Origin: Chloroflexota bacterium
GTDB lineage: Bacteria; Chloroflexota; Limnocylindria; Limnocylindrales; CSP1-4
Direction: 5' to 3'
NCBI GenBank assembly: GCA_029240655.1
Contig: JARDZW010000003.1
Span: 1 to 48,233 of the forward strand
DNA length: 48,233 nucleotides
Program-made: the position numbers and the translations under genes
The notes under the pieces: model-generated
What the model was told of the DNA's origin: nothing
The model's database searches: none
The model's input: only the letters and a program-made list of their open reading frames with translations
In this document: positions 1 to 48,233 of the stretch, in pieces
Numbering within the stretch: the first letter of the stretch is position 1
How the letters are laid out: each line of letters begins with the position of its first letter

Positions 1-1
1 C

Positions 2-610
2 GGCAAGCTGTCCGGTCGACGGGGCCTGCAGGGCAAGCTGCGCGAGCTTGGCCACGAGCTCGAGGGCGACGTCCTTGACAGCATCTACCGTCAGGCCATC
101 GAGCTTGCCGACGCGAAGAAGGAGGTCACCGATGCGGACCTCCTCGCGCTCGTGGAGCAGCGCACGTCCGAGGTCGAGGCAAGCATCGCGCTCGTCGGCT
201 GGAGCGTGACCTCATCGCATGGCGGCAATGCCGTCGGGACCGTCACGCTCAGCGTCAACGGCGAGGAACGGAGTTCGGAGTCGACCGGGAACGGCCCGGT
301 CAACGCGCTCTTCAAGGCCGTCGACGACACGCTCCAACCGCTGCTCGGCTGGCACCCGACCCTGACGGAATACGAGATCAAGGCGGTCTCGGCCGGCGAG
401 GATGCGCAGGGCCAGGTCCTGGCCCGCTGCCGGCGCTCGTCCGACGAGGGCCCGGGCGCGCTGGTGGTCTCCGGCCACGGGTTATCCACGAACATCATCG
501 AGGCGTCGCTGGACGCGTACCTGGTGGCGACCAACAAGCTTCACGGGGCCGAGATCAACGGGGTCGACGTGGCCTTCGCGAGTCACCGCGCGGGCGAGGG
601 CCTCCCATGA
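2..610 (+). CDS. leuA: 2-isopropylmalate synthase, C-terminal part (5' truncated by the window edge)
   Basis: Frame 2 is open from the window start: GKLSGRRGLQGKLRELG...ADAKKEVTDADL linker, then the LeuA allosteric domain (GNGPVNAL, YEIKAV..GEDAQG, STNIIEAS). Stop overlaps the leuB start (ATGA). Confidence 0.88.
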   Translation, partial: GKLSGRRGLQGKLRELGHELEGDVLDSIYRQAIELADAKKEVTDADLLALVEQRTSEVEASIALVGWSVTSSHGGNAVGTVTLSVNGEERSSESTGNGPVNALFKAVDDTLQPLLGWHPTLTEYEIKAVSAGEDAQGQVLARCRRSSDEGPGALVVSGHGLSTNIIEASLDAYLVATNKLHGAEINGVDVAFASHRAGEGLP

Positions 611-1743
611 TGGAGGATGGCCTTCCCACCTATCGCATCGTCACCATTCCGGGCGACGGCGTCGGACCCGAAGTCGTCGACGCTGCCCGGCGCGTCGTCG
701 ATGCCGCTGGAGGACGCTTCGGGTTCGCCGTGGACTGGACCGAGATCGTGGCCGGTGGGATCGCGATCGACACGTACGGCATCGCGATCCGGCCCGAAGA
801 CGTCGAGGCCTGCCGGGACGCGGACGCGGTCCTCCTGGGCGCTGTCGGCGGACCGAAGTGGTCCGATCCGGCCGCGCCCGTCCGCCCGGAACAGGCCCTG
901 TTCGCGCTGCGCGGCGGACTCGCGCTCTTCGCGAACCTGCGGCCGGTAAAGATCCACCCGGCGCTGATCGCGTCGTCCCCACTCCGACCCGAGCTCCTCC
1001 ACGGTGTGGACCTCCTGATCGTCCGCGAGCTGACCGGCGGCGTGTATTTCGGGGAACGGCAGGAAGCCGGGGAGGAACCGGGCGACCGATTCGCCGTGGA
1101 CACCATGCCGTACGGCGAGGAGGAGATCCGGCGGATCTTCCTCGTGGCTGCGGGGTACGCACTGGGGCGGCGTCGTCGCCTGACGAGCGTCGACAAGGCC
1201 AACGTCCTCGCGACGTCGCGCCTCTGGCGGCGGGTCGTGGACGAGGAGGGCCGGCGCGTGCCGGACCTCGAGGTGAGCCACCAGCTCGTGGATTCGTGCG
1301 CGATGCTGCTCATCCGAAGACCGGCCGATTTCGACGTCATCGTCACCGAGAACCTGTTCGGCGACATCCTCTCGGATGAGGCGGCGGTGCTTGCCGGGAG
1401 CCTCGGGATGTTGCCGTCCGCATCGCTCTCGGACCGGCAGACCGCCTATGGCACGTTCGGACTCTACGAGCCGATCCACGGTTCGGCCCCCGACATCGCG
1501 GGCCAGGATGTGGCCAACCCGATCGGCACGATCCTGTCGGCGGCGATGATGATGTTCTCGTCGTTCGATCGGAAGGACGTCTCGGCAGCGATCGAGGCGG
1601 CCGTCAGCCAGGCGCTGGACGGGGGGTGGCGGACGGGGGACCTCGCCGATCCCACGAACGCTGATGATGGGTTGGTGGTCGTCGGAACGACCGGCATGGC
1701 GACGGCCGTGATCGCCGCCCTCGAGGCGGGAGTGCCGGCGTGA
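607..1743 (+). CDS. leuB: 3-isopropylmalate dehydrogenase
   Basis: Motifs IPGDGVGPEV, LLGAVGGPKW, NLRP, VRELTGGVYFG, VDKANVL, NLFGDILSD, YEPIHGSAPDIAG. Confidence 0.96.
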   Translation: MMEDGLPTYRIVTIPGDGVGPEVVDAARRVVDAAGGRFGFAVDWTEIVAGGIAIDTYGIAIRPEDVEACRDADAVLLGAVGGPKWSDPAAPVRPEQALFALRGGLALFANLRPVKIHPALIASSPLRPELLHGVDLLIVRELTGGVYFGERQEAGEEPGDRFAVDTMPYGEEEIRRIFLVAAGYALGRRRRLTSVDKANVLATSRLWRRVVDEEGRRVPDLEVSHQLVDSCAMLLIRRPADFDVIVTENLFGDILSDEAAVLAGSLGMLPSASLSDRQTAYGTFGLYEPIHGSAPDIAGQDVANPIGTILSAAMMMFSSFDRKDVSAAIEAAVSQALDGGWRTGDLADPTNADDGLVVVGTTGMATAVIAALEAGVPA

Positions 1744-3425
1744 GCCCGAGCGACGCCCCGGTCATCCTGTACGACACGACCCTGCGCGATGGGACGCAGG
1801 GCGAGAACGTGACCCTCTCGCTGGCCGACAAGCTGCGGGTCGCGCGCATGCTCGACGAGTTCGGGATGCCCTACATCGAGGGCGGCTGGCCGGGCTCCAA
1901 CCCCAAGGACATCGAGTTCTTCGCTGCGGCCCGGACCGTGCGCTGGGAGACTGCGAAGCTCGCGGCGTTCGGATCCACGCGCCACCGTTCCAATACGGCG
2001 AACGACGATCCCAACCTGCGCGAACTCGTCGCGGCCGAGACCCCCGTCGTCACGATCTTCGGGAAGTCGTGGCTCCTCCATGTGACGGAGGTCCTGGGCG
2101 CGACGCCGCAGGAGAACCTCGACATGGTGGCCGATTCGATCGGGTTCATCGTCGACCGTGGCCGGGAAGCTGTCTACGACGCGGAGCACTTCTTCGACGG
2201 CTACAAGGACGACGCCGCGTACGCGCTGTCCACGCTGCGAGCGGCTCGTCAGGCTGGTGCGCGCACGCTCGTGCTGTGCGACACGAACGGGGGCACGCTC
2301 ACGGACGAGCTCAGCCGGATCGTCGGCGACGTGCGGGCATCCATCGAGGGCGACAAGGACGCGCCGGCCGTGACGTGGGGCATCCACACCCACAATGACG
2401 CCGAGCTCGCGGTGGCCAACTCCATGGCGGCGGTCGCGGCCGGCATCCGGCATGTCCAGGCGACGATCAACGGCTACGGCGAGCGCGCAGGCAACGCCAA
2501 CATGGTCTCGATCCTCGCGAACCTCGCGCTCAAGACGCCCCACACGCTCGTGCCTGCAGGTGGCGGCCGCCTCGAAGGCCTGACCGAGCTGTCGCGGAGC
2601 GTCGCGGAGATCGCGAACCTCACGCCCAACGACTACCAGCCCTACGTCGGACGGTCGGCGTTCGCCCACAAGGGCGGGGTCCACGGGGCGGCCGTGGCGA
2701 AGGTGGAGCGCTCCTACCAGCACGTCGAGCCGACCGCCGTCGGGAACATCGGCCGGCTCGTCGTCTCGGAGCTCGGCGGCCGGGCGAACACGTCCATCCG
2801 GGCTCGCCAGCTGGGGCACGACCTCGAGGGAATCGATCCGCGCGAGCTGTCCCGGCTCATCAAGCAGCTCGAGGCCGACGGCTTGGCGTTCGAAGGTGCC
2901 GAAGCCTCGTTCGAGCTCCTTATCCGCCGTCACGCGGCGGACTATGCGGCCCCCTTCCGGATCGTCGACTACACCTGTCTCGTCGAGCAGCGGGACGGCC
3001 GCGAATTGCTCGCCGAGGCGACGGTCAAGGTGGCCGTCGATGGCGAGGTGCTGCACACGGCCGCAGACGGCAACGGCCCGGTCAACGCGCTGGACGCCGC
3101 GCTGCGCAAGGCCCTCCGGGCCTTCTACCCGGCGATCGACGACGTGCACCTCGTGGACTACAAGGTGCGCATCCTCGACGGCGATGCCGCTACGGCCGCG
3201 CGGACCCGCGTGATCATCGATTCGCAGGACGGCGCGCGGACCTGGTCGACGATGGGCAGCGACACGAACATCATCGCGGCATCGGCGTCGGCCCTGTCCG
3301 ACTCGCTCGAGTACGCGATCTGGAAGTCCGGCGCGCAGTTGCGCCGGCGCGATGAGCGACACTTCACGACGGAGACAGCAAGCGAACGCCCGGCGGACGA
3401 TCCCGCCGCAGCGACCCGGAGGTAG
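1740..3425 (+). CDS. cimA: citramalate synthase (LeuA/CimA family)
   Basis: YDTTLRDGTQGE, YIEGGWPGSNPKD, FGKSW, DAEHFFDGY, HTHND, GYGERAGN, AFAHKGGVH and a C-terminal regulatory domain (GNGPVNALD, DYKVRIL), typical of bacterial CimA. Confidence 0.88.
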   Translation: MSPSDAPVILYDTTLRDGTQGENVTLSLADKLRVARMLDEFGMPYIEGGWPGSNPKDIEFFAAARTVRWETAKLAAFGSTRHRSNTANDDPNLRELVAAETPVVTIFGKSWLLHVTEVLGATPQENLDMVADSIGFIVDRGREAVYDAEHFFDGYKDDAAYALSTLRAARQAGARTLVLCDTNGGTLTDELSRIVGDVRASIEGDKDAPAVTWGIHTHNDAELAVANSMAAVAAGIRHVQATINGYGERAGNANMVSILANLALKTPHTLVPAGGGRLEGLTELSRSVAEIANLTPNDYQPYVGRSAFAHKGGVHGAAVAKVERSYQHVEPTAVGNIGRLVVSELGGRANTSIRARQLGHDLEGIDPRELSRLIKQLEADGLAFEGAEASFELLIRRHAADYAAPFRIVDYTCLVEQRDGRELLAEATVKVAVDGEVLHTAADGNGPVNALDAALRKALRAFYPAIDDVHLVDYKVRILDGDAATAARTRVIIDSQDGARTWSTMGSDTNIIAASASALSDSLEYAIWKSGAQLRRRDERHFTTETASERPADDPAAATRR

Positions 3426-3429
3426 TCGG

Positions 3430-3987
3430 ATGCCGGAGCCAACGACCGATACGCCCACCCTGCAGCTGGCCCGCTGGACGGTCACGTCCGGCTCGAACGC
3501 GCGCAGCCGTGGCGCGGTCATCATCGACGCTGGCGACCACCACTGGCGCGCCTCGGCCGAGGGCAACGGCGCGATCGACGCGCTGTTCCGCGCGGTGGAC
3601 CAGGCCCTGTCCGAGATCCTCGACGGCCATCCGCGCCTGCTGGCCTACGACATCCATGCGCTGGGGGAGGGGACCGACACGATCGGCGCGGTGACCGTCC
3701 GAATCGCCCCGCCGGACGCCGCCGGCGAACGGGGCACGGGCGAATACGGCGGCGAGGCCCGAGGCACCAACATCATCGCGGCGTCGATCGAGGCGTACAT
3801 CGTTGCGCTCAACGCGATGCTCGGCGAGGCGCATTGGGAAGGCGCGCCCGAAGCGGCTGCCGCCACCGGGAAGCGTGCCCACGCCAAGGCGCCCGTGACG
3901 GCTGGCGCGGCCCGCGAGCGTCGCGCGGAGCTCGACGAGGAGTCCGGCGAGATCGACACGACCGACTGGTTCAACCGCCAGGGCTGA
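3430..3987 (+). CDS. stand-alone LeuA/CimA-type allosteric (regulatory) domain protein
   Basis: ATG at 3430, 4 nt after the cimA stop. Contains GNGAIDAL, LLAYDIHALGEGTD, GTNIIAASIEAY..ALN, aligning with the C-termini of the upstream LeuA and CimA. No catalytic TIM barrel. Confidence 0.82.
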   Translation: MPEPTTDTPTLQLARWTVTSGSNARSRGAVIIDAGDHHWRASAEGNGAIDALFRAVDQALSEILDGHPRLLAYDIHALGEGTDTIGAVTVRIAPPDAAGERGTGEYGGEARGTNIIAASIEAYIVALNAMLGEAHWEGAPEAAAATGKRAHAKAPVTAGAARERRAELDEESGEIDTTDWFNRQG

Positions 3988-3990
3988 GGC

Positions 3991-4824
3991 ATGACCTCAG
4001 TCGCGTATGCCGGCGAACCCGGTGCGTTCGCCGAGGATGCCGTCCTGGCGGCATTCGGCGACGTCATGCGGCGCTCAGTGGCGAGCTTCCGGGCCGTCTT
4101 CGAGGCGGTCGCCTCGGGCGAGGCGGCAGCGGGCGTCGTGCCGATCGAGAACGTCATCCATGGCACGGTCCGCGAGAACTACGACCTCCTGATCGAGCAC
4201 GACCTCACGATCGCCGGCGAGGTCATCGTGCCCGTGCACCTCTGCCTTGCCGCGCTGCCGGGCCAGCGCCTCCAGGACATCGAGCGCGTCTATTCCCATA
4301 TCCAGGCCCTGGGCCAGGCCGAGACCTTCCTGCGCGCCCGTCCGTGGCAGCTCCTTTCGACGTACAACACCGCCGGCGCGGGCAAAGCCATCGTCGAGGC
4401 GGGCGAGCCCGGGTCCGCCGCCGTCCTGTCGCCCCGGGCCGCAGCCTTGTTCGGGCTGGAGGTCCTCGCCGACGAGATCGGCGACCTCCCTGACAACCGA
4501 ACACGGTTCCTGGTGCTCGCGCGCCCTGGCGCCGCCGTTCCGGCGCTCGTGGACGCCCCGACGCTGCGGCGGACAACCATCGTTGTCGCGGTCCGCAACG
4601 AGCCAGGCACGCTGCTGGCGGTGCTCCGGGTCCTCGCGGAGCATGGCCTGAACATGCGCAAGCTCGAGTCGCGCCCAAGCCGTGAACGAGCCTGGGAGTA
4701 CGTGTTCTGGATCGACCTGGACGGCGACGCGTCCGAGCCGCAGATGGCGGCGGCGCTCGAGCAGGTCCGCGACGTGACGACGATGACGCGTGTCCTTGGC
4801 AGCTACCCCAGCCCGGACCGCTGA
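3991..4824 (+). CDS. pheA: prephenate dehydratase with C-terminal ACT domain
   Basis: AYAGEPGAFAE, GVVPIENVIHGTV, YSHIQALGQ, NRTRFLV, NEPGTL, KLESRP, WEYVFWID, LGSYP. Confidence 0.94.
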   Translation: MTSVAYAGEPGAFAEDAVLAAFGDVMRRSVASFRAVFEAVASGEAAAGVVPIENVIHGTVRENYDLLIEHDLTIAGEVIVPVHLCLAALPGQRLQDIERVYSHIQALGQAETFLRARPWQLLSTYNTAGAGKAIVEAGEPGSAAVLSPRAAALFGLEVLADEIGDLPDNRTRFLVLARPGAAVPALVDAPTLRRTTIVVAVRNEPGTLLAVLRVLAEHGLNMRKLESRPSRERAWEYVFWIDLDGDASEPQMAAALEQVRDVTTMTRVLGSYPSPDR

Positions 4825-4831
4825 CCGGACG

Positions 4832-5230
4832 TCAGATCGAGCTGGCGCACGCCTTGCATTTCGTGGCGTCGATCGCGTTCGGCTCCTTGCAGTATGGGCA
4901 GGTCTTGATCTCGGCCTCGGGGTCTTCCTTGATGAGAATCCTGCTGATCTGCCACACCACCAAGGCGATCACGATGAACGTGATGACCGCACTGAGGAAC
5001 TCGCCCCAGCGGATGGCGACCTCCGTCGCGGGATCGCCGGCGGTGGCCTCCCTCAACACCAGCTTGAGGTCCGCGAAGTCCACACCGCCGAGGGCGAGCC
5101 CGATCGGCGGCATGATGATGTCCTCGACCAACGAGGTCACGACCGTCCCGAGCGCGGCGCCGATGATCACGCCGATCGCCAGGGCCAGCGCGTTCGTCTT
5201 GAGCAGGAACCCCTTGAACTCGGACAGCAT
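4832..5230 (-). CDS. mscL: large-conductance mechanosensitive channel with C-terminal CxxC..CxxC zinc ribbon
   Basis: MLSEFKGFLLKTNALALAIGVIIGAA, DIIMPPIG, WGEFLSAVITF; tail CPYC...CKAC. GGAG SD upstream of the ATG at 5230. Confidence 0.92.
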   Translation of the reverse strand: MLSEFKGFLLKTNALALAIGVIIGAALGTVVTSLVEDIIMPPIGLALGGVDFADLKLVLREATAGDPATEVAIRWGEFLSAVITFIVIALVVWQISRILIKEDPEAEIKTCPYCKEPNAIDATKCKACASSI

Positions 5231-5351
5231 CGGCGTTCTCCATGGCCACGCGCGTCGGCCCGGCCGTGATGATCGCGGGGCGCCACCAGCAAGGCCGATG
5301 CTACCCTTGCGCTCCCCCGGCGGACCACCCCAGCGGAGGCGATGAGACCGC

Positions 5352-7028
5352 ATGGACCAGGCGTTTCGCGACGCGATCGCCAGCGGCTACACGTTCGATG
5401 AACCCGCGCTCGTCATCGGCAGCGCGATGCACGAGGGCGAGCTCGTCAACGACACGCGGGTCCAGGTCGCCCTCTCGATGCTCAACCGCCACGGGCTCAT
5501 CGCGGGTGCGACCGGCACGGGCAAGACCAAGACGCTCCAGCTGCTGGCCGGCCAGCTGTCCAAGGCCGGCGTGCCCGTCTTCGCGGCCGACATCAAGGGC
5601 GACCTGTCGGGGATCGCCCTGCCCGGTGACGCGGCCGATCCAAAGGTCGTGGAGCGCGCGACATCGCTCGCCTGGGAGTTCGAGGCCCGTGGTCATCCGG
5701 TCGAGTTCCTGTCGCTGACCGGCAAGCAGGGCGCGCAGGTCCGCGCCACGGTCCATTCGTTCGGGCCCCTTCTCCTCGGCAAGGTGCTCGACCTCAACGA
5801 GACGCAGACGAGCATCCTCGCACTCATCTTCAAGTACTGCGACGACAACGATCTGCCGCTGCTCGATCTCAAGGACCTGGCGACGACGCTCAAGTTCCTG
5901 GCCTCGGACGAGGGAAAGCCGATCCTCGAGGAGTACGGCGGGATGTCGGCAGCCTCGGTCGGGGTGCTCCTGCGTTCGATCGTCGTGCTCGAGCAGGAGG
6001 GCGCGGACGTCTTCTTCGGCGAGCCGGAGTTCGACGTCGACGACCTGCTCCGGACCACGCCCGATGGGCAGGGCGTCGTCAGCATCCTCGAGCTGTCGGA
6101 CGTGATGGACCAACCACGACTGTTCTCGACCTTCATGCTCTGGATGCTGGCCCAGCTGTACGAGAGTCTCCCCGAGGTCGGCGACCTGCCCCAACCCAAG
6201 CTGTGCTTCTTCTTCGACGAGGCGCACCTGCTGTTCGATGACGCATCCGAGGCGCTGATGGACCAGGTGGAGCGGACGGCGCGGCTCATCCGTTCCAAGG
6301 GCGTCGGCATCTACTTCGTGACTCAGGCGCCGACGGACGTACCGGCGTCCGTGCTGGCACAGCTCGGCAATCGGGTACAGCACGCCCTGCGTGCCTTCAC
6401 GCCGGACGACGCCGACGCGCTGCGCAAGACAGCGCGGACCTTCCCGATGACCGAGTTCTACGACGTCGAGAAGACCATCACTTCATTGGGGACCGGCGAG
6501 GCCCTCGTGACGGTATTGACCCCACGCGGTGTGCCGACGCCGCTGGCCGCGACACGGCTGCTGCCACCGGACTCGCTCATGGCCCAGATGCCGCCCGACG
6601 AGTTCGCCGCGACAGTGGCGGCGAGCACGTTCCAGACGAAGTACGGCCCCACCGTGGACCGCGACAGCGCCCACGAGCGCATCACCGCACGCATCGCGGC
6701 CGCCCGCACAGCGGCCGTCGAGGCGGCCACGCGCGCGGGCCTCGACCCGACCACCGCCGGCGGGCTCAACGACATGACCCCCGCCCAGCAGGCACGCGAG
6801 CTCGCTCGCCAGCAGAAGGCCATCGAGGCCGCGGAGGTGCGCGCCCAACGCGAGGCCGAGCGGCAGCGAAAGGCCGACGAGAGGGCCGCAGTTGCCGCCG
6901 CGAAAGCGCGCCAGAAGTCCATCGACAGCGCCCTGCGGACCGGGGGCAAGGTCGTGACCTCGCGGCTCGGCCAGGACATCGTTCGCGGTGTCTTCGGCGT
7001 GCTCTTCGGAGGTGGGAAAAGTCGCTGA
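5352..7028 (+). CDS. HerA-like P-loop ATPase, DUF853/YjgR family
   Basis: NRHGLIAGATGTGKTKTLQ, DIKGDLSG, LPEVGDL.QPKL.FFFDEAHLLF, RLIRSKGVG, QLGNRVQHALRAFTP; GGAGG upstream. Confidence 0.92.
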   Translation: MDQAFRDAIASGYTFDEPALVIGSAMHEGELVNDTRVQVALSMLNRHGLIAGATGTGKTKTLQLLAGQLSKAGVPVFAADIKGDLSGIALPGDAADPKVVERATSLAWEFEARGHPVEFLSLTGKQGAQVRATVHSFGPLLLGKVLDLNETQTSILALIFKYCDDNDLPLLDLKDLATTLKFLASDEGKPILEEYGGMSAASVGVLLRSIVVLEQEGADVFFGEPEFDVDDLLRTTPDGQGVVSILELSDVMDQPRLFSTFMLWMLAQLYESLPEVGDLPQPKLCFFFDEAHLLFDDASEALMDQVERTARLIRSKGVGIYFVTQAPTDVPASVLAQLGNRVQHALRAFTPDDADALRKTARTFPMTEFYDVEKTITSLGTGEALVTVLTPRGVPTPLAATRLLPPDSLMAQMPPDEFAATVAASTFQTKYGPTVDRDSAHERITARIAAARTAAVEAATRAGLDPTTAGGLNDMTPAQQARELARQQKAIEAAEVRAQREAERQRKADERAAVAAAKARQKSIDSALRTGGKVVTSRLGQDIVRGVFGVLFGGGKSR

Positions 7029-7096
7029 CGCGCGATCGCGCGAGCCACCGCCCGCGGGTGGGTCGTGTCGCCCTGCCGACACCGAACCGATTCTCC

Positions 7097-7125
7097 TTGA
7101 CGTAGCACTTTCGTACTGGTAGACC
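7097..7125 (+). promoter_or_regulatory. putative sigma70-type promoter
   Basis: TTGACG (7097-7102), 17 nt spacer, TAGACC (7120-7125) with TG at the extended -10 position, in an AT-richer intergenic patch. Confidence 0.45.
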
Positions 7126-7126
7126 A

Positions 7127-7496
7127 TCTTCCCTACCGAGTCGCTGCGCCGGGGGGCGCGCCTCGAAGTGGGAAGAACGGGTCCGAACGCAGCGTCGAGG
7201 GGCGCTGGGCGCGATCCGGCCAAAGCGACGGGCCGCCGACCGGCATCCAGGTACCTTCGGTAGCCCTTCCATCGAGGTCCCGGGGGAACGTTTCTGGGGA
7301 GACCGACGGGGCTTCGCACATGCAGGAGATCAGAACACGTGCTGGCCGCGTCCGGCCACGTCCACGTGGCCGACGGGCCGATCCTCGTACCCACGGACGG
7401 TCGGGCCTGGCTAGGGCGAGAAGGGGGGTGATGCCTGGCATGACTGGTACAGGACGGTGACCTACGAACGTGTCTCCGGGGGGAAAGGACCTTCTC
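7127..7496 (+). other. long structured 5' leader, possible cis-regulatory RNA and/or uORFs
   Basis: Stems TCTTCCC/GGGAAGA (7127-7176), TACC-TTC-GGTA (7252-7262), CGGCCACGT-CC-ACGTGGCCG (7353-7372); strong SD-like AAGGGGGGTGA (7421-7431). Confidence 0.35.
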
Positions 7497-7913
7497 ATGC
7501 GACAGACGATCAGGATCCTACTGGCGGCGCTGGCCGTGCTCGCCCTGAGCAGCCAGGCCGTGTTCGCGGGAAGCCCGCATTTCGTCGGCGCTGTCACGGT
7601 GACACGCGACGGCAACAGCCTCACGGTCTCCGGTAAGGAAGCCGGCCTCGGCAACGAGGACCAGGTGAACATCGTGGTGACCGCCACGGCGGAGTGCATC
7701 AACCCAGGCCAGCGTCACCCCAAGGCCGCCAACAAGGCGAGCGTTTCTGCCGAGGGCGATTTCCCGGTCCAGAACGGCAAAGCGACCTTCGAGCTGACGC
7801 TGACGGCGACGTTCCAGCCGGACTGCACCCCGCCGATGACCGTCGTCTTCACTGGCGTGACCGTCACCGACACGACCAACGGCATCTCAGCGACGTTGTC
7901 AGGGACGTTCTGA
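7497..7913 (+). CDS. small secreted beta-rich hypothetical protein
   Basis: AAAGGA SD; signal peptide MRQTIRILLAALAVLALSSQAVFA; alternating beta-strand pattern, two Cys, GKEAGLGN and CINPG..HPKAANK segments; strong GC3 bias. Confidence 0.82.
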   Translation: MRQTIRILLAALAVLALSSQAVFAGSPHFVGAVTVTRDGNSLTVSGKEAGLGNEDQVNIVVTATAECINPGQRHPKAANKASVSAEGDFPVQNGKATFELTLTATFQPDCTPPMTVVFTGVTVTDTTNGISATLSGTF

Positions 7914-7941
7914 CAACGCTTGAACCGGGAGGGCGCCGGTG

Positions 7942-7965
7942 AGCGAGCAGTGATGCTTGCTTTCT
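7942..7965 (+). terminator. possible intrinsic terminator
   Basis: AGCGAGCA-GTGA(GNRA loop)-TGCTTGCT hairpin followed by a short T-rich tail, 28 nt after the stop at 7913. Confidence 0.4.
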
Positions 7966-8168
7966 GCGTCTCTTCCGCTTCGATCGGCCGGGCGCGCTCG
8001 TCATGTGGGCGAGGCGCCCGCGGCCGGTCTCTTCGCATGCCCGGTCCGGCCGCCAGTTCGATAGGGTGAGCCGCAGCCGCTCGGCCAATGACGGCCGCGA
8101 TGTGCTCGACCTCGGTCGTCATCGGCCCGGTCCAAGCCGTCACGCGTGGCTGGCCCCCCTTCATGTGG

Positions 8169-8990
8169 CTACTCGATGACGAGCCCACCCGGGACGTCCG
8201 GCGGCACCGGAGGATAGGCTGGCTTCAGGCCCGCGATCGTGTCGCCGAGAATCGTGGCGACCGCGAGGTTCCGGAACCACTTGCGATTGGCGGGGATGAG
8301 GTACCACGGGGCATGGGCGGTGGACGTCTTCGAGAGCGCGTCGTCGAAGGCGGCCTGGTAGTCGTCCCAGAGCTTGCGTTCCGCGAGATCGCCCATCGAG
8401 AACTTCCAGCGCTTGGTCGGGTCGTCGTAACGAGCCTGGAACCGCTCGCGCTGCTCGTCCTTGTCGATGGCGAGGAAGAACTTGAGGATCGTGGTCCCGT
8501 TGTCCGCCAGGAACCGCTCGAACTCGTTGATCTGGTCGTAGCGGGCCGACCAGACATCACGCGGCACGATGTCATGCACGCGCACGACGAGCACGTCCTC
8601 GTAATGTGATCGATTGAAGATGCCGATCTCGCCCTTGCGCGGCACCGCCTGGTGGACGCGCCACAGGTAGTCGTGGGCGAGCTCTTCGTCCGAAGGGACC
8701 TTGAAGCTCGTGACCGAGCAGCCCTGCGGATTGAACGCCTCCATCACCTTGTTGATGGTGCCGTCCTTGCCGGCGGCGTCGATGCCCTGGAGCACGACGA
8801 GGACCGAATGCTTCGACTCCGCCCAGAGGCGGTCCTGAAGATCCGCGAGACGAGCGACCTGCTTCTCGAGGGCTGGGGTCGTCGCCTCCTTGTCCCAGCC
8901 GTGGGTCTCGCCGTGGTCCTGGCTGGCGAGGCGCACGCGGGACCCCGGGCGGACGGCGAGGGCAGCGCGCAGGTCGACCCGGGTGGCCAT
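8169..8990 (-). CDS. ppk2: polyphosphate kinase 2 family (probably class III)
   Basis: LQGIDAAGKDGTI, NPQGC.VTSFKVP, HDYLWR, FNRSHYEDVL, KRWKFS..DL.ER..WDDY, APWY.IPANRKW.RN; GGAGGA SD before ATG 8990. Confidence 0.94.
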   Translation of the reverse strand: MATRVDLRAALAVRPGSRVRLASQDHGETHGWDKEATTPALEKQVARLADLQDRLWAESKHSVLVVLQGIDAAGKDGTINKVMEAFNPQGCSVTSFKVPSDEELAHDYLWRVHQAVPRKGEIGIFNRSHYEDVLVVRVHDIVPRDVWSARYDQINEFERFLADNGTTILKFFLAIDKDEQRERFQARYDDPTKRWKFSMGDLAERKLWDDYQAAFDDALSKTSTAHAPWYLIPANRKWFRNLAVATILGDTIAGLKPAYPPVPPDVPGGLVIE

Positions 8991-9072
8991 GGGCGATCCT
9001 CCGTGGATGGGCGTAGCGGGCTCGGACGTATGATGCGACCGTACCGTATCGCCCCTCGCAGGAGCGTCTCGC

Positions 9073-10515
9073 ATGACTGTCGTCGGCACCCATCCGCATC
9101 CCATCTTCCTCGCCGGCCGCTGGGTCGAATCGCCGGACGTGCTCGAGGTGGCCAACCCGGCCATTGCCGCGGAGCCTGCAGGCGCCACGTACAACGCGAC
9201 ACCCGAGCAATACGAGGAGGCGGTCGAGGCGGCCGTCGCTGCCTTCGAGGTCACCCGCCATCTGCCGGCCTACGAGCGGGGCCGGATCCTGCGCGACATC
9301 AGCTCGGGTATCCATGCCCGACGCGAGGAGCTCGGACGGCTGATCTCGCTCGAGGCCGGCAAACCGATCCGTGACGCGCTCGTGGAAGTCGATCGTGCCG
9401 TCATCACGTTCCGGCTCGGCGCCGAAGAGGCCGAGCGGATGACCGGGGAGCTGATTCCTCTTGATCTCATGCCGTCGTCCAGGGACCGCGTCGGCATCAC
9501 GCGCCGGTTCCCGATCGGCCCGATCGCGGCGATCAGCCCGTTCAACTTCCCGCTCAACCTCGCCGCTCACAAGCTGTCGCCGGCCATCGCCAGTGGCAAC
9601 CCCATCGTCCTGAAACCGCCCTCGAAGGACCCGCTCACGATGCTGACCGTCGCGGAGATCATCGAGGCCGCCGGCCCGCCCGCCGGGTCCGTGAGCATCC
9701 TGCCGATGACGCGCGAGCTCGGCGACCGGATGGTCGCCGACGACCGGTTCAAGCTACTGACCTTCACGGGCAGCCCGTCGGTCGGCTGGCGGATGAAGGA
9801 GCGGGCCGGGAAAAAGAAGGTCGTGCTCGAGCTCGGCGGCAATGCCGGCGTCATCGTCGATTCGACGGCCGACCTCGACTGGGCGGTCAAGCGCATCCTC
9901 GTTGGTGCGTTCGCGTATGCCGGCCAGGTCTGTATCAGCGTCCAGCGGATGTTCGTCCACGAGGCGGTCTGGGACACCTTCATGGAGAAGTTCCTGGCCG
10001 GTGTCGGCGACCTCAAGCTCGGCGATCCGCTCGATCCGACGACGGATGTCGGCCCCATGGTCGACGAGAACCAGGCGTCGCGCACACAACGCTGGGTCGA
10101 CGAGGCGGTCGCGATGGGTGGGCAGGTCCTCGCCGGCGGCAAGGCCGACGGCACCTTCTTCCCGCCGACGGTGCTGACCGATGTTCCGGTGGCGGCGCAG
10201 GTCTGCTCGAACGAGGCCTTCGCGCCGCTCGTCGTTGCGTTCCGGTTCCGCGACCTCGACGACGCGATCGCCCGGGTCAACGACTCGATGTTCGGGCTCC
10301 AGACCGGGGTCTTCACCAACGACCTCGCGGGCGCCTGGCGATCGTTCAACGAGCTCGAGGTCGGCGGCGTCATCATCAACGACGTCCCGACGTACCGGAC
10401 TGACCACATGCCGTACGGCGGGGTCAAGGATTCTGGACTGGGGCGCGAGGGCCTGCGCTGGGCGATCGAGGACATGACGGAGATCCGGATCATGGTGCTG
10501 GCCCAGCCCGGATGA
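9073..10515 (+). CDS. NAD(P)-dependent aldehyde dehydrogenase
   Basis: ISPFNFPLNL, FTGS, LELGGN (catalytic Glu), AGQVCIS (catalytic Cys), EAFAP, PYGGVKDSGLGREG. Confidence 0.95.
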   Translation: MTVVGTHPHPIFLAGRWVESPDVLEVANPAIAAEPAGATYNATPEQYEEAVEAAVAAFEVTRHLPAYERGRILRDISSGIHARREELGRLISLEAGKPIRDALVEVDRAVITFRLGAEEAERMTGELIPLDLMPSSRDRVGITRRFPIGPIAAISPFNFPLNLAAHKLSPAIASGNPIVLKPPSKDPLTMLTVAEIIEAAGPPAGSVSILPMTRELGDRMVADDRFKLLTFTGSPSVGWRMKERAGKKKVVLELGGNAGVIVDSTADLDWAVKRILVGAFAYAGQVCISVQRMFVHEAVWDTFMEKFLAGVGDLKLGDPLDPTTDVGPMVDENQASRTQRWVDEAVAMGGQVLAGGKADGTFFPPTVLTDVPVAAQVCSNEAFAPLVVAFRFRDLDDAIARVNDSMFGLQTGVFTNDLAGAWRSFNELEVGGVIINDVPTYRTDHMPYGGVKDSGLGREGLRWAIEDMTEIRIMVLAQPG

Positions 10516-10558
10516 CCGGCGCGACTGCCGCGGGTGCGGACATGCCGCGAGCCTCGCG

Positions 10559-11167
10559 GTGAGCACCGAGTTCTTGCTGACGACGTTCATCGTCGTCGCG
10601 ACGCCCGGCACGGGCGTGCTCTACACGCTGGCGGCCGGTCTCTCGCGCGGCGCCCGGGCCAGCGTCATCGCCGCGATCGGCTGCACGCTTGGCATCCTTC
10701 CGCACATGGTCGCGGCGATCACGGGACTCGCCGCGCTCCTGCACACGAGTGCCCTCGCGTTCGAGGTCCTGAAGTACCTTGGTGTCGCCTATCTGCTGTT
10801 CCTGGCGTGGAGGACGCTCCGGGACAAGGACGCGCTCAGTGTCGAGGAGGCGGCCCCGATCGCCCCGATGAAGGTCATCACCTCGGGCATCCTGATCAAC
10901 ATCCTCAATCCGAAGCTGACGATCTTCTTTTTCGCCTTCCTGCCGCAGTTCGTGAGCGCCACGGAGCCCGCGGCGTCCCTGCGCATGCTCGAACTGAGCG
11001 CCGTATTCATGCTCGTCACGTTCGCCGTCTTCGTCGCCTACGGGATCTTCGCAGCGTCGATCCGGAGCCACGTGATCTCGCGACCTCGGGTGCTGACCTG
11101 GATGCGCCGGACCTTTGCCGGCACGTTCGCCGTGCTGGCCGGCAGGCTCGCCCTCGCCGACCGGTGA
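10559..11167 (+). CDS. LysE/RhtB family translocator
   Basis: TPGTGVLYTL, LKYLGVAYL, NILNPKL..FF.AFLPQF; about 6 TM segments. Confidence 0.92.
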   Translation: MSTEFLLTTFIVVATPGTGVLYTLAAGLSRGARASVIAAIGCTLGILPHMVAAITGLAALLHTSALAFEVLKYLGVAYLLFLAWRTLRDKDALSVEEAAPIAPMKVITSGILINILNPKLTIFFFAFLPQFVSATEPAASLRMLELSAVFMLVTFAVFVAYGIFAASIRSHVISRPRVLTWMRRTFAGTFAVLAGRLALADR

Positions 11168-11306
11168 GGGTCGTGCCGCGCCTCGTCGCCGTCCGCCGCA
11201 CCTTGGGCGCCAGCCGGCGCCCGCGCGATCCCCTCGCCGCGAGCGTTCGTCCCGCGGCCCGCGACTGCGGTCATGTCCCGGCCCCGCCGTGCGCCATGCT
11301 TGCGCG

Positions 11307-12485
11307 GTGGACCTGACACTCGGCGACGTCCAGCTCGAGCTCCAGGGTCGAGCGCGCGCGTTCACCCGCAAGGTCCTCCAGCCGCTCGAAGCCGAGTTCG
11401 AACGGTCCGGCGGGCGGTTACCGGCAGCGGCGAAGGCGCGGATCCGCGAGGCGTCGGTCGCCGCCGGACTGGTCGGCGGGTCGTTTCCGCGCGACGTCGG
11501 CGGACAGGGCTGGACCATGCTCGAGCAGGTGCTCGTGCATGAACAGCTCGGCCAGTCGACCGGCGGGCTCTGGTCGTTCATCCCGGGTGCGTACAACGCC
11601 CTCATCCATTGCTCCCCGGAGCAGCGGGCACGCTATCTCGACCCGAGCCTGACCGGCGAACGCTTCGGGAGCTACGCCGTCACCGAGCCCGGGGCCGGGT
11701 CCGATGCCCGCGCCCTGGCCGCCACGGCGGTCCGCGACGCCGCGACCGGGGACTATGTGCTCAATGGCGAGAAGTGGTTCGTGACGGGACCTCCGGACGA
11801 GACCGATTTCATGATCTTTCACTGCCTGGTCGTGGACGGGTCGAAGCGCCTGCCGACGTTGTTCCTCGTGGACTACGAAACGCCCGGCGTGACGATGGCT
11901 CACGACCCCGACTACATGCACACCTTCGCGGACCGGCATCCCCAGTTCGTGCTGTCGGATGTCCGCGTGCCCGAGTCTGCGGTCCTGGGCGACGTGGGGC
12001 AGGCCGACGAGCTCACCAACGAGTGGTTCGTCGAGGAGCGCATCCACATCGGGGCGCGCTGCACCGGGGCGATGGAGCGGCTGCTGACCCTGGCGGTCGA
12101 GTGGGCCGGCGAGCGGGTCCAGTTCGGCCAGCGACTGCTCGACTTCCAGGGCGTGTCGTTCCCGCTGGCCGATTCGGCCGCCGACGCGGCTGCGGCGCGG
12201 CTGCTCACCCGCGAGGCCGCCTGGCTGGCCGACACCGGCGCAGACCCGAAGGTGGTCCATGCCAAGGCATCCATCGCCAAGCTGTTTGCCTCGGAGGCGG
12301 CCTTTCGCTGCGCCGATCGGGTCGTCCAGGTGTTCGGTGGTCGGGGGTACATGCGTGAATACCCGGCCGAGCGGTTCTTCCGCGAGCTCCGCGTGGACCG
12401 GATCTGGGAAGGGACGTCGGAGATCCAGCGCCTGATCATCGCGCGTGCGCTGGAGAAGCGCGGCGTGGACCGCGTGGTCGGGTGA
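11307..12485 (+). CDS. acyl-CoA dehydrogenase
   Basis: YAVTEPGAGSD, LNGEKWFVT, RVQFGQ, QVFGGRGY, RIWEGTSEIQR. GTG start at 11307 chosen by domain boundary and an upstream -10-like CATGCT. Confidence 0.92.
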   Translation: MDLTLGDVQLELQGRARAFTRKVLQPLEAEFERSGGRLPAAAKARIREASVAAGLVGGSFPRDVGGQGWTMLEQVLVHEQLGQSTGGLWSFIPGAYNALIHCSPEQRARYLDPSLTGERFGSYAVTEPGAGSDARALAATAVRDAATGDYVLNGEKWFVTGPPDETDFMIFHCLVVDGSKRLPTLFLVDYETPGVTMAHDPDYMHTFADRHPQFVLSDVRVPESAVLGDVGQADELTNEWFVEERIHIGARCTGAMERLLTLAVEWAGERVQFGQRLLDFQGVSFPLADSAADAAAARLLTREAAWLADTGADPKVVHAKASIAKLFASEAAFRCADRVVQVFGGRGYMREYPAERFFRELRVDRIWEGTSEIQRLIIARALEKRGVDRVVG

Positions 12486-12495
12486 GGCGCCCGAC

Positions 12496-14748
12496 GTGAC
12501 CGACGTGACCGCTGCCGCCGGCACGATCGACCTGCGGCCCTTGTTCGCCCCGCGCTCGATCGCGGTTGTCGGCGCATCGCCGCGCAGCTGGATCGCCGAG
12601 ACCGTCCGCGACAACCTCCGTGCGACCAGCAGCGCCACGCGCTGCCACTTCGTCAACCCGCGCTATGCAGAGCTCCACGGGCAACCCTGCTACCCGACGC
12701 TCGACGCACTTCCCGAACGCCCGGACATCGCCCTCGTGGCGCTGAACCCGTTGCGCGCCGCGATGGTGACGCGGGACGCCGCCGCGGCCGGCATCCCGGC
12801 CGTGATCATCCCTGGCGGCGGCGTGGTCGAGGGTGGGGAAGCAGCCGCGGCGATGCAGCAAGAGGTCGCGGCCATCGCCCGGGAATACGGGCTTGCCCTG
12901 GTCGGCCCCAACTGCATGGGGGTGATGGATCTGACCGTCAACTCCTCGGCGTACATCGGCGACGTCTCGCCGTACCTCCCGCGCGGCGGCGTGGCCGGCA
13001 TCGCCCAGTCGGGGTCGGTCACCGACGCCTTCATCCATTCGGGATCACGGGTCGGGTTCACGAGGATCATCAGCTGCGGGACCGAGGTCGTTCTCGATGT
13101 CTGCGACTACCTGGCGTATTGCCTGGACGACCCGGAGACGACGTCCGTGATCCTCTTCCTCGAAGGCTTCAAGCGGCCAGAGCGCTTTCTCGCCCTCGCT
13201 GACCGGGCGCTCGAGCTGGGCAAGCCGATCTTGGTGGTCAAGGTGGGCCGGAGCGACCAGGCGCAGGCATCATCCGTTGCGCATTCGGGCTCCCTGGCCG
13301 GCGAGACGCGCGTGACCGATGCGGCCCTCGACGCCGCGGGCGTGATCCGCTGCACCGACCTCGACGAGCTGCTCGAGACCGCCGAGCTCGTGGAAGGACT
13401 CCGCCGAACGCGCCGATCGGTCGGCCGTGGGCGGACGGGGGTCGTCACCGTGAGCACCGGTGAGGCGTCGCTCGTGGCCGATCTCGCGCCGCGGACCGGG
13501 ATCGATCTGCCGCCATTGCCAGAGAGCGCTCGGGCGCGGATCCTCGAGCACCTCCCGACGATGGGCTATGTCGGGAACCCGATGGACCCGTGGGGTGCGG
13601 CCGACCCGCCGATCGCCTACGGCGCCGCCTTCGAGTCGATGGCGGCGTCCGGCGCCTACGACGTCCTTGTACTGGTGCACGACTTCCCGTACAAGTCGAT
13701 GCCCGCAGAGGTCGCCACCGCGAACGACGTGAGCCTGCAGCTCCTGGCCGCCACCCGTGACCGACCGCACATCCTGCCGGTGTACGTGTCGTTGACGTCC
13801 GGGGAGCCGCCACCGGAGACGAAGGCCGTGCTCGATGAGCTGGGCGATGGCGCCCCGCTGCTGCGCGGCGCGGTCGAGGCGTTCACCGCGATCGCGTCGC
13901 TCGCGCGCTGGGAGGCAGCGCGGACCCGTCGGCTCGACCGAGGCCCATGGCGGCCGGGGTGGCCGGCGCTCGCCGCGGATCGCACGGCGTACGGGCTCGA
14001 TCCGGACGGGTCGTCGGCCGCGGTCGGGTCGGGCGTCGCGGTCGGGTCGAGCGCCCCACCCCGCGCCCTCTCCGAGTTCGATAGCCTGGCGCTGCTGCGC
14101 GAGGCCGGCCTGCCGGTGACCGAGGCCACATCCGTGCCGGACGCCGCCGCCGCGGTCGAGGCGGCCCGATCGTTCGACGGGCGGCCCGTGGCGCTCAAGG
14201 TCGACGCCATCGGATTGGCGCACAAGAGCGACCTCGGCCTCGTCCGGCTCGGGCTCGCCGGTGATGCGCCGGTCAGGGCCGCCGTCGATGATCTCCTCGC
14301 CACCGCCCGCGCCCAGGGCCTGGCCGTCCGTGGGCTCCTCGTCGAGCCGATGGCCGAGGCCGGCGTCGAGCTCATCGTCGGGCTCCGCCGCGACGCATCG
14401 TTCGGGCCTGCGGTCGTCGTCGGGCTCGGTGGCGTCCTTGCGGAACTGCTCGACGACGTGGCGATCCGTCTGGCCCCGGTCGATCGCGAGACCGTGCTCG
14501 CGATGCTCACGGAGCTGCGCGGCGCCCGTCTCCTGGACGGCCTGCGCGGCAGCTCGCCGATCGATCGCGGTGCCGTGGCCGACCTCGTCGTCGCGCTCTC
14601 CCGGCTCGGCGACGATCGGCCGGATGTCCTGGAGGTCGACCTGAACCCGGTCATCGCGTCGGCGCGTGGCGCCCTGGCGGTCGACGCTCTGGTCGTCCTG
14701 GGGCGGCCGCTGGGGCTCGCGGGGTCGGAGGTCGGGGGCGATGCCTGA
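12496..14748 (+). CDS. acetate/acyl-CoA ligase (ADP-forming), fused alpha-beta
   Basis: LFAPRSIAVVGAS, VGPNCMG, IAQSG, AHSGSLAG (phospho-His), NPMD, then an ATP-grasp (HKSDLG, ELIVG, FGPAV, DLNPV). Confidence 0.9.
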   Translation: MTDVTAAAGTIDLRPLFAPRSIAVVGASPRSWIAETVRDNLRATSSATRCHFVNPRYAELHGQPCYPTLDALPERPDIALVALNPLRAAMVTRDAAAAGIPAVIIPGGGVVEGGEAAAAMQQEVAAIAREYGLALVGPNCMGVMDLTVNSSAYIGDVSPYLPRGGVAGIAQSGSVTDAFIHSGSRVGFTRIISCGTEVVLDVCDYLAYCLDDPETTSVILFLEGFKRPERFLALADRALELGKPILVVKVGRSDQAQASSVAHSGSLAGETRVTDAALDAAGVIRCTDLDELLETAELVEGLRRTRRSVGRGRTGVVTVSTGEASLVADLAPRTGIDLPPLPESARARILEHLPTMGYVGNPMDPWGAADPPIAYGAAFESMAASGAYDVLVLVHDFPYKSMPAEVATANDVSLQLLAATRDRPHILPVYVSLTSGEPPPETKAVLDELGDGAPLLRGAVEAFTAIASLARWEAARTRRLDRGPWRPGWPALAADRTAYGLDPDGSSAAVGSGVAVGSSAPPRALSEFDSLALLREAGLPVTEATSVPDAAAAVEAARSFDGRPVALKVDAIGLAHKSDLGLVRLGLAGDAPVRAAVDDLLATARAQGLAVRGLLVEPMAEAGVELIVGLRRDASFGPAVVVGLGGVLAELLDDVAIRLAPVDRETVLAMLTELRGARLLDGLRGSSPIDRGAVADLVVALSRLGDDRPDVLEVDLNPVIASARGALAVDALVVLGRPLGLAGSEVGGDA

Positions 14749-15604
14749 CGAGGCGGTGGTCCTGACCGAGCGTACGCCGTGGGGCGTCCGACTCACGCTG
14801 AACCGCCCGGCGAAGCTCAATGCCCTCAATGGCGAGCTCGTGGCCGCGCTCGTGGCGGCCCTCGACGAGGCGGAAACCGACGACGCCGTCCGGGTCATCG
14901 TCCTGGAGGGCGCGGGACGGGCCTTCTCGTCCGGCTACGACCTGACCGAGGAGGCCGAGGGTGCGATCGGCGGGCCCGTCGCATGGCGGGAGCTACTGGC
15001 GGCCGACGTCGCCGCCACGCTCCGGTTCCTCGACTCCCCCAAGCCCGTGATCGCGCAGGTGCACGGCTATGCGCTGGCCGGTGGCCTGGAGCTCGCGATG
15101 GCCTGCGACCTCATCGTCGCTGCCGAGGGCACGAAGCTCGGCGAGCCGGAGATCCGCTACGGATCCGCCCCGGTGACGCTGCTCATGCCCTTCCTGATCG
15201 GCCAGAAGCGGACCCGGGAGCTGTTGCTGACCGGCGACCTGATCGACGCCGCGGAAGCCGAGCGGATCGGGCTGATCAACCGCGTCGTGCCCGCGAACGC
15301 GCTGGCCGCGGAGGTCGATCGCCTGGCCGACCGCCTTGCGCGGACGCCCCCGGAGGTCATGGGCCCGACCAAGCGGATGCTCAATCGAGCCATGGACGTC
15401 GCGGGGTTCCGCCTTGCGGTCGAGGCGGGCCTCGACCTGGGCGCCATCATCAACGCTGCCGACACGCCCGAGCAGCGCGAATGGGATTCGATCGTCCGCC
15501 GGGACGGTCTCAAGGCCGCACTCGCCTGGCGCGATCGCCGATACGACGAACGGCTGGCGGGGGACGGCCACGGAAGCGACGTCCCCGCAGCGGATGACGG
15601 CTGA
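14741..15604 (+). CDS. enoyl-CoA hydratase/isomerase (crotonase) family
   Basis: LNRPAKLNAL, AFSSGYDL, KPVIAQVHGYALAGGLELAMACD, GEPEIRYG, AERIGLINRVV. Confidence 0.93.
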   Translation: MPDEAVVLTERTPWGVRLTLNRPAKLNALNGELVAALVAALDEAETDDAVRVIVLEGAGRAFSSGYDLTEEAEGAIGGPVAWRELLAADVAATLRFLDSPKPVIAQVHGYALAGGLELAMACDLIVAAEGTKLGEPEIRYGSAPVTLLMPFLIGQKRTRELLLTGDLIDAAEAERIGLINRVVPANALAAEVDRLADRLARTPPEVMGPTKRMLNRAMDVAGFRLAVEAGLDLGAIINAADTPEQREWDSIVRRDGLKAALAWRDRRYDERLAGDGHGSDVPAADDG

Positions 15605-15680
15605 CCCGGCTGAGTCACCGGTGCGGCCAAGCGTGATGCACCGTCCGTTGGAGGCGGACGGCACATCACGCAGGGCGCGC

Positions 15681-17519
15681 TCAGCCCGGTCGCACGACGT
15701 AGTACGCATCGATGGAGACCGTCGGACGCCCGGATGTCCCGAGGCCTCTGACGACGATCGTATGCGTACCTTGCGGCACGGCCGTGGCGAAGACGATGCG
15801 CCTGGCCTTGAACGTCGAGGCCTTCAGGTCCACCGTCTTGACGTACTTGCCGTCGATGTAGACGTTGGCCTTGCCGCGCGTCGGGCCGACTGGACCGACC
15901 CAGGCGACGCCGGAACCGCTGAAGGTGAGCCTGGACGTCGCGCCATTCGCCTTGGTCCAATGGGCTTTTCCACCGAGGTAGCTCGTGTGACTGGCAATGG
16001 ACCATGACCCGGCCCATTGGACGGTCGACGAGGCATCGGACACGGTGATGCCCTTCTTGGGCCCAACGCTCTTCCAGGCGCCGTACCGACCCGCCGTGTC
16101 CACGGCGCGGACGCGGAAGGTATACGCATGGCCGGAACTCAGGGTCGTCCGGTAAAGCCTGGCCTTGGCCGAGCTGAGCGTTCTGGACGAGAAACCTCCG
16201 TCATCGACCTTGACCTGCAGCTGGTACTTCCAGAGCGGGTCGGAGCTGCTCGCAAGGCCCCAGAGGACGACGGCCGGAACGCCGGAGGTCGGCACCCCGG
16301 ATGTCGTGGACAGTCGGACGCTGGGAGTCGTGACGACCGGCAGGCTGCCCGGCGCCGGTGTCGGGGTCGAGCCTCCGCCGGCCCCCCACAGCCAATCGGT
16401 GAATCCGATCGCTCGGCCCATGTTCGACTCGACGGTCGGGATCTTCGTGCCGTACCGCTTGTTGAGCAGCCACGGCATCTGACGGGCGGCGTTGGTCTCA
16501 TTCCAGCCTTTGCCACCAGATGCCTTCGAGCGGGTCACGACGCTGGCTGCTCGTTTCATCGCTTTGGTCGACCAGTCCCAGGCCGCTGTGTAACCCGCCC
16601 GATACAGCAGCTCCACCTGGAGACCCATGCCCTGGATGGTCTCGAGCTGGTAGCTGACGCCGTCGTCGCCTGGCGGCCAGCGAAGCGAGCCCCCACGGCT
16701 GATGTCGGTCACGAACGCTCCATCGACGTTGATGCCGCTCTTGGTACATGCCTTGTTCTCGGGCGTGAACGTGGCGGCTGACACGCAGCTCCACGAAAGA
16801 TCCGCGCTGCCGAGCTGCATGGTGAAGCCCTTGTAGGCGGCTCGGTCCCCGAGGAACCCCCGGGTCACGAGGGCCGCCCGAGCCAGGTCGGTCTTGTCGC
16901 CGAGATACCGACTCGCCGCGATCCGCGAGGCCCCGGCATAGGCGCCCCAGTTGTTCGCCGAGACCGCGTGCGTCCGGCTCAGCGTGTACCACGTGGCGTG
17001 GCCGCCGACGTTGCGCGTTCGGATCGCCGATAACCACGAGCGGAACGTGGAGTCGTTCGCACCAGAGAGATCGGCGAAATCGGCCGCCAGGACATAGGCC
17101 ATGAGCTGGCGTCCCAGGGCCAGGACGGCGTTCGAGCAACCAACTGTCTGGGTCTTGATGGCGGCCATCACGCCTGCCCGGGCCTTCGTGCCGTAGGACG
17201 AGCTTCCCGTACGCGCGAATACGAGGGCGGCCGCCAAGGTCCGCAGGTGATGATCCTCGTTCTGATCACACAGGTTGGGGGTGCCGAGGGATGCACCTGC
17301 GACGGCTTTCAGGTTGGACCAGGCGTTGCCGCTCGTGGGTCGGGCCAGCAGCTCCGAGCGCGGCATGAGGAGGTAGTTGGTCGCGGCATCCGTCGGCGTC
17401 GGGGCTGACCAGGCGGTGACGGCGAGGATGAGGGCGCCTATCAAGGCTGCTGCGACGGCCCGGGGGGCGAAGGTTGGTCGGCCAGGCGCCCACTGGACGC
17501 CGATGTGGACCTCTCGCAT
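15681..17519 (-). CDS. secreted alginate-lyase-fold protein with FN3-like and galactose-binding-like C-terminal domains
   Basis: AGGAAGGAG SD before ATG 17519; hydrophobic signal; helical domain with NNWG and RG..Y motifs; PTP linker; YTFRVRAVD (FN3-like); final beta domain with GPTRGKANVYIDG and GTHTIVV. Confidence 0.7.
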   Translation of the reverse strand: MREVHIGVQWAPGRPTFAPRAVAAALIGALILAVTAWSAPTPTDAATNYLLMPRSELLARPTSGNAWSNLKAVAGASLGTPNLCDQNEDHHLRTLAAALVFARTGSSSYGTKARAGVMAAIKTQTVGCSNAVLALGRQLMAYVLAADFADLSGANDSTFRSWLSAIRTRNVGGHATWYTLSRTHAVSANNWGAYAGASRIAASRYLGDKTDLARAALVTRGFLGDRAAYKGFTMQLGSADLSWSCVSAATFTPENKACTKSGINVDGAFVTDISRGGSLRWPPGDDGVSYQLETIQGMGLQVELLYRAGYTAAWDWSTKAMKRAASVVTRSKASGGKGWNETNAARQMPWLLNKRYGTKIPTVESNMGRAIGFTDWLWGAGGGSTPTPAPGSLPVVTTPSVRLSTTSGVPTSGVPAVVLWGLASSSDPLWKYQLQVKVDDGGFSSRTLSSAKARLYRTTLSSGHAYTFRVRAVDTAGRYGAWKSVGPKKGITVSDASSTVQWAGSWSIASHTSYLGGKAHWTKANGATSRLTFSGSGVAWVGPVGPTRGKANVYIDGKYVKTVDLKASTFKARRIVFATAVPQGTHTIVVRGLGTSGRPTVSIDAYYVVRPG

Positions 17520-17794
17520 GATGCTCCTTCCTACCTGGACGCCGAGCATTGACGTTCGGCGAACGATGGTTGACCGGCCGGGGGACTCTGCCGGGTGACG
17601 GTGGGCTTGGGCGGCCGCGGTGAGCACGGTCGGGGACCTTCCCCGGAAGCCCTCGAACAGCGAGCGTGCGGACCGGTCAGGCCGGTAAGGCGATCGCCGC
17701 TTGCGCAACTTTATCAACCCGAGGCAAGTCGCCCCATTCGGCGACCTCCCGGCAGCTGGGAGCCGGTCAAGCCTTGCGCGGGTAGGATGCCTCG

Positions 17795-18913
17795 ATGCTT
17801 CGTTCGTTCCGGTACGTCGCCCTGATCGCGACAGTGGCGATGGTTCTGTGCGCGTGCGGGTCCGACAGCCCGAGTCGGCAACCGACCGTCCCCTCGGCTC
17901 CGAGCCCCGCTCAGCCGATCGCCAGCGCGTCTGCTGGCATCCCTTCGCCCGGCCCGAGCGCGTCCACGGAGATCGCCCAACGCACGGCGCGCTGGACCAG
18001 ACTCGAGCTCGCCTCTGACCGACCGCCAGCTCGAGAGGGTCACACCTGGACGGTCGATCCCTCGGGCGCGGTCGCGTACCTGTTCGCGGGTCGCGGTGAT
18101 GACGGGTTCCTGGGCGATCTGTGGACGTTCGATATGACTGCGGACGCCTGGGCTCAGCTGGCTCCCGTCGGGCCATCCCCCGCAGCTCGCGCTGGGCATG
18201 TGGCCGCGTGGGTCGACGGCATCGGACTCGTGGCGTTCGGTGGACGCACGGCCGCCGGGATGTCGTCCGAGCTCTGGGCATATGACCCGGAGGCGAACGG
18301 ATGGCGGCTCCTGGCGCCGGGCGACGTCGGTCCACTTGCGCGAGCCGACGCCTGCGGCGTGATCGGTATCGACGGGCGGTTGTGGGTGAGTCACGGCGAG
18401 GACGGCGGCGGCGCCTATCTCGACGACGTGTGGATCTTCGACGCCGCTGACTCCACCTGGTCGGATGTGGATCCCGGCATGCCGGAACCCGCGGCACGGG
18501 CAGGCTCCGCATGCTGGTGGGCCGGTGCCGACGGGCTCATGATCTACGGCGGGCGATCATCGACCGAGGCAGCGCACGACGACGCGTGGTCGCTTGGATC
18601 GGGGTCGGCGGTGAGGTGGGAGGCCGGCCCGACCTTCCCAGTCCCGGGCCGCTCCGACGTGGCGGTCGGCGTTTCGAGTTCCGCGGCATATCTGTTCGGC
18701 GGTGTCGGGCAGGGCGACGCGTTGTTGGGTGACCTGCTCGGCCACGACCTGTCCGACGGCACGACGGAGCGATTCGCGCCAGCGTCCGAGGCACCAGACC
18801 CGCGAGCGGGTGCCTCCCTGGTCGACGATCCGGGTGGCGAGCGAATGCTTCTGTTCGGTGGTCGAGTGGCCACGGGCCCCGTAGACGACGTGTGGTCGGT
18901 CAGCCCGCCCTGA
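17795..18913 (+). CDS. kelch-repeat beta-propeller lipoprotein
   Basis: Signal with lipobox-like LCAC; Pro/Ser linker; six repeats of P.AR.GH...Y/LFGG...D.W. Confidence 0.85.
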   Translation: MLRSFRYVALIATVAMVLCACGSDSPSRQPTVPSAPSPAQPIASASAGIPSPGPSASTEIAQRTARWTRLELASDRPPAREGHTWTVDPSGAVAYLFAGRGDDGFLGDLWTFDMTADAWAQLAPVGPSPAARAGHVAAWVDGIGLVAFGGRTAAGMSSELWAYDPEANGWRLLAPGDVGPLARADACGVIGIDGRLWVSHGEDGGGAYLDDVWIFDAADSTWSDVDPGMPEPAARAGSACWWAGADGLMIYGGRSSTEAAHDDAWSLGSGSAVRWEAGPTFPVPGRSDVAVGVSSSAAYLFGGVGQGDALLGDLLGHDLSDGTTERFAPASEAPDPRAGASLVDDPGGERMLLFGGRVATGPVDDVWSVSPP

Positions 18914-20474
18914 CGCGCGCAGGAGCGTTCGCGACCCGCGATCCTCGGTCCTGGACGGGTGGCTCGCGACTCTCGCTGAGAGCGGACGATTCGGCGCCGG
19001 TCAGCGGACCCCGCACGCCGAGGTAGGCCGCGGAGCCGGCGAGGGCCAGGATGATCCACATGTAGCGCTCATAGGCGAGGTGGAGAAACATCCCCGTGGT
19101 CAGGTAGGTGAGGAGTGCCACGATGAACGCCGTCGCCATCTGGGCATACTCCGGCGCTCGATCCCGCCATCGCCGGCGAGCTCGCTCGAGGCCGATCAGC
19201 GTCGCGCCGAACACGCCGCTGAACGCCAGGAAGCCGAGCAGCCCCGTCTCCGCCGCCATCCCCGCGAACAGATTGTGCGCCTGCCGAGCCTCGTTCTCAC
19301 TCGCGATGCCGACCTCGTCCGCGTACCGGCCGTAATGCACCGGGAAGAGGCCACGGCCGACGCCGAATACGGGGTTGTCCGCGAAGACGAGCAGGGCTGC
19401 GATCGTCTCGTTCGCGCGCTTGCGGATCGAGCTGTCTTCGGCCTGACTCGCGCCGCGCGTGCCAGTCGCACCGCCGATCGCCTCCAGCGTCGTCAGCCGC
19501 TCGAGGTACGACGGTTGCAGGGTGAACAAGACGGCGACCCCCAGCGCCACAGCGATCAGCTGCGTGGGCTTGATATAGCGGAACACCGTCATCAGCGCGA
19601 TCGCGACCGCGAGACCCAGCGCCGCGCCTCGGGAATACGTGAGCACCGCGCCGAAAGCGGTGACGAGGGTGGCCACGGCCGCGATCCATCGAAGGATCGG
19701 GCGACGCTCTCCCCAGATGCGAAACAGGCCGAGCGGGAGGAGCACGACCATGATCTGCGCGTAGCGGTTCTTCTCCCCGATCGGGCCAGCCAACCGGGGT
19801 TGCCCGTCCTCGTCGAACGTCCCGGTCTCGATCGTCGCGTCGCTGACCTGCGCGAAACCGCCGTAGTCGAAATCGAAGGATCCGGTCACCTGCTGATGGA
19901 TCGAGAGTGCCCCGAGGAGGAAGCCAACCGCGAGCAGGACCCAGACGACCATCCGCAGATCCGCGAGGGACCGGATGGAGTTGGTCACCGCGACATAGAC
20001 CAGCAGGCCTTCCACGACGAATGTGACCAGCATGTCCAGGGCAAGGTCGGGGTCGGCGGCCATCCCGATGACCGTTCCCAGGATCACGACGACGAAGTAG
20101 CCAAGCATGAACGGCAGGCCTGCCGCGATGACGATCGGCTGGCGGCGGACGATGACGTGGTAGGCGAACGGCACGATCAACAGGGCCGGGAAGGCGGCAC
20201 CGGCGAAATAGGGGACGTCGTACCGTTGGACCGCGATCGCGGCTGCGTTGCTGTACAGGATCGCCACGACGATCAGCGTCGCGCGGTCCGGCCGAAGGGC
20301 GACGCCGACGACGGCGACGATCGCGAGCAGGATTCCGACGGTCTGAAGGACGCGTTCGGCACTGACGAACCCGATGGCCACCGCCGCCGCGCATACGAGG
20401 AGGCTTGCGGCGAGCGGGCCGAGGACGAACGGCGCGCCGGGCGACGTGCGCAGCCGGCTCGTGATGGCGGTCAT
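18900..20474 (-). CDS. O-antigen ligase / Wzy-type polysaccharide polymerase
   Basis: Multi-TM; RLAGPIGEKNRYAQ, TYSRGA, NPVFGVG, AHNLF..AETG. Confidence 0.85.
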   Translation of the reverse strand: MTAITSRLRTSPGAPFVLGPLAASLLVCAAAVAIGFVSAERVLQTVGILLAIVAVVGVALRPDRATLIVVAILYSNAAAIAVQRYDVPYFAGAAFPALLIVPFAYHVIVRRQPIVIAAGLPFMLGYFVVVILGTVIGMAADPDLALDMLVTFVVEGLLVYVAVTNSIRSLADLRMVVWVLLAVGFLLGALSIHQQVTGSFDFDYGGFAQVSDATIETGTFDEDGQPRLAGPIGEKNRYAQIMVVLLPLGLFRIWGERRPILRWIAAVATLVTAFGAVLTYSRGAALGLAVAIALMTVFRYIKPTQLIAVALGVAVLFTLQPSYLERLTTLEAIGGATGTRGASQAEDSSIRKRANETIAALLVFADNPVFGVGRGLFPVHYGRYADEVGIASENEARQAHNLFAGMAAETGLLGFLAFSGVFGATLIGLERARRRWRDRAPEYAQMATAFIVALLTYLTTGMFLHLAYERYMWIILALAGSAAYLGVRGPLTGAESSALSESREPPVQDRGSRVANAPARVRAG

Positions 20475-21703
20475 GCGATGGCCTCGTCTGGCGCGTCATC
20501 GCGCTCCCCGTCAACCACTCCCGTGGGCTGGAACCGATCATTCGCCGCGGGTTCGAGCGTCCGGCGTGGCTCCCAGCGATCGATCCGCTCCCCGCGTGCC
20601 AGGTTGACCATCGCCCGCACGGCGGCGACGTTGACCATGACGAAGTAGGCTGGGATCGCCAGCGGTGCCTTGCGTCCGACGGGGTGCCCGGCGAGGAGGA
20701 TCCCGGCGCCCGCGAGCCCGTAACAAATGGCCTGTCCGACCGTGGCGATGCGGTAGATGCGCCCCAGGCGCCACGCGAGCGGGCTCACGACGGCCAGCGC
20801 GGCCATGGGCACAACGGCGGTCCGTAGCATGACCTTGTGCCACAGGAGCTGGACCGCGTACCAGCCGGTGCGTCGTGGGTCGAACAGCCGACGCATCAGG
20901 ATGAGGCATCGGAAGGACCGGGTCATGATCCGGACCTTGCGCCGGAATTCCAGCGCGCCCGAAGGGGCGACCGGCTCAAAGGCCAGCGCATCCTCGGCGA
21001 AGACCAGGCGCTGGTCCCCACCGATCACCCGCATCGTGTTCAGCATGTCGTCGCTCACCCCGTCAGGGATCGTGTCGAAGTGGTGTCGTCGTATCGCGTA
21101 GATCGCGCCCGTCGCGCTCGTCACGTTTCCGGCGGCCGACTGCGACCGCTTGAGGAGCCGGTCGAAGTCCCAGTATCCGCGCTCTCCGACGGCGGTGGCG
21201 TCCGCCTCCCCTTCCGGGAGGTAGACCTGGTTGCCCGCCACGCCGCCGACGGTCGAGTCGGCGAATGGCCGGACGAGCGCTCTGATCGCATCGGGAGCGT
21301 ATCGGCTGTTCGCATCGGAGAAGACGAGGATCTCGCCATTCGCCGCCTGAACCGCGGCTTCCAGGGCTGCACCCTTGCCGACCCGGCCCGGAGCGACCAG
21401 ACGAACGTCCTGGCTGCGATAGGCCGCGACGATCTCGTCAGTACCGTCTGTCGACCCGTCAGAGACGATGACGAACTCACGTCGATCCGCGGGGTAATCG
21501 AGCGCGAGAAGATTCTCGATGCGATCGCCGATCACGTCCGCCTCGTTGTACGCCGCGATGATGACGCTTACCGACGGCGTGATGTCCGCACGGGCAAACG
21601 GGCGCGGCCGGAGGCGGGCGCGGAGCACGGTCAGCACCGGCATGCCCGCGTACGTGATCCCGAGGATGGCCGTCGCGAGCCAGAAGATCGAGGTCCTGAT
21701 CAT
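20471..21703 (-). CDS. glycosyltransferase family 2
   Basis: SVIIAAYNE, SDGSTDGT, GKGAAL, FSDAN, GAIYAIRR, SDD, EFRRKVRI; N- and C-terminal TM segments. Confidence 0.92.
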   Translation of the reverse strand: MIRTSIFWLATAILGITYAGMPVLTVLRARLRPRPFARADITPSVSVIIAAYNEADVIGDRIENLLALDYPADRREFVIVSDGSTDGTDEIVAAYRSQDVRLVAPGRVGKGAALEAAVQAANGEILVFSDANSRYAPDAIRALVRPFADSTVGGVAGNQVYLPEGEADATAVGERGYWDFDRLLKRSQSAAGNVTSATGAIYAIRRHHFDTIPDGVSDDMLNTMRVIGGDQRLVFAEDALAFEPVAPSGALEFRRKVRIMTRSFRCLILMRRLFDPRRTGWYAVQLLWHKVMLRTAVVPMAALAVVSPLAWRLGRIYRIATVGQAICYGLAGAGILLAGHPVGRKAPLAIPAYFVMVNVAAVRAMVNLARGERIDRWEPRRTLEPAANDRFQPTGVVDGERDDAPDEAIA

Positions 21704-23049
21704 GGTCGCTCGACCGAGACCGATGGTGTCGCGACATCGTTCGACCGGGGGTCGTACGAACGTCGATCGGGATCGGTCACGACGCCCGGGAGCGCGTCGA
21801 TACGGTCCAAGATCGCCCGGGCATTCACGTCGACGTCGAAGTCCGACAGGATGCGTTGACGGGCGGCGGCGCCCATGCGAACGCGAAGGTGCGGATCGTC
21901 CACCAGGCGGCGGATCGCCGCCGCGAGTGCGGTGACGTCTCCGGGGTCGACGAGCAGGCCCGAGACCCCGTCCTCCACGAGCTCTGGGATGCCGGACAGC
22001 CGGCTGGCCACCACCGGAAGCCCACAGCTCATGGCCTCCATGAGGACCACCGGGATGCCCTCGCGCTTGCCGTTCCGGGCGACGACGCTCGGGGCAACGA
22101 GAAGATCGGCTTCCCCGAGCGCAGCGACTACTTCGGACCGGGTCCGTCGGCCATCGAGTGTCACGACGCCACCGAGACCGGCGTCATCGATCTGGGCCCG
22201 GAGCCGCGCCTCATCCTCGCCTTCCCCGATGAACCGGCAGCGGAGGTCCAGCCCCGCGTCCACGAGCAGGCGACATGCGTCGATGAGAACGGACTGGCCC
22301 TTCACCTCATGGAGGGTCCCGATGCCCAGGATCGTGAACGGTCGCGGCGTGGCATCGCGCTCCGGGACGGGTCGAAGGAGCGCCGTGTCGACTCCGCAAT
22401 GGACGACGTGTACGCGCTCGCGCGCCCATTCACCGCACTCCCCCACGATCTCTTCGAGGTTGTCCCTCGAGATGGCGATGACGAACGCGGCCTCGCGGAC
22501 CTTGCGGTCCAGCATGTGGCGATCCACATGGAGGTCCGAACCATGGGCGACGAAACTGAACGGGATGCCAGTCAGGCGGTGGATGATGAAACCCGCGGCG
22601 GCAGGATGATTCGAGAAATGGCAATGGACGTGCCGCACGCCGAGCGATTCCATCTCGTGCGCCATATGGACGACCTTGGGGAAGATCGCCAAACCACCGA
22701 AGAAGTAGTTCGCACTCCCCAGCGTGCCGCGCATCAGGGCCGCCAGCGCGCCAAGGTACGCCCGCGGCCGTCGACGCAGGGCGCGGAGCTGGCTGGCGAT
22801 GATCGCTCGCGAGAGGAACGGCTCGTATCGTGCTCGCTCGACGAGATCGAGCGCCTCGGGATGGCTCACTGACTCGCGATGCCGCAGCAACGGGAATAGT
22901 TCAACGCGCTGCGCCAGCCTCTCGACGGCCAGCAGCTCGAAGAGGATGAACGTCTCCGTCAACTTCGGAAACCGCGACACGACGTAGGCGATCGGCGCCC
23001 GTCGCCGGGTCGGATCGCCCGCCGAGGCGATCGACAGCGGACCGCTCAA
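21700..23049 (-). CDS. glycosyltransferase family 4 (WcaL-like)
   Basis: SRFPKLTETFI, HVHCHF, HGSD, HCGVD, EGIPVVLMEAMSCGLPVV, GIPELV. Confidence 0.92.
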   Translation of the reverse strand: MSGPLSIASAGDPTRRRAPIAYVVSRFPKLTETFILFELLAVERLAQRVELFPLLRHRESVSHPEALDLVERARYEPFLSRAIIASQLRALRRRPRAYLGALAALMRGTLGSANYFFGGLAIFPKVVHMAHEMESLGVRHVHCHFSNHPAAAGFIIHRLTGIPFSFVAHGSDLHVDRHMLDRKVREAAFVIAISRDNLEEIVGECGEWARERVHVVHCGVDTALLRPVPERDATPRPFTILGIGTLHEVKGQSVLIDACRLLVDAGLDLRCRFIGEGEDEARLRAQIDDAGLGGVVTLDGRRTRSEVVAALGEADLLVAPSVVARNGKREGIPVVLMEAMSCGLPVVASRLSGIPELVEDGVSGLLVDPGDVTALAAAIRRLVDDPHLRVRMGAAARQRILSDFDVDVNARAILDRIDALPGVVTDPDRRSYDPRSNDVATPSVSVERP

Positions 23050-24080
23050 CGCAGCACGCCCGACGGCGTCGCCCCGGGCGACCGCCGCTCGATCGCCGAC
23101 GAGCCGAACCCATCGGGATGGCTGGTGTGCCAGCGCCAGGCGCTTGCGACGATCTCGGCGAGGTCGTGGCGAGGTTCCCAGCCCAGGATGTCCCGAGCCA
23201 GCCGTCCGTCCGCCCAGATGGCGCTCGGGTCACCCGGGCGGCGCGGCCGCTCGCGGGTCTCGATCGGTCGACCGGTCGCGGCCCGTGCGGCGGCCACGAC
23301 ATCGAGCACCGACGCGCCCTGACCCGTCCCGAGGTTCAGTGTTGCTCCCCGCCCCCCACCCATCAGGTACTCGAGTGCCAGCACGTGAGCGTCCGCCAGA
23401 TCCAGGACATGGACGTAGTCGCGGATGGCCGTGCCGTCAGGCGTGGGATAGTCGGTACCGAACACGTCGACGACCGGCGTGCGACCAGCCGCGACCTTCA
23501 TGACGGCCGGAACGAGATTCTCCGCGTTCCGCCAGTCCTCCCCGTTCGAGCCGTCGAGGGCGGCACCGGCCGCGTTGAAGTACCGCAGCGCCGCTGTGCG
23601 GACGCCGTGCGCGCCCTCGAACCAGCCGGCCATGCGCTCCATCAGGTACTTGCTTTCGCCGTAGGGATTCTCCGGGCGGATCGGGCTCGACTCAGCGACC
23701 GGCAGGTCGTCGGGCGTGCCGTACACGGCGCACGTGCTTGACAGCACCAGTCGGCGGACGCCGGTCTCGGCCATCGCTCGGAGTAGGGACAGGCTGCCCG
23801 TGACGTTCATCTCGAAGTAACGGCCGGGATCGGCGACGGACTCGGCGACCGATTTGCTGGCGGCGAAGTGGATCACGGCCTCCGACCGCTGCGCGCGCAG
23901 GATCTCCCCGACGAGCGCGGTGTCGCGGACGTCCCCCACATGGAGGGGCACTTCCGCCACTGCCGCGCGATGTCCATGTTCGAGCGAATCGAGCACGGAC
24001 ACCGTGTGGCCGCCCGCGACGAGACGGCCGACCGTATGCGAGCCGATATACCCCGCACCGCCAGTGACCAGCACACGCAT
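23046..24080 (-). CDS. galE: UDP-glucose 4-epimerase
   Basis: MRVLVTGGAGYIGSH, SSTCAVYG, NPYGESK, LRYFNAAGA, FGTDYPTPDGTAIRDYVHV. Confidence 0.96.
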   Translation of the reverse strand: MRVLVTGGAGYIGSHTVGRLVAGGHTVSVLDSLEHGHRAAVAEVPLHVGDVRDTALVGEILRAQRSEAVIHFAASKSVAESVADPGRYFEMNVTGSLSLLRAMAETGVRRLVLSSTCAVYGTPDDLPVAESSPIRPENPYGESKYLMERMAGWFEGAHGVRTAALRYFNAAGAALDGSNGEDWRNAENLVPAVMKVAAGRTPVVDVFGTDYPTPDGTAIRDYVHVLDLADAHVLALEYLMGGGRGATLNLGTGQGASVLDVVAAARAATGRPIETRERPRRPGDPSAIWADGRLARDILGWEPRHDLAEIVASAWRWHTSHPDGFGSSAIERRSPGATPSGVLR

Positions 24081-24087
24081 CGCGGGG

Positions 24088-25530
24088 TCAGTCCTGCCGC
24101 TGGTTGGCCCGCGTACGTGCCCGGCTGCGGCGAACCGGCCGGATCGGCTGGGCCTGCATCGTGGTCGCAGGCTGCGCCTGCATCGAGGGGGCGTCCACAC
24201 CGACCGTGGTCGCGGCATGACGAGGATCGGGTTGGCTCGCCTGGGCGTCCTGGCGGAAGCGTCCGCGCGAGCGTGCGTCGAGCACGACGCCAAGGACGGT
24301 CGCACCGACCAGCGTCAGGCTTTCGACCGCATGCGCAAGCGCATCGCGCTTGGTCTGGTCGCGTCGCACGACCACGACCGACGCATCGGTGGCGCGTGCG
24401 TACACGAGCGCCTCCGCCGAGCCCAGCGTGGGAGGACCAGCCACGACGACGAGGTCGTGATCGGCCAGCAGCAGGTCGAGGATGCTCCGGACCGTGCCGT
24501 CATCGAGTCGATCGAGACGCCCATGGCCCACGGGCACGACATGCAACTCCGGCCCGTGCGCGACGATGACATCCGGCAGGGCGACCTGACCTTGGATGAC
24601 CTCGGCCAGACCCGGTCGATCGCGCAGGCCGAGCAGAGCCGAGGCCTCCCCGTCCACGTCGTCGCCGTCGACCAGCACGGTCCGCCGACCACTCGTGGCG
24701 AGCGCGGTCGCAAGGTTGCCCGCGGTCTCGCCCGCACCGTCCCCGGATTGAGCGCCGACGACCAGGAGGCTGGAGACCGGATGCTTGCCGTCGGCGAACA
24801 CGATCTTGGTCGCGACGATCCGATACGAGGAGGCCATGCGCGAAACGGGCATCCGCTCGACCACAAGCCCTCGTTGGGCGTTCGACGACCGGCTTCCTTC
24901 CACCTGGCCGAGGAATGGGACAGGTACGAGGCGACTGACGTCATCACGCGCCCGCACCGTGGCTCCGACGTATTCGATGAGGACCACCACCACGAGCGCG
25001 CCGAGCAGCCCCGCCAGCGCGGTCAGCATCGCGATCAGCGACACCTGCGGTGCGATGGGCGTCGTCGGCGGCTCAGCGAATTCCAGGATCTGGAGCTCAC
25101 CCTCGGGTCGACCGGTCCCCTGCGAGACCAATTCGGTCAGCAACCCCGAGAGCGTGTTGGCGATCTGCGCCGCCCGAGCCGGATCCGCGTCCTGCACGCG
25201 GATGCTCAGTGTCCGGTTCGTGTCGTTGGCGATCACGCGCGTGGCCGCATCGAGCTCGGCGGACGAGGCCTCCAGCCCGAGCCGGGTGATGGCCTCCTCC
25301 AGGCGGGGCCGGACCGTGACCAGCTCGGCGTACGTCAGTGCCAGCTGCCCCGAGGCACGAAGGGTGTTCAGGTCCCCTTCGTACGGCCCGACCAGGAGCT
25401 GTGCGCGAGCCTCATAGGTTGGCGGGATCTGTGTCGCCACGAGGTAGCCCGCGAGTCCGGCGACCCACGTGGCCACAAGCAACGTCCACCACCAACGACG
25501 AGCGGTGGCAAGGTAGCCAGAAAGTTCCAA
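24088..25530 (-). CDS. Wzz/Wzc-like polysaccharide co-polymerase with degenerate BY-kinase domain
   Basis: N-terminal TM (RRWWWTLL), PTYEARA, DPARAAQIAN, second TM, then a CpsD/CapB-like domain whose Walker A reads GDGAGET. No C-terminal Tyr cluster. Confidence 0.85.
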   Translation of the reverse strand: MELSGYLATARRWWWTLLVATWVAGLAGYLVATQIPPTYEARAQLLVGPYEGDLNTLRASGQLALTYAELVTVRPRLEEAITRLGLEASSAELDAATRVIANDTNRTLSIRVQDADPARAAQIANTLSGLLTELVSQGTGRPEGELQILEFAEPPTTPIAPQVSLIAMLTALAGLLGALVVVVLIEYVGATVRARDDVSRLVPVPFLGQVEGSRSSNAQRGLVVERMPVSRMASSYRIVATKIVFADGKHPVSSLLVVGAQSGDGAGETAGNLATALATSGRRTVLVDGDDVDGEASALLGLRDRPGLAEVIQGQVALPDVIVAHGPELHVVPVGHGRLDRLDDGTVRSILDLLLADHDLVVVAGPPTLGSAEALVYARATDASVVVVRRDQTKRDALAHAVESLTLVGATVLGVVLDARSRGRFRQDAQASQPDPRHAATTVGVDAPSMQAQPATTMQAQPIRPVRRSRARTRANQRQD

Positions 25531-25667
25531 GGGTCAACTCCAGCAGTCGGTCCGGGCCCGTCGCGCATCCGGCCGGCCGGGGGATAGAGGATAGGGGCGC
25601 CGTCCCGACCTGCATAGTCCGGCCGGTTCCCCGACGCACCAGAAGGAGGAGACGGACCGAACGACGA

Positions 25668-26717
25668 TCATCGGAGGGACCGCCGTGCGCGCGCGTCGAT
25701 GGTGGATGCCCACAGCAGCTGAGCCCTGATCAGGGGCGTCCGCGCCCGCATACCCACGTTGATCCGTCGCAGACGCAGCGGATCGGCATGCCGCAGGTCG
25801 TTGCCGCCGCGCTCGGTCGTGAACGCGAGCGTCATACCGGCGCGACGGGCGGCCTCGACGGCATCGCCGCTGTGGGCGCCACTCGGATAGGCGAGCACCG
25901 TCGGCGTCGGACCGACCTCGCGCTCCAGGTCCTGGTGGGCAGCGACGATCTCGTCCACGGCCTGATCGAGTGGCAGCCGGTCCAGCAGGGGGTGGGTCCG
26001 CGTGTGCGGTGCCAACGTCACGCCATCGAGCGACAGGCGCCGCAGCTCGTCCCATCCCAGCACGGCGTCCGCGAGGTCCGGGCCCGACCCCCCGAGGGCC
26101 GATATCAGGCGCTCAACCCCGCGCATCGCCTCGTCGTGAGGCAGTGACTTGATGAACGCCCGCAGCGAGCGAAGGGCGGCGGCTCGTTCCTCCGGGGTCC
26201 GCAGCGGCCGCGGTCCGATGGGCCTGTCGGGCAAGGTCTCTGACGAGGTCGATCGGACTGCCGCCCACAGCCGGTCCCACCAGAAGCCGGGCCGGGTGCC
26301 TTCGGGATACGCCGTCGGGACGAACAGGGTGGCCGGGATCCCCGCCGCACGAAGGACGGGCCACGCGTGGTGGGCGAAGTCGCGGTATGCATCATCGAAC
26401 GTGACGAGCACCGCCCGAGGGGGCAACCGCTGCGGGTGGGGCAGGGTATCCAGCACCTCCTGGAGCGACACGGGATGAGCGAATCGACGCAAGCCGTCAA
26501 CCTGTTCTGCGAAGTCGCGCGGTGAGGCGCTGATGAGCGAGGGCAGCAGGTCCGGTCGAGCATCCGGGACGTCGACTCGGTGATAGGTCAGCACCGCGAG
26601 CGTGCCGCGTCGCCAGGGTGCGAGCCGTTCGAGGGACGCGATCATGCGGTCGGCAACCCGGCCACGGACGGCCGCCGACCCCGCTCGAATCGCGATCGAC
26701 CGGAGCCGGTCAGCCAT
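25668..26717 (-). CDS. polysaccharide deacetylase (CE4/NodB)
   Basis: LTYHRV, VTFDDAY, PATLFVPT, FWWD, HTRTHP, LAYPSG. Confidence 0.92.
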   Translation of the reverse strand: MADRLRSIAIRAGSAAVRGRVADRMIASLERLAPWRRGTLAVLTYHRVDVPDARPDLLPSLISASPRDFAEQVDGLRRFAHPVSLQEVLDTLPHPQRLPPRAVLVTFDDAYRDFAHHAWPVLRAAGIPATLFVPTAYPEGTRPGFWWDRLWAAVRSTSSETLPDRPIGPRPLRTPEERAAALRSLRAFIKSLPHDEAMRGVERLISALGGSGPDLADAVLGWDELRRLSLDGVTLAPHTRTHPLLDRLPLDQAVDEIVAAHQDLEREVGPTPTVLAYPSGAHSGDAVEAARRAGMTLAFTTERGGNDLRHADPLRLRRINVGMRARTPLIRAQLLWASTIDARARRSLR

Positions 26718-27942
26718 GCCGACCTCGTCGAGCGATACCGGTCGCGATGCCGGCGAGTTGGGCTAGCCCCGGTGCCGGGTCATCCCGGGCGAGTACATCG
26801 TCCCCGATGCGGGGATCGATCAGGCTGCCCACTGCGCCCAGGGCGGATCGTCGCGGCGGGAATGGCAGCTCCGGATACCGTCGTCGACCCAGAGCCACGC
26901 TGCCGATCCAACTGAGGTCGAGCCGAAGGTTCCGGGCGCGGATGCCGATGGCGTAATCGGACGCCACGGGCGTCTCGGGAGGCGGGGGTCCATCAAGCAG
27001 CAGCTCGGCGAGACGCGCCGGGAAGTCCATGCCGGCGCGCACGGCGAGCGGCAGTGAGCCCCAAACGCGGCCGTTGATCTCCATGAGCTCGGGCCCGGTC
27101 GGGGTCAACCTGAATTCGACCATCGCCAGCCCGGTCCAGGCCAGATGGCGGAGCAGTCGGCTCGCGTAGTCGTACAGCGTGGGATCGAGTGGGACGCTCT
27201 CCCGGAGCGCGCTCGCCCCCCCGGTCACCGGTACCTCTCTCAGGCGGCGGTGCTGGAACGCGGCCAGCGGTCGGCCTTCGTGCGCGAGCAACTCGATGCC
27301 GTGGCCTTCCCCAGGCTGCCAGCGCTGCAAAAGGATCCCGGTCCGACCCTCGAGTGCCGCCACGAGCGAGCGGAGCCGACGCTCGTCGCCGGCGTACGCG
27401 ACGCTGAATGCGTCGATCGTCCCGTCGGAACGGAATTCACGGGATACCCGGGGTTTCACGACGACCGGCCAGCCGAGTCCCTCCGCGACCTCCGCCGCTT
27501 GCTCGGCGTTCGCGACCTCGCAGGTCGTGGGGATCGGCACGCCGAGGCTCGCCGCCATGTCGAGCGTCTGTCCCTTGTCGTGCGCGACCGCCAGCGCCGT
27601 CGGGTGCGGCAGGGCGAGCCGGGTGGATGCGTCGAACCGATCGCGGGCAGCGGCCAGCGGCAACCCGATCTCATCCGTGATGGGAATGAGAAGGTCGACC
27701 GCTGAGCGCCGCGCGGCGAGCTCGAGGGTCTCCACCGCTGCCTCCGCCCGCTCGACCGGATCCGGATAGACGAGTCGGTCGCTGGTCCACCGTGACCGGA
27801 AGCCCGCGCTGCGTCGATCGGTGTCCGCGGCGGTGACCCGCCAGCCCCGTCGGCCCAAAGAGCGAATGAACGCGATCGCGCTGCCACGGGACGCGTCCGT
27901 CACGAGGACATGCCGGCGCCGGTCAGGAGCTGGTCGCATCAT
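26710..27942 (-). CDS. ATP-grasp (carboxylate-amine ligase-like) protein
   Basis: IRSLGRRG, LIPITD, HDK, WPVVVKP, AFQHRRLRE.P.TGG, GLAMVEF, MEINGR.WGSL; ATGA overlap with the upstream gene. Confidence 0.88.
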   Translation of the reverse strand: MMRPAPDRRRHVLVTDASRGSAIAFIRSLGRRGWRVTAADTDRRSAGFRSRWTSDRLVYPDPVERAEAAVETLELAARRSAVDLLIPITDEIGLPLAAARDRFDASTRLALPHPTALAVAHDKGQTLDMAASLGVPIPTTCEVANAEQAAEVAEGLGWPVVVKPRVSREFRSDGTIDAFSVAYAGDERRLRSLVAALEGRTGILLQRWQPGEGHGIELLAHEGRPLAAFQHRRLREVPVTGGASALRESVPLDPTLYDYASRLLRHLAWTGLAMVEFRLTPTGPELMEINGRVWGSLPLAVRAGMDFPARLAELLLDGPPPPETPVASDYAIGIRARNLRLDLSWIGSVALGRRRYPELPFPPRRSALGAVGSLIDPRIGDDVLARDDPAPGLAQLAGIATGIARRGRHG

Positions 27943-28622
27943 TTCCTGCGTCTGGCGACGCGCAGGATATGTCCCGCAACGGCTTCCACGACCTCGTCGA
28001 TCGGTCGCGTGGCATCGACCTCGACGAACCGTGGTACGTGGGCCGCGATGGCGCGGTACTCGCCCCGGCGGCGCTCGAGCGCATCCAGCGAACCCTCCCC
28101 CTTGCGCGCGAGCAGAACCTCTGCGGGCGCGTCCAGATATACGACGAGATGGGGTTTCGGGTAGAGCTTGTCGAGCAGCAGCCCATGGAGCCGCTGGCTG
28201 ACCGACCGGGCATGCTCGGTGGACACGTCGTACGCGTGGTAGTCGATGAAGAAGTGGCGGTCGAAGATCACGACGACGCCTCGTCGCTGCCACTTCCAGG
28301 CCAACAGCTGGCGGTACCACTCCTCGGCACTCCGATTGGCAAGCCGCAGGCCGGTTCGAGCGTCCGCCGCGAGACGCTTTATGGGCGATCTCGGCCGGCC
28401 GGGACGCGCAGCATGCGACGGTGGTCCGGCCGTGTCCGGCGGCGCGCCGAGAGCGCGTTTCAATCTCCGGGCCACGCGGGTCGTCGGGAGGATCGCGTTA
28501 CTGGAGTCGGCGCTGACCCCCATGTACAGATACCGGACGGGTATCCCCAGTGCGTCTTCGAGACGCCGGGCGACCGTGGTCTTGCCGGCGCCGTCCGGCC
28601 CGACCAGGGCGACGGTCGTCAC
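27939..28622 (-). CDS. thymidylate-kinase-like P-loop kinase
   Basis: VALVGPDGAGKTT, YMG, IFDRH, PKPHLVVYLDAP.EVLLARKGE. Confidence 0.85.
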   Translation of the reverse strand: MTTVALVGPDGAGKTTVARRLEDALGIPVRYLYMGVSADSSNAILPTTRVARRLKRALGAPPDTAGPPSHAARPGRPRSPIKRLAADARTGLRLANRSAEEWYRQLLAWKWQRRGVVVIFDRHFFIDYHAYDVSTEHARSVSQRLHGLLLDKLYPKPHLVVYLDAPAEVLLARKGEGSLDALERRRGEYRAIAAHVPRFVEVDATRPIDEVVEAVAGHILRVARRRK

Positions 28623-29863
28623 CTCCGAGGCTCCGAGACGGTCGAACGCGCGGCATCCTCGAGGATCGCTTCGAGGCGGGCGGCGTTCCGACCCCAGTCG
28701 AAGTGCTGCGCGACATAGGCTCTCAGGCGCGGATCGGCCGGCGTGCCATCGGCGGCCTGGCGCAGGCGGGCGATGATGGCCTCCGCCATGCGCTGGCGAG
28801 TGGCCACGTCGACCGGCGGTTCATCGCCCTCCTGGGTCCGCAGGCCCGCCGCGGCCAGCGGCGACGAGACGACCGGCAGCTCCATGGCGAGCGCCTCGAG
28901 CAACTTGTTCTGGATGCCGGCGCCGTGGCGGATCGGGGCAGCGAACACGGCCGCGCGCTCGAGGTACGGTCGGATGTCATCCACGTATCCCGTCACCTCG
29001 ACCCCGTGACGACCGGCGAGTGCGCGGACACGATCCGTCGGGTCGCGGCCCACGATCGACACTCGGGCCGATGGGACAGCCCGCTGCACCTCGGGCAGGA
29101 CGGCCTCCACCAGCTGCTCGGCCGCGTCGGCGTTTGGCGGGTAGTCCATCGCGCCCGTGAAGACGATCTCGTCGCGACCGAGCCGACGGTTGGTCCGGCG
29201 CCAGAAGGTCAGGTCCACGCCATTCGGGACGACCGATGCGGGGGCCAGCGAGCGATCGGCCCCTGCGTCTTCTGACCCCGTTCCGTCTCGGCGCGAACCG
29301 ACGACGCCCGCCACGTCGCGCGCTGATGCGAACAAGGCGTGGTGCGCACGGCGCATGAGTTTGCGTTCCACCCGGCGCACATCGAGGTACTCCAGCAGGA
29401 GCGACGGCAGGGCGGGCAGCGTGGCATCGCGCATCTGTCCCAGGATCCGACTCGATGTCGCGTCGCAGAGGTCGGCGACCAGCGGGATCGGCGGTAGCGC
29501 GGACAACACGGGAATCGTGCGCCTGCCGCTCAGCAGCAGGACGTCGAATGGACGCTCGGACGCCAGGTGCGATGCCCTGACGCCGAGCCGCGCCGCCGCC
29601 TCGTCGCCCCCAGCGATCAGCATCCGTGCTCGGTCCGTGACCTTCGTCCGGAGCGATCGCGGGCCACGTGTGGCCCGCTCGGTGACGAGGTCCTCCAGGT
29701 ACGGATCGAGGGCGGCGGCATCCTCCGCACGGTGGTTGGGTCCGATCAGCGACAGGAGCGTGATCCGGTGATGCTCGCTCAAGGCGCGGATGAAGTGATA
29801 GTGACGGAGGTAGCCGCTCGTCAGCGGCCACGGCAGCTCGGCCGTCACGTACAGGATGCGCAT
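28619..29863 (-). CDS. glycosyltransferase family 4
   Basis: MRILYVT..LPWPL.SG, VPNGVD, FTGAMDYPPNADA, TGYVDDIRPY, GAGIQNKLLEALAM.LPVV. Confidence 0.92.
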   Translation of the reverse strand: MRILYVTAELPWPLTSGYLRHYHFIRALSEHHRITLLSLIGPNHRAEDAAALDPYLEDLVTERATRGPRSLRTKVTDRARMLIAGGDEAAARLGVRASHLASERPFDVLLLSGRRTIPVLSALPPIPLVADLCDATSSRILGQMRDATLPALPSLLLEYLDVRRVERKLMRRAHHALFASARDVAGVVGSRRDGTGSEDAGADRSLAPASVVPNGVDLTFWRRTNRRLGRDEIVFTGAMDYPPNADAAEQLVEAVLPEVQRAVPSARVSIVGRDPTDRVRALAGRHGVEVTGYVDDIRPYLERAAVFAAPIRHGAGIQNKLLEALAMELPVVSSPLAAAGLRTQEGDEPPVDVATRQRMAEAIIARLRQAADGTPADPRLRAYVAQHFDWGRNAARLEAILEDAARSTVSEPRR

Positions 29864-31506
29864 CAGCTGGCCTCCGCCATCGCCAACGAGGTTTGCCACA
29901 TCGCGACAGCCCGATTGGTCATCAGCCAGCGGATCGCTGCTGGGTCCGAGCCGGACAGTCCCAAGGCCGTCACCAGCCACGCAAGGGACCGCGTCCAGGC
30001 GGCGACCATGAGGGGTGGCACAAGCCGGCCGTCGATGTCCAAGCGGTCGGCCGCGCCAGCCAGGGCTGGCGCGGCCCATCCGCGCGGGTCCCGGACGGCG
30101 TTCGCGAATGCCGATGCCTGGGCTCGTGCTTCGGTCGCACCGTGCTCGGCCGCGGCGACGTACGCCAGCGCGATCGTGAGGTCGTGCAGCGGCAAGCCGT
30201 CCGGCTCTCCCCGTTCCCAATCAACGGCACCCAGTCGCCCGTCCTCGAGGAGGATGAGGTTGGGGTGGGCGGGGTCGCCATGCTCGAACACGACTGGCAA
30301 CTCGACTGCGTCGAGGCTCGTGAGCACCGCCGCAGCCCGGTCGGCCAGCGAGCGCAGCTCCTCGCCAGGGCCTTCGGCGATGGCCCGGATGGTCGTGACC
30401 GCACTGGACAGGCGCTCGCGGACCGGCATGGCACGGCTGGACGCGGGGCCGATGGGCATCTCCTCGAGCAGCCTCTCGATGTGAACGGAGGCCCCTCGCG
30501 CATCGGCCCTGACCATGGGTGGGGAAAGCGGGCGGCCGATGAGCGAGGTCTCGCCGACCGACGGCCACCCACCGTCGAAACCGGTCGTGCCCGTCGGGGC
30601 CGGCCAGCGCCCCTTGGTCGGTGACAACGCAGCTAGTCGAGCCAGGATCGCTCCTTCCCGTGCTGGACCTCGGTCGTCGGGCAGCCGTGCCACCTTGACG
30701 ACCTCGGCGACGTGGCCCGTCGCGCCGTTGATGTGGAGCGCAACGACGTGGGCCGACGCGCGAAAGCCGGGCGTCAGCAGGAGCAAGCCCATTCGGTCAG
30801 CCCCCCGTTCCGGGCCGGAGAACGGCCGTGGACGAGAGGCCCCGTCTGCGGCCCGCTGCGCGATCACCGTGAGCGAAGGAGCCAGCGTCTCAAGGATCCG
30901 CCGCCCAACGCCACTGGCGGCGATGCCACCGGCGATCCGGAGCGGGCCGGACGGGAAGCGTCTTGTCATCAGAGCTCGGATGGCGACCCGGTCGTCGGTG
31001 GCGACCCAGGCAGTTGCGCCGGTCCGTTGGGGCCAAGCCCACCAGATCCGCGTGGCCCAGCCATCGTCGATGAGGGTCCGGGCGATCCGCGCGGCGGCAG
31101 CCGGGATCGATGGACCGTGCCCGCGCAGGAAGGACCGGTCGATCTCCACCACCAGGCGGTCGTGCGGCCCTGCGACGGTCGACGCGGCCGCCACCACGCC
31201 TGGGTCGAAACGCCCGGATACGACGACCGTCTCCCCGTCGACCGCATCGCCGCCGCTGCGATGGACGCCCCCCTCTCGCCGACGCTCATCGAGGATCGCC
31301 CGGTCCAGGGCGGCGGCGAGCTCATCGTCGGGTCGCCCGCCGAGGCCGACGCGTCGGAGCCGCGGGTCGCTGAGCAGGAACCGCCAATCGATGCGCCGCG
31401 CGAGCCGGAGCCGTTCATCACGGGACATCCCGACCATGTCGATCGGTGCATCAGACCCATCCGCGAGACTCACGACCGCGAGCTCAGAGGACACTGCGTG
31501 CGGCAT
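29863..31506 (-). CDS. aminoglycoside-phosphotransferase-like kinase with N-terminal accessory domain
   Basis: VVKVAR, HGDPAHPN, VDWE, GLPLHDL; N-terminal region with IDWRFLL. Start uncertain (31506 or 31494). Confidence 0.8.
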   Translation of the reverse strand: MPHAVSSELAVVSLADGSDAPIDMVGMSRDERLRLARRIDWRFLLSDPRLRRVGLGGRPDDELAAALDRAILDERRREGGVHRSGGDAVDGETVVVSGRFDPGVVAAASTVAGPHDRLVVEIDRSFLRGHGPSIPAAAARIARTLIDDGWATRIWWAWPQRTGATAWVATDDRVAIRALMTRRFPSGPLRIAGGIAASGVGRRILETLAPSLTVIAQRAADGASRPRPFSGPERGADRMGLLLLTPGFRASAHVVALHINGATGHVAEVVKVARLPDDRGPAREGAILARLAALSPTKGRWPAPTGTTGFDGGWPSVGETSLIGRPLSPPMVRADARGASVHIERLLEEMPIGPASSRAMPVRERLSSAVTTIRAIAEGPGEELRSLADRAAAVLTSLDAVELPVVFEHGDPAHPNLILLEDGRLGAVDWERGEPDGLPLHDLTIALAYVAAAEHGATEARAQASAFANAVRDPRGWAAPALAGAADRLDIDGRLVPPLMVAAWTRSLAWLVTALGLSGSDPAAIRWLMTNRAVAMWQTSLAMAEAS

Positions 31507-32593
31507 CGAGGAACGCAGCGAACTCGACTGGATACGGATGGGTGATCACGTGAGCCGGTCGTCCAGCCAGGAAGCTGGCCAAGCGCTCGGCCTGGCGATC
31601 TTCCGCTACGTCGAGCCATGGGTTGGACAGACCGGGGAAGGCAAAGCGGGCTTGCAGATACAGTCCCGCCAGGTCAAGCCGCTCATGGACGAGCGAGGCC
31701 GTCATCCGCTGTGCGACCTCGGCCGGATCGATCGGTTCCACGCTCATCCTGTCGCCGGCGGCGGAGATGACGAACAGGACGTGGTCCACGCGGCCCGTCA
31801 GCGGCGGGAGGGGGCCGAAGAGCCGTTCCGGCGGGAGCTTGACATGACGCTGCGCGTCGATGATCGGGACAGCGCGGCGCAGGAATCGACCCGCTGAAGT
31901 CCGCCTCACGGCCGTGGGCAGCCGTGCCTCTGCGCGGCCAGCGGCCGGGAGGGTCGTCAACTTCAGGCGGTCCAGTCGTCCCAGGCGGGCGCGGACGGTC
32001 GGTAGCTGGTCGAGGTGCCAGTCCCAGAGCCGTATCGGTTCCGGGATGCCGTGCATCGATCCGTCCGCCTTGAGGTAGACCCAACCGTCGCCGATGTATC
32101 GGGCGCCGCTCGTGGTCGCCGCCAGGAGCAGTTCGGACCTGCCGCCCTTGGACCAGCCGGTCACGAGGACGCCCTGGCCGTCGAGCGCGAAGGCACCGGC
32201 GTGGAGCGGCAGTCCTCCGTTGGCCAGGGCGGTCAGATTGACGGTCGCGATGAGGAACGGGATCTCGGCCAGCCCGCGTTGGCAAACGATCTCGCATGGG
32301 CCGCCGATGCGCTCGATCGGGAACCGCACGACGCACCGCTGGTTGCGACTCTTGAGGATGTAGAACGCCTCGTCGGTCCAGCCCGCATCCCTGGCACCGA
32401 TGTAGCGGAGCTGGGATGGCGGCTCGGCCGTGTCCACGAAGCGGATCGTGATGTCTGGCGCGCGGTCGACGATCGTCGGAAGCGGGCCGAGTTGACGACG
32501 AACGACCTGGATGTCGCTCTCCGCCGCGTTCTCGACGCGGACGGTCGCGAGGCCATGCAAGTCGAAATCGACGATACGGGTCCGGACAGTCAT
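31484..32593 (-). CDS. HprK-related kinase-like protein (catalytic motifs altered)
   Basis: LPLHAGA...GVLVTGWSKGGRSE and YIGDG match the HprK-like H-x-GxxxxGK(S/T)...DD layout, with K>R and D>G. Confidence 0.72.
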   Translation of the reverse strand: MTVRTRIVDFDLHGLATVRVENAAESDIQVVRRQLGPLPTIVDRAPDITIRFVDTAEPPSQLRYIGARDAGWTDEAFYILKSRNQRCVVRFPIERIGGPCEIVCQRGLAEIPFLIATVNLTALANGGLPLHAGAFALDGQGVLVTGWSKGGRSELLLAATTSGARYIGDGWVYLKADGSMHGIPEPIRLWDWHLDQLPTVRARLGRLDRLKLTTLPAAGRAEARLPTAVRRTSAGRFLRRAVPIIDAQRHVKLPPERLFGPLPPLTGRVDHVLFVISAAGDRMSVEPIDPAEVAQRMTASLVHERLDLAGLYLQARFAFPGLSNPWLDVAEDRQAERLASFLAGRPAHVITHPYPVEFAAFLDAARSVL

Positions 32594-34236
32594 GACCCGC
32601 CCTCGACGAGGCGCGCCAGCGTGGATGCCCGCGGACGTTCGAGCATCATGCGGATGAGACGGACGGAATACCCGTCCTGGACTCGTCCGGCTTGCAGGCG
32701 CGTGGATTCCTTGAGGGAACGATGGACCCAGCAGCCGTACAGGAGTGGCTCGATCGCTTCGACCGGTAACCCGACGGAGACCCGATACGCGCCGACGGCG
32801 CGCACGAGACGATCTGCGAGCGGTGAACGGTCGAGCATGTGGCGGGCGGTGCCATCGAGGCGGTCGCGGACCCCCGCTCGGCGGCTGGCAGCCACGGCGT
32901 AACTGCGAAACAGGTAGAGGAGGTCCCAGAGGGGCAGTCCATCGGTTTCCGCCGCCTCCCAGTCCAGGAACATCGTTCGGCCTGCGGGATCGACCAGAAG
33001 ATTCCAAATGCCCGGATCGCCGTGCTGGTTGACGACAGGGAGAGAAGGTCCGAGTCCGCCGAGGCGCTCGAACGTCTGACGCAAGGTGCTGATCTCTTCA
33101 TCGCTCGATCGGTAGATGGCGGCGTAGCGATCAACGAGCGTCAGGAGCGCCTCAGCGACGGCGTCGGCCGGCACCTCACGCCTCGTGGCGGCTCCATACG
33201 CGGTCAGCCACTCCAACGCGTCATCCAGATGTGAGCAGTCCTCGCGCCAGGTCGCGCGCGACGCGAAGGGGATGCCGTCCAGGAGCGATTCGCCGAGCAG
33301 GAACCGTCCGCCATGACGAGCTGCGAACCACGGTCGCGGTACGCGGCCCTCCGCCGCCGGCAGGGACTCCAGTCGAACGAGCGCAGCATGCTCGTTCTCG
33401 AGCCGGCTCGCGTGCTCCGTCGACCGGGTGACCTTGACCACCCCGGTCGGGGCCGGGTCATCCCCGGGTCTGAGCAGGACCAGCACCTTCTGGGAGTCGT
33501 AGTCTCCACGAGCCGCGACGGCCCAACCCCAACCATCGAGGCTTCGACCCGCGGCTGCGGCGGCTTGCGCGATGTACGCCGGCACGCCACCGTCGGCCAG
33601 GACCGATGGGCCGATGATCGTCGCCGTCCTCGTGGGACCGGGCCAGGAAACCTTGATCGATCGCCGGAGGCGTCGTTCGATCGCCGCGAGGCGCGGCCGG
33701 CTGGCGATGGTGCCCGCCAGGCCCATTCGCCCGATGGCGTCCCGCATATCCCGATCCTGGCTGGGCACGGCAGAGCGCACCTCGCCGAGTCGTGGGGTCA
33801 GTGCCAGCGTCAGGGAAGGCTCGTCCGCGGTCGAAGCCGCCGGGGAGCTCGCATCGACCTGGATGACGAGGTCGCCTCGGCGCACGTACGAGACGATCAG
33901 GTCGAACTGCTGTGCGGCGCCGGTCTCGGGCATGTCCGCGACGACCTGGACGCCGACCCACCCCTCGGACCGGGCGCGGGTCTCCAGCTGTCGCCGCCGG
34001 CGCGGGGATCGAACGACCAGCACGACGAGATCCGCCGATCGAACGAGCGTCATCATGGTCGCAGACGATGGGGCCCCCACGCACAGCACCGATCGGTATG
34101 CCAGCCGGGGGAGGCCATACAGCCAGCCCGCCCCGCTGAGCGCACCGCGTCGGTTGCCGCCGACGTCGTATTCGGTCGCCAGCGTCCTCGACAGGACGGA
34201 CGTCGTCTGCGCTGGCTCGATCACGGCCTCAGACAC
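32590..34236 (-). CDS. aminoglycoside-phosphotransferase-like kinase with N-terminal accessory domain
   Basis: VVKVTR, LENE, HGDPGIWN, LDWE, GLPLWDL; GTG start at 34236 overlaps the flippase stop. Confidence 0.8.
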   Translation of the reverse strand: MSEAVIEPAQTTSVLSRTLATEYDVGGNRRGALSGAGWLYGLPRLAYRSVLCVGAPSSATMMTLVRSADLVVLVVRSPRRRRQLETRARSEGWVGVQVVADMPETGAAQQFDLIVSYVRRGDLVIQVDASSPAASTADEPSLTLALTPRLGEVRSAVPSQDRDMRDAIGRMGLAGTIASRPRLAAIERRLRRSIKVSWPGPTRTATIIGPSVLADGGVPAYIAQAAAAAGRSLDGWGWAVAARGDYDSQKVLVLLRPGDDPAPTGVVKVTRSTEHASRLENEHAALVRLESLPAAEGRVPRPWFAARHGGRFLLGESLLDGIPFASRATWREDCSHLDDALEWLTAYGAATRREVPADAVAEALLTLVDRYAAIYRSSDEEISTLRQTFERLGGLGPSLPVVNQHGDPGIWNLLVDPAGRTMFLDWEAAETDGLPLWDLLYLFRSYAVAASRRAGVRDRLDGTARHMLDRSPLADRLVRAVGAYRVSVGLPVEAIEPLLYGCWVHRSLKESTRLQAGRVQDGYSVRLIRMMLERPRASTLARLVEGGS

Positions 34237-35791
34237 CGAATATCCGCCGGCCGAACGGGAGGCGAAGGACCTCAGGGAACATGCCGGCCACGTCGAGCGC
34301 CCGACGGGTGGACACGAGGACGACCGCTGACGCAACCGCCGCCAGCAGCAGACTCGGGACCAGGCTCGGTCGGAACGCCAGCTGGACCGCGCCCATCGCG
34401 ATGGTCGCAAGCGCGATGACCCCATAGACCCACGCGTAGCGTCGATCGAACACGCTGATGCCCGTTCCGCGACGCAGACCGGCCTGCTTGAGCAGATTGA
34501 AGCCGATCAACGCTGTGGCCGTCGCGACCGCGGCTCCCAACGGCCCCCACACCGGGATCAGGGCGAGGTTGAGGACAACGCTGGCTGCGGCGGCGATCAG
34601 GTTGATCGCGACGGTGTAGCGGACGAGGCCGTACACGCGAAGAGTCAGACCATTGAACCCGAGCGCCACGTTCAGATAGGCAGCGAGCGACAGGATGGCG
34701 AGGTACACGGCCGAACCCGCGTAGCGCTCCTCGAAGAGTGCCACGGTGACGGGCTCGGCCACCGACGTCGTCAGCGCAAAGATGGGGAATGAGACCACCG
34801 CCATCCAGATCGCCGTCCGCCAATACAGCTGGGCGACGCCATCGCGTTCGCCACGCGCGAACAGCCGGGATGCTGCCGGGAGAAACAGGATGGTGAAACT
34901 CGAGTAGACGATCAGGTTGAGGTGGACGAGCGGCTGGATGACGCGGTACTCCGCGACTGCCTGCGCCCCCCAGAAGTGTCCGAGGATCAGTGCGTCCGTG
35001 GTCTGGAGCGCGATGTAAACGAGATCGGTCGTCAGGAGCGGGATGGTAAAGACCAGGATCTCCCGTCCCGGGATCAGGGCATCCCGCCACCGCACCGCCG
35101 CCAGGATCCCACGCGCCCGCAGGACGCGCAGGAGCAGCGCACCGTAGAGCAGCACGCCGACCAGGCCGGTCACGACATAGCCCACGGCCAGGAACGCGGC
35201 GCCGAAGTCACCCGCGACGAGCAGCAGCACGACAGCCAATCGAAGTCCTGGTCCGACGACATACTTGCGGACGAAGATCGACCGGGCGTTCGCGAACACG
35301 GCCAGAGCACCGCCGAGCAGGTTGTCCAAGGCCTGGATCGGAGCCAGAACGATCAGGATCGCGAGGAGCGCGGCCGCCTCCGTGTTGGTCACGACCGATC
35401 CGAGCACGGCGTCTCGGAAGCCCACCACGACCAGGATCAGGGCGAGGCCAAGTCCGAGGACCGTGGCAAGGACCATGACGAGCGTGCCCAGGATCCGCCG
35501 GTCATCCCGACGCTCGTCGTACACGGCAAGGAACCGGCCGAGGCCGCGATCCAGTCCGAACGTGACGATCGTCTCGCACAGGGTCACGAGCGATAGCGCG
35601 TAGGCAAAGGCACCGAATTGCGTCTGTGACAGGGACCGCACGATGAGGACCTGGACGAGCAGATTGACGACGAGCGCGATGAGCCGGCCACCAAGGAGGA
35701 GGCTCGATCCACGGATCTGCTTGGTCGTGGCGGTTCCGGACGCAGGGGTCGGCATGCCGACGCTGGCGGTCACATCATCGATGGCGGCCAC
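34229..35791 (-). CDS. Wzx-type polysaccharide flippase
   Basis: About 12-14 TM segments; LS..QFGAFAYALS, TFGLD, TDALILGHF, FLPAASRLF, LNLALIP.WG.LGAA. Confidence 0.9.
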   Translation of the reverse strand: MAAIDDVTASVGMPTPASGTATTKQIRGSSLLLGGRLIALVVNLLVQVLIVRSLSQTQFGAFAYALSLVTLCETIVTFGLDRGLGRFLAVYDERRDDRRILGTLVMVLATVLGLGLALILVVVGFRDAVLGSVVTNTEAAALLAILIVLAPIQALDNLLGGALAVFANARSIFVRKYVVGPGLRLAVVLLLVAGDFGAAFLAVGYVVTGLVGVLLYGALLLRVLRARGILAAVRWRDALIPGREILVFTIPLLTTDLVYIALQTTDALILGHFWGAQAVAEYRVIQPLVHLNLIVYSSFTILFLPAASRLFARGERDGVAQLYWRTAIWMAVVSFPIFALTTSVAEPVTVALFEERYAGSAVYLAILSLAAYLNVALGFNGLTLRVYGLVRYTVAINLIAAAASVVLNLALIPVWGPLGAAVATATALIGFNLLKQAGLRRGTGISVFDRRYAWVYGVIALATIAMGAVQLAFRPSLVPSLLLAAVASAVVLVSTRRALDVAGMFPEVLRLPFGRRIFGV

Positions 35792-35886
35792 CCCCTTGCC
35801 GCGGTATCCATTCGTACGCGGTCACGTAACGGACCGCCAACCTCTGCCGACTCCCAAACGGTAGCGCGCTCATGTGGTGCATTTGG

Positions 35887-37185
35887 TCACCGACCTCGAG
35901 CACGACTGGCCAGAGCGTCACCCACCAGTTCCCTCACCTTGTCGGTGACCTCCTCCAAAGAGCCACCAACATCCACGACCACCGCTGACCTGGTGCGAGC
36001 CGCCAGATCCAGGTACCTCCTGCGTTGCTCCTCGATCTGCGCAAGCGGATGCTCCGGCTTGCGGCTGAAGAGGAGGTCCGGGGGTGCGTCCAGGACGATG
36101 ACGAGGTCCGGTGCCGGCAAGGCGTGGGCCAGGATGCCGCGACGCATGCGAGCAAGCCCCCGTGTCGGGCCTCCGAGCCGGGCGTCATAGGGATGCCGAT
36201 CGAAGAGGACCAGCCGGCCGCGCCGTGCGTGCCACCACCCGATGAGCCATCCGCGCCACATGGCCACGAGCCGCGTAGCCGTGCCGAGACCTCGAATGGT
36301 GACCCGCCCATGACCCCGCTGAGCCCCCCGCGATCCTCCACGAGGCCCGCCATAGAGGCCCAGATAGATTCCTCGGGTGGTCATCGGCGCTCCGTCACCG
36401 ACGGTCTTCGCGAGCGAGGACTTGCCGGCGCCGTCCGGACCCAGGAGCGCGACGGTCAGGCCCCGCCTGAGGAAGGGCGGCTCGATGGCAGCGAGGCGAC
36501 GAGCGACCCGCCCGCGGATACGGCCGATGCCGACCGCAAGCGGCGACCGTGCCGTGAGGCCGGCACGAATGCTGTGGGCCAGATCAGCCAGTCCACCGTC
36601 GCCGGCCGACACCATCTCGACGATCCGTTGCGGCGACCAGGCGTCGCTGAGCCCGCGAACGAACCTCGCGCCGTCTCCGTCGATGCGCGCGGACGCCGCC
36701 AGGAGGCGCAGGTTTGCCTGACGCCCGATCCCCCTGAATGGGCGATCCACCAGCTCGTGGAGCAACAAGGTCCAAAACGCGTCGTCCGGGCTCGGCCGTG
36801 CACCGTCCGGACCGTGGACGCGCCGCGCCAGACAGCCTTCAGCCAGGCTCGTGCGCCACTCCTGGAATGGCCCGAGATCGATCCGGGTGACGACGTCGAC
36901 TTTCGCCCAGGCGCCCGTCTCGCGATCGTAAGCAAAGAACGCACGATGAGTGCCGTGGCCAGGCTGTGGACGCTCGTGGAACCCGGCCACGCCGAGCGCG
37001 CGTCGCGCGGCGGGCAGGTCTTCAGGAGCGACCAGCAGGTCGTCCTCGTTGCCCGCACCACGATCACGAAGGCGGAGCCAACGGACATTGGCACGATCAA
37101 GCTCGCTGGACGCCCGGGCGTAGGCGCCAGGTGAGACTGGCGCGGATGCTGGCGTGCTCGGCACCGACGTCGGGATCACACGCAT
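35887..37185 (-). CDS. nucleotidyltransferase-like plus thymidylate-kinase-like fusion protein
   Basis: N-terminal WLRLR..GNEDDLLV...KVDV (pol-beta-like acidic motif); C-terminal VALLGPDGAGKSS, LFDRHPYD, PAPDLVIVLDAP..LFSRKPE. Confidence 0.75.
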   Translation of the reverse strand: MRVIPTSVPSTPASAPVSPGAYARASSELDRANVRWLRLRDRGAGNEDDLLVAPEDLPAARRALGVAGFHERPQPGHGTHRAFFAYDRETGAWAKVDVVTRIDLGPFQEWRTSLAEGCLARRVHGPDGARPSPDDAFWTLLLHELVDRPFRGIGRQANLRLLAASARIDGDGARFVRGLSDAWSPQRIVEMVSAGDGGLADLAHSIRAGLTARSPLAVGIGRIRGRVARRLAAIEPPFLRRGLTVALLGPDGAGKSSLAKTVGDGAPMTTRGIYLGLYGGPRGGSRGAQRGHGRVTIRGLGTATRLVAMWRGWLIGWWHARRGRLVLFDRHPYDARLGGPTRGLARMRRGILAHALPAPDLVIVLDAPPDLLFSRKPEHPLAQIEEQRRRYLDLAARTRSAVVVDVGGSLEEVTDKVRELVGDALASRARGR

Positions 37186-37254
37186 CGATAGCCGCAGAAC
37201 AGCACGCCTCCTCCTCGTCCGGCGCCGTCGCTGGCTGGTCCGGAGTCGCGACGA

Positions 37255-37260
37255 TACAAT
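37255..37260 (+). promoter_or_regulatory. putative -10 element for the 37306 gene
   Basis: TACAAT in an otherwise very GC-rich divergent intergenic region, 45 nt upstream of the ATG. No clear -35. Confidence 0.45.
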
Positions 37261-37305
37261 GCCGCGCCACGACAGGCCTGCTGAGGAGTCGAGGAAACCG
37301 ACGAG

Positions 37306-38496
37306 ATGGTCACGCCGACGGGATCGGATCACCCTTCGCCTCTCGCGACAACGGGCCCGACACGACCGCGCCGGCCGCGCTGGCTGTGGGCCGCCGGCCT
37401 GGGCGCCGTTCTGATCGTGGCGCTTGTGCCCGCGCTCCCCGCGTCGACTCCGACCGGCCCGGAACGTACCCCGGGGTCGCCTGGTCCTTCGACCCCGAGT
37501 GATCGCCCAACGACTCGGCAGCCTGGCTACCTGACGGATCCTGTCGGGCTCCGCCAGCGGGCCGGGCTCGCGCGCCAGGGGGTCGAACCGTACGCGTCCG
37601 CGATGGCCGATCTGCTTGATTGGGCGGAGCAGGCGGTCGACCGGTCACCAGACCCCGCCGAACGATTACGGATCAAGGGGACGGAAGGTCCATTCGTAGA
37701 GGACACCGCAGCGGCCTACGGGTTGGCACTGGCCTGGGCGGTGACCGGTGACGACACGTACGCGGAAGCCGCCGCGCGCTTCATCATGGCGTGGGTCGAC
37801 ACGACGGTCTCGACGGAGCGAACGTGTCCGGATGACGGCGCGTGCCAGACGTCTCTGATCATCAGCCGGACGGTCCCCGGTTTCGTCTTCGCGGCGGATC
37901 TCCTCGAAGGGTCGGCTTTCCTGACCGCGGACGAAGAAGAGCGCCTTCGTCGCTGGCTGCGCGACCTGATCCTCCCGACTGCCTCGGAGCTGGACAACAA
38001 CTGGGGTGACGCCGGGACGTTCACACGGATCGTGCTGACCGACTACCTGGGCGATCAAGCCGGGTTCGAGGCGGCGATCGGGAAATGGCGCGAGTTGATG
38101 GACCTCGTCGCAGCCGACGGTCACATACCCGAAGAGGTCGCCCGGGGCCGCGCCGGCCTGGGCTACACCCAGGAGGCGCTCGACTACAAGGTCGCAGCCG
38201 CCGCCATCGCCGACCGCCGTGCCGTGGACCTGTGGAGCTACGTCGGGGCCGAGGGCGGCTCTCTAAAACCCGCCATCGACTACCTTGCAAGGTACATGAC
38301 GGACCACACGGACTGGCCCTGGAGCGAACGCGTTCGGCGTCGCGCCCCGAGCGCCTTCTGGGAGATCGCCTACGCCAAGTGGCAGGAGGCCTCGTATGAG
38401 CCCCTGGTCGCGGAGCGCCGGCCGCACGGTCACGTGGGCCATTCCGCCGTCCGCTGGACCACGCTCACGAACGGCGTGCCGTTCGGCGACCCGTGA
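37306..38496 (+). CDS. secreted/anchored alginate lyase family (PF05426-like) protein
   Basis: N-terminal hydrophobic segment, Pro/Thr linker, D..AAY.LALAW..TGD..YA..A..FI.AW, F.FAADLL, NNWG, IPEE..RG..GLGY, SL..A.DYL. Confidence 0.8.
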   Translation: MVTPTGSDHPSPLATTGPTRPRRPRWLWAAGLGAVLIVALVPALPASTPTGPERTPGSPGPSTPSDRPTTRQPGYLTDPVGLRQRAGLARQGVEPYASAMADLLDWAEQAVDRSPDPAERLRIKGTEGPFVEDTAAAYGLALAWAVTGDDTYAEAAARFIMAWVDTTVSTERTCPDDGACQTSLIISRTVPGFVFAADLLEGSAFLTADEEERLRRWLRDLILPTASELDNNWGDAGTFTRIVLTDYLGDQAGFEAAIGKWRELMDLVAADGHIPEEVARGRAGLGYTQEALDYKVAAAAIADRRAVDLWSYVGAEGGSLKPAIDYLARYMTDHTDWPWSERVRRRAPSAFWEIAYAKWQEASYEPLVAERRPHGHVGHSAVRWTTLTNGVPFGDP

Positions 38497-38498
38497 GG

Positions 38499-38768
38499 TC
38501 AGACGTGCGCGATGCGATACCAGCTGACGACGACGGCCACCATCGTCATCCCGATGACGAAGATGCCTTCCAGCGCCTCGTCGGGTCCATCTGGGAGCAG
38601 GTCGACCTGGACGACGAGGGCCGCGAACGCGGCGACCAGACCGGCGGCGATGCCCAGGCCGACCTGGAGCCGATTGACCTGCCCCTTCCGCGACATGATC
38701 GCGCGGGCTCCGACGGTAGCGCCGACCGCGGCCAAGCCGACGATCATGAGCACGACGACGTACTGCAC
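38499..38768 (-). CDS. small 3-TM membrane protein
   Basis: 89-aa hydrophobic ORF with strong GC3 bias; GTG start 6 nt after TACCAT (leaderless layout). Confidence 0.7.
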   Translation of the reverse strand: MQYVVVLMIVGLAAVGATVGARAIMSRKGQVNRLQVGLGIAAGLVAAFAALVVQVDLLPDGPDEALEGIFVIGMTMVAVVVSWYRIAHV

Positions 38769-38776
38769 AGATGCAT

Positions 38777-38792
38777 GGTACGACTTCGTACC
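38777..38792. promoter_or_regulatory. palindromic putative operator GGTACGA-CT-TCGTACC
   Basis: Perfect 7-2-7 inverted repeat between divergent genes, overlapping the TACCAT -10 of the 38768 gene. Confidence 0.5.
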
Positions 38793-38887
38793 GCACGGAA
38801 CGATGCCGCCCCCTTCGCCGTGGCCTCGACCTTCACGTATCGCTCCGGCGCGCCTCCACACTGCCCTCCGGGCATCGAAGTGCGTTG

Positions 38888-40852
38888 ATGCGCGGCGGTC
38901 GTTGGCTCGCGGCGATCGGTGTCGGGCTCGTCGGGGTGACCCTGATCGCGATGTTCATCTTGACGCCGGATGGTCCGCGCCGGCCCCAAACGTCATTCGC
39001 CTTGCCCACGGTGTCACCGATCGCGGGTGCAAGCCGAGGCCCGCTCGCACCGCTCGAGGAGTCGGTCACCGTCGTCGACGGGCTGTACGACGATGGCTTG
39101 GACCGAGCCGTGAGAGCGCCGACCCGGCACAAGAACCAGAGCAAGCTCTTCTTCGCCCATGGGAGCTGGTGGGGTGTGCTGCACGAGCCGACCTCGCGAG
39201 AGGCTCGCATCCACCGGCTGGACTGGACGACGCAGCGATGGCATGACACCGGAGTCATCGTGGACGAGCGGCCGTATGCCCGAGCCGATGTCCTCTTTGC
39301 CGACGACACGCTGTACGTCGCCAGCGGGGGATCGAGCGAGTCGCCGGCACACGCGGTCCGGGTCCTGGTATTCACCTTCGATCCCGCGACGAGCCGCTGG
39401 TCCCCGGCACCGGATTTCCCGGTGGTCGTGAGTGAAGCCGGCGTGGAGTCACCATTGATCGAGCGGTCTCCAAGCGGCGTCCTCTGGGTGTCGTACATCG
39501 CCGCCGGACGTCTCCAGGTCGCGCATTCCCTGGACGATACCCACCGCTGGACGCCGCCCTTCCTCCCGAACGTGGCGAACACCTCCGTCCAGACCGATCA
39601 GGTCGGAATGACGGCCGTCGGGGACGAACTCCTTCTCCTGTGGAGCAACCAGAGGGACGAGTCGATCTACGCCACGAGCCACTTCGATGGCGATTCCGAC
39701 GACGCCTGGAGCGAGGTGATCACGGTCGTCGGCGGGTTCCTTGCCGCGGACAATCACCTCAACGTTCGGGCGTTGCCCGACGGTCGAGTCTTCGCGGTGA
39801 CCAAGACCTCCCTTGACACGCTCCCCACTCGTCAGCCCGGCTGGGACCAGGTGCTCCTGCTCGATCGCGCCGACGGGCAGTGGTCCCGTCAGCAGTTTGG
39901 CCAGATCCGCGACAAGCACACGCGCCCGATCGTCGTTCTAGATGCCGAGCATGGGGAAGCGCTCGTATTCGCGACTGCGCCCACGTCAGGTGGCGCCATC
40001 TACCTCAAGCACACGGGGTTCGATGACATCCGCTTCCCGGTCGGGCAAGGCGAGGTCGCGATCCAGGTGGACGGGCTCACCGAGATCAATGACGCGACAT
40101 CCACCAAGCAGCCGGTCGGGTCCTCGACCGGCCTGCTGGTCCTGGCATCCGACGATCCGACAGGCCGCTATGTGCACCTCGCAGCCTCACTCGGCGGGGT
40201 GCCTCCCGGACGGTCGCCGGGATCACCGCCGGATGGACCCGAGCCGGCGCCCGCCCAGCCGACCGACCTCCTCGTCGAGACCTACGACGCGTTCAAGGTC
40301 GATGATCCGGTCCAGCCCCTGTGGGACGCTCCGGCCTCACGGGCGAACGGAACGATCGCATACGTGCGGCGGGCGGATCAGGACATCGCGATCCGCCTCA
40401 GGACGGACGGGAAGGGCGAGTTACGACCGTGCCGCAAGATCGGCGCGACGGGCACGGGCACCGTCACGATCGCCGCGGACGTCCGCCTCGACGGTCAGGG
40501 CCCAGCGGACACCACGCTTCTCTTTGCGCGCGGTGAGGGGGCGGAGCTCGGTGGCATCCGGGCAGACCAGGAGCGGCGGGTCCGCGTGTCGAGCGGTGAC
40601 GGCCGCGAGACCACGAACGTTCGGCTCCAACGAGGTGCGTTCTACCGCGCGGAGCTGTCGCTCGACATCGATGCCCGGACCATCGACATCCAGTTGGCCG
40701 ACGCCGATGGCCGCGTCCTCGTCGAGCGCATCGGCCTCCCGTGGCGTGCCCCGGGCTCGATGGTGGTGGACGCTGTGTGCGTGGCCGCTCCGGGCGGCCG
40801 GGCAGGCCTCGGGATGACGTTCGACGACGTGCGGGTCAGGCGCTTGCCCTAG
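38888..40852 (+). CDS. membrane-anchored/secreted protein: uncharacterised propeller-like domain plus C-terminal beta-sandwich
   Basis: N-terminal TM; KNQSKLFF..GSWW, ADNHLN, VFAVTKTS, HTRPIV, INDATSTKQ shared with the 44690-47185 protein; Pro linker; lectin/ConA-like beta C-terminus (inferred). Confidence 0.75.
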   Translation: MRGGRWLAAIGVGLVGVTLIAMFILTPDGPRRPQTSFALPTVSPIAGASRGPLAPLEESVTVVDGLYDDGLDRAVRAPTRHKNQSKLFFAHGSWWGVLHEPTSREARIHRLDWTTQRWHDTGVIVDERPYARADVLFADDTLYVASGGSSESPAHAVRVLVFTFDPATSRWSPAPDFPVVVSEAGVESPLIERSPSGVLWVSYIAAGRLQVAHSLDDTHRWTPPFLPNVANTSVQTDQVGMTAVGDELLLLWSNQRDESIYATSHFDGDSDDAWSEVITVVGGFLAADNHLNVRALPDGRVFAVTKTSLDTLPTRQPGWDQVLLLDRADGQWSRQQFGQIRDKHTRPIVVLDAEHGEALVFATAPTSGGAIYLKHTGFDDIRFPVGQGEVAIQVDGLTEINDATSTKQPVGSSTGLLVLASDDPTGRYVHLAASLGGVPPGRSPGSPPDGPEPAPAQPTDLLVETYDAFKVDDPVQPLWDAPASRANGTIAYVRRADQDIAIRLRTDGKGELRPCRKIGATGTGTVTIAADVRLDGQGPADTTLLFARGEGAELGGIRADQERRVRVSSGDGRETTNVRLQRGAFYRAELSLDIDARTIDIQLADADGRVLVERIGLPWRAPGSMVVDAVCVAAPGGRAGLGMTFDDVRVRRLP

Positions 40853-40869
40853 GGATCAGACGCGGCCGC

Positions 40870-42033
40870 TCACGGCCCTTCGATGAACGAGGCATGGTCG
40901 AACAGGACGCTGCCGGTGTATGCGCCTGGCAGTTCGATGAGGAGCGTCGACGACGGGTCATCGATCAGGGCTGTGAATCGCATCGTCGCGACGGTCGGTG
41001 TCGGACCGATCTCGACGGTAGCGGTCCCGTGGGTCTCCTGATGCGTTCCCACCACGCGCAGCCGGATGGACCGCGCAGTCGATGCGACGGCGACGACTTG
41101 GACCGTGTATCCCTCGCCGGCCGTGATATCGATCGGGCCCTGCCTGAGGACGACCATCGATCCGGCGGGATCCGACGCAGTGATCTCCAACCGCAAGGAG
41201 CTTGCCCCCGAACCGGACAACGGTGCGTCGGTGGCCGCCGAGACCAGGACGCCCGGCGTCGCGGTGATCTCCCAGTGGTTCACGCCTTCTTCGAAGCCGC
41301 CGTCCCGGAGGCGCTCCGTGACGTCCGCGCGTGGCGAGCCCAGGCCCGGCGAGATCGACGGCCCGGCGGACCCGCCCGACGGCGCACCGGACGGACCGGG
41401 GCCGCTGGACGCTGAGGCTCCCGGTGGTGGGCTCTGGGACGGGGGAGCCGAAGCCGACGGTCCGGCCAGGATGGACAACAGCCTCTCACCGATGCCCGGT
41501 AGATCGACGAACAGGTCGATGATCTCTTCGGCTGCTTCGCGGTACGGCACGTCACTCGTGATCGACGTGTCCAGGGCGCGGTCGACGGCCGTCGCTGACT
41601 CCGCGTAGATGATCTCGAGCTGCGCGCCGACCGTCCGGAAGGCCGGGTCCATGCTCAACGCACTCGCGCGGTCGATGGCCGGTTTCGCCTGGGTGCTGAT
41701 GCGACGCAGGACTGAGGCGATCTCCGAGCCGCGCAGATTGGATCCGGCCAGGATCTCCTGCAGCTTCCGCCGTTCCTCGATCAACCGGTCGTTGATCTCC
41801 AGGATCGCAAGAACGTCAGCACGGCGCGGATCCGGAGTCGGCTCGGCCACGTCCGGAGAGATGCTCGGTCCGACGCGCGGCGTCCCGTCCGGCACGACCC
41901 CGGGATTGCCCGCGCCGGTGGGCAGGCCGAAGACAGCCACAGAGCCGTACAGCAACATCGCGATCAGGACCGCGACGAGTTCGGGCCCGGGCACGCGGGC
42001 GCCGATCCCCGTTCCAGCAGGTCGGCTCGTCAT
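40870..42033 (-). CDS. membrane-anchored protein with helical domain and C-terminal CBM4/9-like domain
   Basis: TM segment, helical acidic domain, Pro/Ser/Gly linker, LRDGGFEEG...W...L.Q.....AG.GYTV...VLFD pattern; ATGA overlap with the upstream gene. Confidence 0.72.
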   Translation of the reverse strand: MTSRPAGTGIGARVPGPELVAVLIAMLLYGSVAVFGLPTGAGNPGVVPDGTPRVGPSISPDVAEPTPDPRRADVLAILEINDRLIEERRKLQEILAGSNLRGSEIASVLRRISTQAKPAIDRASALSMDPAFRTVGAQLEIIYAESATAVDRALDTSITSDVPYREAAEEIIDLFVDLPGIGERLLSILAGPSASAPPSQSPPPGASASSGPGPSGAPSGGSAGPSISPGLGSPRADVTERLRDGGFEEGVNHWEITATPGVLVSAATDAPLSGSGASSLRLEITASDPAGSMVVLRQGPIDITAGEGYTVQVVAVASTARSIRLRVVGTHQETHGTATVEIGPTPTVATMRFTALIDDPSSTLLIELPGAYTGSVLFDHASFIEGP

Positions 42034-42800
42034 CGAGCGACACGCTCCGTGTCTGGGCCGCCCACCGCCAGGGCGTCCTCGAGCTGACGGCCGGAGGCGC
42101 CGGCGAGACTTCCGATCGCGAAGGACAGACCGCCTTCCGAGTCGCTTACCACCAGGCGATCCTGGATCACCGTCGCGGTCACGCGTTCGAGCGAGCACTC
42201 GACGGCGACGACCGAAGGATCGCTATCCAAGGGGCCCATCAGTCGAAGGATCGCGCCGTGGCGAACGATGGCGTAGCGCGATCCCAGGACCAGCCTCGCC
42301 GTCCCGCCGAAGTACACCCCGGTGGCCAGGATCTCCGGAGGTTCGATCGGCGCCGAGGAATCGGGTGCCGTGGCAGGGAACCGCGACACGGGCGGGGTGG
42401 TAGCCAGCCGATCGGCCAGAGTGACCGGCGGGTCAGGCCGCACCAGCCGCGGCCGGGGCGGCGCGCGATCTACCGATCGCGGCTCCAGGGGGGTCATCAG
42501 TTCCGCCGAGGGCGGTTCAATGGCCTCCGCCGGTGTGGCGTCGGTGGATCCCCGTCGTCCGAACTCCAGGCCGCACGTCCCGCACCGCGACGGCCACCCT
42601 CGGACCGCCGTGTCGCAGGCGAGGCACCGTCCAGGGGGTGCCAGCGCCAGAAGCAGCAAAGCGATCGGGCCCAGCAGGCTCCCAAGGACGAGCCACGTCA
42701 AGGGCTGGCGACTGCGGCGCGTCGCATACCAGCCCGCCAACGGGCCGAAGACGGCGGCCGAGACGATCAGGAGACTGCTGATTCCAAGGAGGTCGTTCAA
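42030..42800 (-). CDS. membrane protein with zinc ribbon (CxxC..CxxC)
   Basis: Two TM segments (FGPLAGWYA..R.R..LTWLVLG.LLGPIALL), CLAC...CGTC, Pro-rich linker, small beta domain. Start uncertain (TTG 42800 chosen). Confidence 0.65.
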   Translation of the reverse strand: MNDLLGISSLLIVSAAVFGPLAGWYATRRSRQPLTWLVLGSLLGPIALLLLALAPPGRCLACDTAVRGWPSRCGTCGLEFGRRGSTDATPAEAIEPPSAELMTPLEPRSVDRAPPRPRLVRPDPPVTLADRLATTPPVSRFPATAPDSSAPIEPPEILATGVYFGGTARLVLGSRYAIVRHGAILRLMGPLDSDPSVVAVECSLERVTATVIQDRLVVSDSEGGLSFAIGSLAGASGRQLEDALAVGGPDTERVAR

Positions 42801-42984
42801 TCGTGTACCGGGGTTACGGGGCTTCGGGAATCGGTGGACGAGTGTACCGCGAGACCGACGTAAGCCCGGCGCGGGGTAGGCCGGTACTTTCATACGGTGC
42901 GCATGGGCACCGGAAAACACTTGTCGGGGCATCCGCGCGCCCGATCCGTGCCTGACGGGCGGGCCTTACAGACGCATAACTGGC

Positions 42985-43013
42985 TTGTAACGGGGACCGC
43001 CCCACCCTAGACT
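42985..43013 (+). promoter_or_regulatory. sigma70-type promoter for the priming glycosyltransferase
   Basis: TTGTAA (42985-42990), 17 nt spacer, TAGACT (43008-43013). Confidence 0.6.
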
Positions 43014-43138
43014 TTAGTCCTGATCCTCGGCCACGGGGACCGGTACGAATCTCCGGTAAGCGATCTCCAGAATCGCCCCGATTCTCCGATTCGGCCAGGC
43101 CTTGGCGATGCGATCAAGCAGATGATTGGGGGAGCCGC

Positions 43139-44542
43139 GTGATTCGCCGATATGTGACGGTGCTTCGCCTTGCCTTGATGGCGGCGGACGCTGCATCGTC
43201 GCTGGTCTTATTTGCCGCGATCTCGACGATCGTTCTTGGCCCTGATTGGCGCGCGGGCTGGGAGCAGAGCACGCAGACCGACGGCATCATCCCGGCCCTC
43301 GCGTATGCGTTGGCCTGGATCAGCGCATCTTGGCTCGTCGGGCTGTATCGCCCTCGTGCGCTCTGGACCATGCTCGGCGACCTGCGCGAGATCGTTCGGC
43401 TGGGAGCCACGGTCGCGTCCGCGACGATCATCGTCATCTTTGCCTTGAACCTCGACGAGGTCAGCCGGCCGCTGATGGTGTCGCTGTTCGTAGCGCAGAT
43501 GGCTGTCACGTTCGTCTCGCGCGTGCTGATCCGGAAGACCTTCGGCTGGCTCCGCATCCGCGGCTACAACACCCGACAGCTGCTCATCCTCGGGACCGGT
43601 GACGCCGCCCAGAACTTCGCCAAGCTCGTCGAGCGCCACCCGGATCTGGGACTCGACATCATCGGCTTCCTGCGGCCGCATGAGCGCGGACCCGTCAGCG
43701 TGGATGGCCCGATCCTTGGGAACCTCGATGATCTGGAGCGGTTGTTCCGCGAAGAGGTCATCGATGAGGTCGCGATCTGCCTCCCGGTCAACGATTGGGA
43801 GTTCATCGATCCAGTGACGGTGCTCTGCCGTGAGGAGGGCAAACCGGTACGGATCCCGTTGGCCGACATCGGGCTGGCCTGGTTCTCCGGCCGGGTGGAA
43901 GACCTCGACGGGATCCCGGTGCTGTCACATATCCACGTCCCAGACCAGGCCCTTGCCATGTTCGCCAAGCGGCTGGTCGACATCGCGCTCTCCACGCTGG
44001 GCCTCATCGTTCTCAGCCCGCTGTTCCTCACCGTCGCAGCCGCGATGATCCTCACGGAGGGCCGGCCGGTCTTCTTCCGACAGGTTCGAGTGGGCCTCCA
44101 CGGACGGAAGTTCACCATGGTCAAGTTCCGCACGATGGTTGCCGACGCGGAGGAGCGCTACGCCGAGGTCGCGGCGATGTCGGACACGCAGGGTGCCGCG
44201 TTCAAGATGACCAACGACCCGCGGATCACGCGCATCGGCGCCTTCCTGCGCAAGACGAGTATCGATGAGCTGCCACAGCTCTGGAACGTCCTGCGCGGCG
44301 AGATGAGCATCGTCGGACCCCGCCCGGCGCCGCCCCGCGAGGTCGCCGAGTACGACCTCTGGCATCGGCGTCGTCTCTCGGTGAAACCGGGGATCACCGG
44401 TCTCTGGCAGGTCGAGGCTCGCATGGACGAGAGCTTCGACCGACGTGCCAGCCTGGATCTCAGCTACATCGACGGCTGGTCGATGTGGCTTGACCTCAAG
44501 ATCATCGTCCGGACCCTCCCGGCGATGCTCCAGGGTCGCTGA
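43139..44542 (+). CDS. priming polyprenyl-phosphate glycosyl-1-phosphotransferase (WcaJ/CpsE family)
   Basis: 4 N-terminal TM segments, CoA-binding-like domain, KRLVD, FF.Q.RVG..G..F...[48 protein letters not shown]. Confidence 0.96.
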
Positions 44543-44689
44543 CCGGACGACGGCGACACCCACTCGCGCGCCGCCACGGTCGACGGATCGAGCCAGGTAC
44601 CCTGATCATCGAGCGCTGCACCGACGCCAGGGGTCGAGCCGTCTTCGGCGATGGCCCGCTCGAGCCTGGTGTCGCCCGGCTGGCGACCG

Positions 44690-47185
44690 TCAGGGAGCCG
44701 GGCGGAGAGCGACCAGCTGGCCGATGTTGACGCCGCTGGTGGCGGCGAGGGCGACCCGTGTGCCGGTCGCACCGGCTGCGGGCACGAGCTCGTCGGCGCC
44801 GGCGGTCGTGACCTTGTAGGTGTTGGTCGACGGCACGGCCTGGTCGTAGCGCTCGGTCATGCCGGCCGGTGAAGTCTCCGTCGTGAGCTGCGCGATGCCG
44901 AACAGGCCGACGAGCATGCGGCCAGGCCCGGTCGTCGTGATCGATGGCGCGGTGATCGATGTCGAGGAGGCGTTGACCCCGCCGCCGTGGGCGTCGATCG
45001 GACCCGTCGGATCGACGCCGCTGTAGGCGACGATGCCGCCGGTGGCCGACTGGCTGCTCGACAGGATGAACACGTACGACGTCGGCTCCGAGGCCCCGGC
45101 GATGCGCACGAACACGGCCTGACGGATCGTCGAGCCGCTGAGGTCCTGGCGGACGAGGGTCCAGCCCGCGGGCGGCGTGATCGTCGGGCCGCCGCGGCTG
45201 GCGATGGTCGCCAGCATCGCGTCGCCGGCCGCGAGCCCGGCCGGCCGCGGGATGGTGACCGAGGTCGTGGTCGCGTTGGCGGCCGAGCTCGCGCCCCGGA
45301 AGGCGATGCCCGCCGATGGCGGCGGGGCCGCCCCGGTCGTGAACGACCAGGTCACGGGATTGAGTGCGTTGCCCGTGCCGTCGGTGATGCCCGCGGTCAG
45401 GCTGGCGGTGTAGGTCGTGTCGGCCGCGAGGTTCGCGTTCGGGTCGAGCGTGGCCGTCCGCGACGGCCCGTCGTAGGTCACGCTGGCGGCGACCGGGCCG
45501 CCGCTGCTCGCGAGCGTGAAGGTCGTGCCCGACACGCCCGTGACGGGCTCGCTGAACGTGGCCGTCACGTTCGTCCCGACCGCGACATCGGTGGCTAGAT
45601 CGGTCGGGCTGCGGCCGGACACGGTCGGCGCGGTCTCGTCGGGATCTGCCGTGGTGAAGGCCCACTCGAGCGGCGCAAGGTCGTTGCCCGCAACATCCTC
45701 GATCCCGGTGAGCAGGCGCGCCGTGTACGTCGTGCCGGCACTGAGATTCGCGCTCGGGTTCAACGTCGCCGTGCGAGCGGGACCGTCGTAGGTGATCGTG
45801 GCCGCGATCGGCCCGCCATCCGAACTCAGGGTGAATGTCGATCCGCTGACGCCCGTCACGGGCTCGCTGAAGGTGGCGGTCACGTTCGACCCGACGGCCA
45901 CGTCCGTGGCACTCGGCGACGGGCTGCGGCCGGTGACGGTCGGTGCGGTCGTGTCCGACCCGCCACCCCCGAAGATGTCGCCGTGCCAGTAGCGCCTGGT
46001 CGTGTCGTCGAACGCCATGACGATCAGACCGGAGACCGATGTCGCATTCTGCTTGGTGCTCGTCGGGTTGTTCATGTCGTCGCTGCTGGCGTCGTGGATC
46101 ACCGTGGTTCCGACACCGGTCCCGAACCCGATGGACCCACGCGGCGACGTCTTCTCGACGATCGAGCCGCCTGCCCCGCCGCGGGTCATGTAGACCCGGA
46201 AGCGGTCGTTCGCCTCGTCGACGATGAGGATCGGTCGCGTATGGTCCTGCGTCCTGATGCCGACGGGATGGTTGGTCCATGACCCGTCCGTGGCGCGGAC
46301 GAGGAAGACGATCTGCGGGTCGGTGCTGGTCTTGACCACCGCGAACACGCGACCACTTGCGTCTGTCTTGAGGTTGAGGTGATCGTCGGCCACGCCGGAA
46401 CCGGAGAAGGCGGTCTCGGCCGCCGACCAGCTCGTATCCGCCTGCCCGTCCGTGTGGATCGCGAACCGGTCGGCCGACGCGTCCTGGTCGCTCCACATGA
46501 GACCGATCTTGTTGCCACCGAAGGCGATCAGGCTCGAGATGTCATCCCCGTCGACGGTGCCGGCGGCGGTTAGGGCGAAGGGCGTTCCCCATGCCGCATC
46601 GCTCGTCGTGCTGCGGTTGACCCAGATCTGGCCGCCTTGCTCCCACGTCGCCCAGAGCTTGCCCGTACTGTCCTTGTCGATGATGAGCGTCTCGGATCTG
46701 ACCGCGTTGATCGTGGCGGGGAACCCGCTGTCGAGCGTATACGCGTCCGTCGACCCGTCGTAACTGTACCGGTACAGTCGCGACAACCCGGAGCCGTCGC
46801 CCTCGCTGAACGTATGCGAGGCGACATACAACTTCGTCCCGTCCCAGAGGATGTCGGCTCGCGTCGAGCTGCGATCGTCGAGCCTCGTGTTCGTCCGGGA
46901 CCACGTTTCGGTCGAGCGATCGAGCTTCCAGATGTAGAAGTCCGACGTCGCGACGTCCCACATGCTGGCCCACCACGACCCGTCGTTGAACCAGACCTTG
47001 GCCTGGGGCTTGGAGCCGGTCGGCGCGGCGCCGGCGCCCGTGCCGTCGGGGCCCTGGAATCCCACGTCACCCGGATCAGCGCGGGCGGACAGGGGCGCGA
47101 GCAGGACGAGGCTGGCCGCAAGCAGCACCGGGGCCAGGCGCAGGGCGCCTCGAAGCCTCGATCCGGACCCCGGACTCGCGAGCAT
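44690..47185 (-). CDS. large secreted protein: propeller-like domain, two Big_5-like Ig domains, C-terminal beta domain
   Basis: Signal ending ARA; KPQAKVWF..GSWW, ADDHLN, HTRPIL, NNPTSTKQ; two DxTAPTV...V.ATFSEPV...YT...I.D..GN repeats; C-terminal TIPRPAG..AGD...PAGWTLV domain. Confidence 0.85.
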   Translation of the reverse strand: MLASPGSGSRLRGALRLAPVLLAASLVLLAPLSARADPGDVGFQGPDGTGAGAAPTGSKPQAKVWFNDGSWWASMWDVATSDFYIWKLDRSTETWSRTNTRLDDRSSTRADILWDGTKLYVASHTFSEGDGSGLSRLYRYSYDGSTDAYTLDSGFPATINAVRSETLIIDKDSTGKLWATWEQGGQIWVNRSTTSDAAWGTPFALTAAGTVDGDDISSLIAFGGNKIGLMWSDQDASADRFAIHTDGQADTSWSAAETAFSGSGVADDHLNLKTDASGRVFAVVKTSTDPQIVFLVRATDGSWTNHPVGIRTQDHTRPILIVDEANDRFRVYMTRGGAGGSIVEKTSPRGSIGFGTGVGTTVIHDASSDDMNNPTSTKQNATSVSGLIVMAFDDTTRRYWHGDIFGGGGSDTTAPTVTGRSPSPSATDVAVGSNVTATFSEPVTGVSGSTFTLSSDGGPIAATITYDGPARTATLNPSANLSAGTTYTARLLTGIEDVAGNDLAPLEWAFTTADPDETAPTVSGRSPTDLATDVAVGTNVTATFSEPVTGVSGTTFTLASSGGPVAASVTYDGPSRTATLDPNANLAADTTYTASLTAGITDGTGNALNPVTWSFTTGAAPPPSAGIAFRGASSAANATTTSVTIPRPAGLAAGDAMLATIASRGGPTITPPAGWTLVRQDLSGSTIRQAVFVRIAGASEPTSYVFILSSSQSATGGIVAYSGVDPTGPIDAHGGGVNASSTSITAPSITTTGPGRMLVGLFGIAQLTTETSPAGMTERYDQAVPSTNTYKVTTAGADELVPAAGATGTRVALAATSGVNIGQLVALRPAP
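45335..45955 (-). repeat. tandem intragenic duplication of two ~102-aa Ig-like (Big_5) domains
   Basis: Copies at 45955-45650 and 45640-45335 share long identical peptides (ATDVAVG.NVTATFSEPVTGVSG.TFTL, YDGP.RTATL). Confidence 0.88.
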
Positions 47186-47367
47186 GAAGCCTATGACGTC
47201 CGCCGGCCGATCCGAACCGCCTCCAGGGACATTGGCCGCACGGTCCGCGACTCGCCCTGACTCCGCGAGCGGACGGGCGGCTTGAGTCGCGGACGCGCGG
47301 TGATCGCGCGATAGGCTTCAGATGTGGGCACGGTCTCCCCAGTCCCCCTGCTCGTCGAAGACGAGCA
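47185..47367 (-). promoter_or_regulatory. structured 5' leader with nested inverted repeats covering the start codon
   Basis: TGAAGCCTAT (47185-47194)/ATAGGCTTCA (47311-47320); GTCCGCGACTC (47243-47253)/GAGTCGCGGAC (47284-47294); hairpin at 47349-47367. Confidence 0.5.
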
Positions 47368-47542
47368 TGTCTCATCTCTGTGGTCTAGCCCGATGACTCC
47401 GGTGGACCTGGCGGCGTCCAGCGGGTAGCCCAAAGTACCATCCAGAAGCCTTGCTCCGCCAGCGGGTGCCGTCCCGATGGTGCGTCGGCGCACCACTGAA
47501 CGAAATCCGAGCGGCCCCGCACGGCGCGAAGGCAGAGCGGCG

Positions 47543-48232
47543 CTAGGGCGCGAAGACGACCAGCTGGGCGGCACTTACGGAGCTGCCCGAGGCTCGCGCG
47601 GCGAGCGGGCCGATCCGTCCCACGTTGGCCGAGCCAGCCGAGACCTCGAGGGAGATCTTGTAGGTGCCCGCCGTCGAAGCGGCCTCGCCGAGCTCCGTCA
47701 TCCCTGCGGGCGCCGAGATCGACGTCGATCGAGCCGCGGCGAAGAACCCAAGGACGAGGCTCCGGTTCGCGTTGACGTTCGTGGCCGGACTGATGATGTC
47801 CGATGCCTTGGCGTTGACGCGACCAGCGGCCTCCGACAGGCTGCTGCCCGATCCACGGAGTGCAACGATCGCGCCAGACGCTGCCTGGGATGCGCTGAAC
47901 TTCCACGTGTACGAGGCCGGCTCGCTCGATCCGGCGACTCGGGTGTAGGTCGCGAGTGTGGTGATCGTCCCGTTCACCTCGATGCCGACGAGCTTCCAAC
48001 CGCCCGGAGCCTCGATGGTTGGGGATCCGCGAACACCGACCGCGGCGATCAGCTGGTCACCTGGCCTCGCTCCTGCGGGCCGCTCGATCACGACCGAGGT
48101 GGCCGTGCCGTTGGCGCCGACCGAGGTGGACCGGATGTCGACCTTGGCACTATCGACCTTTTGCAGCGTGTCGGTGACCGGGGGCGCCTGCGTGGGCGCC
48201 TCCGTCGGCGCGGGGCTGGCGGTCGGGGCCGG
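47543..48232 (-). CDS. C-terminal part of a secreted protein (5' end outside the window)
   Basis: Open to the window end; Pro/Thr/Ala linker (PAPTASPAPTEAPTQAPP) then a domain paralogous to the C-terminus of 44690-47185 (SVVIERPAG..PGD, APGGWKLV, SEPASY, APAGMTE, TYK). Confidence 0.82.
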   Translation of the reverse strand, partial: PAPTASPAPTEAPTQAPPVTDTLQKVDSAKVDIRSTSVGANGTATSVVIERPAGARPGDQLIAAVGVRGSPTIEAPGGWKLVGIEVNGTITTLATYTRVAGSSEPASYTWKFSASQAASGAIVALRGSGSSLSEAAGRVNAKASDIISPATNVNANRSLVLGFFAAARSTSISAPAGMTELGEAASTAGTYKISLEVSAGSANVGRIGPLAARASGSSVSAAQLVVFAP

Positions 48233-48233
48233 G

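Follow-up and report, generated by a model that had tools for sequence, protein, structure and literature searches.

A Wzx/Wzy-type surface-glycan gene cluster with a conserved set of kinase-, ligase- and deacetylase-like genes in a Limnocylindria-type Chloroflexota

Positions 15681-48233 of the window, the whole 48,233-nucleotide stretch of DNA analysed here, are a genuine Wzx/Wzy-type surface-glycan gene cluster of an uncultured soil or water bacterium. The host is a single-membrane, Limnocylindria-type member of the Chloroflexota. We lean, with modest confidence, to the reading that this Wzx/Wzy-dependent locus carries a cytoplasmic tailoring set that modifies the lipid-linked repeat unit. 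At its centre is a 15-gene operon on the minus strand, running from 37185 to 18900, which encodes five kinase-like domains, a PF14907 nucleotidyltransferase, an ATP-grasp ligase and a CE4 deacetylase. The five kinase-like domains that had been noted earlier were all recovered, the APH domains by PF01636, the TMK domains by Thymidylate_kin and the HprK-like domain by weak matches. The translational coupling of the original prediction also holds: between Wzx and Wzy, 10 of 13 junctions have the start codon of one gene ahead of the stop codon of its predecessor, with an overlap of 1 to 23 nt, so these genes form one operon, and its intergenic gaps do not exceed 138 nt. TM-like segments are absent from the tailoring proteins, which are predicted to be cytoplasmic; each of six flanking proteins has one hydrophobic segment, at its N-terminus, and is predicted to be exported.

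A Pfam scan of 42 ORFs and an NCBIfam scan of 24 proteins recovered the complete synthesis set that had been proposed. The priming polyprenyl-phosphate glycosyl-1-phosphate transferase (43139-44542, plus strand) matches Bac_transf (E 1e-71) and TIGR03025 (407.9 bits, cut-off 295.55). The other members lie in the operon, where all genes are on the minus strand. They are a GT2 glycosyltransferase (20471-21703; Glycos_transf_2, E 1.8e-25), an EpsE-like GT4 glycosyltransferase (21700-23049; Glycos_transf_1, E 2.9e-38; NF041876, 225.8 bits, below the cut-off of 400), a stp1-type GT4 (28619-29863; TIGR03087, 227 bits, below the cut-off of 316.65), the UDP-glucose 4-epimerase GalE (23046-24080; TIGR01179, 381.6 bits, cut-off 262.3), the MOP-family flippase Wzx (34229-35791; Polysacc_synt, 52.3 bits, cut-off 28.2), a Wzy-type polymerase or O-antigen-ligase-family membrane protein (18900-20474; Wzy_C, 70.2 bits, cut-off 31.7) and a Wzc-like chain-length protein (24088-25530), in which a Wzz domain (27.9 bits) precedes a degenerate P-loop domain (TIGR01007, 77.6 bits, below the cut-off of 108). 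Wzx and the Wzy protein have numerous TM-like segments, and the Wzy gene overlaps the GT2 gene by ATGA. A Wza-type exporter had been reported as missing, and the whole genome (G000, an assembly 71.5% complete) yielded no Poly_export gene. This absence is not a gap, since it is expected of a single-membrane host. In the two loci of double-membrane organisms that were annotated, one from Gemmatimonadota (L060) and one from Planctomycetota (L094), by contrast, a Poly_export/SLBB gene adjoins the chain-length gene.

Four of the tailoring genes appear to form a core. The first (31484-32593) encodes an HprK/ScmC/FomB-like P-loop kinase. This assignment is weak: the NCBIfam matches range from E 1.9e-6 (FomB family) to between 4e-3 and 6e-3 (HprK_rel_A, HprK_rel_B and ScmC), a PDB profile matches HprK at about E 1.6e-3, and the Pfam scan of the protein gave no match. 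Its neighbours in the atlas bear either the name Hpr(Ser) kinase or PF27840 ScmC. The second gene (27939-28622) encodes a TMK-like P-loop kinase (Thymidylate_kin, 38.1 bits, cut-off 27; TIGR00041, 40.7 bits, below the cut-off of 83.25). An alignment of 25 sequences of its family keeps the GPDGAGKTT and DRHF motifs and has a family-specific insertion. The third (26710-27942) encodes an ATP-grasp ligase (ATPgrasp_Ter, E 5.2e-10) with invariant K, E and N residues, whose PDB profile matches are carbamoyl-phosphate synthetase (E 1.2e-11) and, over its full length, the 331-residue chain 2pn1. The fourth (25668-26717) encodes a CE4 (NodB-type) polysaccharide deacetylase (Polysacc_deac_1, E 4.6e-20) with TFDD and HTRTH (HxxxH) motifs; it has no TM-like segment and is predicted to be cytoplasmic.

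The accessory proteins have their own distinctive architectures. APH-like kinase 1 (32590-34236; PF01636, 39.5 bits, cut-off 23.2) has an N-terminal Rossmann (methyltransferase-like) domain, for which profile matches to methyltransferases are weak (E 0.007-0.5). APH-like kinase 2 (29863-31506; PF01636, 36.2 bits, same cut-off) also has an extra N-terminal domain and carries HGDxxxxN and DWE motifs. In an alignment of 39 APH sequences, K268, E282, HGDxxxxN and DWE are kept, the last two motifs being invariant. In its AF2 model (pLDDT 90.4), the kinase domain of APH-like kinase 1 has a predicted small-molecule-kinase fold, with maltokinase 4u94, APH(3') and glucosamine kinase 6hwl as the best Foldseek matches and VIA Z values of 15-16 to fructosamine-3-kinase, macrolide and aminoglycoside phosphotransferases and the choline kinase LicA. 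The first gene of the operon (35887-37185) encodes a fusion, recognised by profile matches, of a PF14907 nucleotidyltransferase with a TMK-like kinase. Among 16 members of this fusion family, PF14907 is detected in 10 (best E 1.6e-7) and Thymidylate_kin in 14; the PDB match to TMK has an E-value of 8e-10, and D49, D97 and the GPDGxGK and DR motifs are invariant. The nucleotidyltransferase domain is PF14907, which we take to be of the Pol-beta type, rather than a sugar-1-phosphate nucleotidyltransferase; the enzymes that make NDP-sugars are of the PF00483 type. No curated family reached its cut-off for a tailoring gene in the NCBIfam scan of 24 proteins, and literature searches found no description of the kinase/ligase/deacetylase module, in agreement with the earlier proposal of an undescribed pathway.

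Comparison with the best 80 other loci that encode an HprK-like protein rules out a chance juxtaposition of kinase and glycan genes, because synteny is shared with them. These loci bear about seven phylum-level labels, as given in the record titles, and 43 of them have at least 8 kb on each side (full-flank loci). In the latter, the core is nearly constant, with the TMK-like gene in 43/43, the ATP-grasp gene in 41/43 and the CE4 gene in 40/43. Genes for GT2 (29/43), GT4 (27/43), the Wzc-like protein (26/43) and Wzy (23/43) accompany it. Homologues of individual proteins of the window are also frequent among all 80 loci: 36 for GT2 (about 41-58% identity), 37 for the EpsE-like GT4, 34 for Wzx and 30 for Wzy. 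The order Wzx-APH-HprK-APH-GT4-TMK-ATPgrasp-CE4 is identical in loci titled Chloroflexi, Acidimicrobiales and Aggregatilineales, and it recurs in a complete 5.2-Mb genome (G864). The refuting outcome named in the earlier proposal, kinase genes that elsewhere do not co-occur with polysaccharide genes, is thus not what the full-flank loci show. The view that the genes are one system is upheld, as Wzx, Wzy and glycosyltransferase genes accompany those for the kinase-like, ATP-grasp and CE4 proteins, in the same order, in loci from several phyla. The cassette is rare: a sample of 401 genomes from across the phylum has it in 7, and one of 401 from a Solirubrobacter-type family in 8.

The seven-gene run that had been described between wzx and wzc is conserved in order; it is better seen as a four-gene core plus an accessory set. 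The stp1-type GT4 occurs in 18 of 22 APH-bearing and 0 of 21 APH-less full-flank loci (18/43 overall) and the nucleotidyltransferase domain in 16 of 22 and 1 of 21 (17/43 overall), counts that overstate independence because many of the APH-less loci (L026-L039) are close relatives. Since the stp1-type GT4 is seen only alongside an APH-like kinase, the distribution suggests an invariant core and an accessory set that is gained and lost together. Two genus-mates (G021 and G024) retain the core only. An Ardenticatenaceae locus (L049) has genes for an APS kinase, a type I phosphodiesterase, a phytase and a sulfatase within or beside the cassette, a hint of phospho- or sulfo-ester chemistry.

A predicted exported lyase-fold protein of 612 residues (15681-17519, minus strand) has a hydrophobic segment at residues 15-42, a weak Alginate_lyase match (E 0.0014) and a C-terminal fn3 domain (E 2.8e-4), with homologues in 14/80 related loci. 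Its likely start is the ATG at 17519, which a GGAGG motif precedes; the 943-residue ORF at 15681-18512, taken as the gene in the original prediction, is over-extended into a genuine Kelch gene (E 6.5e-47). The latter (17795-18913, plus strand) encodes a Kelch-repeat beta-propeller that is probably a lipoprotein, with an LCAC motif after its N-terminal hydrophobic segment (homologues in 3/80 loci). Divergent from the operon, a membrane-anchored protein of the alginate-lyase family (37306-38496, plus strand; E 2.7e-30) has one N-terminal hydrophobic segment and homologues in 18/80 loci. Two propeller proteins share a common domain. Prop1 (38888-40852, plus strand) is anchored, matches no Pfam or NCBIfam family and is a paralogue of the N-terminal domain of Prop2 (44690-47185, minus strand), a secreted seven-bladed propeller followed by Big_12 (E 7.7e-9) and two Big_5 (E 2.8e-44) Ig-like domains. 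Residues 36-430 of Prop2 are all-beta in the AF2 model (pLDDT 84.4), and Foldseek relates them, at TM 0.5-0.6, to GH145 BT3686, Photorhabdus lectins, the rhamnose-glucuronate lyase 7esk and sialidases. That the lyase-fold and propeller proteins belong to the system, as had been proposed, is borne out by their recurrence in the cassette (Prop1 in 33/80 loci, Prop2 in 30/80). An anchored protein (40870-42033, minus strand) with an N-terminal hydrophobic segment has a CBM_4_9-like carbohydrate-binding domain (E 3.4e-5; 24.7 bits, slightly below the cut-off of 25.9) and homologues in just 2/80 loci. A protein with a CxxC...CxxC motif and two TM-like segments at 45-69 and 76-106 (42030-42932, minus strand) matches no Pfam or NCBIfam family; its homologues, in 13/80 loci, are all Limnocylindria-type. 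At least seven exported proteins had been counted; an N-terminal hydrophobic segment supports six, and the seventh is a partial ORF that continues beyond the window edge (47543-48232, minus strand), with no Pfam or NCBIfam family and no homologue among the 80 loci.

What is observed is the gene content, the arrangement as an operon, the conservation of catalytic motifs, the predicted location and the conserved co-occurrence. All substrates and products of the tailoring enzymes, in contrast, we infer as follows. The priming transferase and three glycosyltransferases would assemble the repeat unit on polyprenyl diphosphate at the cytoplasmic membrane face, where the soluble tailoring set, with its HprK/ScmC-like, TMK-like, ATP-grasp and CE4 core in nearly all loci and its accessory layer of APH-type kinases (one or two, each with a Rossmann domain at the N-terminus), stp1-type GT4 and PF14907 NTase-TMK fusion, would phosphorylate, deacetylate and re-acylate it. 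CE4 would strip an N-acetyl group, the ATP-grasp ligase would either couple the exposed amine to a carboxylate (an amino acid, for example) or amidate a uronate, and the APH-type kinases would phosphorylate sugar hydroxyls. Characterised P-loop kinases of these families phosphorylate a phosphate monoester, or one hydroxyl repeatedly, and here they may extend the phosphate or ready it to receive a substituent that the nucleotidyltransferase would attach. In lasso peptides (PMC8498205), homologues of HPr kinase phosphorylate a single hydroxyl repeatedly, and a nucleotidyltransferase working with them puts a hexose on the phosphate so made; it counts against the proposal that these characterised relatives of the HprK-like and PF14907 families act on peptides rather than on glycans. 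Wzx would then flip the modified unit, Wzy would polymerise it and the Wzc-like protein would set chain length, while the anchored lyase-fold and propeller proteins may act on the polymer after export by trimming, binding or anchoring it. Conservation of active-site residues in the APH, TMK-like, ATP-grasp and CE4 proteins argues for such tailoring.

A rather unlikely alternative is that the substrate of the APH kinases and the NTase-TMK fusion, and perhaps also of the other P-loop kinases, is a free small molecule (sugar, polyol or amino alcohol), whose phosphate ester becomes a nucleotide-activated donor that the stp1-type GT4 or another transferase adds to the repeat unit, the lipid-linked glycan never being touched by the kinases. 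The resemblance of the APH-like kinase 1 model to free-sugar and other small-molecule kinases (maltokinase, glucosamine kinase, fructosamine-3-kinase, LicA) would fit such activation at least equally well, and the APH, stp1-type GT4 and nucleotidyltransferase genes co-vary. In a phosphonate gene-cluster family unrelated to this locus, PEP mutase is likewise flanked by a thymidylate kinase and PF14907 pair (PMC8942020), a context that suggests a reusable small-molecule activation pair. One such route, however, needs fewer than five kinase-like domains, and it would have to use a nucleotidyltransferase that is presumably not of the NDP-sugar-making type. The core also persists in 21 loci that lack the APH, stp1-type GT4 and (bar one) nucleotidyltransferase genes, and at least the HprK-like and TMK-like kinases therefore have another role.

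Counting against tailoring of the lipid-linked unit, the Walker-A Lys is missing in both the HprK-like and the Wzc-like proteins of the window. The Walker A of the HprK-like family is GWSKGGKTE in 68/80 loci, whereas the window's copy and L019 alone have GWSKGGRSE, and this copy may be inactive or altered because of the Arg at the Lys position. The Wzc-like protein has GDGAGET, and its inspected C-terminal tail has no tyrosine and thus no tyrosine cluster. These two are the candidates for an improbable reading in which some kinase-like proteins are non-catalytic here and belong to the export machinery as subunits for its assembly or regulation; against it, catalytic motifs are conserved family-wide, the substitutions are lineage-specific, and the APH, TMK-like, ATP-grasp and CE4 proteins of the window retain their motifs. 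The nearest named families of the HprK-like kinase, ScmC and HprK_rel_A/B, presumably sit in peptide-modification cassettes. Very improbable, even though in lasso peptides relatives phosphorylate a C-terminal serine and attach a hexose to that phosphate (PMC8498205), is that the HprK/ScmC-like kinase and the PF14907 nucleotidyltransferase modify a peptide or an exported propeller or lyase protein, the glycan genes being mere neighbours or the source of a glycan attached to it, since the scanned ORFs have no precursor-peptide-sized gap (no gap in the operon exceeds 138 nt) and no PqqD/RRE, lasso cyclase, protease or radical-SAM gene, and in 40-43 of the 43 full-flank loci the kinase gene is linked to genes for ATP-grasp, CE4 and glycan assembly.

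Modification of the lipid-linked repeat unit is thus the reading that we prefer. The set of kinase, ligase and deacetylase genes, so far unstudied, probably decorates the sugar chain before its export.

Genes in the window, in which long spurious open reading frames (ORFs) are common because of its G+C content of 69%, were selected by third-position G+C content together with family matches, with Pfam run on 42 candidate ORFs and NCBIfam on 24 proteins. These searches reproduce the gene list of the original prediction, including the full synthesis set that it proposed: a priming phosphoglycosyl transferase (PGT), a GT2, two GT4s, GalE, Wzx, Wzy and a Wzc-like protein. The PGT, on the plus strand at 43139-44542, matches Bac_transf with an E-value of 1e-71 and TIGR03025 with 407.9 bits (cut-off 295.55). 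The other members are on the minus strand. The GT2 (20471-21703) and an EpsE-like GT4 (21700-23049) are recognized by Pfam and NCBIfam, and a second, stp1-like GT4 (28619-29863) scores 227 bits against the PEP-CTERM/XrtA exopolysaccharide model TIGR03087, under its cut-off of 316.65. GalE (23046-24080) scores 381.6 bits (cut-off 262.3). The MOP flippase Wzx (34229-35791) has multiple transmembrane (TM)-like segments and a Polysacc_synt score of 52.3 bits (cut-off 28.2), and the polytopic Wzy_C protein (18900-20474; 70.2 bits, cut-off 31.7) has a sequence equally compatible with a polymerase and a ligase. The Wzc-like protein (24088-25530) combines a Wzz domain (27.9 bits, cut-off 25.5) with a P-loop domain. 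The assembly machinery is an ordinary Wzx/Wzy set.

From the flippase gene to the chain-length gene, the minus strand carries, in order, the APH-like kinase APH#1 (32590-34236), a protein with an HprK/ScmC-like P-loop (HprK-like, 31484-32593), a second APH-like kinase, APH#2 (29863-31506), the stp1-like GT4, a TMK-like P-loop protein (27939-28622), an ATP-grasp protein (26710-27942) and a CE4 deacetylase with TFDD and HTRTH motifs (25668-26717). Upstream of the flippase is an NTase-TMK fusion (35887-37185), with a PF14907-type N-terminal half and a TMK-like C-terminal half. The HprK-like, TMK-like, ATP-grasp and CE4 genes are referred to as the core cassette. Between Wzx and Wzy, successive genes overlap at 10 of their 13 junctions (stop and start codons of the ATGA or GTGA type, or 8 to 23 nt), and the remaining gaps in the gene run are 7, 96 and 138 nt; the 15 genes from about 37185 to 18900 are predicted from this spacing to form a single operon. 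A scan of 18500-38400 for promoters and terminators gives no promoter-like and two terminator-like sites, which is not above shuffled sequences and is uninformative, and a search of the whole window against Rfam gives no match, so that no riboswitch is detected. TM-like segments are absent from the kinase-like proteins, the ATP-grasp and CE4 proteins, the NTase fusion and the GT4s, and the tailoring proteins and GT4s are therefore read as cytoplasmic. Upstream of the glycan locus, positions 1-15604 hold unrelated housekeeping and metabolism genes: leuA/leuB-type genes (LeuA_dimer domains lie at 2-610, 1740-3425 and 3352-3987) and genes for prephenate dehydratase, MscL, a HerA-like ATPase (5352-7028), a PPK2 polyphosphate kinase (8169-9254), aldehyde dehydrogenase, LysE, acyl-CoA dehydrogenase, ADP-forming acyl-CoA synthetase and enoyl-CoA hydratase.

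Of 8000 candidates scored, 1057 are related to the HprK-like protein at E ≤1e-5. With one genome taken per species, 274 stretches matched two motif patterns, 261 of which encode an HprK-like relative, and the best 80 of these 261 loci, all of them MAG records, were compared with the window. By record title the 80 loci carry about seven phylum-level labels: Chloroflexota (Limnocylindrales, Anaerolineae, Caldilineaceae, Ardenticatenaceae, Thermoflexus, Roseiflexaceae and Aggregatilineales), Actinomycetota (Gaiellales, Solirubrobacteraceae, Acidimicrobiales and Thermoleophilia), Gemmatimonadetes, Planctomycetota, Acidobacteriota, Krumholzibacteriia, Eisenbacteria and, for one short contig, Patescibacteria. 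The last (L041) is a 5.6-kb contig binned as 'Patescibacteria group', with a core cassette 55-70% identical to that of the window, and looks like a Limnocylindria contig in the wrong bin. When 23 window proteins were searched by tblastn against these best 80 of 261 loci (coverage ≥0.4, E ≤1e-6), the TMK-like protein had a match in at least 67 loci, ATP-grasp in at least 63, CE4 in at least 53, APH#1 in at least 44, APH#2 in at least 43, the EpsE-like GT4 in at least 37, GT2 in at least 36, Wzx in at least 34, the Wzc-like protein in at least 33, Wzy and the stp1-GT4 in at least 30 each and PGT in at least 23, all being lower bounds as many of the loci are incomplete. For the 43 loci with at least 8 kb on both sides of the HprK-like gene (full-flank loci; coverage threshold 0.5), the counts are 43 for TMK-like, 41 for ATP-grasp, 40 for CE4, 29 for GT2, 27 for the EpsE-like GT4, 26 for the Wzc-like protein and 23 for Wzy.

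The gene order Wzx-APH-HprK-APH-GT4-TMK-ATPgrasp-CE4 recurs in three loci titled Chloroflexi, Acidimicrobiales and Aggregatilineales (L043, L072 and L097), and with inserted genes in L049 and L085. On a complete 5.2-Mb contig (G864) the order is Wzc-Wzx...Wzy-GT2-GT4-CE4-ATPgrasp-TMK-GT4(stp1)-APH with a divergent HprK gene; the HprK-like protein of this genome is identical to FSW04_17215 of Baekduia soli at NCBI, which we take to be a cultured organism. Whether kinase and polysaccharide genes occur together elsewhere had been proposed as a check on the system, and the synteny across the 80 loci and G864 answers it in the affirmative and rules out a chance juxtaposition. The cassette is rare and patchy. 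It is present in 6 of 41 close-relative genomes, including the one that holds the window (5 of 24 other genus members and none of 16 genomes of the sister family), in 7 of 401 genomes sampled across the phylum, and, in two samples centred on a Solirubrobacter-type genome, in 1 of 201 and 8 of 401.

The other tailoring genes vary together. Of the 22 full-flank loci with one or more APH-like genes, 18 have the stp1-type GT4 and 16 the NTase domain; of the 21 without such a gene, none has the GT4 and one has the NTase domain. These counts are not independent events, as some 13 of the 21 APH-less loci (L026-L039) are closely related. In two members of the genus, G021 and G024, the tailoring set consists of HprK-TMK-ATPgrasp-CE4 alone and adjoins Wzc-GalE-GT4-GT2-Wzy. 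This co-variation and the two core-only loci lead us to regard the system as an invariant four-gene core with an accessory set, the APH-like kinases, the stp1-type GT4 and the NTase-TMK fusion, that is gained and lost as a unit. G014 is the closest relative in the sample to carry the full cassette, and its stp1-GT4 consists of no more than a fragment of about 118 residues, encoded between APH#2 and the TMK-like protein (L017, contig C284, about 3869-4147), which may be a deletion or a pseudogene. On another contig of the same genome (L015, C356, 9959-16398) there is a second, diverged and partial copy of the module, in which the stp1-GT4 is 50%, the ATP-grasp-like protein 32%, the TMK-like protein 50% and the HprK-like protein 45% identical.

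All five kinase-like domains named in the original prediction are real, the HprK assignment being the weakest. Among NCBIfam models the HprK-like protein comes closest to FomB (E 1.9e-6; 27.2 bits, cut-off 400), followed by HprK_rel_A, HprK_rel_B and ScmC (E 4e-3 to 6e-3; 15.7-16.4 bits, cut-offs 125-200), and a Pfam search gives no match at E ≤0.01. Its profile matches HprK in the PDB with an E-value of 1.6e-3, its Atlas neighbours are named Hpr(Ser) kinase or carry PF27840 ScmC, and some relatives carry PF07475. The P-loop consensus of the family, GWSKGGK[ST]E, which 68 of the 80 loci have in the form GWSKGGKTE, supports the assignment. Both APH-like proteins belong to PF01636, with 39.5 and 36.2 bits (cut-off 23.2) and the family motifs, and the model of APH#1 has the kinase fold; across 39 sequences both families keep the ATP-binding Lys, the Glu, HGDxxxxN and DWE with little or no variation. 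The AF2 model of APH#1, built on a 39-sequence alignment (pLDDT 90.4, pTM 0.91), shows an α/β domain of the Rossmann type at the N-terminus, followed by the kinase domain at the C-terminus. In Foldseek the highest-ranking structures are mycobacterial maltokinase, APH(3′)-IIa and glucosamine kinase, and VIA aligns about 270 residues with Z-scores of 15-16 to fructosamine-3-kinase, macrolide and aminoglycoside phosphotransferases, homoserine kinase and the choline kinase LicA. The Rossmann domain has weak matches to methyltransferase profiles (E 0.007-0.5) and a degenerate glycine motif, GxP.

In the NTase-TMK fusion family, PF14907 is recognized in 10 of the 16 members (best E 1.6e-7; the window protein scores 16 bits, cut-off 31.2) and the TMK-like C-terminal half in 14, with an E-value of 8e-10 to thymidylate kinases of the PDB; D49, D97 and H80 are invariant. 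Both TMK-like proteins keep the GPDGAGK[ST] motif and a DRH/DRY-type motif, and have a conserved insertion of about 60 residues that is not found in dTMP kinases. Their scores against the dTMP kinase equivalog TIGR00041 are 40.7 and 19.6 bits, below the cut-off of 83.25, and the two proteins are classified here as TMK-like in fold and motifs only. The ATP-grasp protein keeps the invariant K, E and N residues, and its profile finds no specific relative in the PDB, only generic matches of the carbamoyl-phosphate-synthetase, RimK and cyanophycin type.

In the Wzc-like protein the Walker A motif, GDGAGET, is devoid of lysine and the C-terminal tail of tyrosine; GxGET recurs in the Wzc-like proteins of two other loci, L019 and L023. 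Although the Wzz domain is present, the Walker A lysine and the C-terminal tyrosine cluster of an active BY-kinase are both missing, and the protein appears to be a chain-length protein whose BY-kinase domain is inactive. The window encodes no Wza-type exporter, as had been noted before, and Poly_export (PF02563) is not found anywhere in the genome that holds it, a 2.7-Mb assembly of 231 contigs that is 71.5% complete. The closest named homologues are labelled Candidatus Limnocylindrales or Chloroflexota. Since a Poly_export/SLBB gene adjoins the chain-length gene in two loci from double-membrane phyla, L060 (labelled Gemmatimonadetes) and L094 (labelled Planctomycetota), the missing Wza reflects the envelope type of the host and not a hole in the system; Wza is not expected in a single-membrane host.

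Around the operon lie genes for exported proteins. At least seven had been predicted; six of them have a single N-terminal hydrophobic segment: a lyase-fn3, a Kelch, an alginate-lyase-family and a CBM-like protein and two propeller proteins, Prop1 (38888-40852) and Prop2 (44690-47185). The seventh is a partial ORF at the end of the window and too incomplete to be judged. The 943-residue ORF at 15681-18512 (minus strand) overlaps by about 700 nt the genuine Kelch gene at 17795-18913 (plus strand; E 6.5e-47). Its first 330 residues, rich in Arg and Pro, are a high-G+C artefact, and the real start of this lyase-fold gene is probably the ATG at 17519, with a GGAGG motif just before it. In the genus-mates G024 and G021 (L010 and L012), three paralogous lyase-fold copies adjoin the Wzy gene. 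Next to the CBM-like gene, 42030-42932 (minus strand) encodes a two-TM protein with a CxxC...CxxC motif that has no family and is found only in Limnocylindria-type loci (13 of 80).

The domain common to Prop1 and Prop2 is modelled by AF2 as an all-β propeller (pLDDT 84.4). Its nearest structures by Foldseek, with TM-scores of 0.5-0.6, are those of the GH145 hydrolase BT3686, one entry of which has bound glucuronic acid; seven-bladed Photorhabdus lectins, the rhamnose-glucuronate lyase 7esk (presumably of family PL42) and sialidases are found in the same range. These neighbours and the two alginate-lyase-family proteins hint at a polymer that contains uronic acid. No UDP-sugar dehydrogenase is encoded in the window, and three are encoded elsewhere in the genome. 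In 12 of the 80 loci, each of them from the APH-less Limnocylindria group (L026-L039), a homologue of this enzyme is encoded within the cluster, some 8 kb downstream of the gene for the HprK-like protein, which is no more than a hint at uronic acid in some versions of the system.

The reading that we favour, and consider fairly probable, is that the tailoring proteins modify the polyprenyl-diphosphate-linked repeat unit before it is flipped, their substrates being judged from family and gene context. The proteins appear to be cytoplasmic and share translational coupling with the genes for the flippase and the transferases, and modification at this stage is the simplest model. The core cassette would carry out N-deacetylation and re-acylation, or amidation of a uronate; a CE4 enzyme followed by an ATP-dependent ligase would fit a deacetylate-then-acylate logic. 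The kinases and the NTase would bring about O-phosphorylation and further elaboration of the phosphate, and the accessory set would go with the residue that the stp1-GT4 adds. APH-type enzymes phosphorylate hydroxyls, and the acceptor of dTMP kinase and FomB-type enzymes is a phosphate or phosphonate monoester. In one locus labelled Ardenticatenaceae (L049, 6085-13945 and 19257-20708), genes for an APS kinase, a type I phosphodiesterase, a β-propeller phytase and a GMC oxidoreductase are inserted and a sulfatase gene adjoins; this gene content is consistent with phospho- or sulfo-ester chemistry.

The main rival is that the APH-like kinases and the NTase-TMK fusion activate a free small molecule into the donor used by the stp1-GT4. 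The matches of APH#1 to free-sugar kinases and the co-variation of the accessory genes fit such a pathway as well as they fit tailoring before flipping, and the stp1-GT4 fragment of G014 is counted against the latter; we regard donor activation as rather unlikely, though more likely than the other alternatives. That some members of the set have non-catalytic roles is improbable to a greater degree. It is here that residues 146-154 of the window's HprK-like protein have to be considered, which read GWSKGGRSE, with Arg replacing the Walker A Lys; among the 80 loci this sequence recurs besides the window only in L019, whose protein is 88% identical. The copy in the window may be impaired, and its Arg, together with the degenerate ATPase domain of the Wzc-like protein, is counted against pre-flip tailoring. 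A peptide or protein substrate, as in RiPP pathways, is the least probable of the alternatives, as the 42 scanned ORFs include no precursor, RRE/PqqD, leader protease or lasso cyclase and the gaps of the operon, at most 138 nt, leave no room for a precursor gene.

Several known systems come close to the locus. Wzx/Wzy loci for exopolysaccharide, capsule or O-antigen, such as Myxococcus Eps, have the same PGT, GT2, GT4, MOP flippase, Wzy_C and Wzz/P-loop proteins in one locus; the window adds five kinase-like domains, an NTase, an ATP-grasp protein and a cytoplasmic CE4 enzyme, lacks Wza, has a degenerate Wzc-like kinase, and scores below the cut-offs for EpsE (225.8, cut-off 400) and EpsZ (290.7, cut-off 800). 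The Caulobacter holdfast system is likewise of the Wzx/Wzy type, and its CE4-family HfsH is described as modifying the polysaccharide and changing its properties; the window proteins score 149.8 for HfsE (cut-off 750) and 20.7 for HfsF (cut-off 700), and to our knowledge the holdfast has no HprK-like, TMK-like, APH-like or ATP-grasp partners. The cassettes of GAK, HprK_rel_A, HprK_rel_B and ScmC are likewise conserved and include HprK-superfamily P-loop proteins of unknown function, in one case with an ATP-grasp protein, but their partners differ from those in the window, as does the glycan context; for the GAK pair of HprK_rel_B and grasp_GAK, TIGR04355 scores 15.7 bits (cut-off 200), and grasp_GAK is absent among the 20 NCBIfam families listed for the ATP-grasp protein. 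Both TMK-like P-loop kinases resemble dTMP kinase in the P-loop, DRH motif and lid region, and differ from it by sub-cut-off scores and the insertion of about 60 residues.

Protein-kinase-fold enzymes that phosphorylate sugars of a lipid-linked glycan before export are represented by the LPS core kinases WaaP/WaaY and the chain terminator WbdD. WbdD has the domain order methyltransferase-then-kinase, which APH#1 and APH#2 may share, and acts in an ABC-transporter pathway. Capsule tailoring in Campylobacter (the MeOPN route and an ATP-grasp amidoligase) combines a kinase, an NTase, a P-loop kinase and an ATP-grasp amide ligase. All of these systems are from double-membrane Proteobacteria, and none of them appears among the Foldseek and VIA matches listed for the APH#1 model. 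The earlier view that no characterised pathway corresponds to the module is sustained: the tailoring set exceeds no curated NCBIfam cut-off, and literature searches (kinase, NTase or ATP-grasp with exopolysaccharide or Wzx/Wzy; PF14907; Limnocylindria exopolysaccharide) gave no description of it.

The nearest precedent for the kinase and NTase pair comes from lasso peptides, where the NTase is one that we take to belong to PF14907. For paeninodin and pseudomycoidin, a distant HPr-kinase homologue and an uncharacterised nucleotidyltransferase are likewise encoded together, with a lasso cyclase, a protease and an RRE for the peptide substrate, none of which is found in the window ORFs; the kinase homologues are described as phosphorylating one serine hydroxyl several times, and the partner nucleotidyltransferase as attaching a hexose to the phosphate (PMC8498205). 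A thymidylate kinase and PF14907 pair is also described as flanking PEP mutase in a family of phosphonate gene clusters (PMC8942020). A bolder version of pre-flip tailoring, which is speculative and seems quite unlikely to hold as a whole, is that the cassette makes a glycan decoration of a type without earlier description: a sugar hydroxyl is phosphorylated, the HprK-like and TMK-like proteins, as kinases with phosphate acceptors, extend the phosphate to a di- or oligophosphate, and the PF14907 NTase caps it, while the CE4 and ATP-grasp proteins exchange an N-acetyl for an aminoacyl group. The cap would be a nucleotide-derived or glycosyl substituent, and the pathway would be the polysaccharide counterpart of lasso-peptide phosphoglycosylation.

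Tailoring with phosphate, amino acids or free amines determines how charged and adhesive a bacterial surface polymer is and how phages or the immune system recognize it. The tailoring set described here has no studied member, and keeps the same gene order across about seven phylum-level labels, nearly all of them of uncultured soil and water bacteria. It provides a genomic context for four families without a known substrate, the HprK/ScmC-like kinase, the TMK-like protein with its insertion, the Rossmann-APH fusion and the PF14907-TMK fusion, and it predicts that at least some proteins of the HPr-kinase superfamily and some thymidylate-kinase-like proteins act on glycans. If Baekduia soli is indeed in culture, genetics and polymer chemistry would be feasible, as G864 carries the cassette. 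If the bolder version were true, a surface polymer with a high charge and with pyrophosphate groups would be common to many of the Chloroflexota and Actinomycetota that live uncultured in soil.
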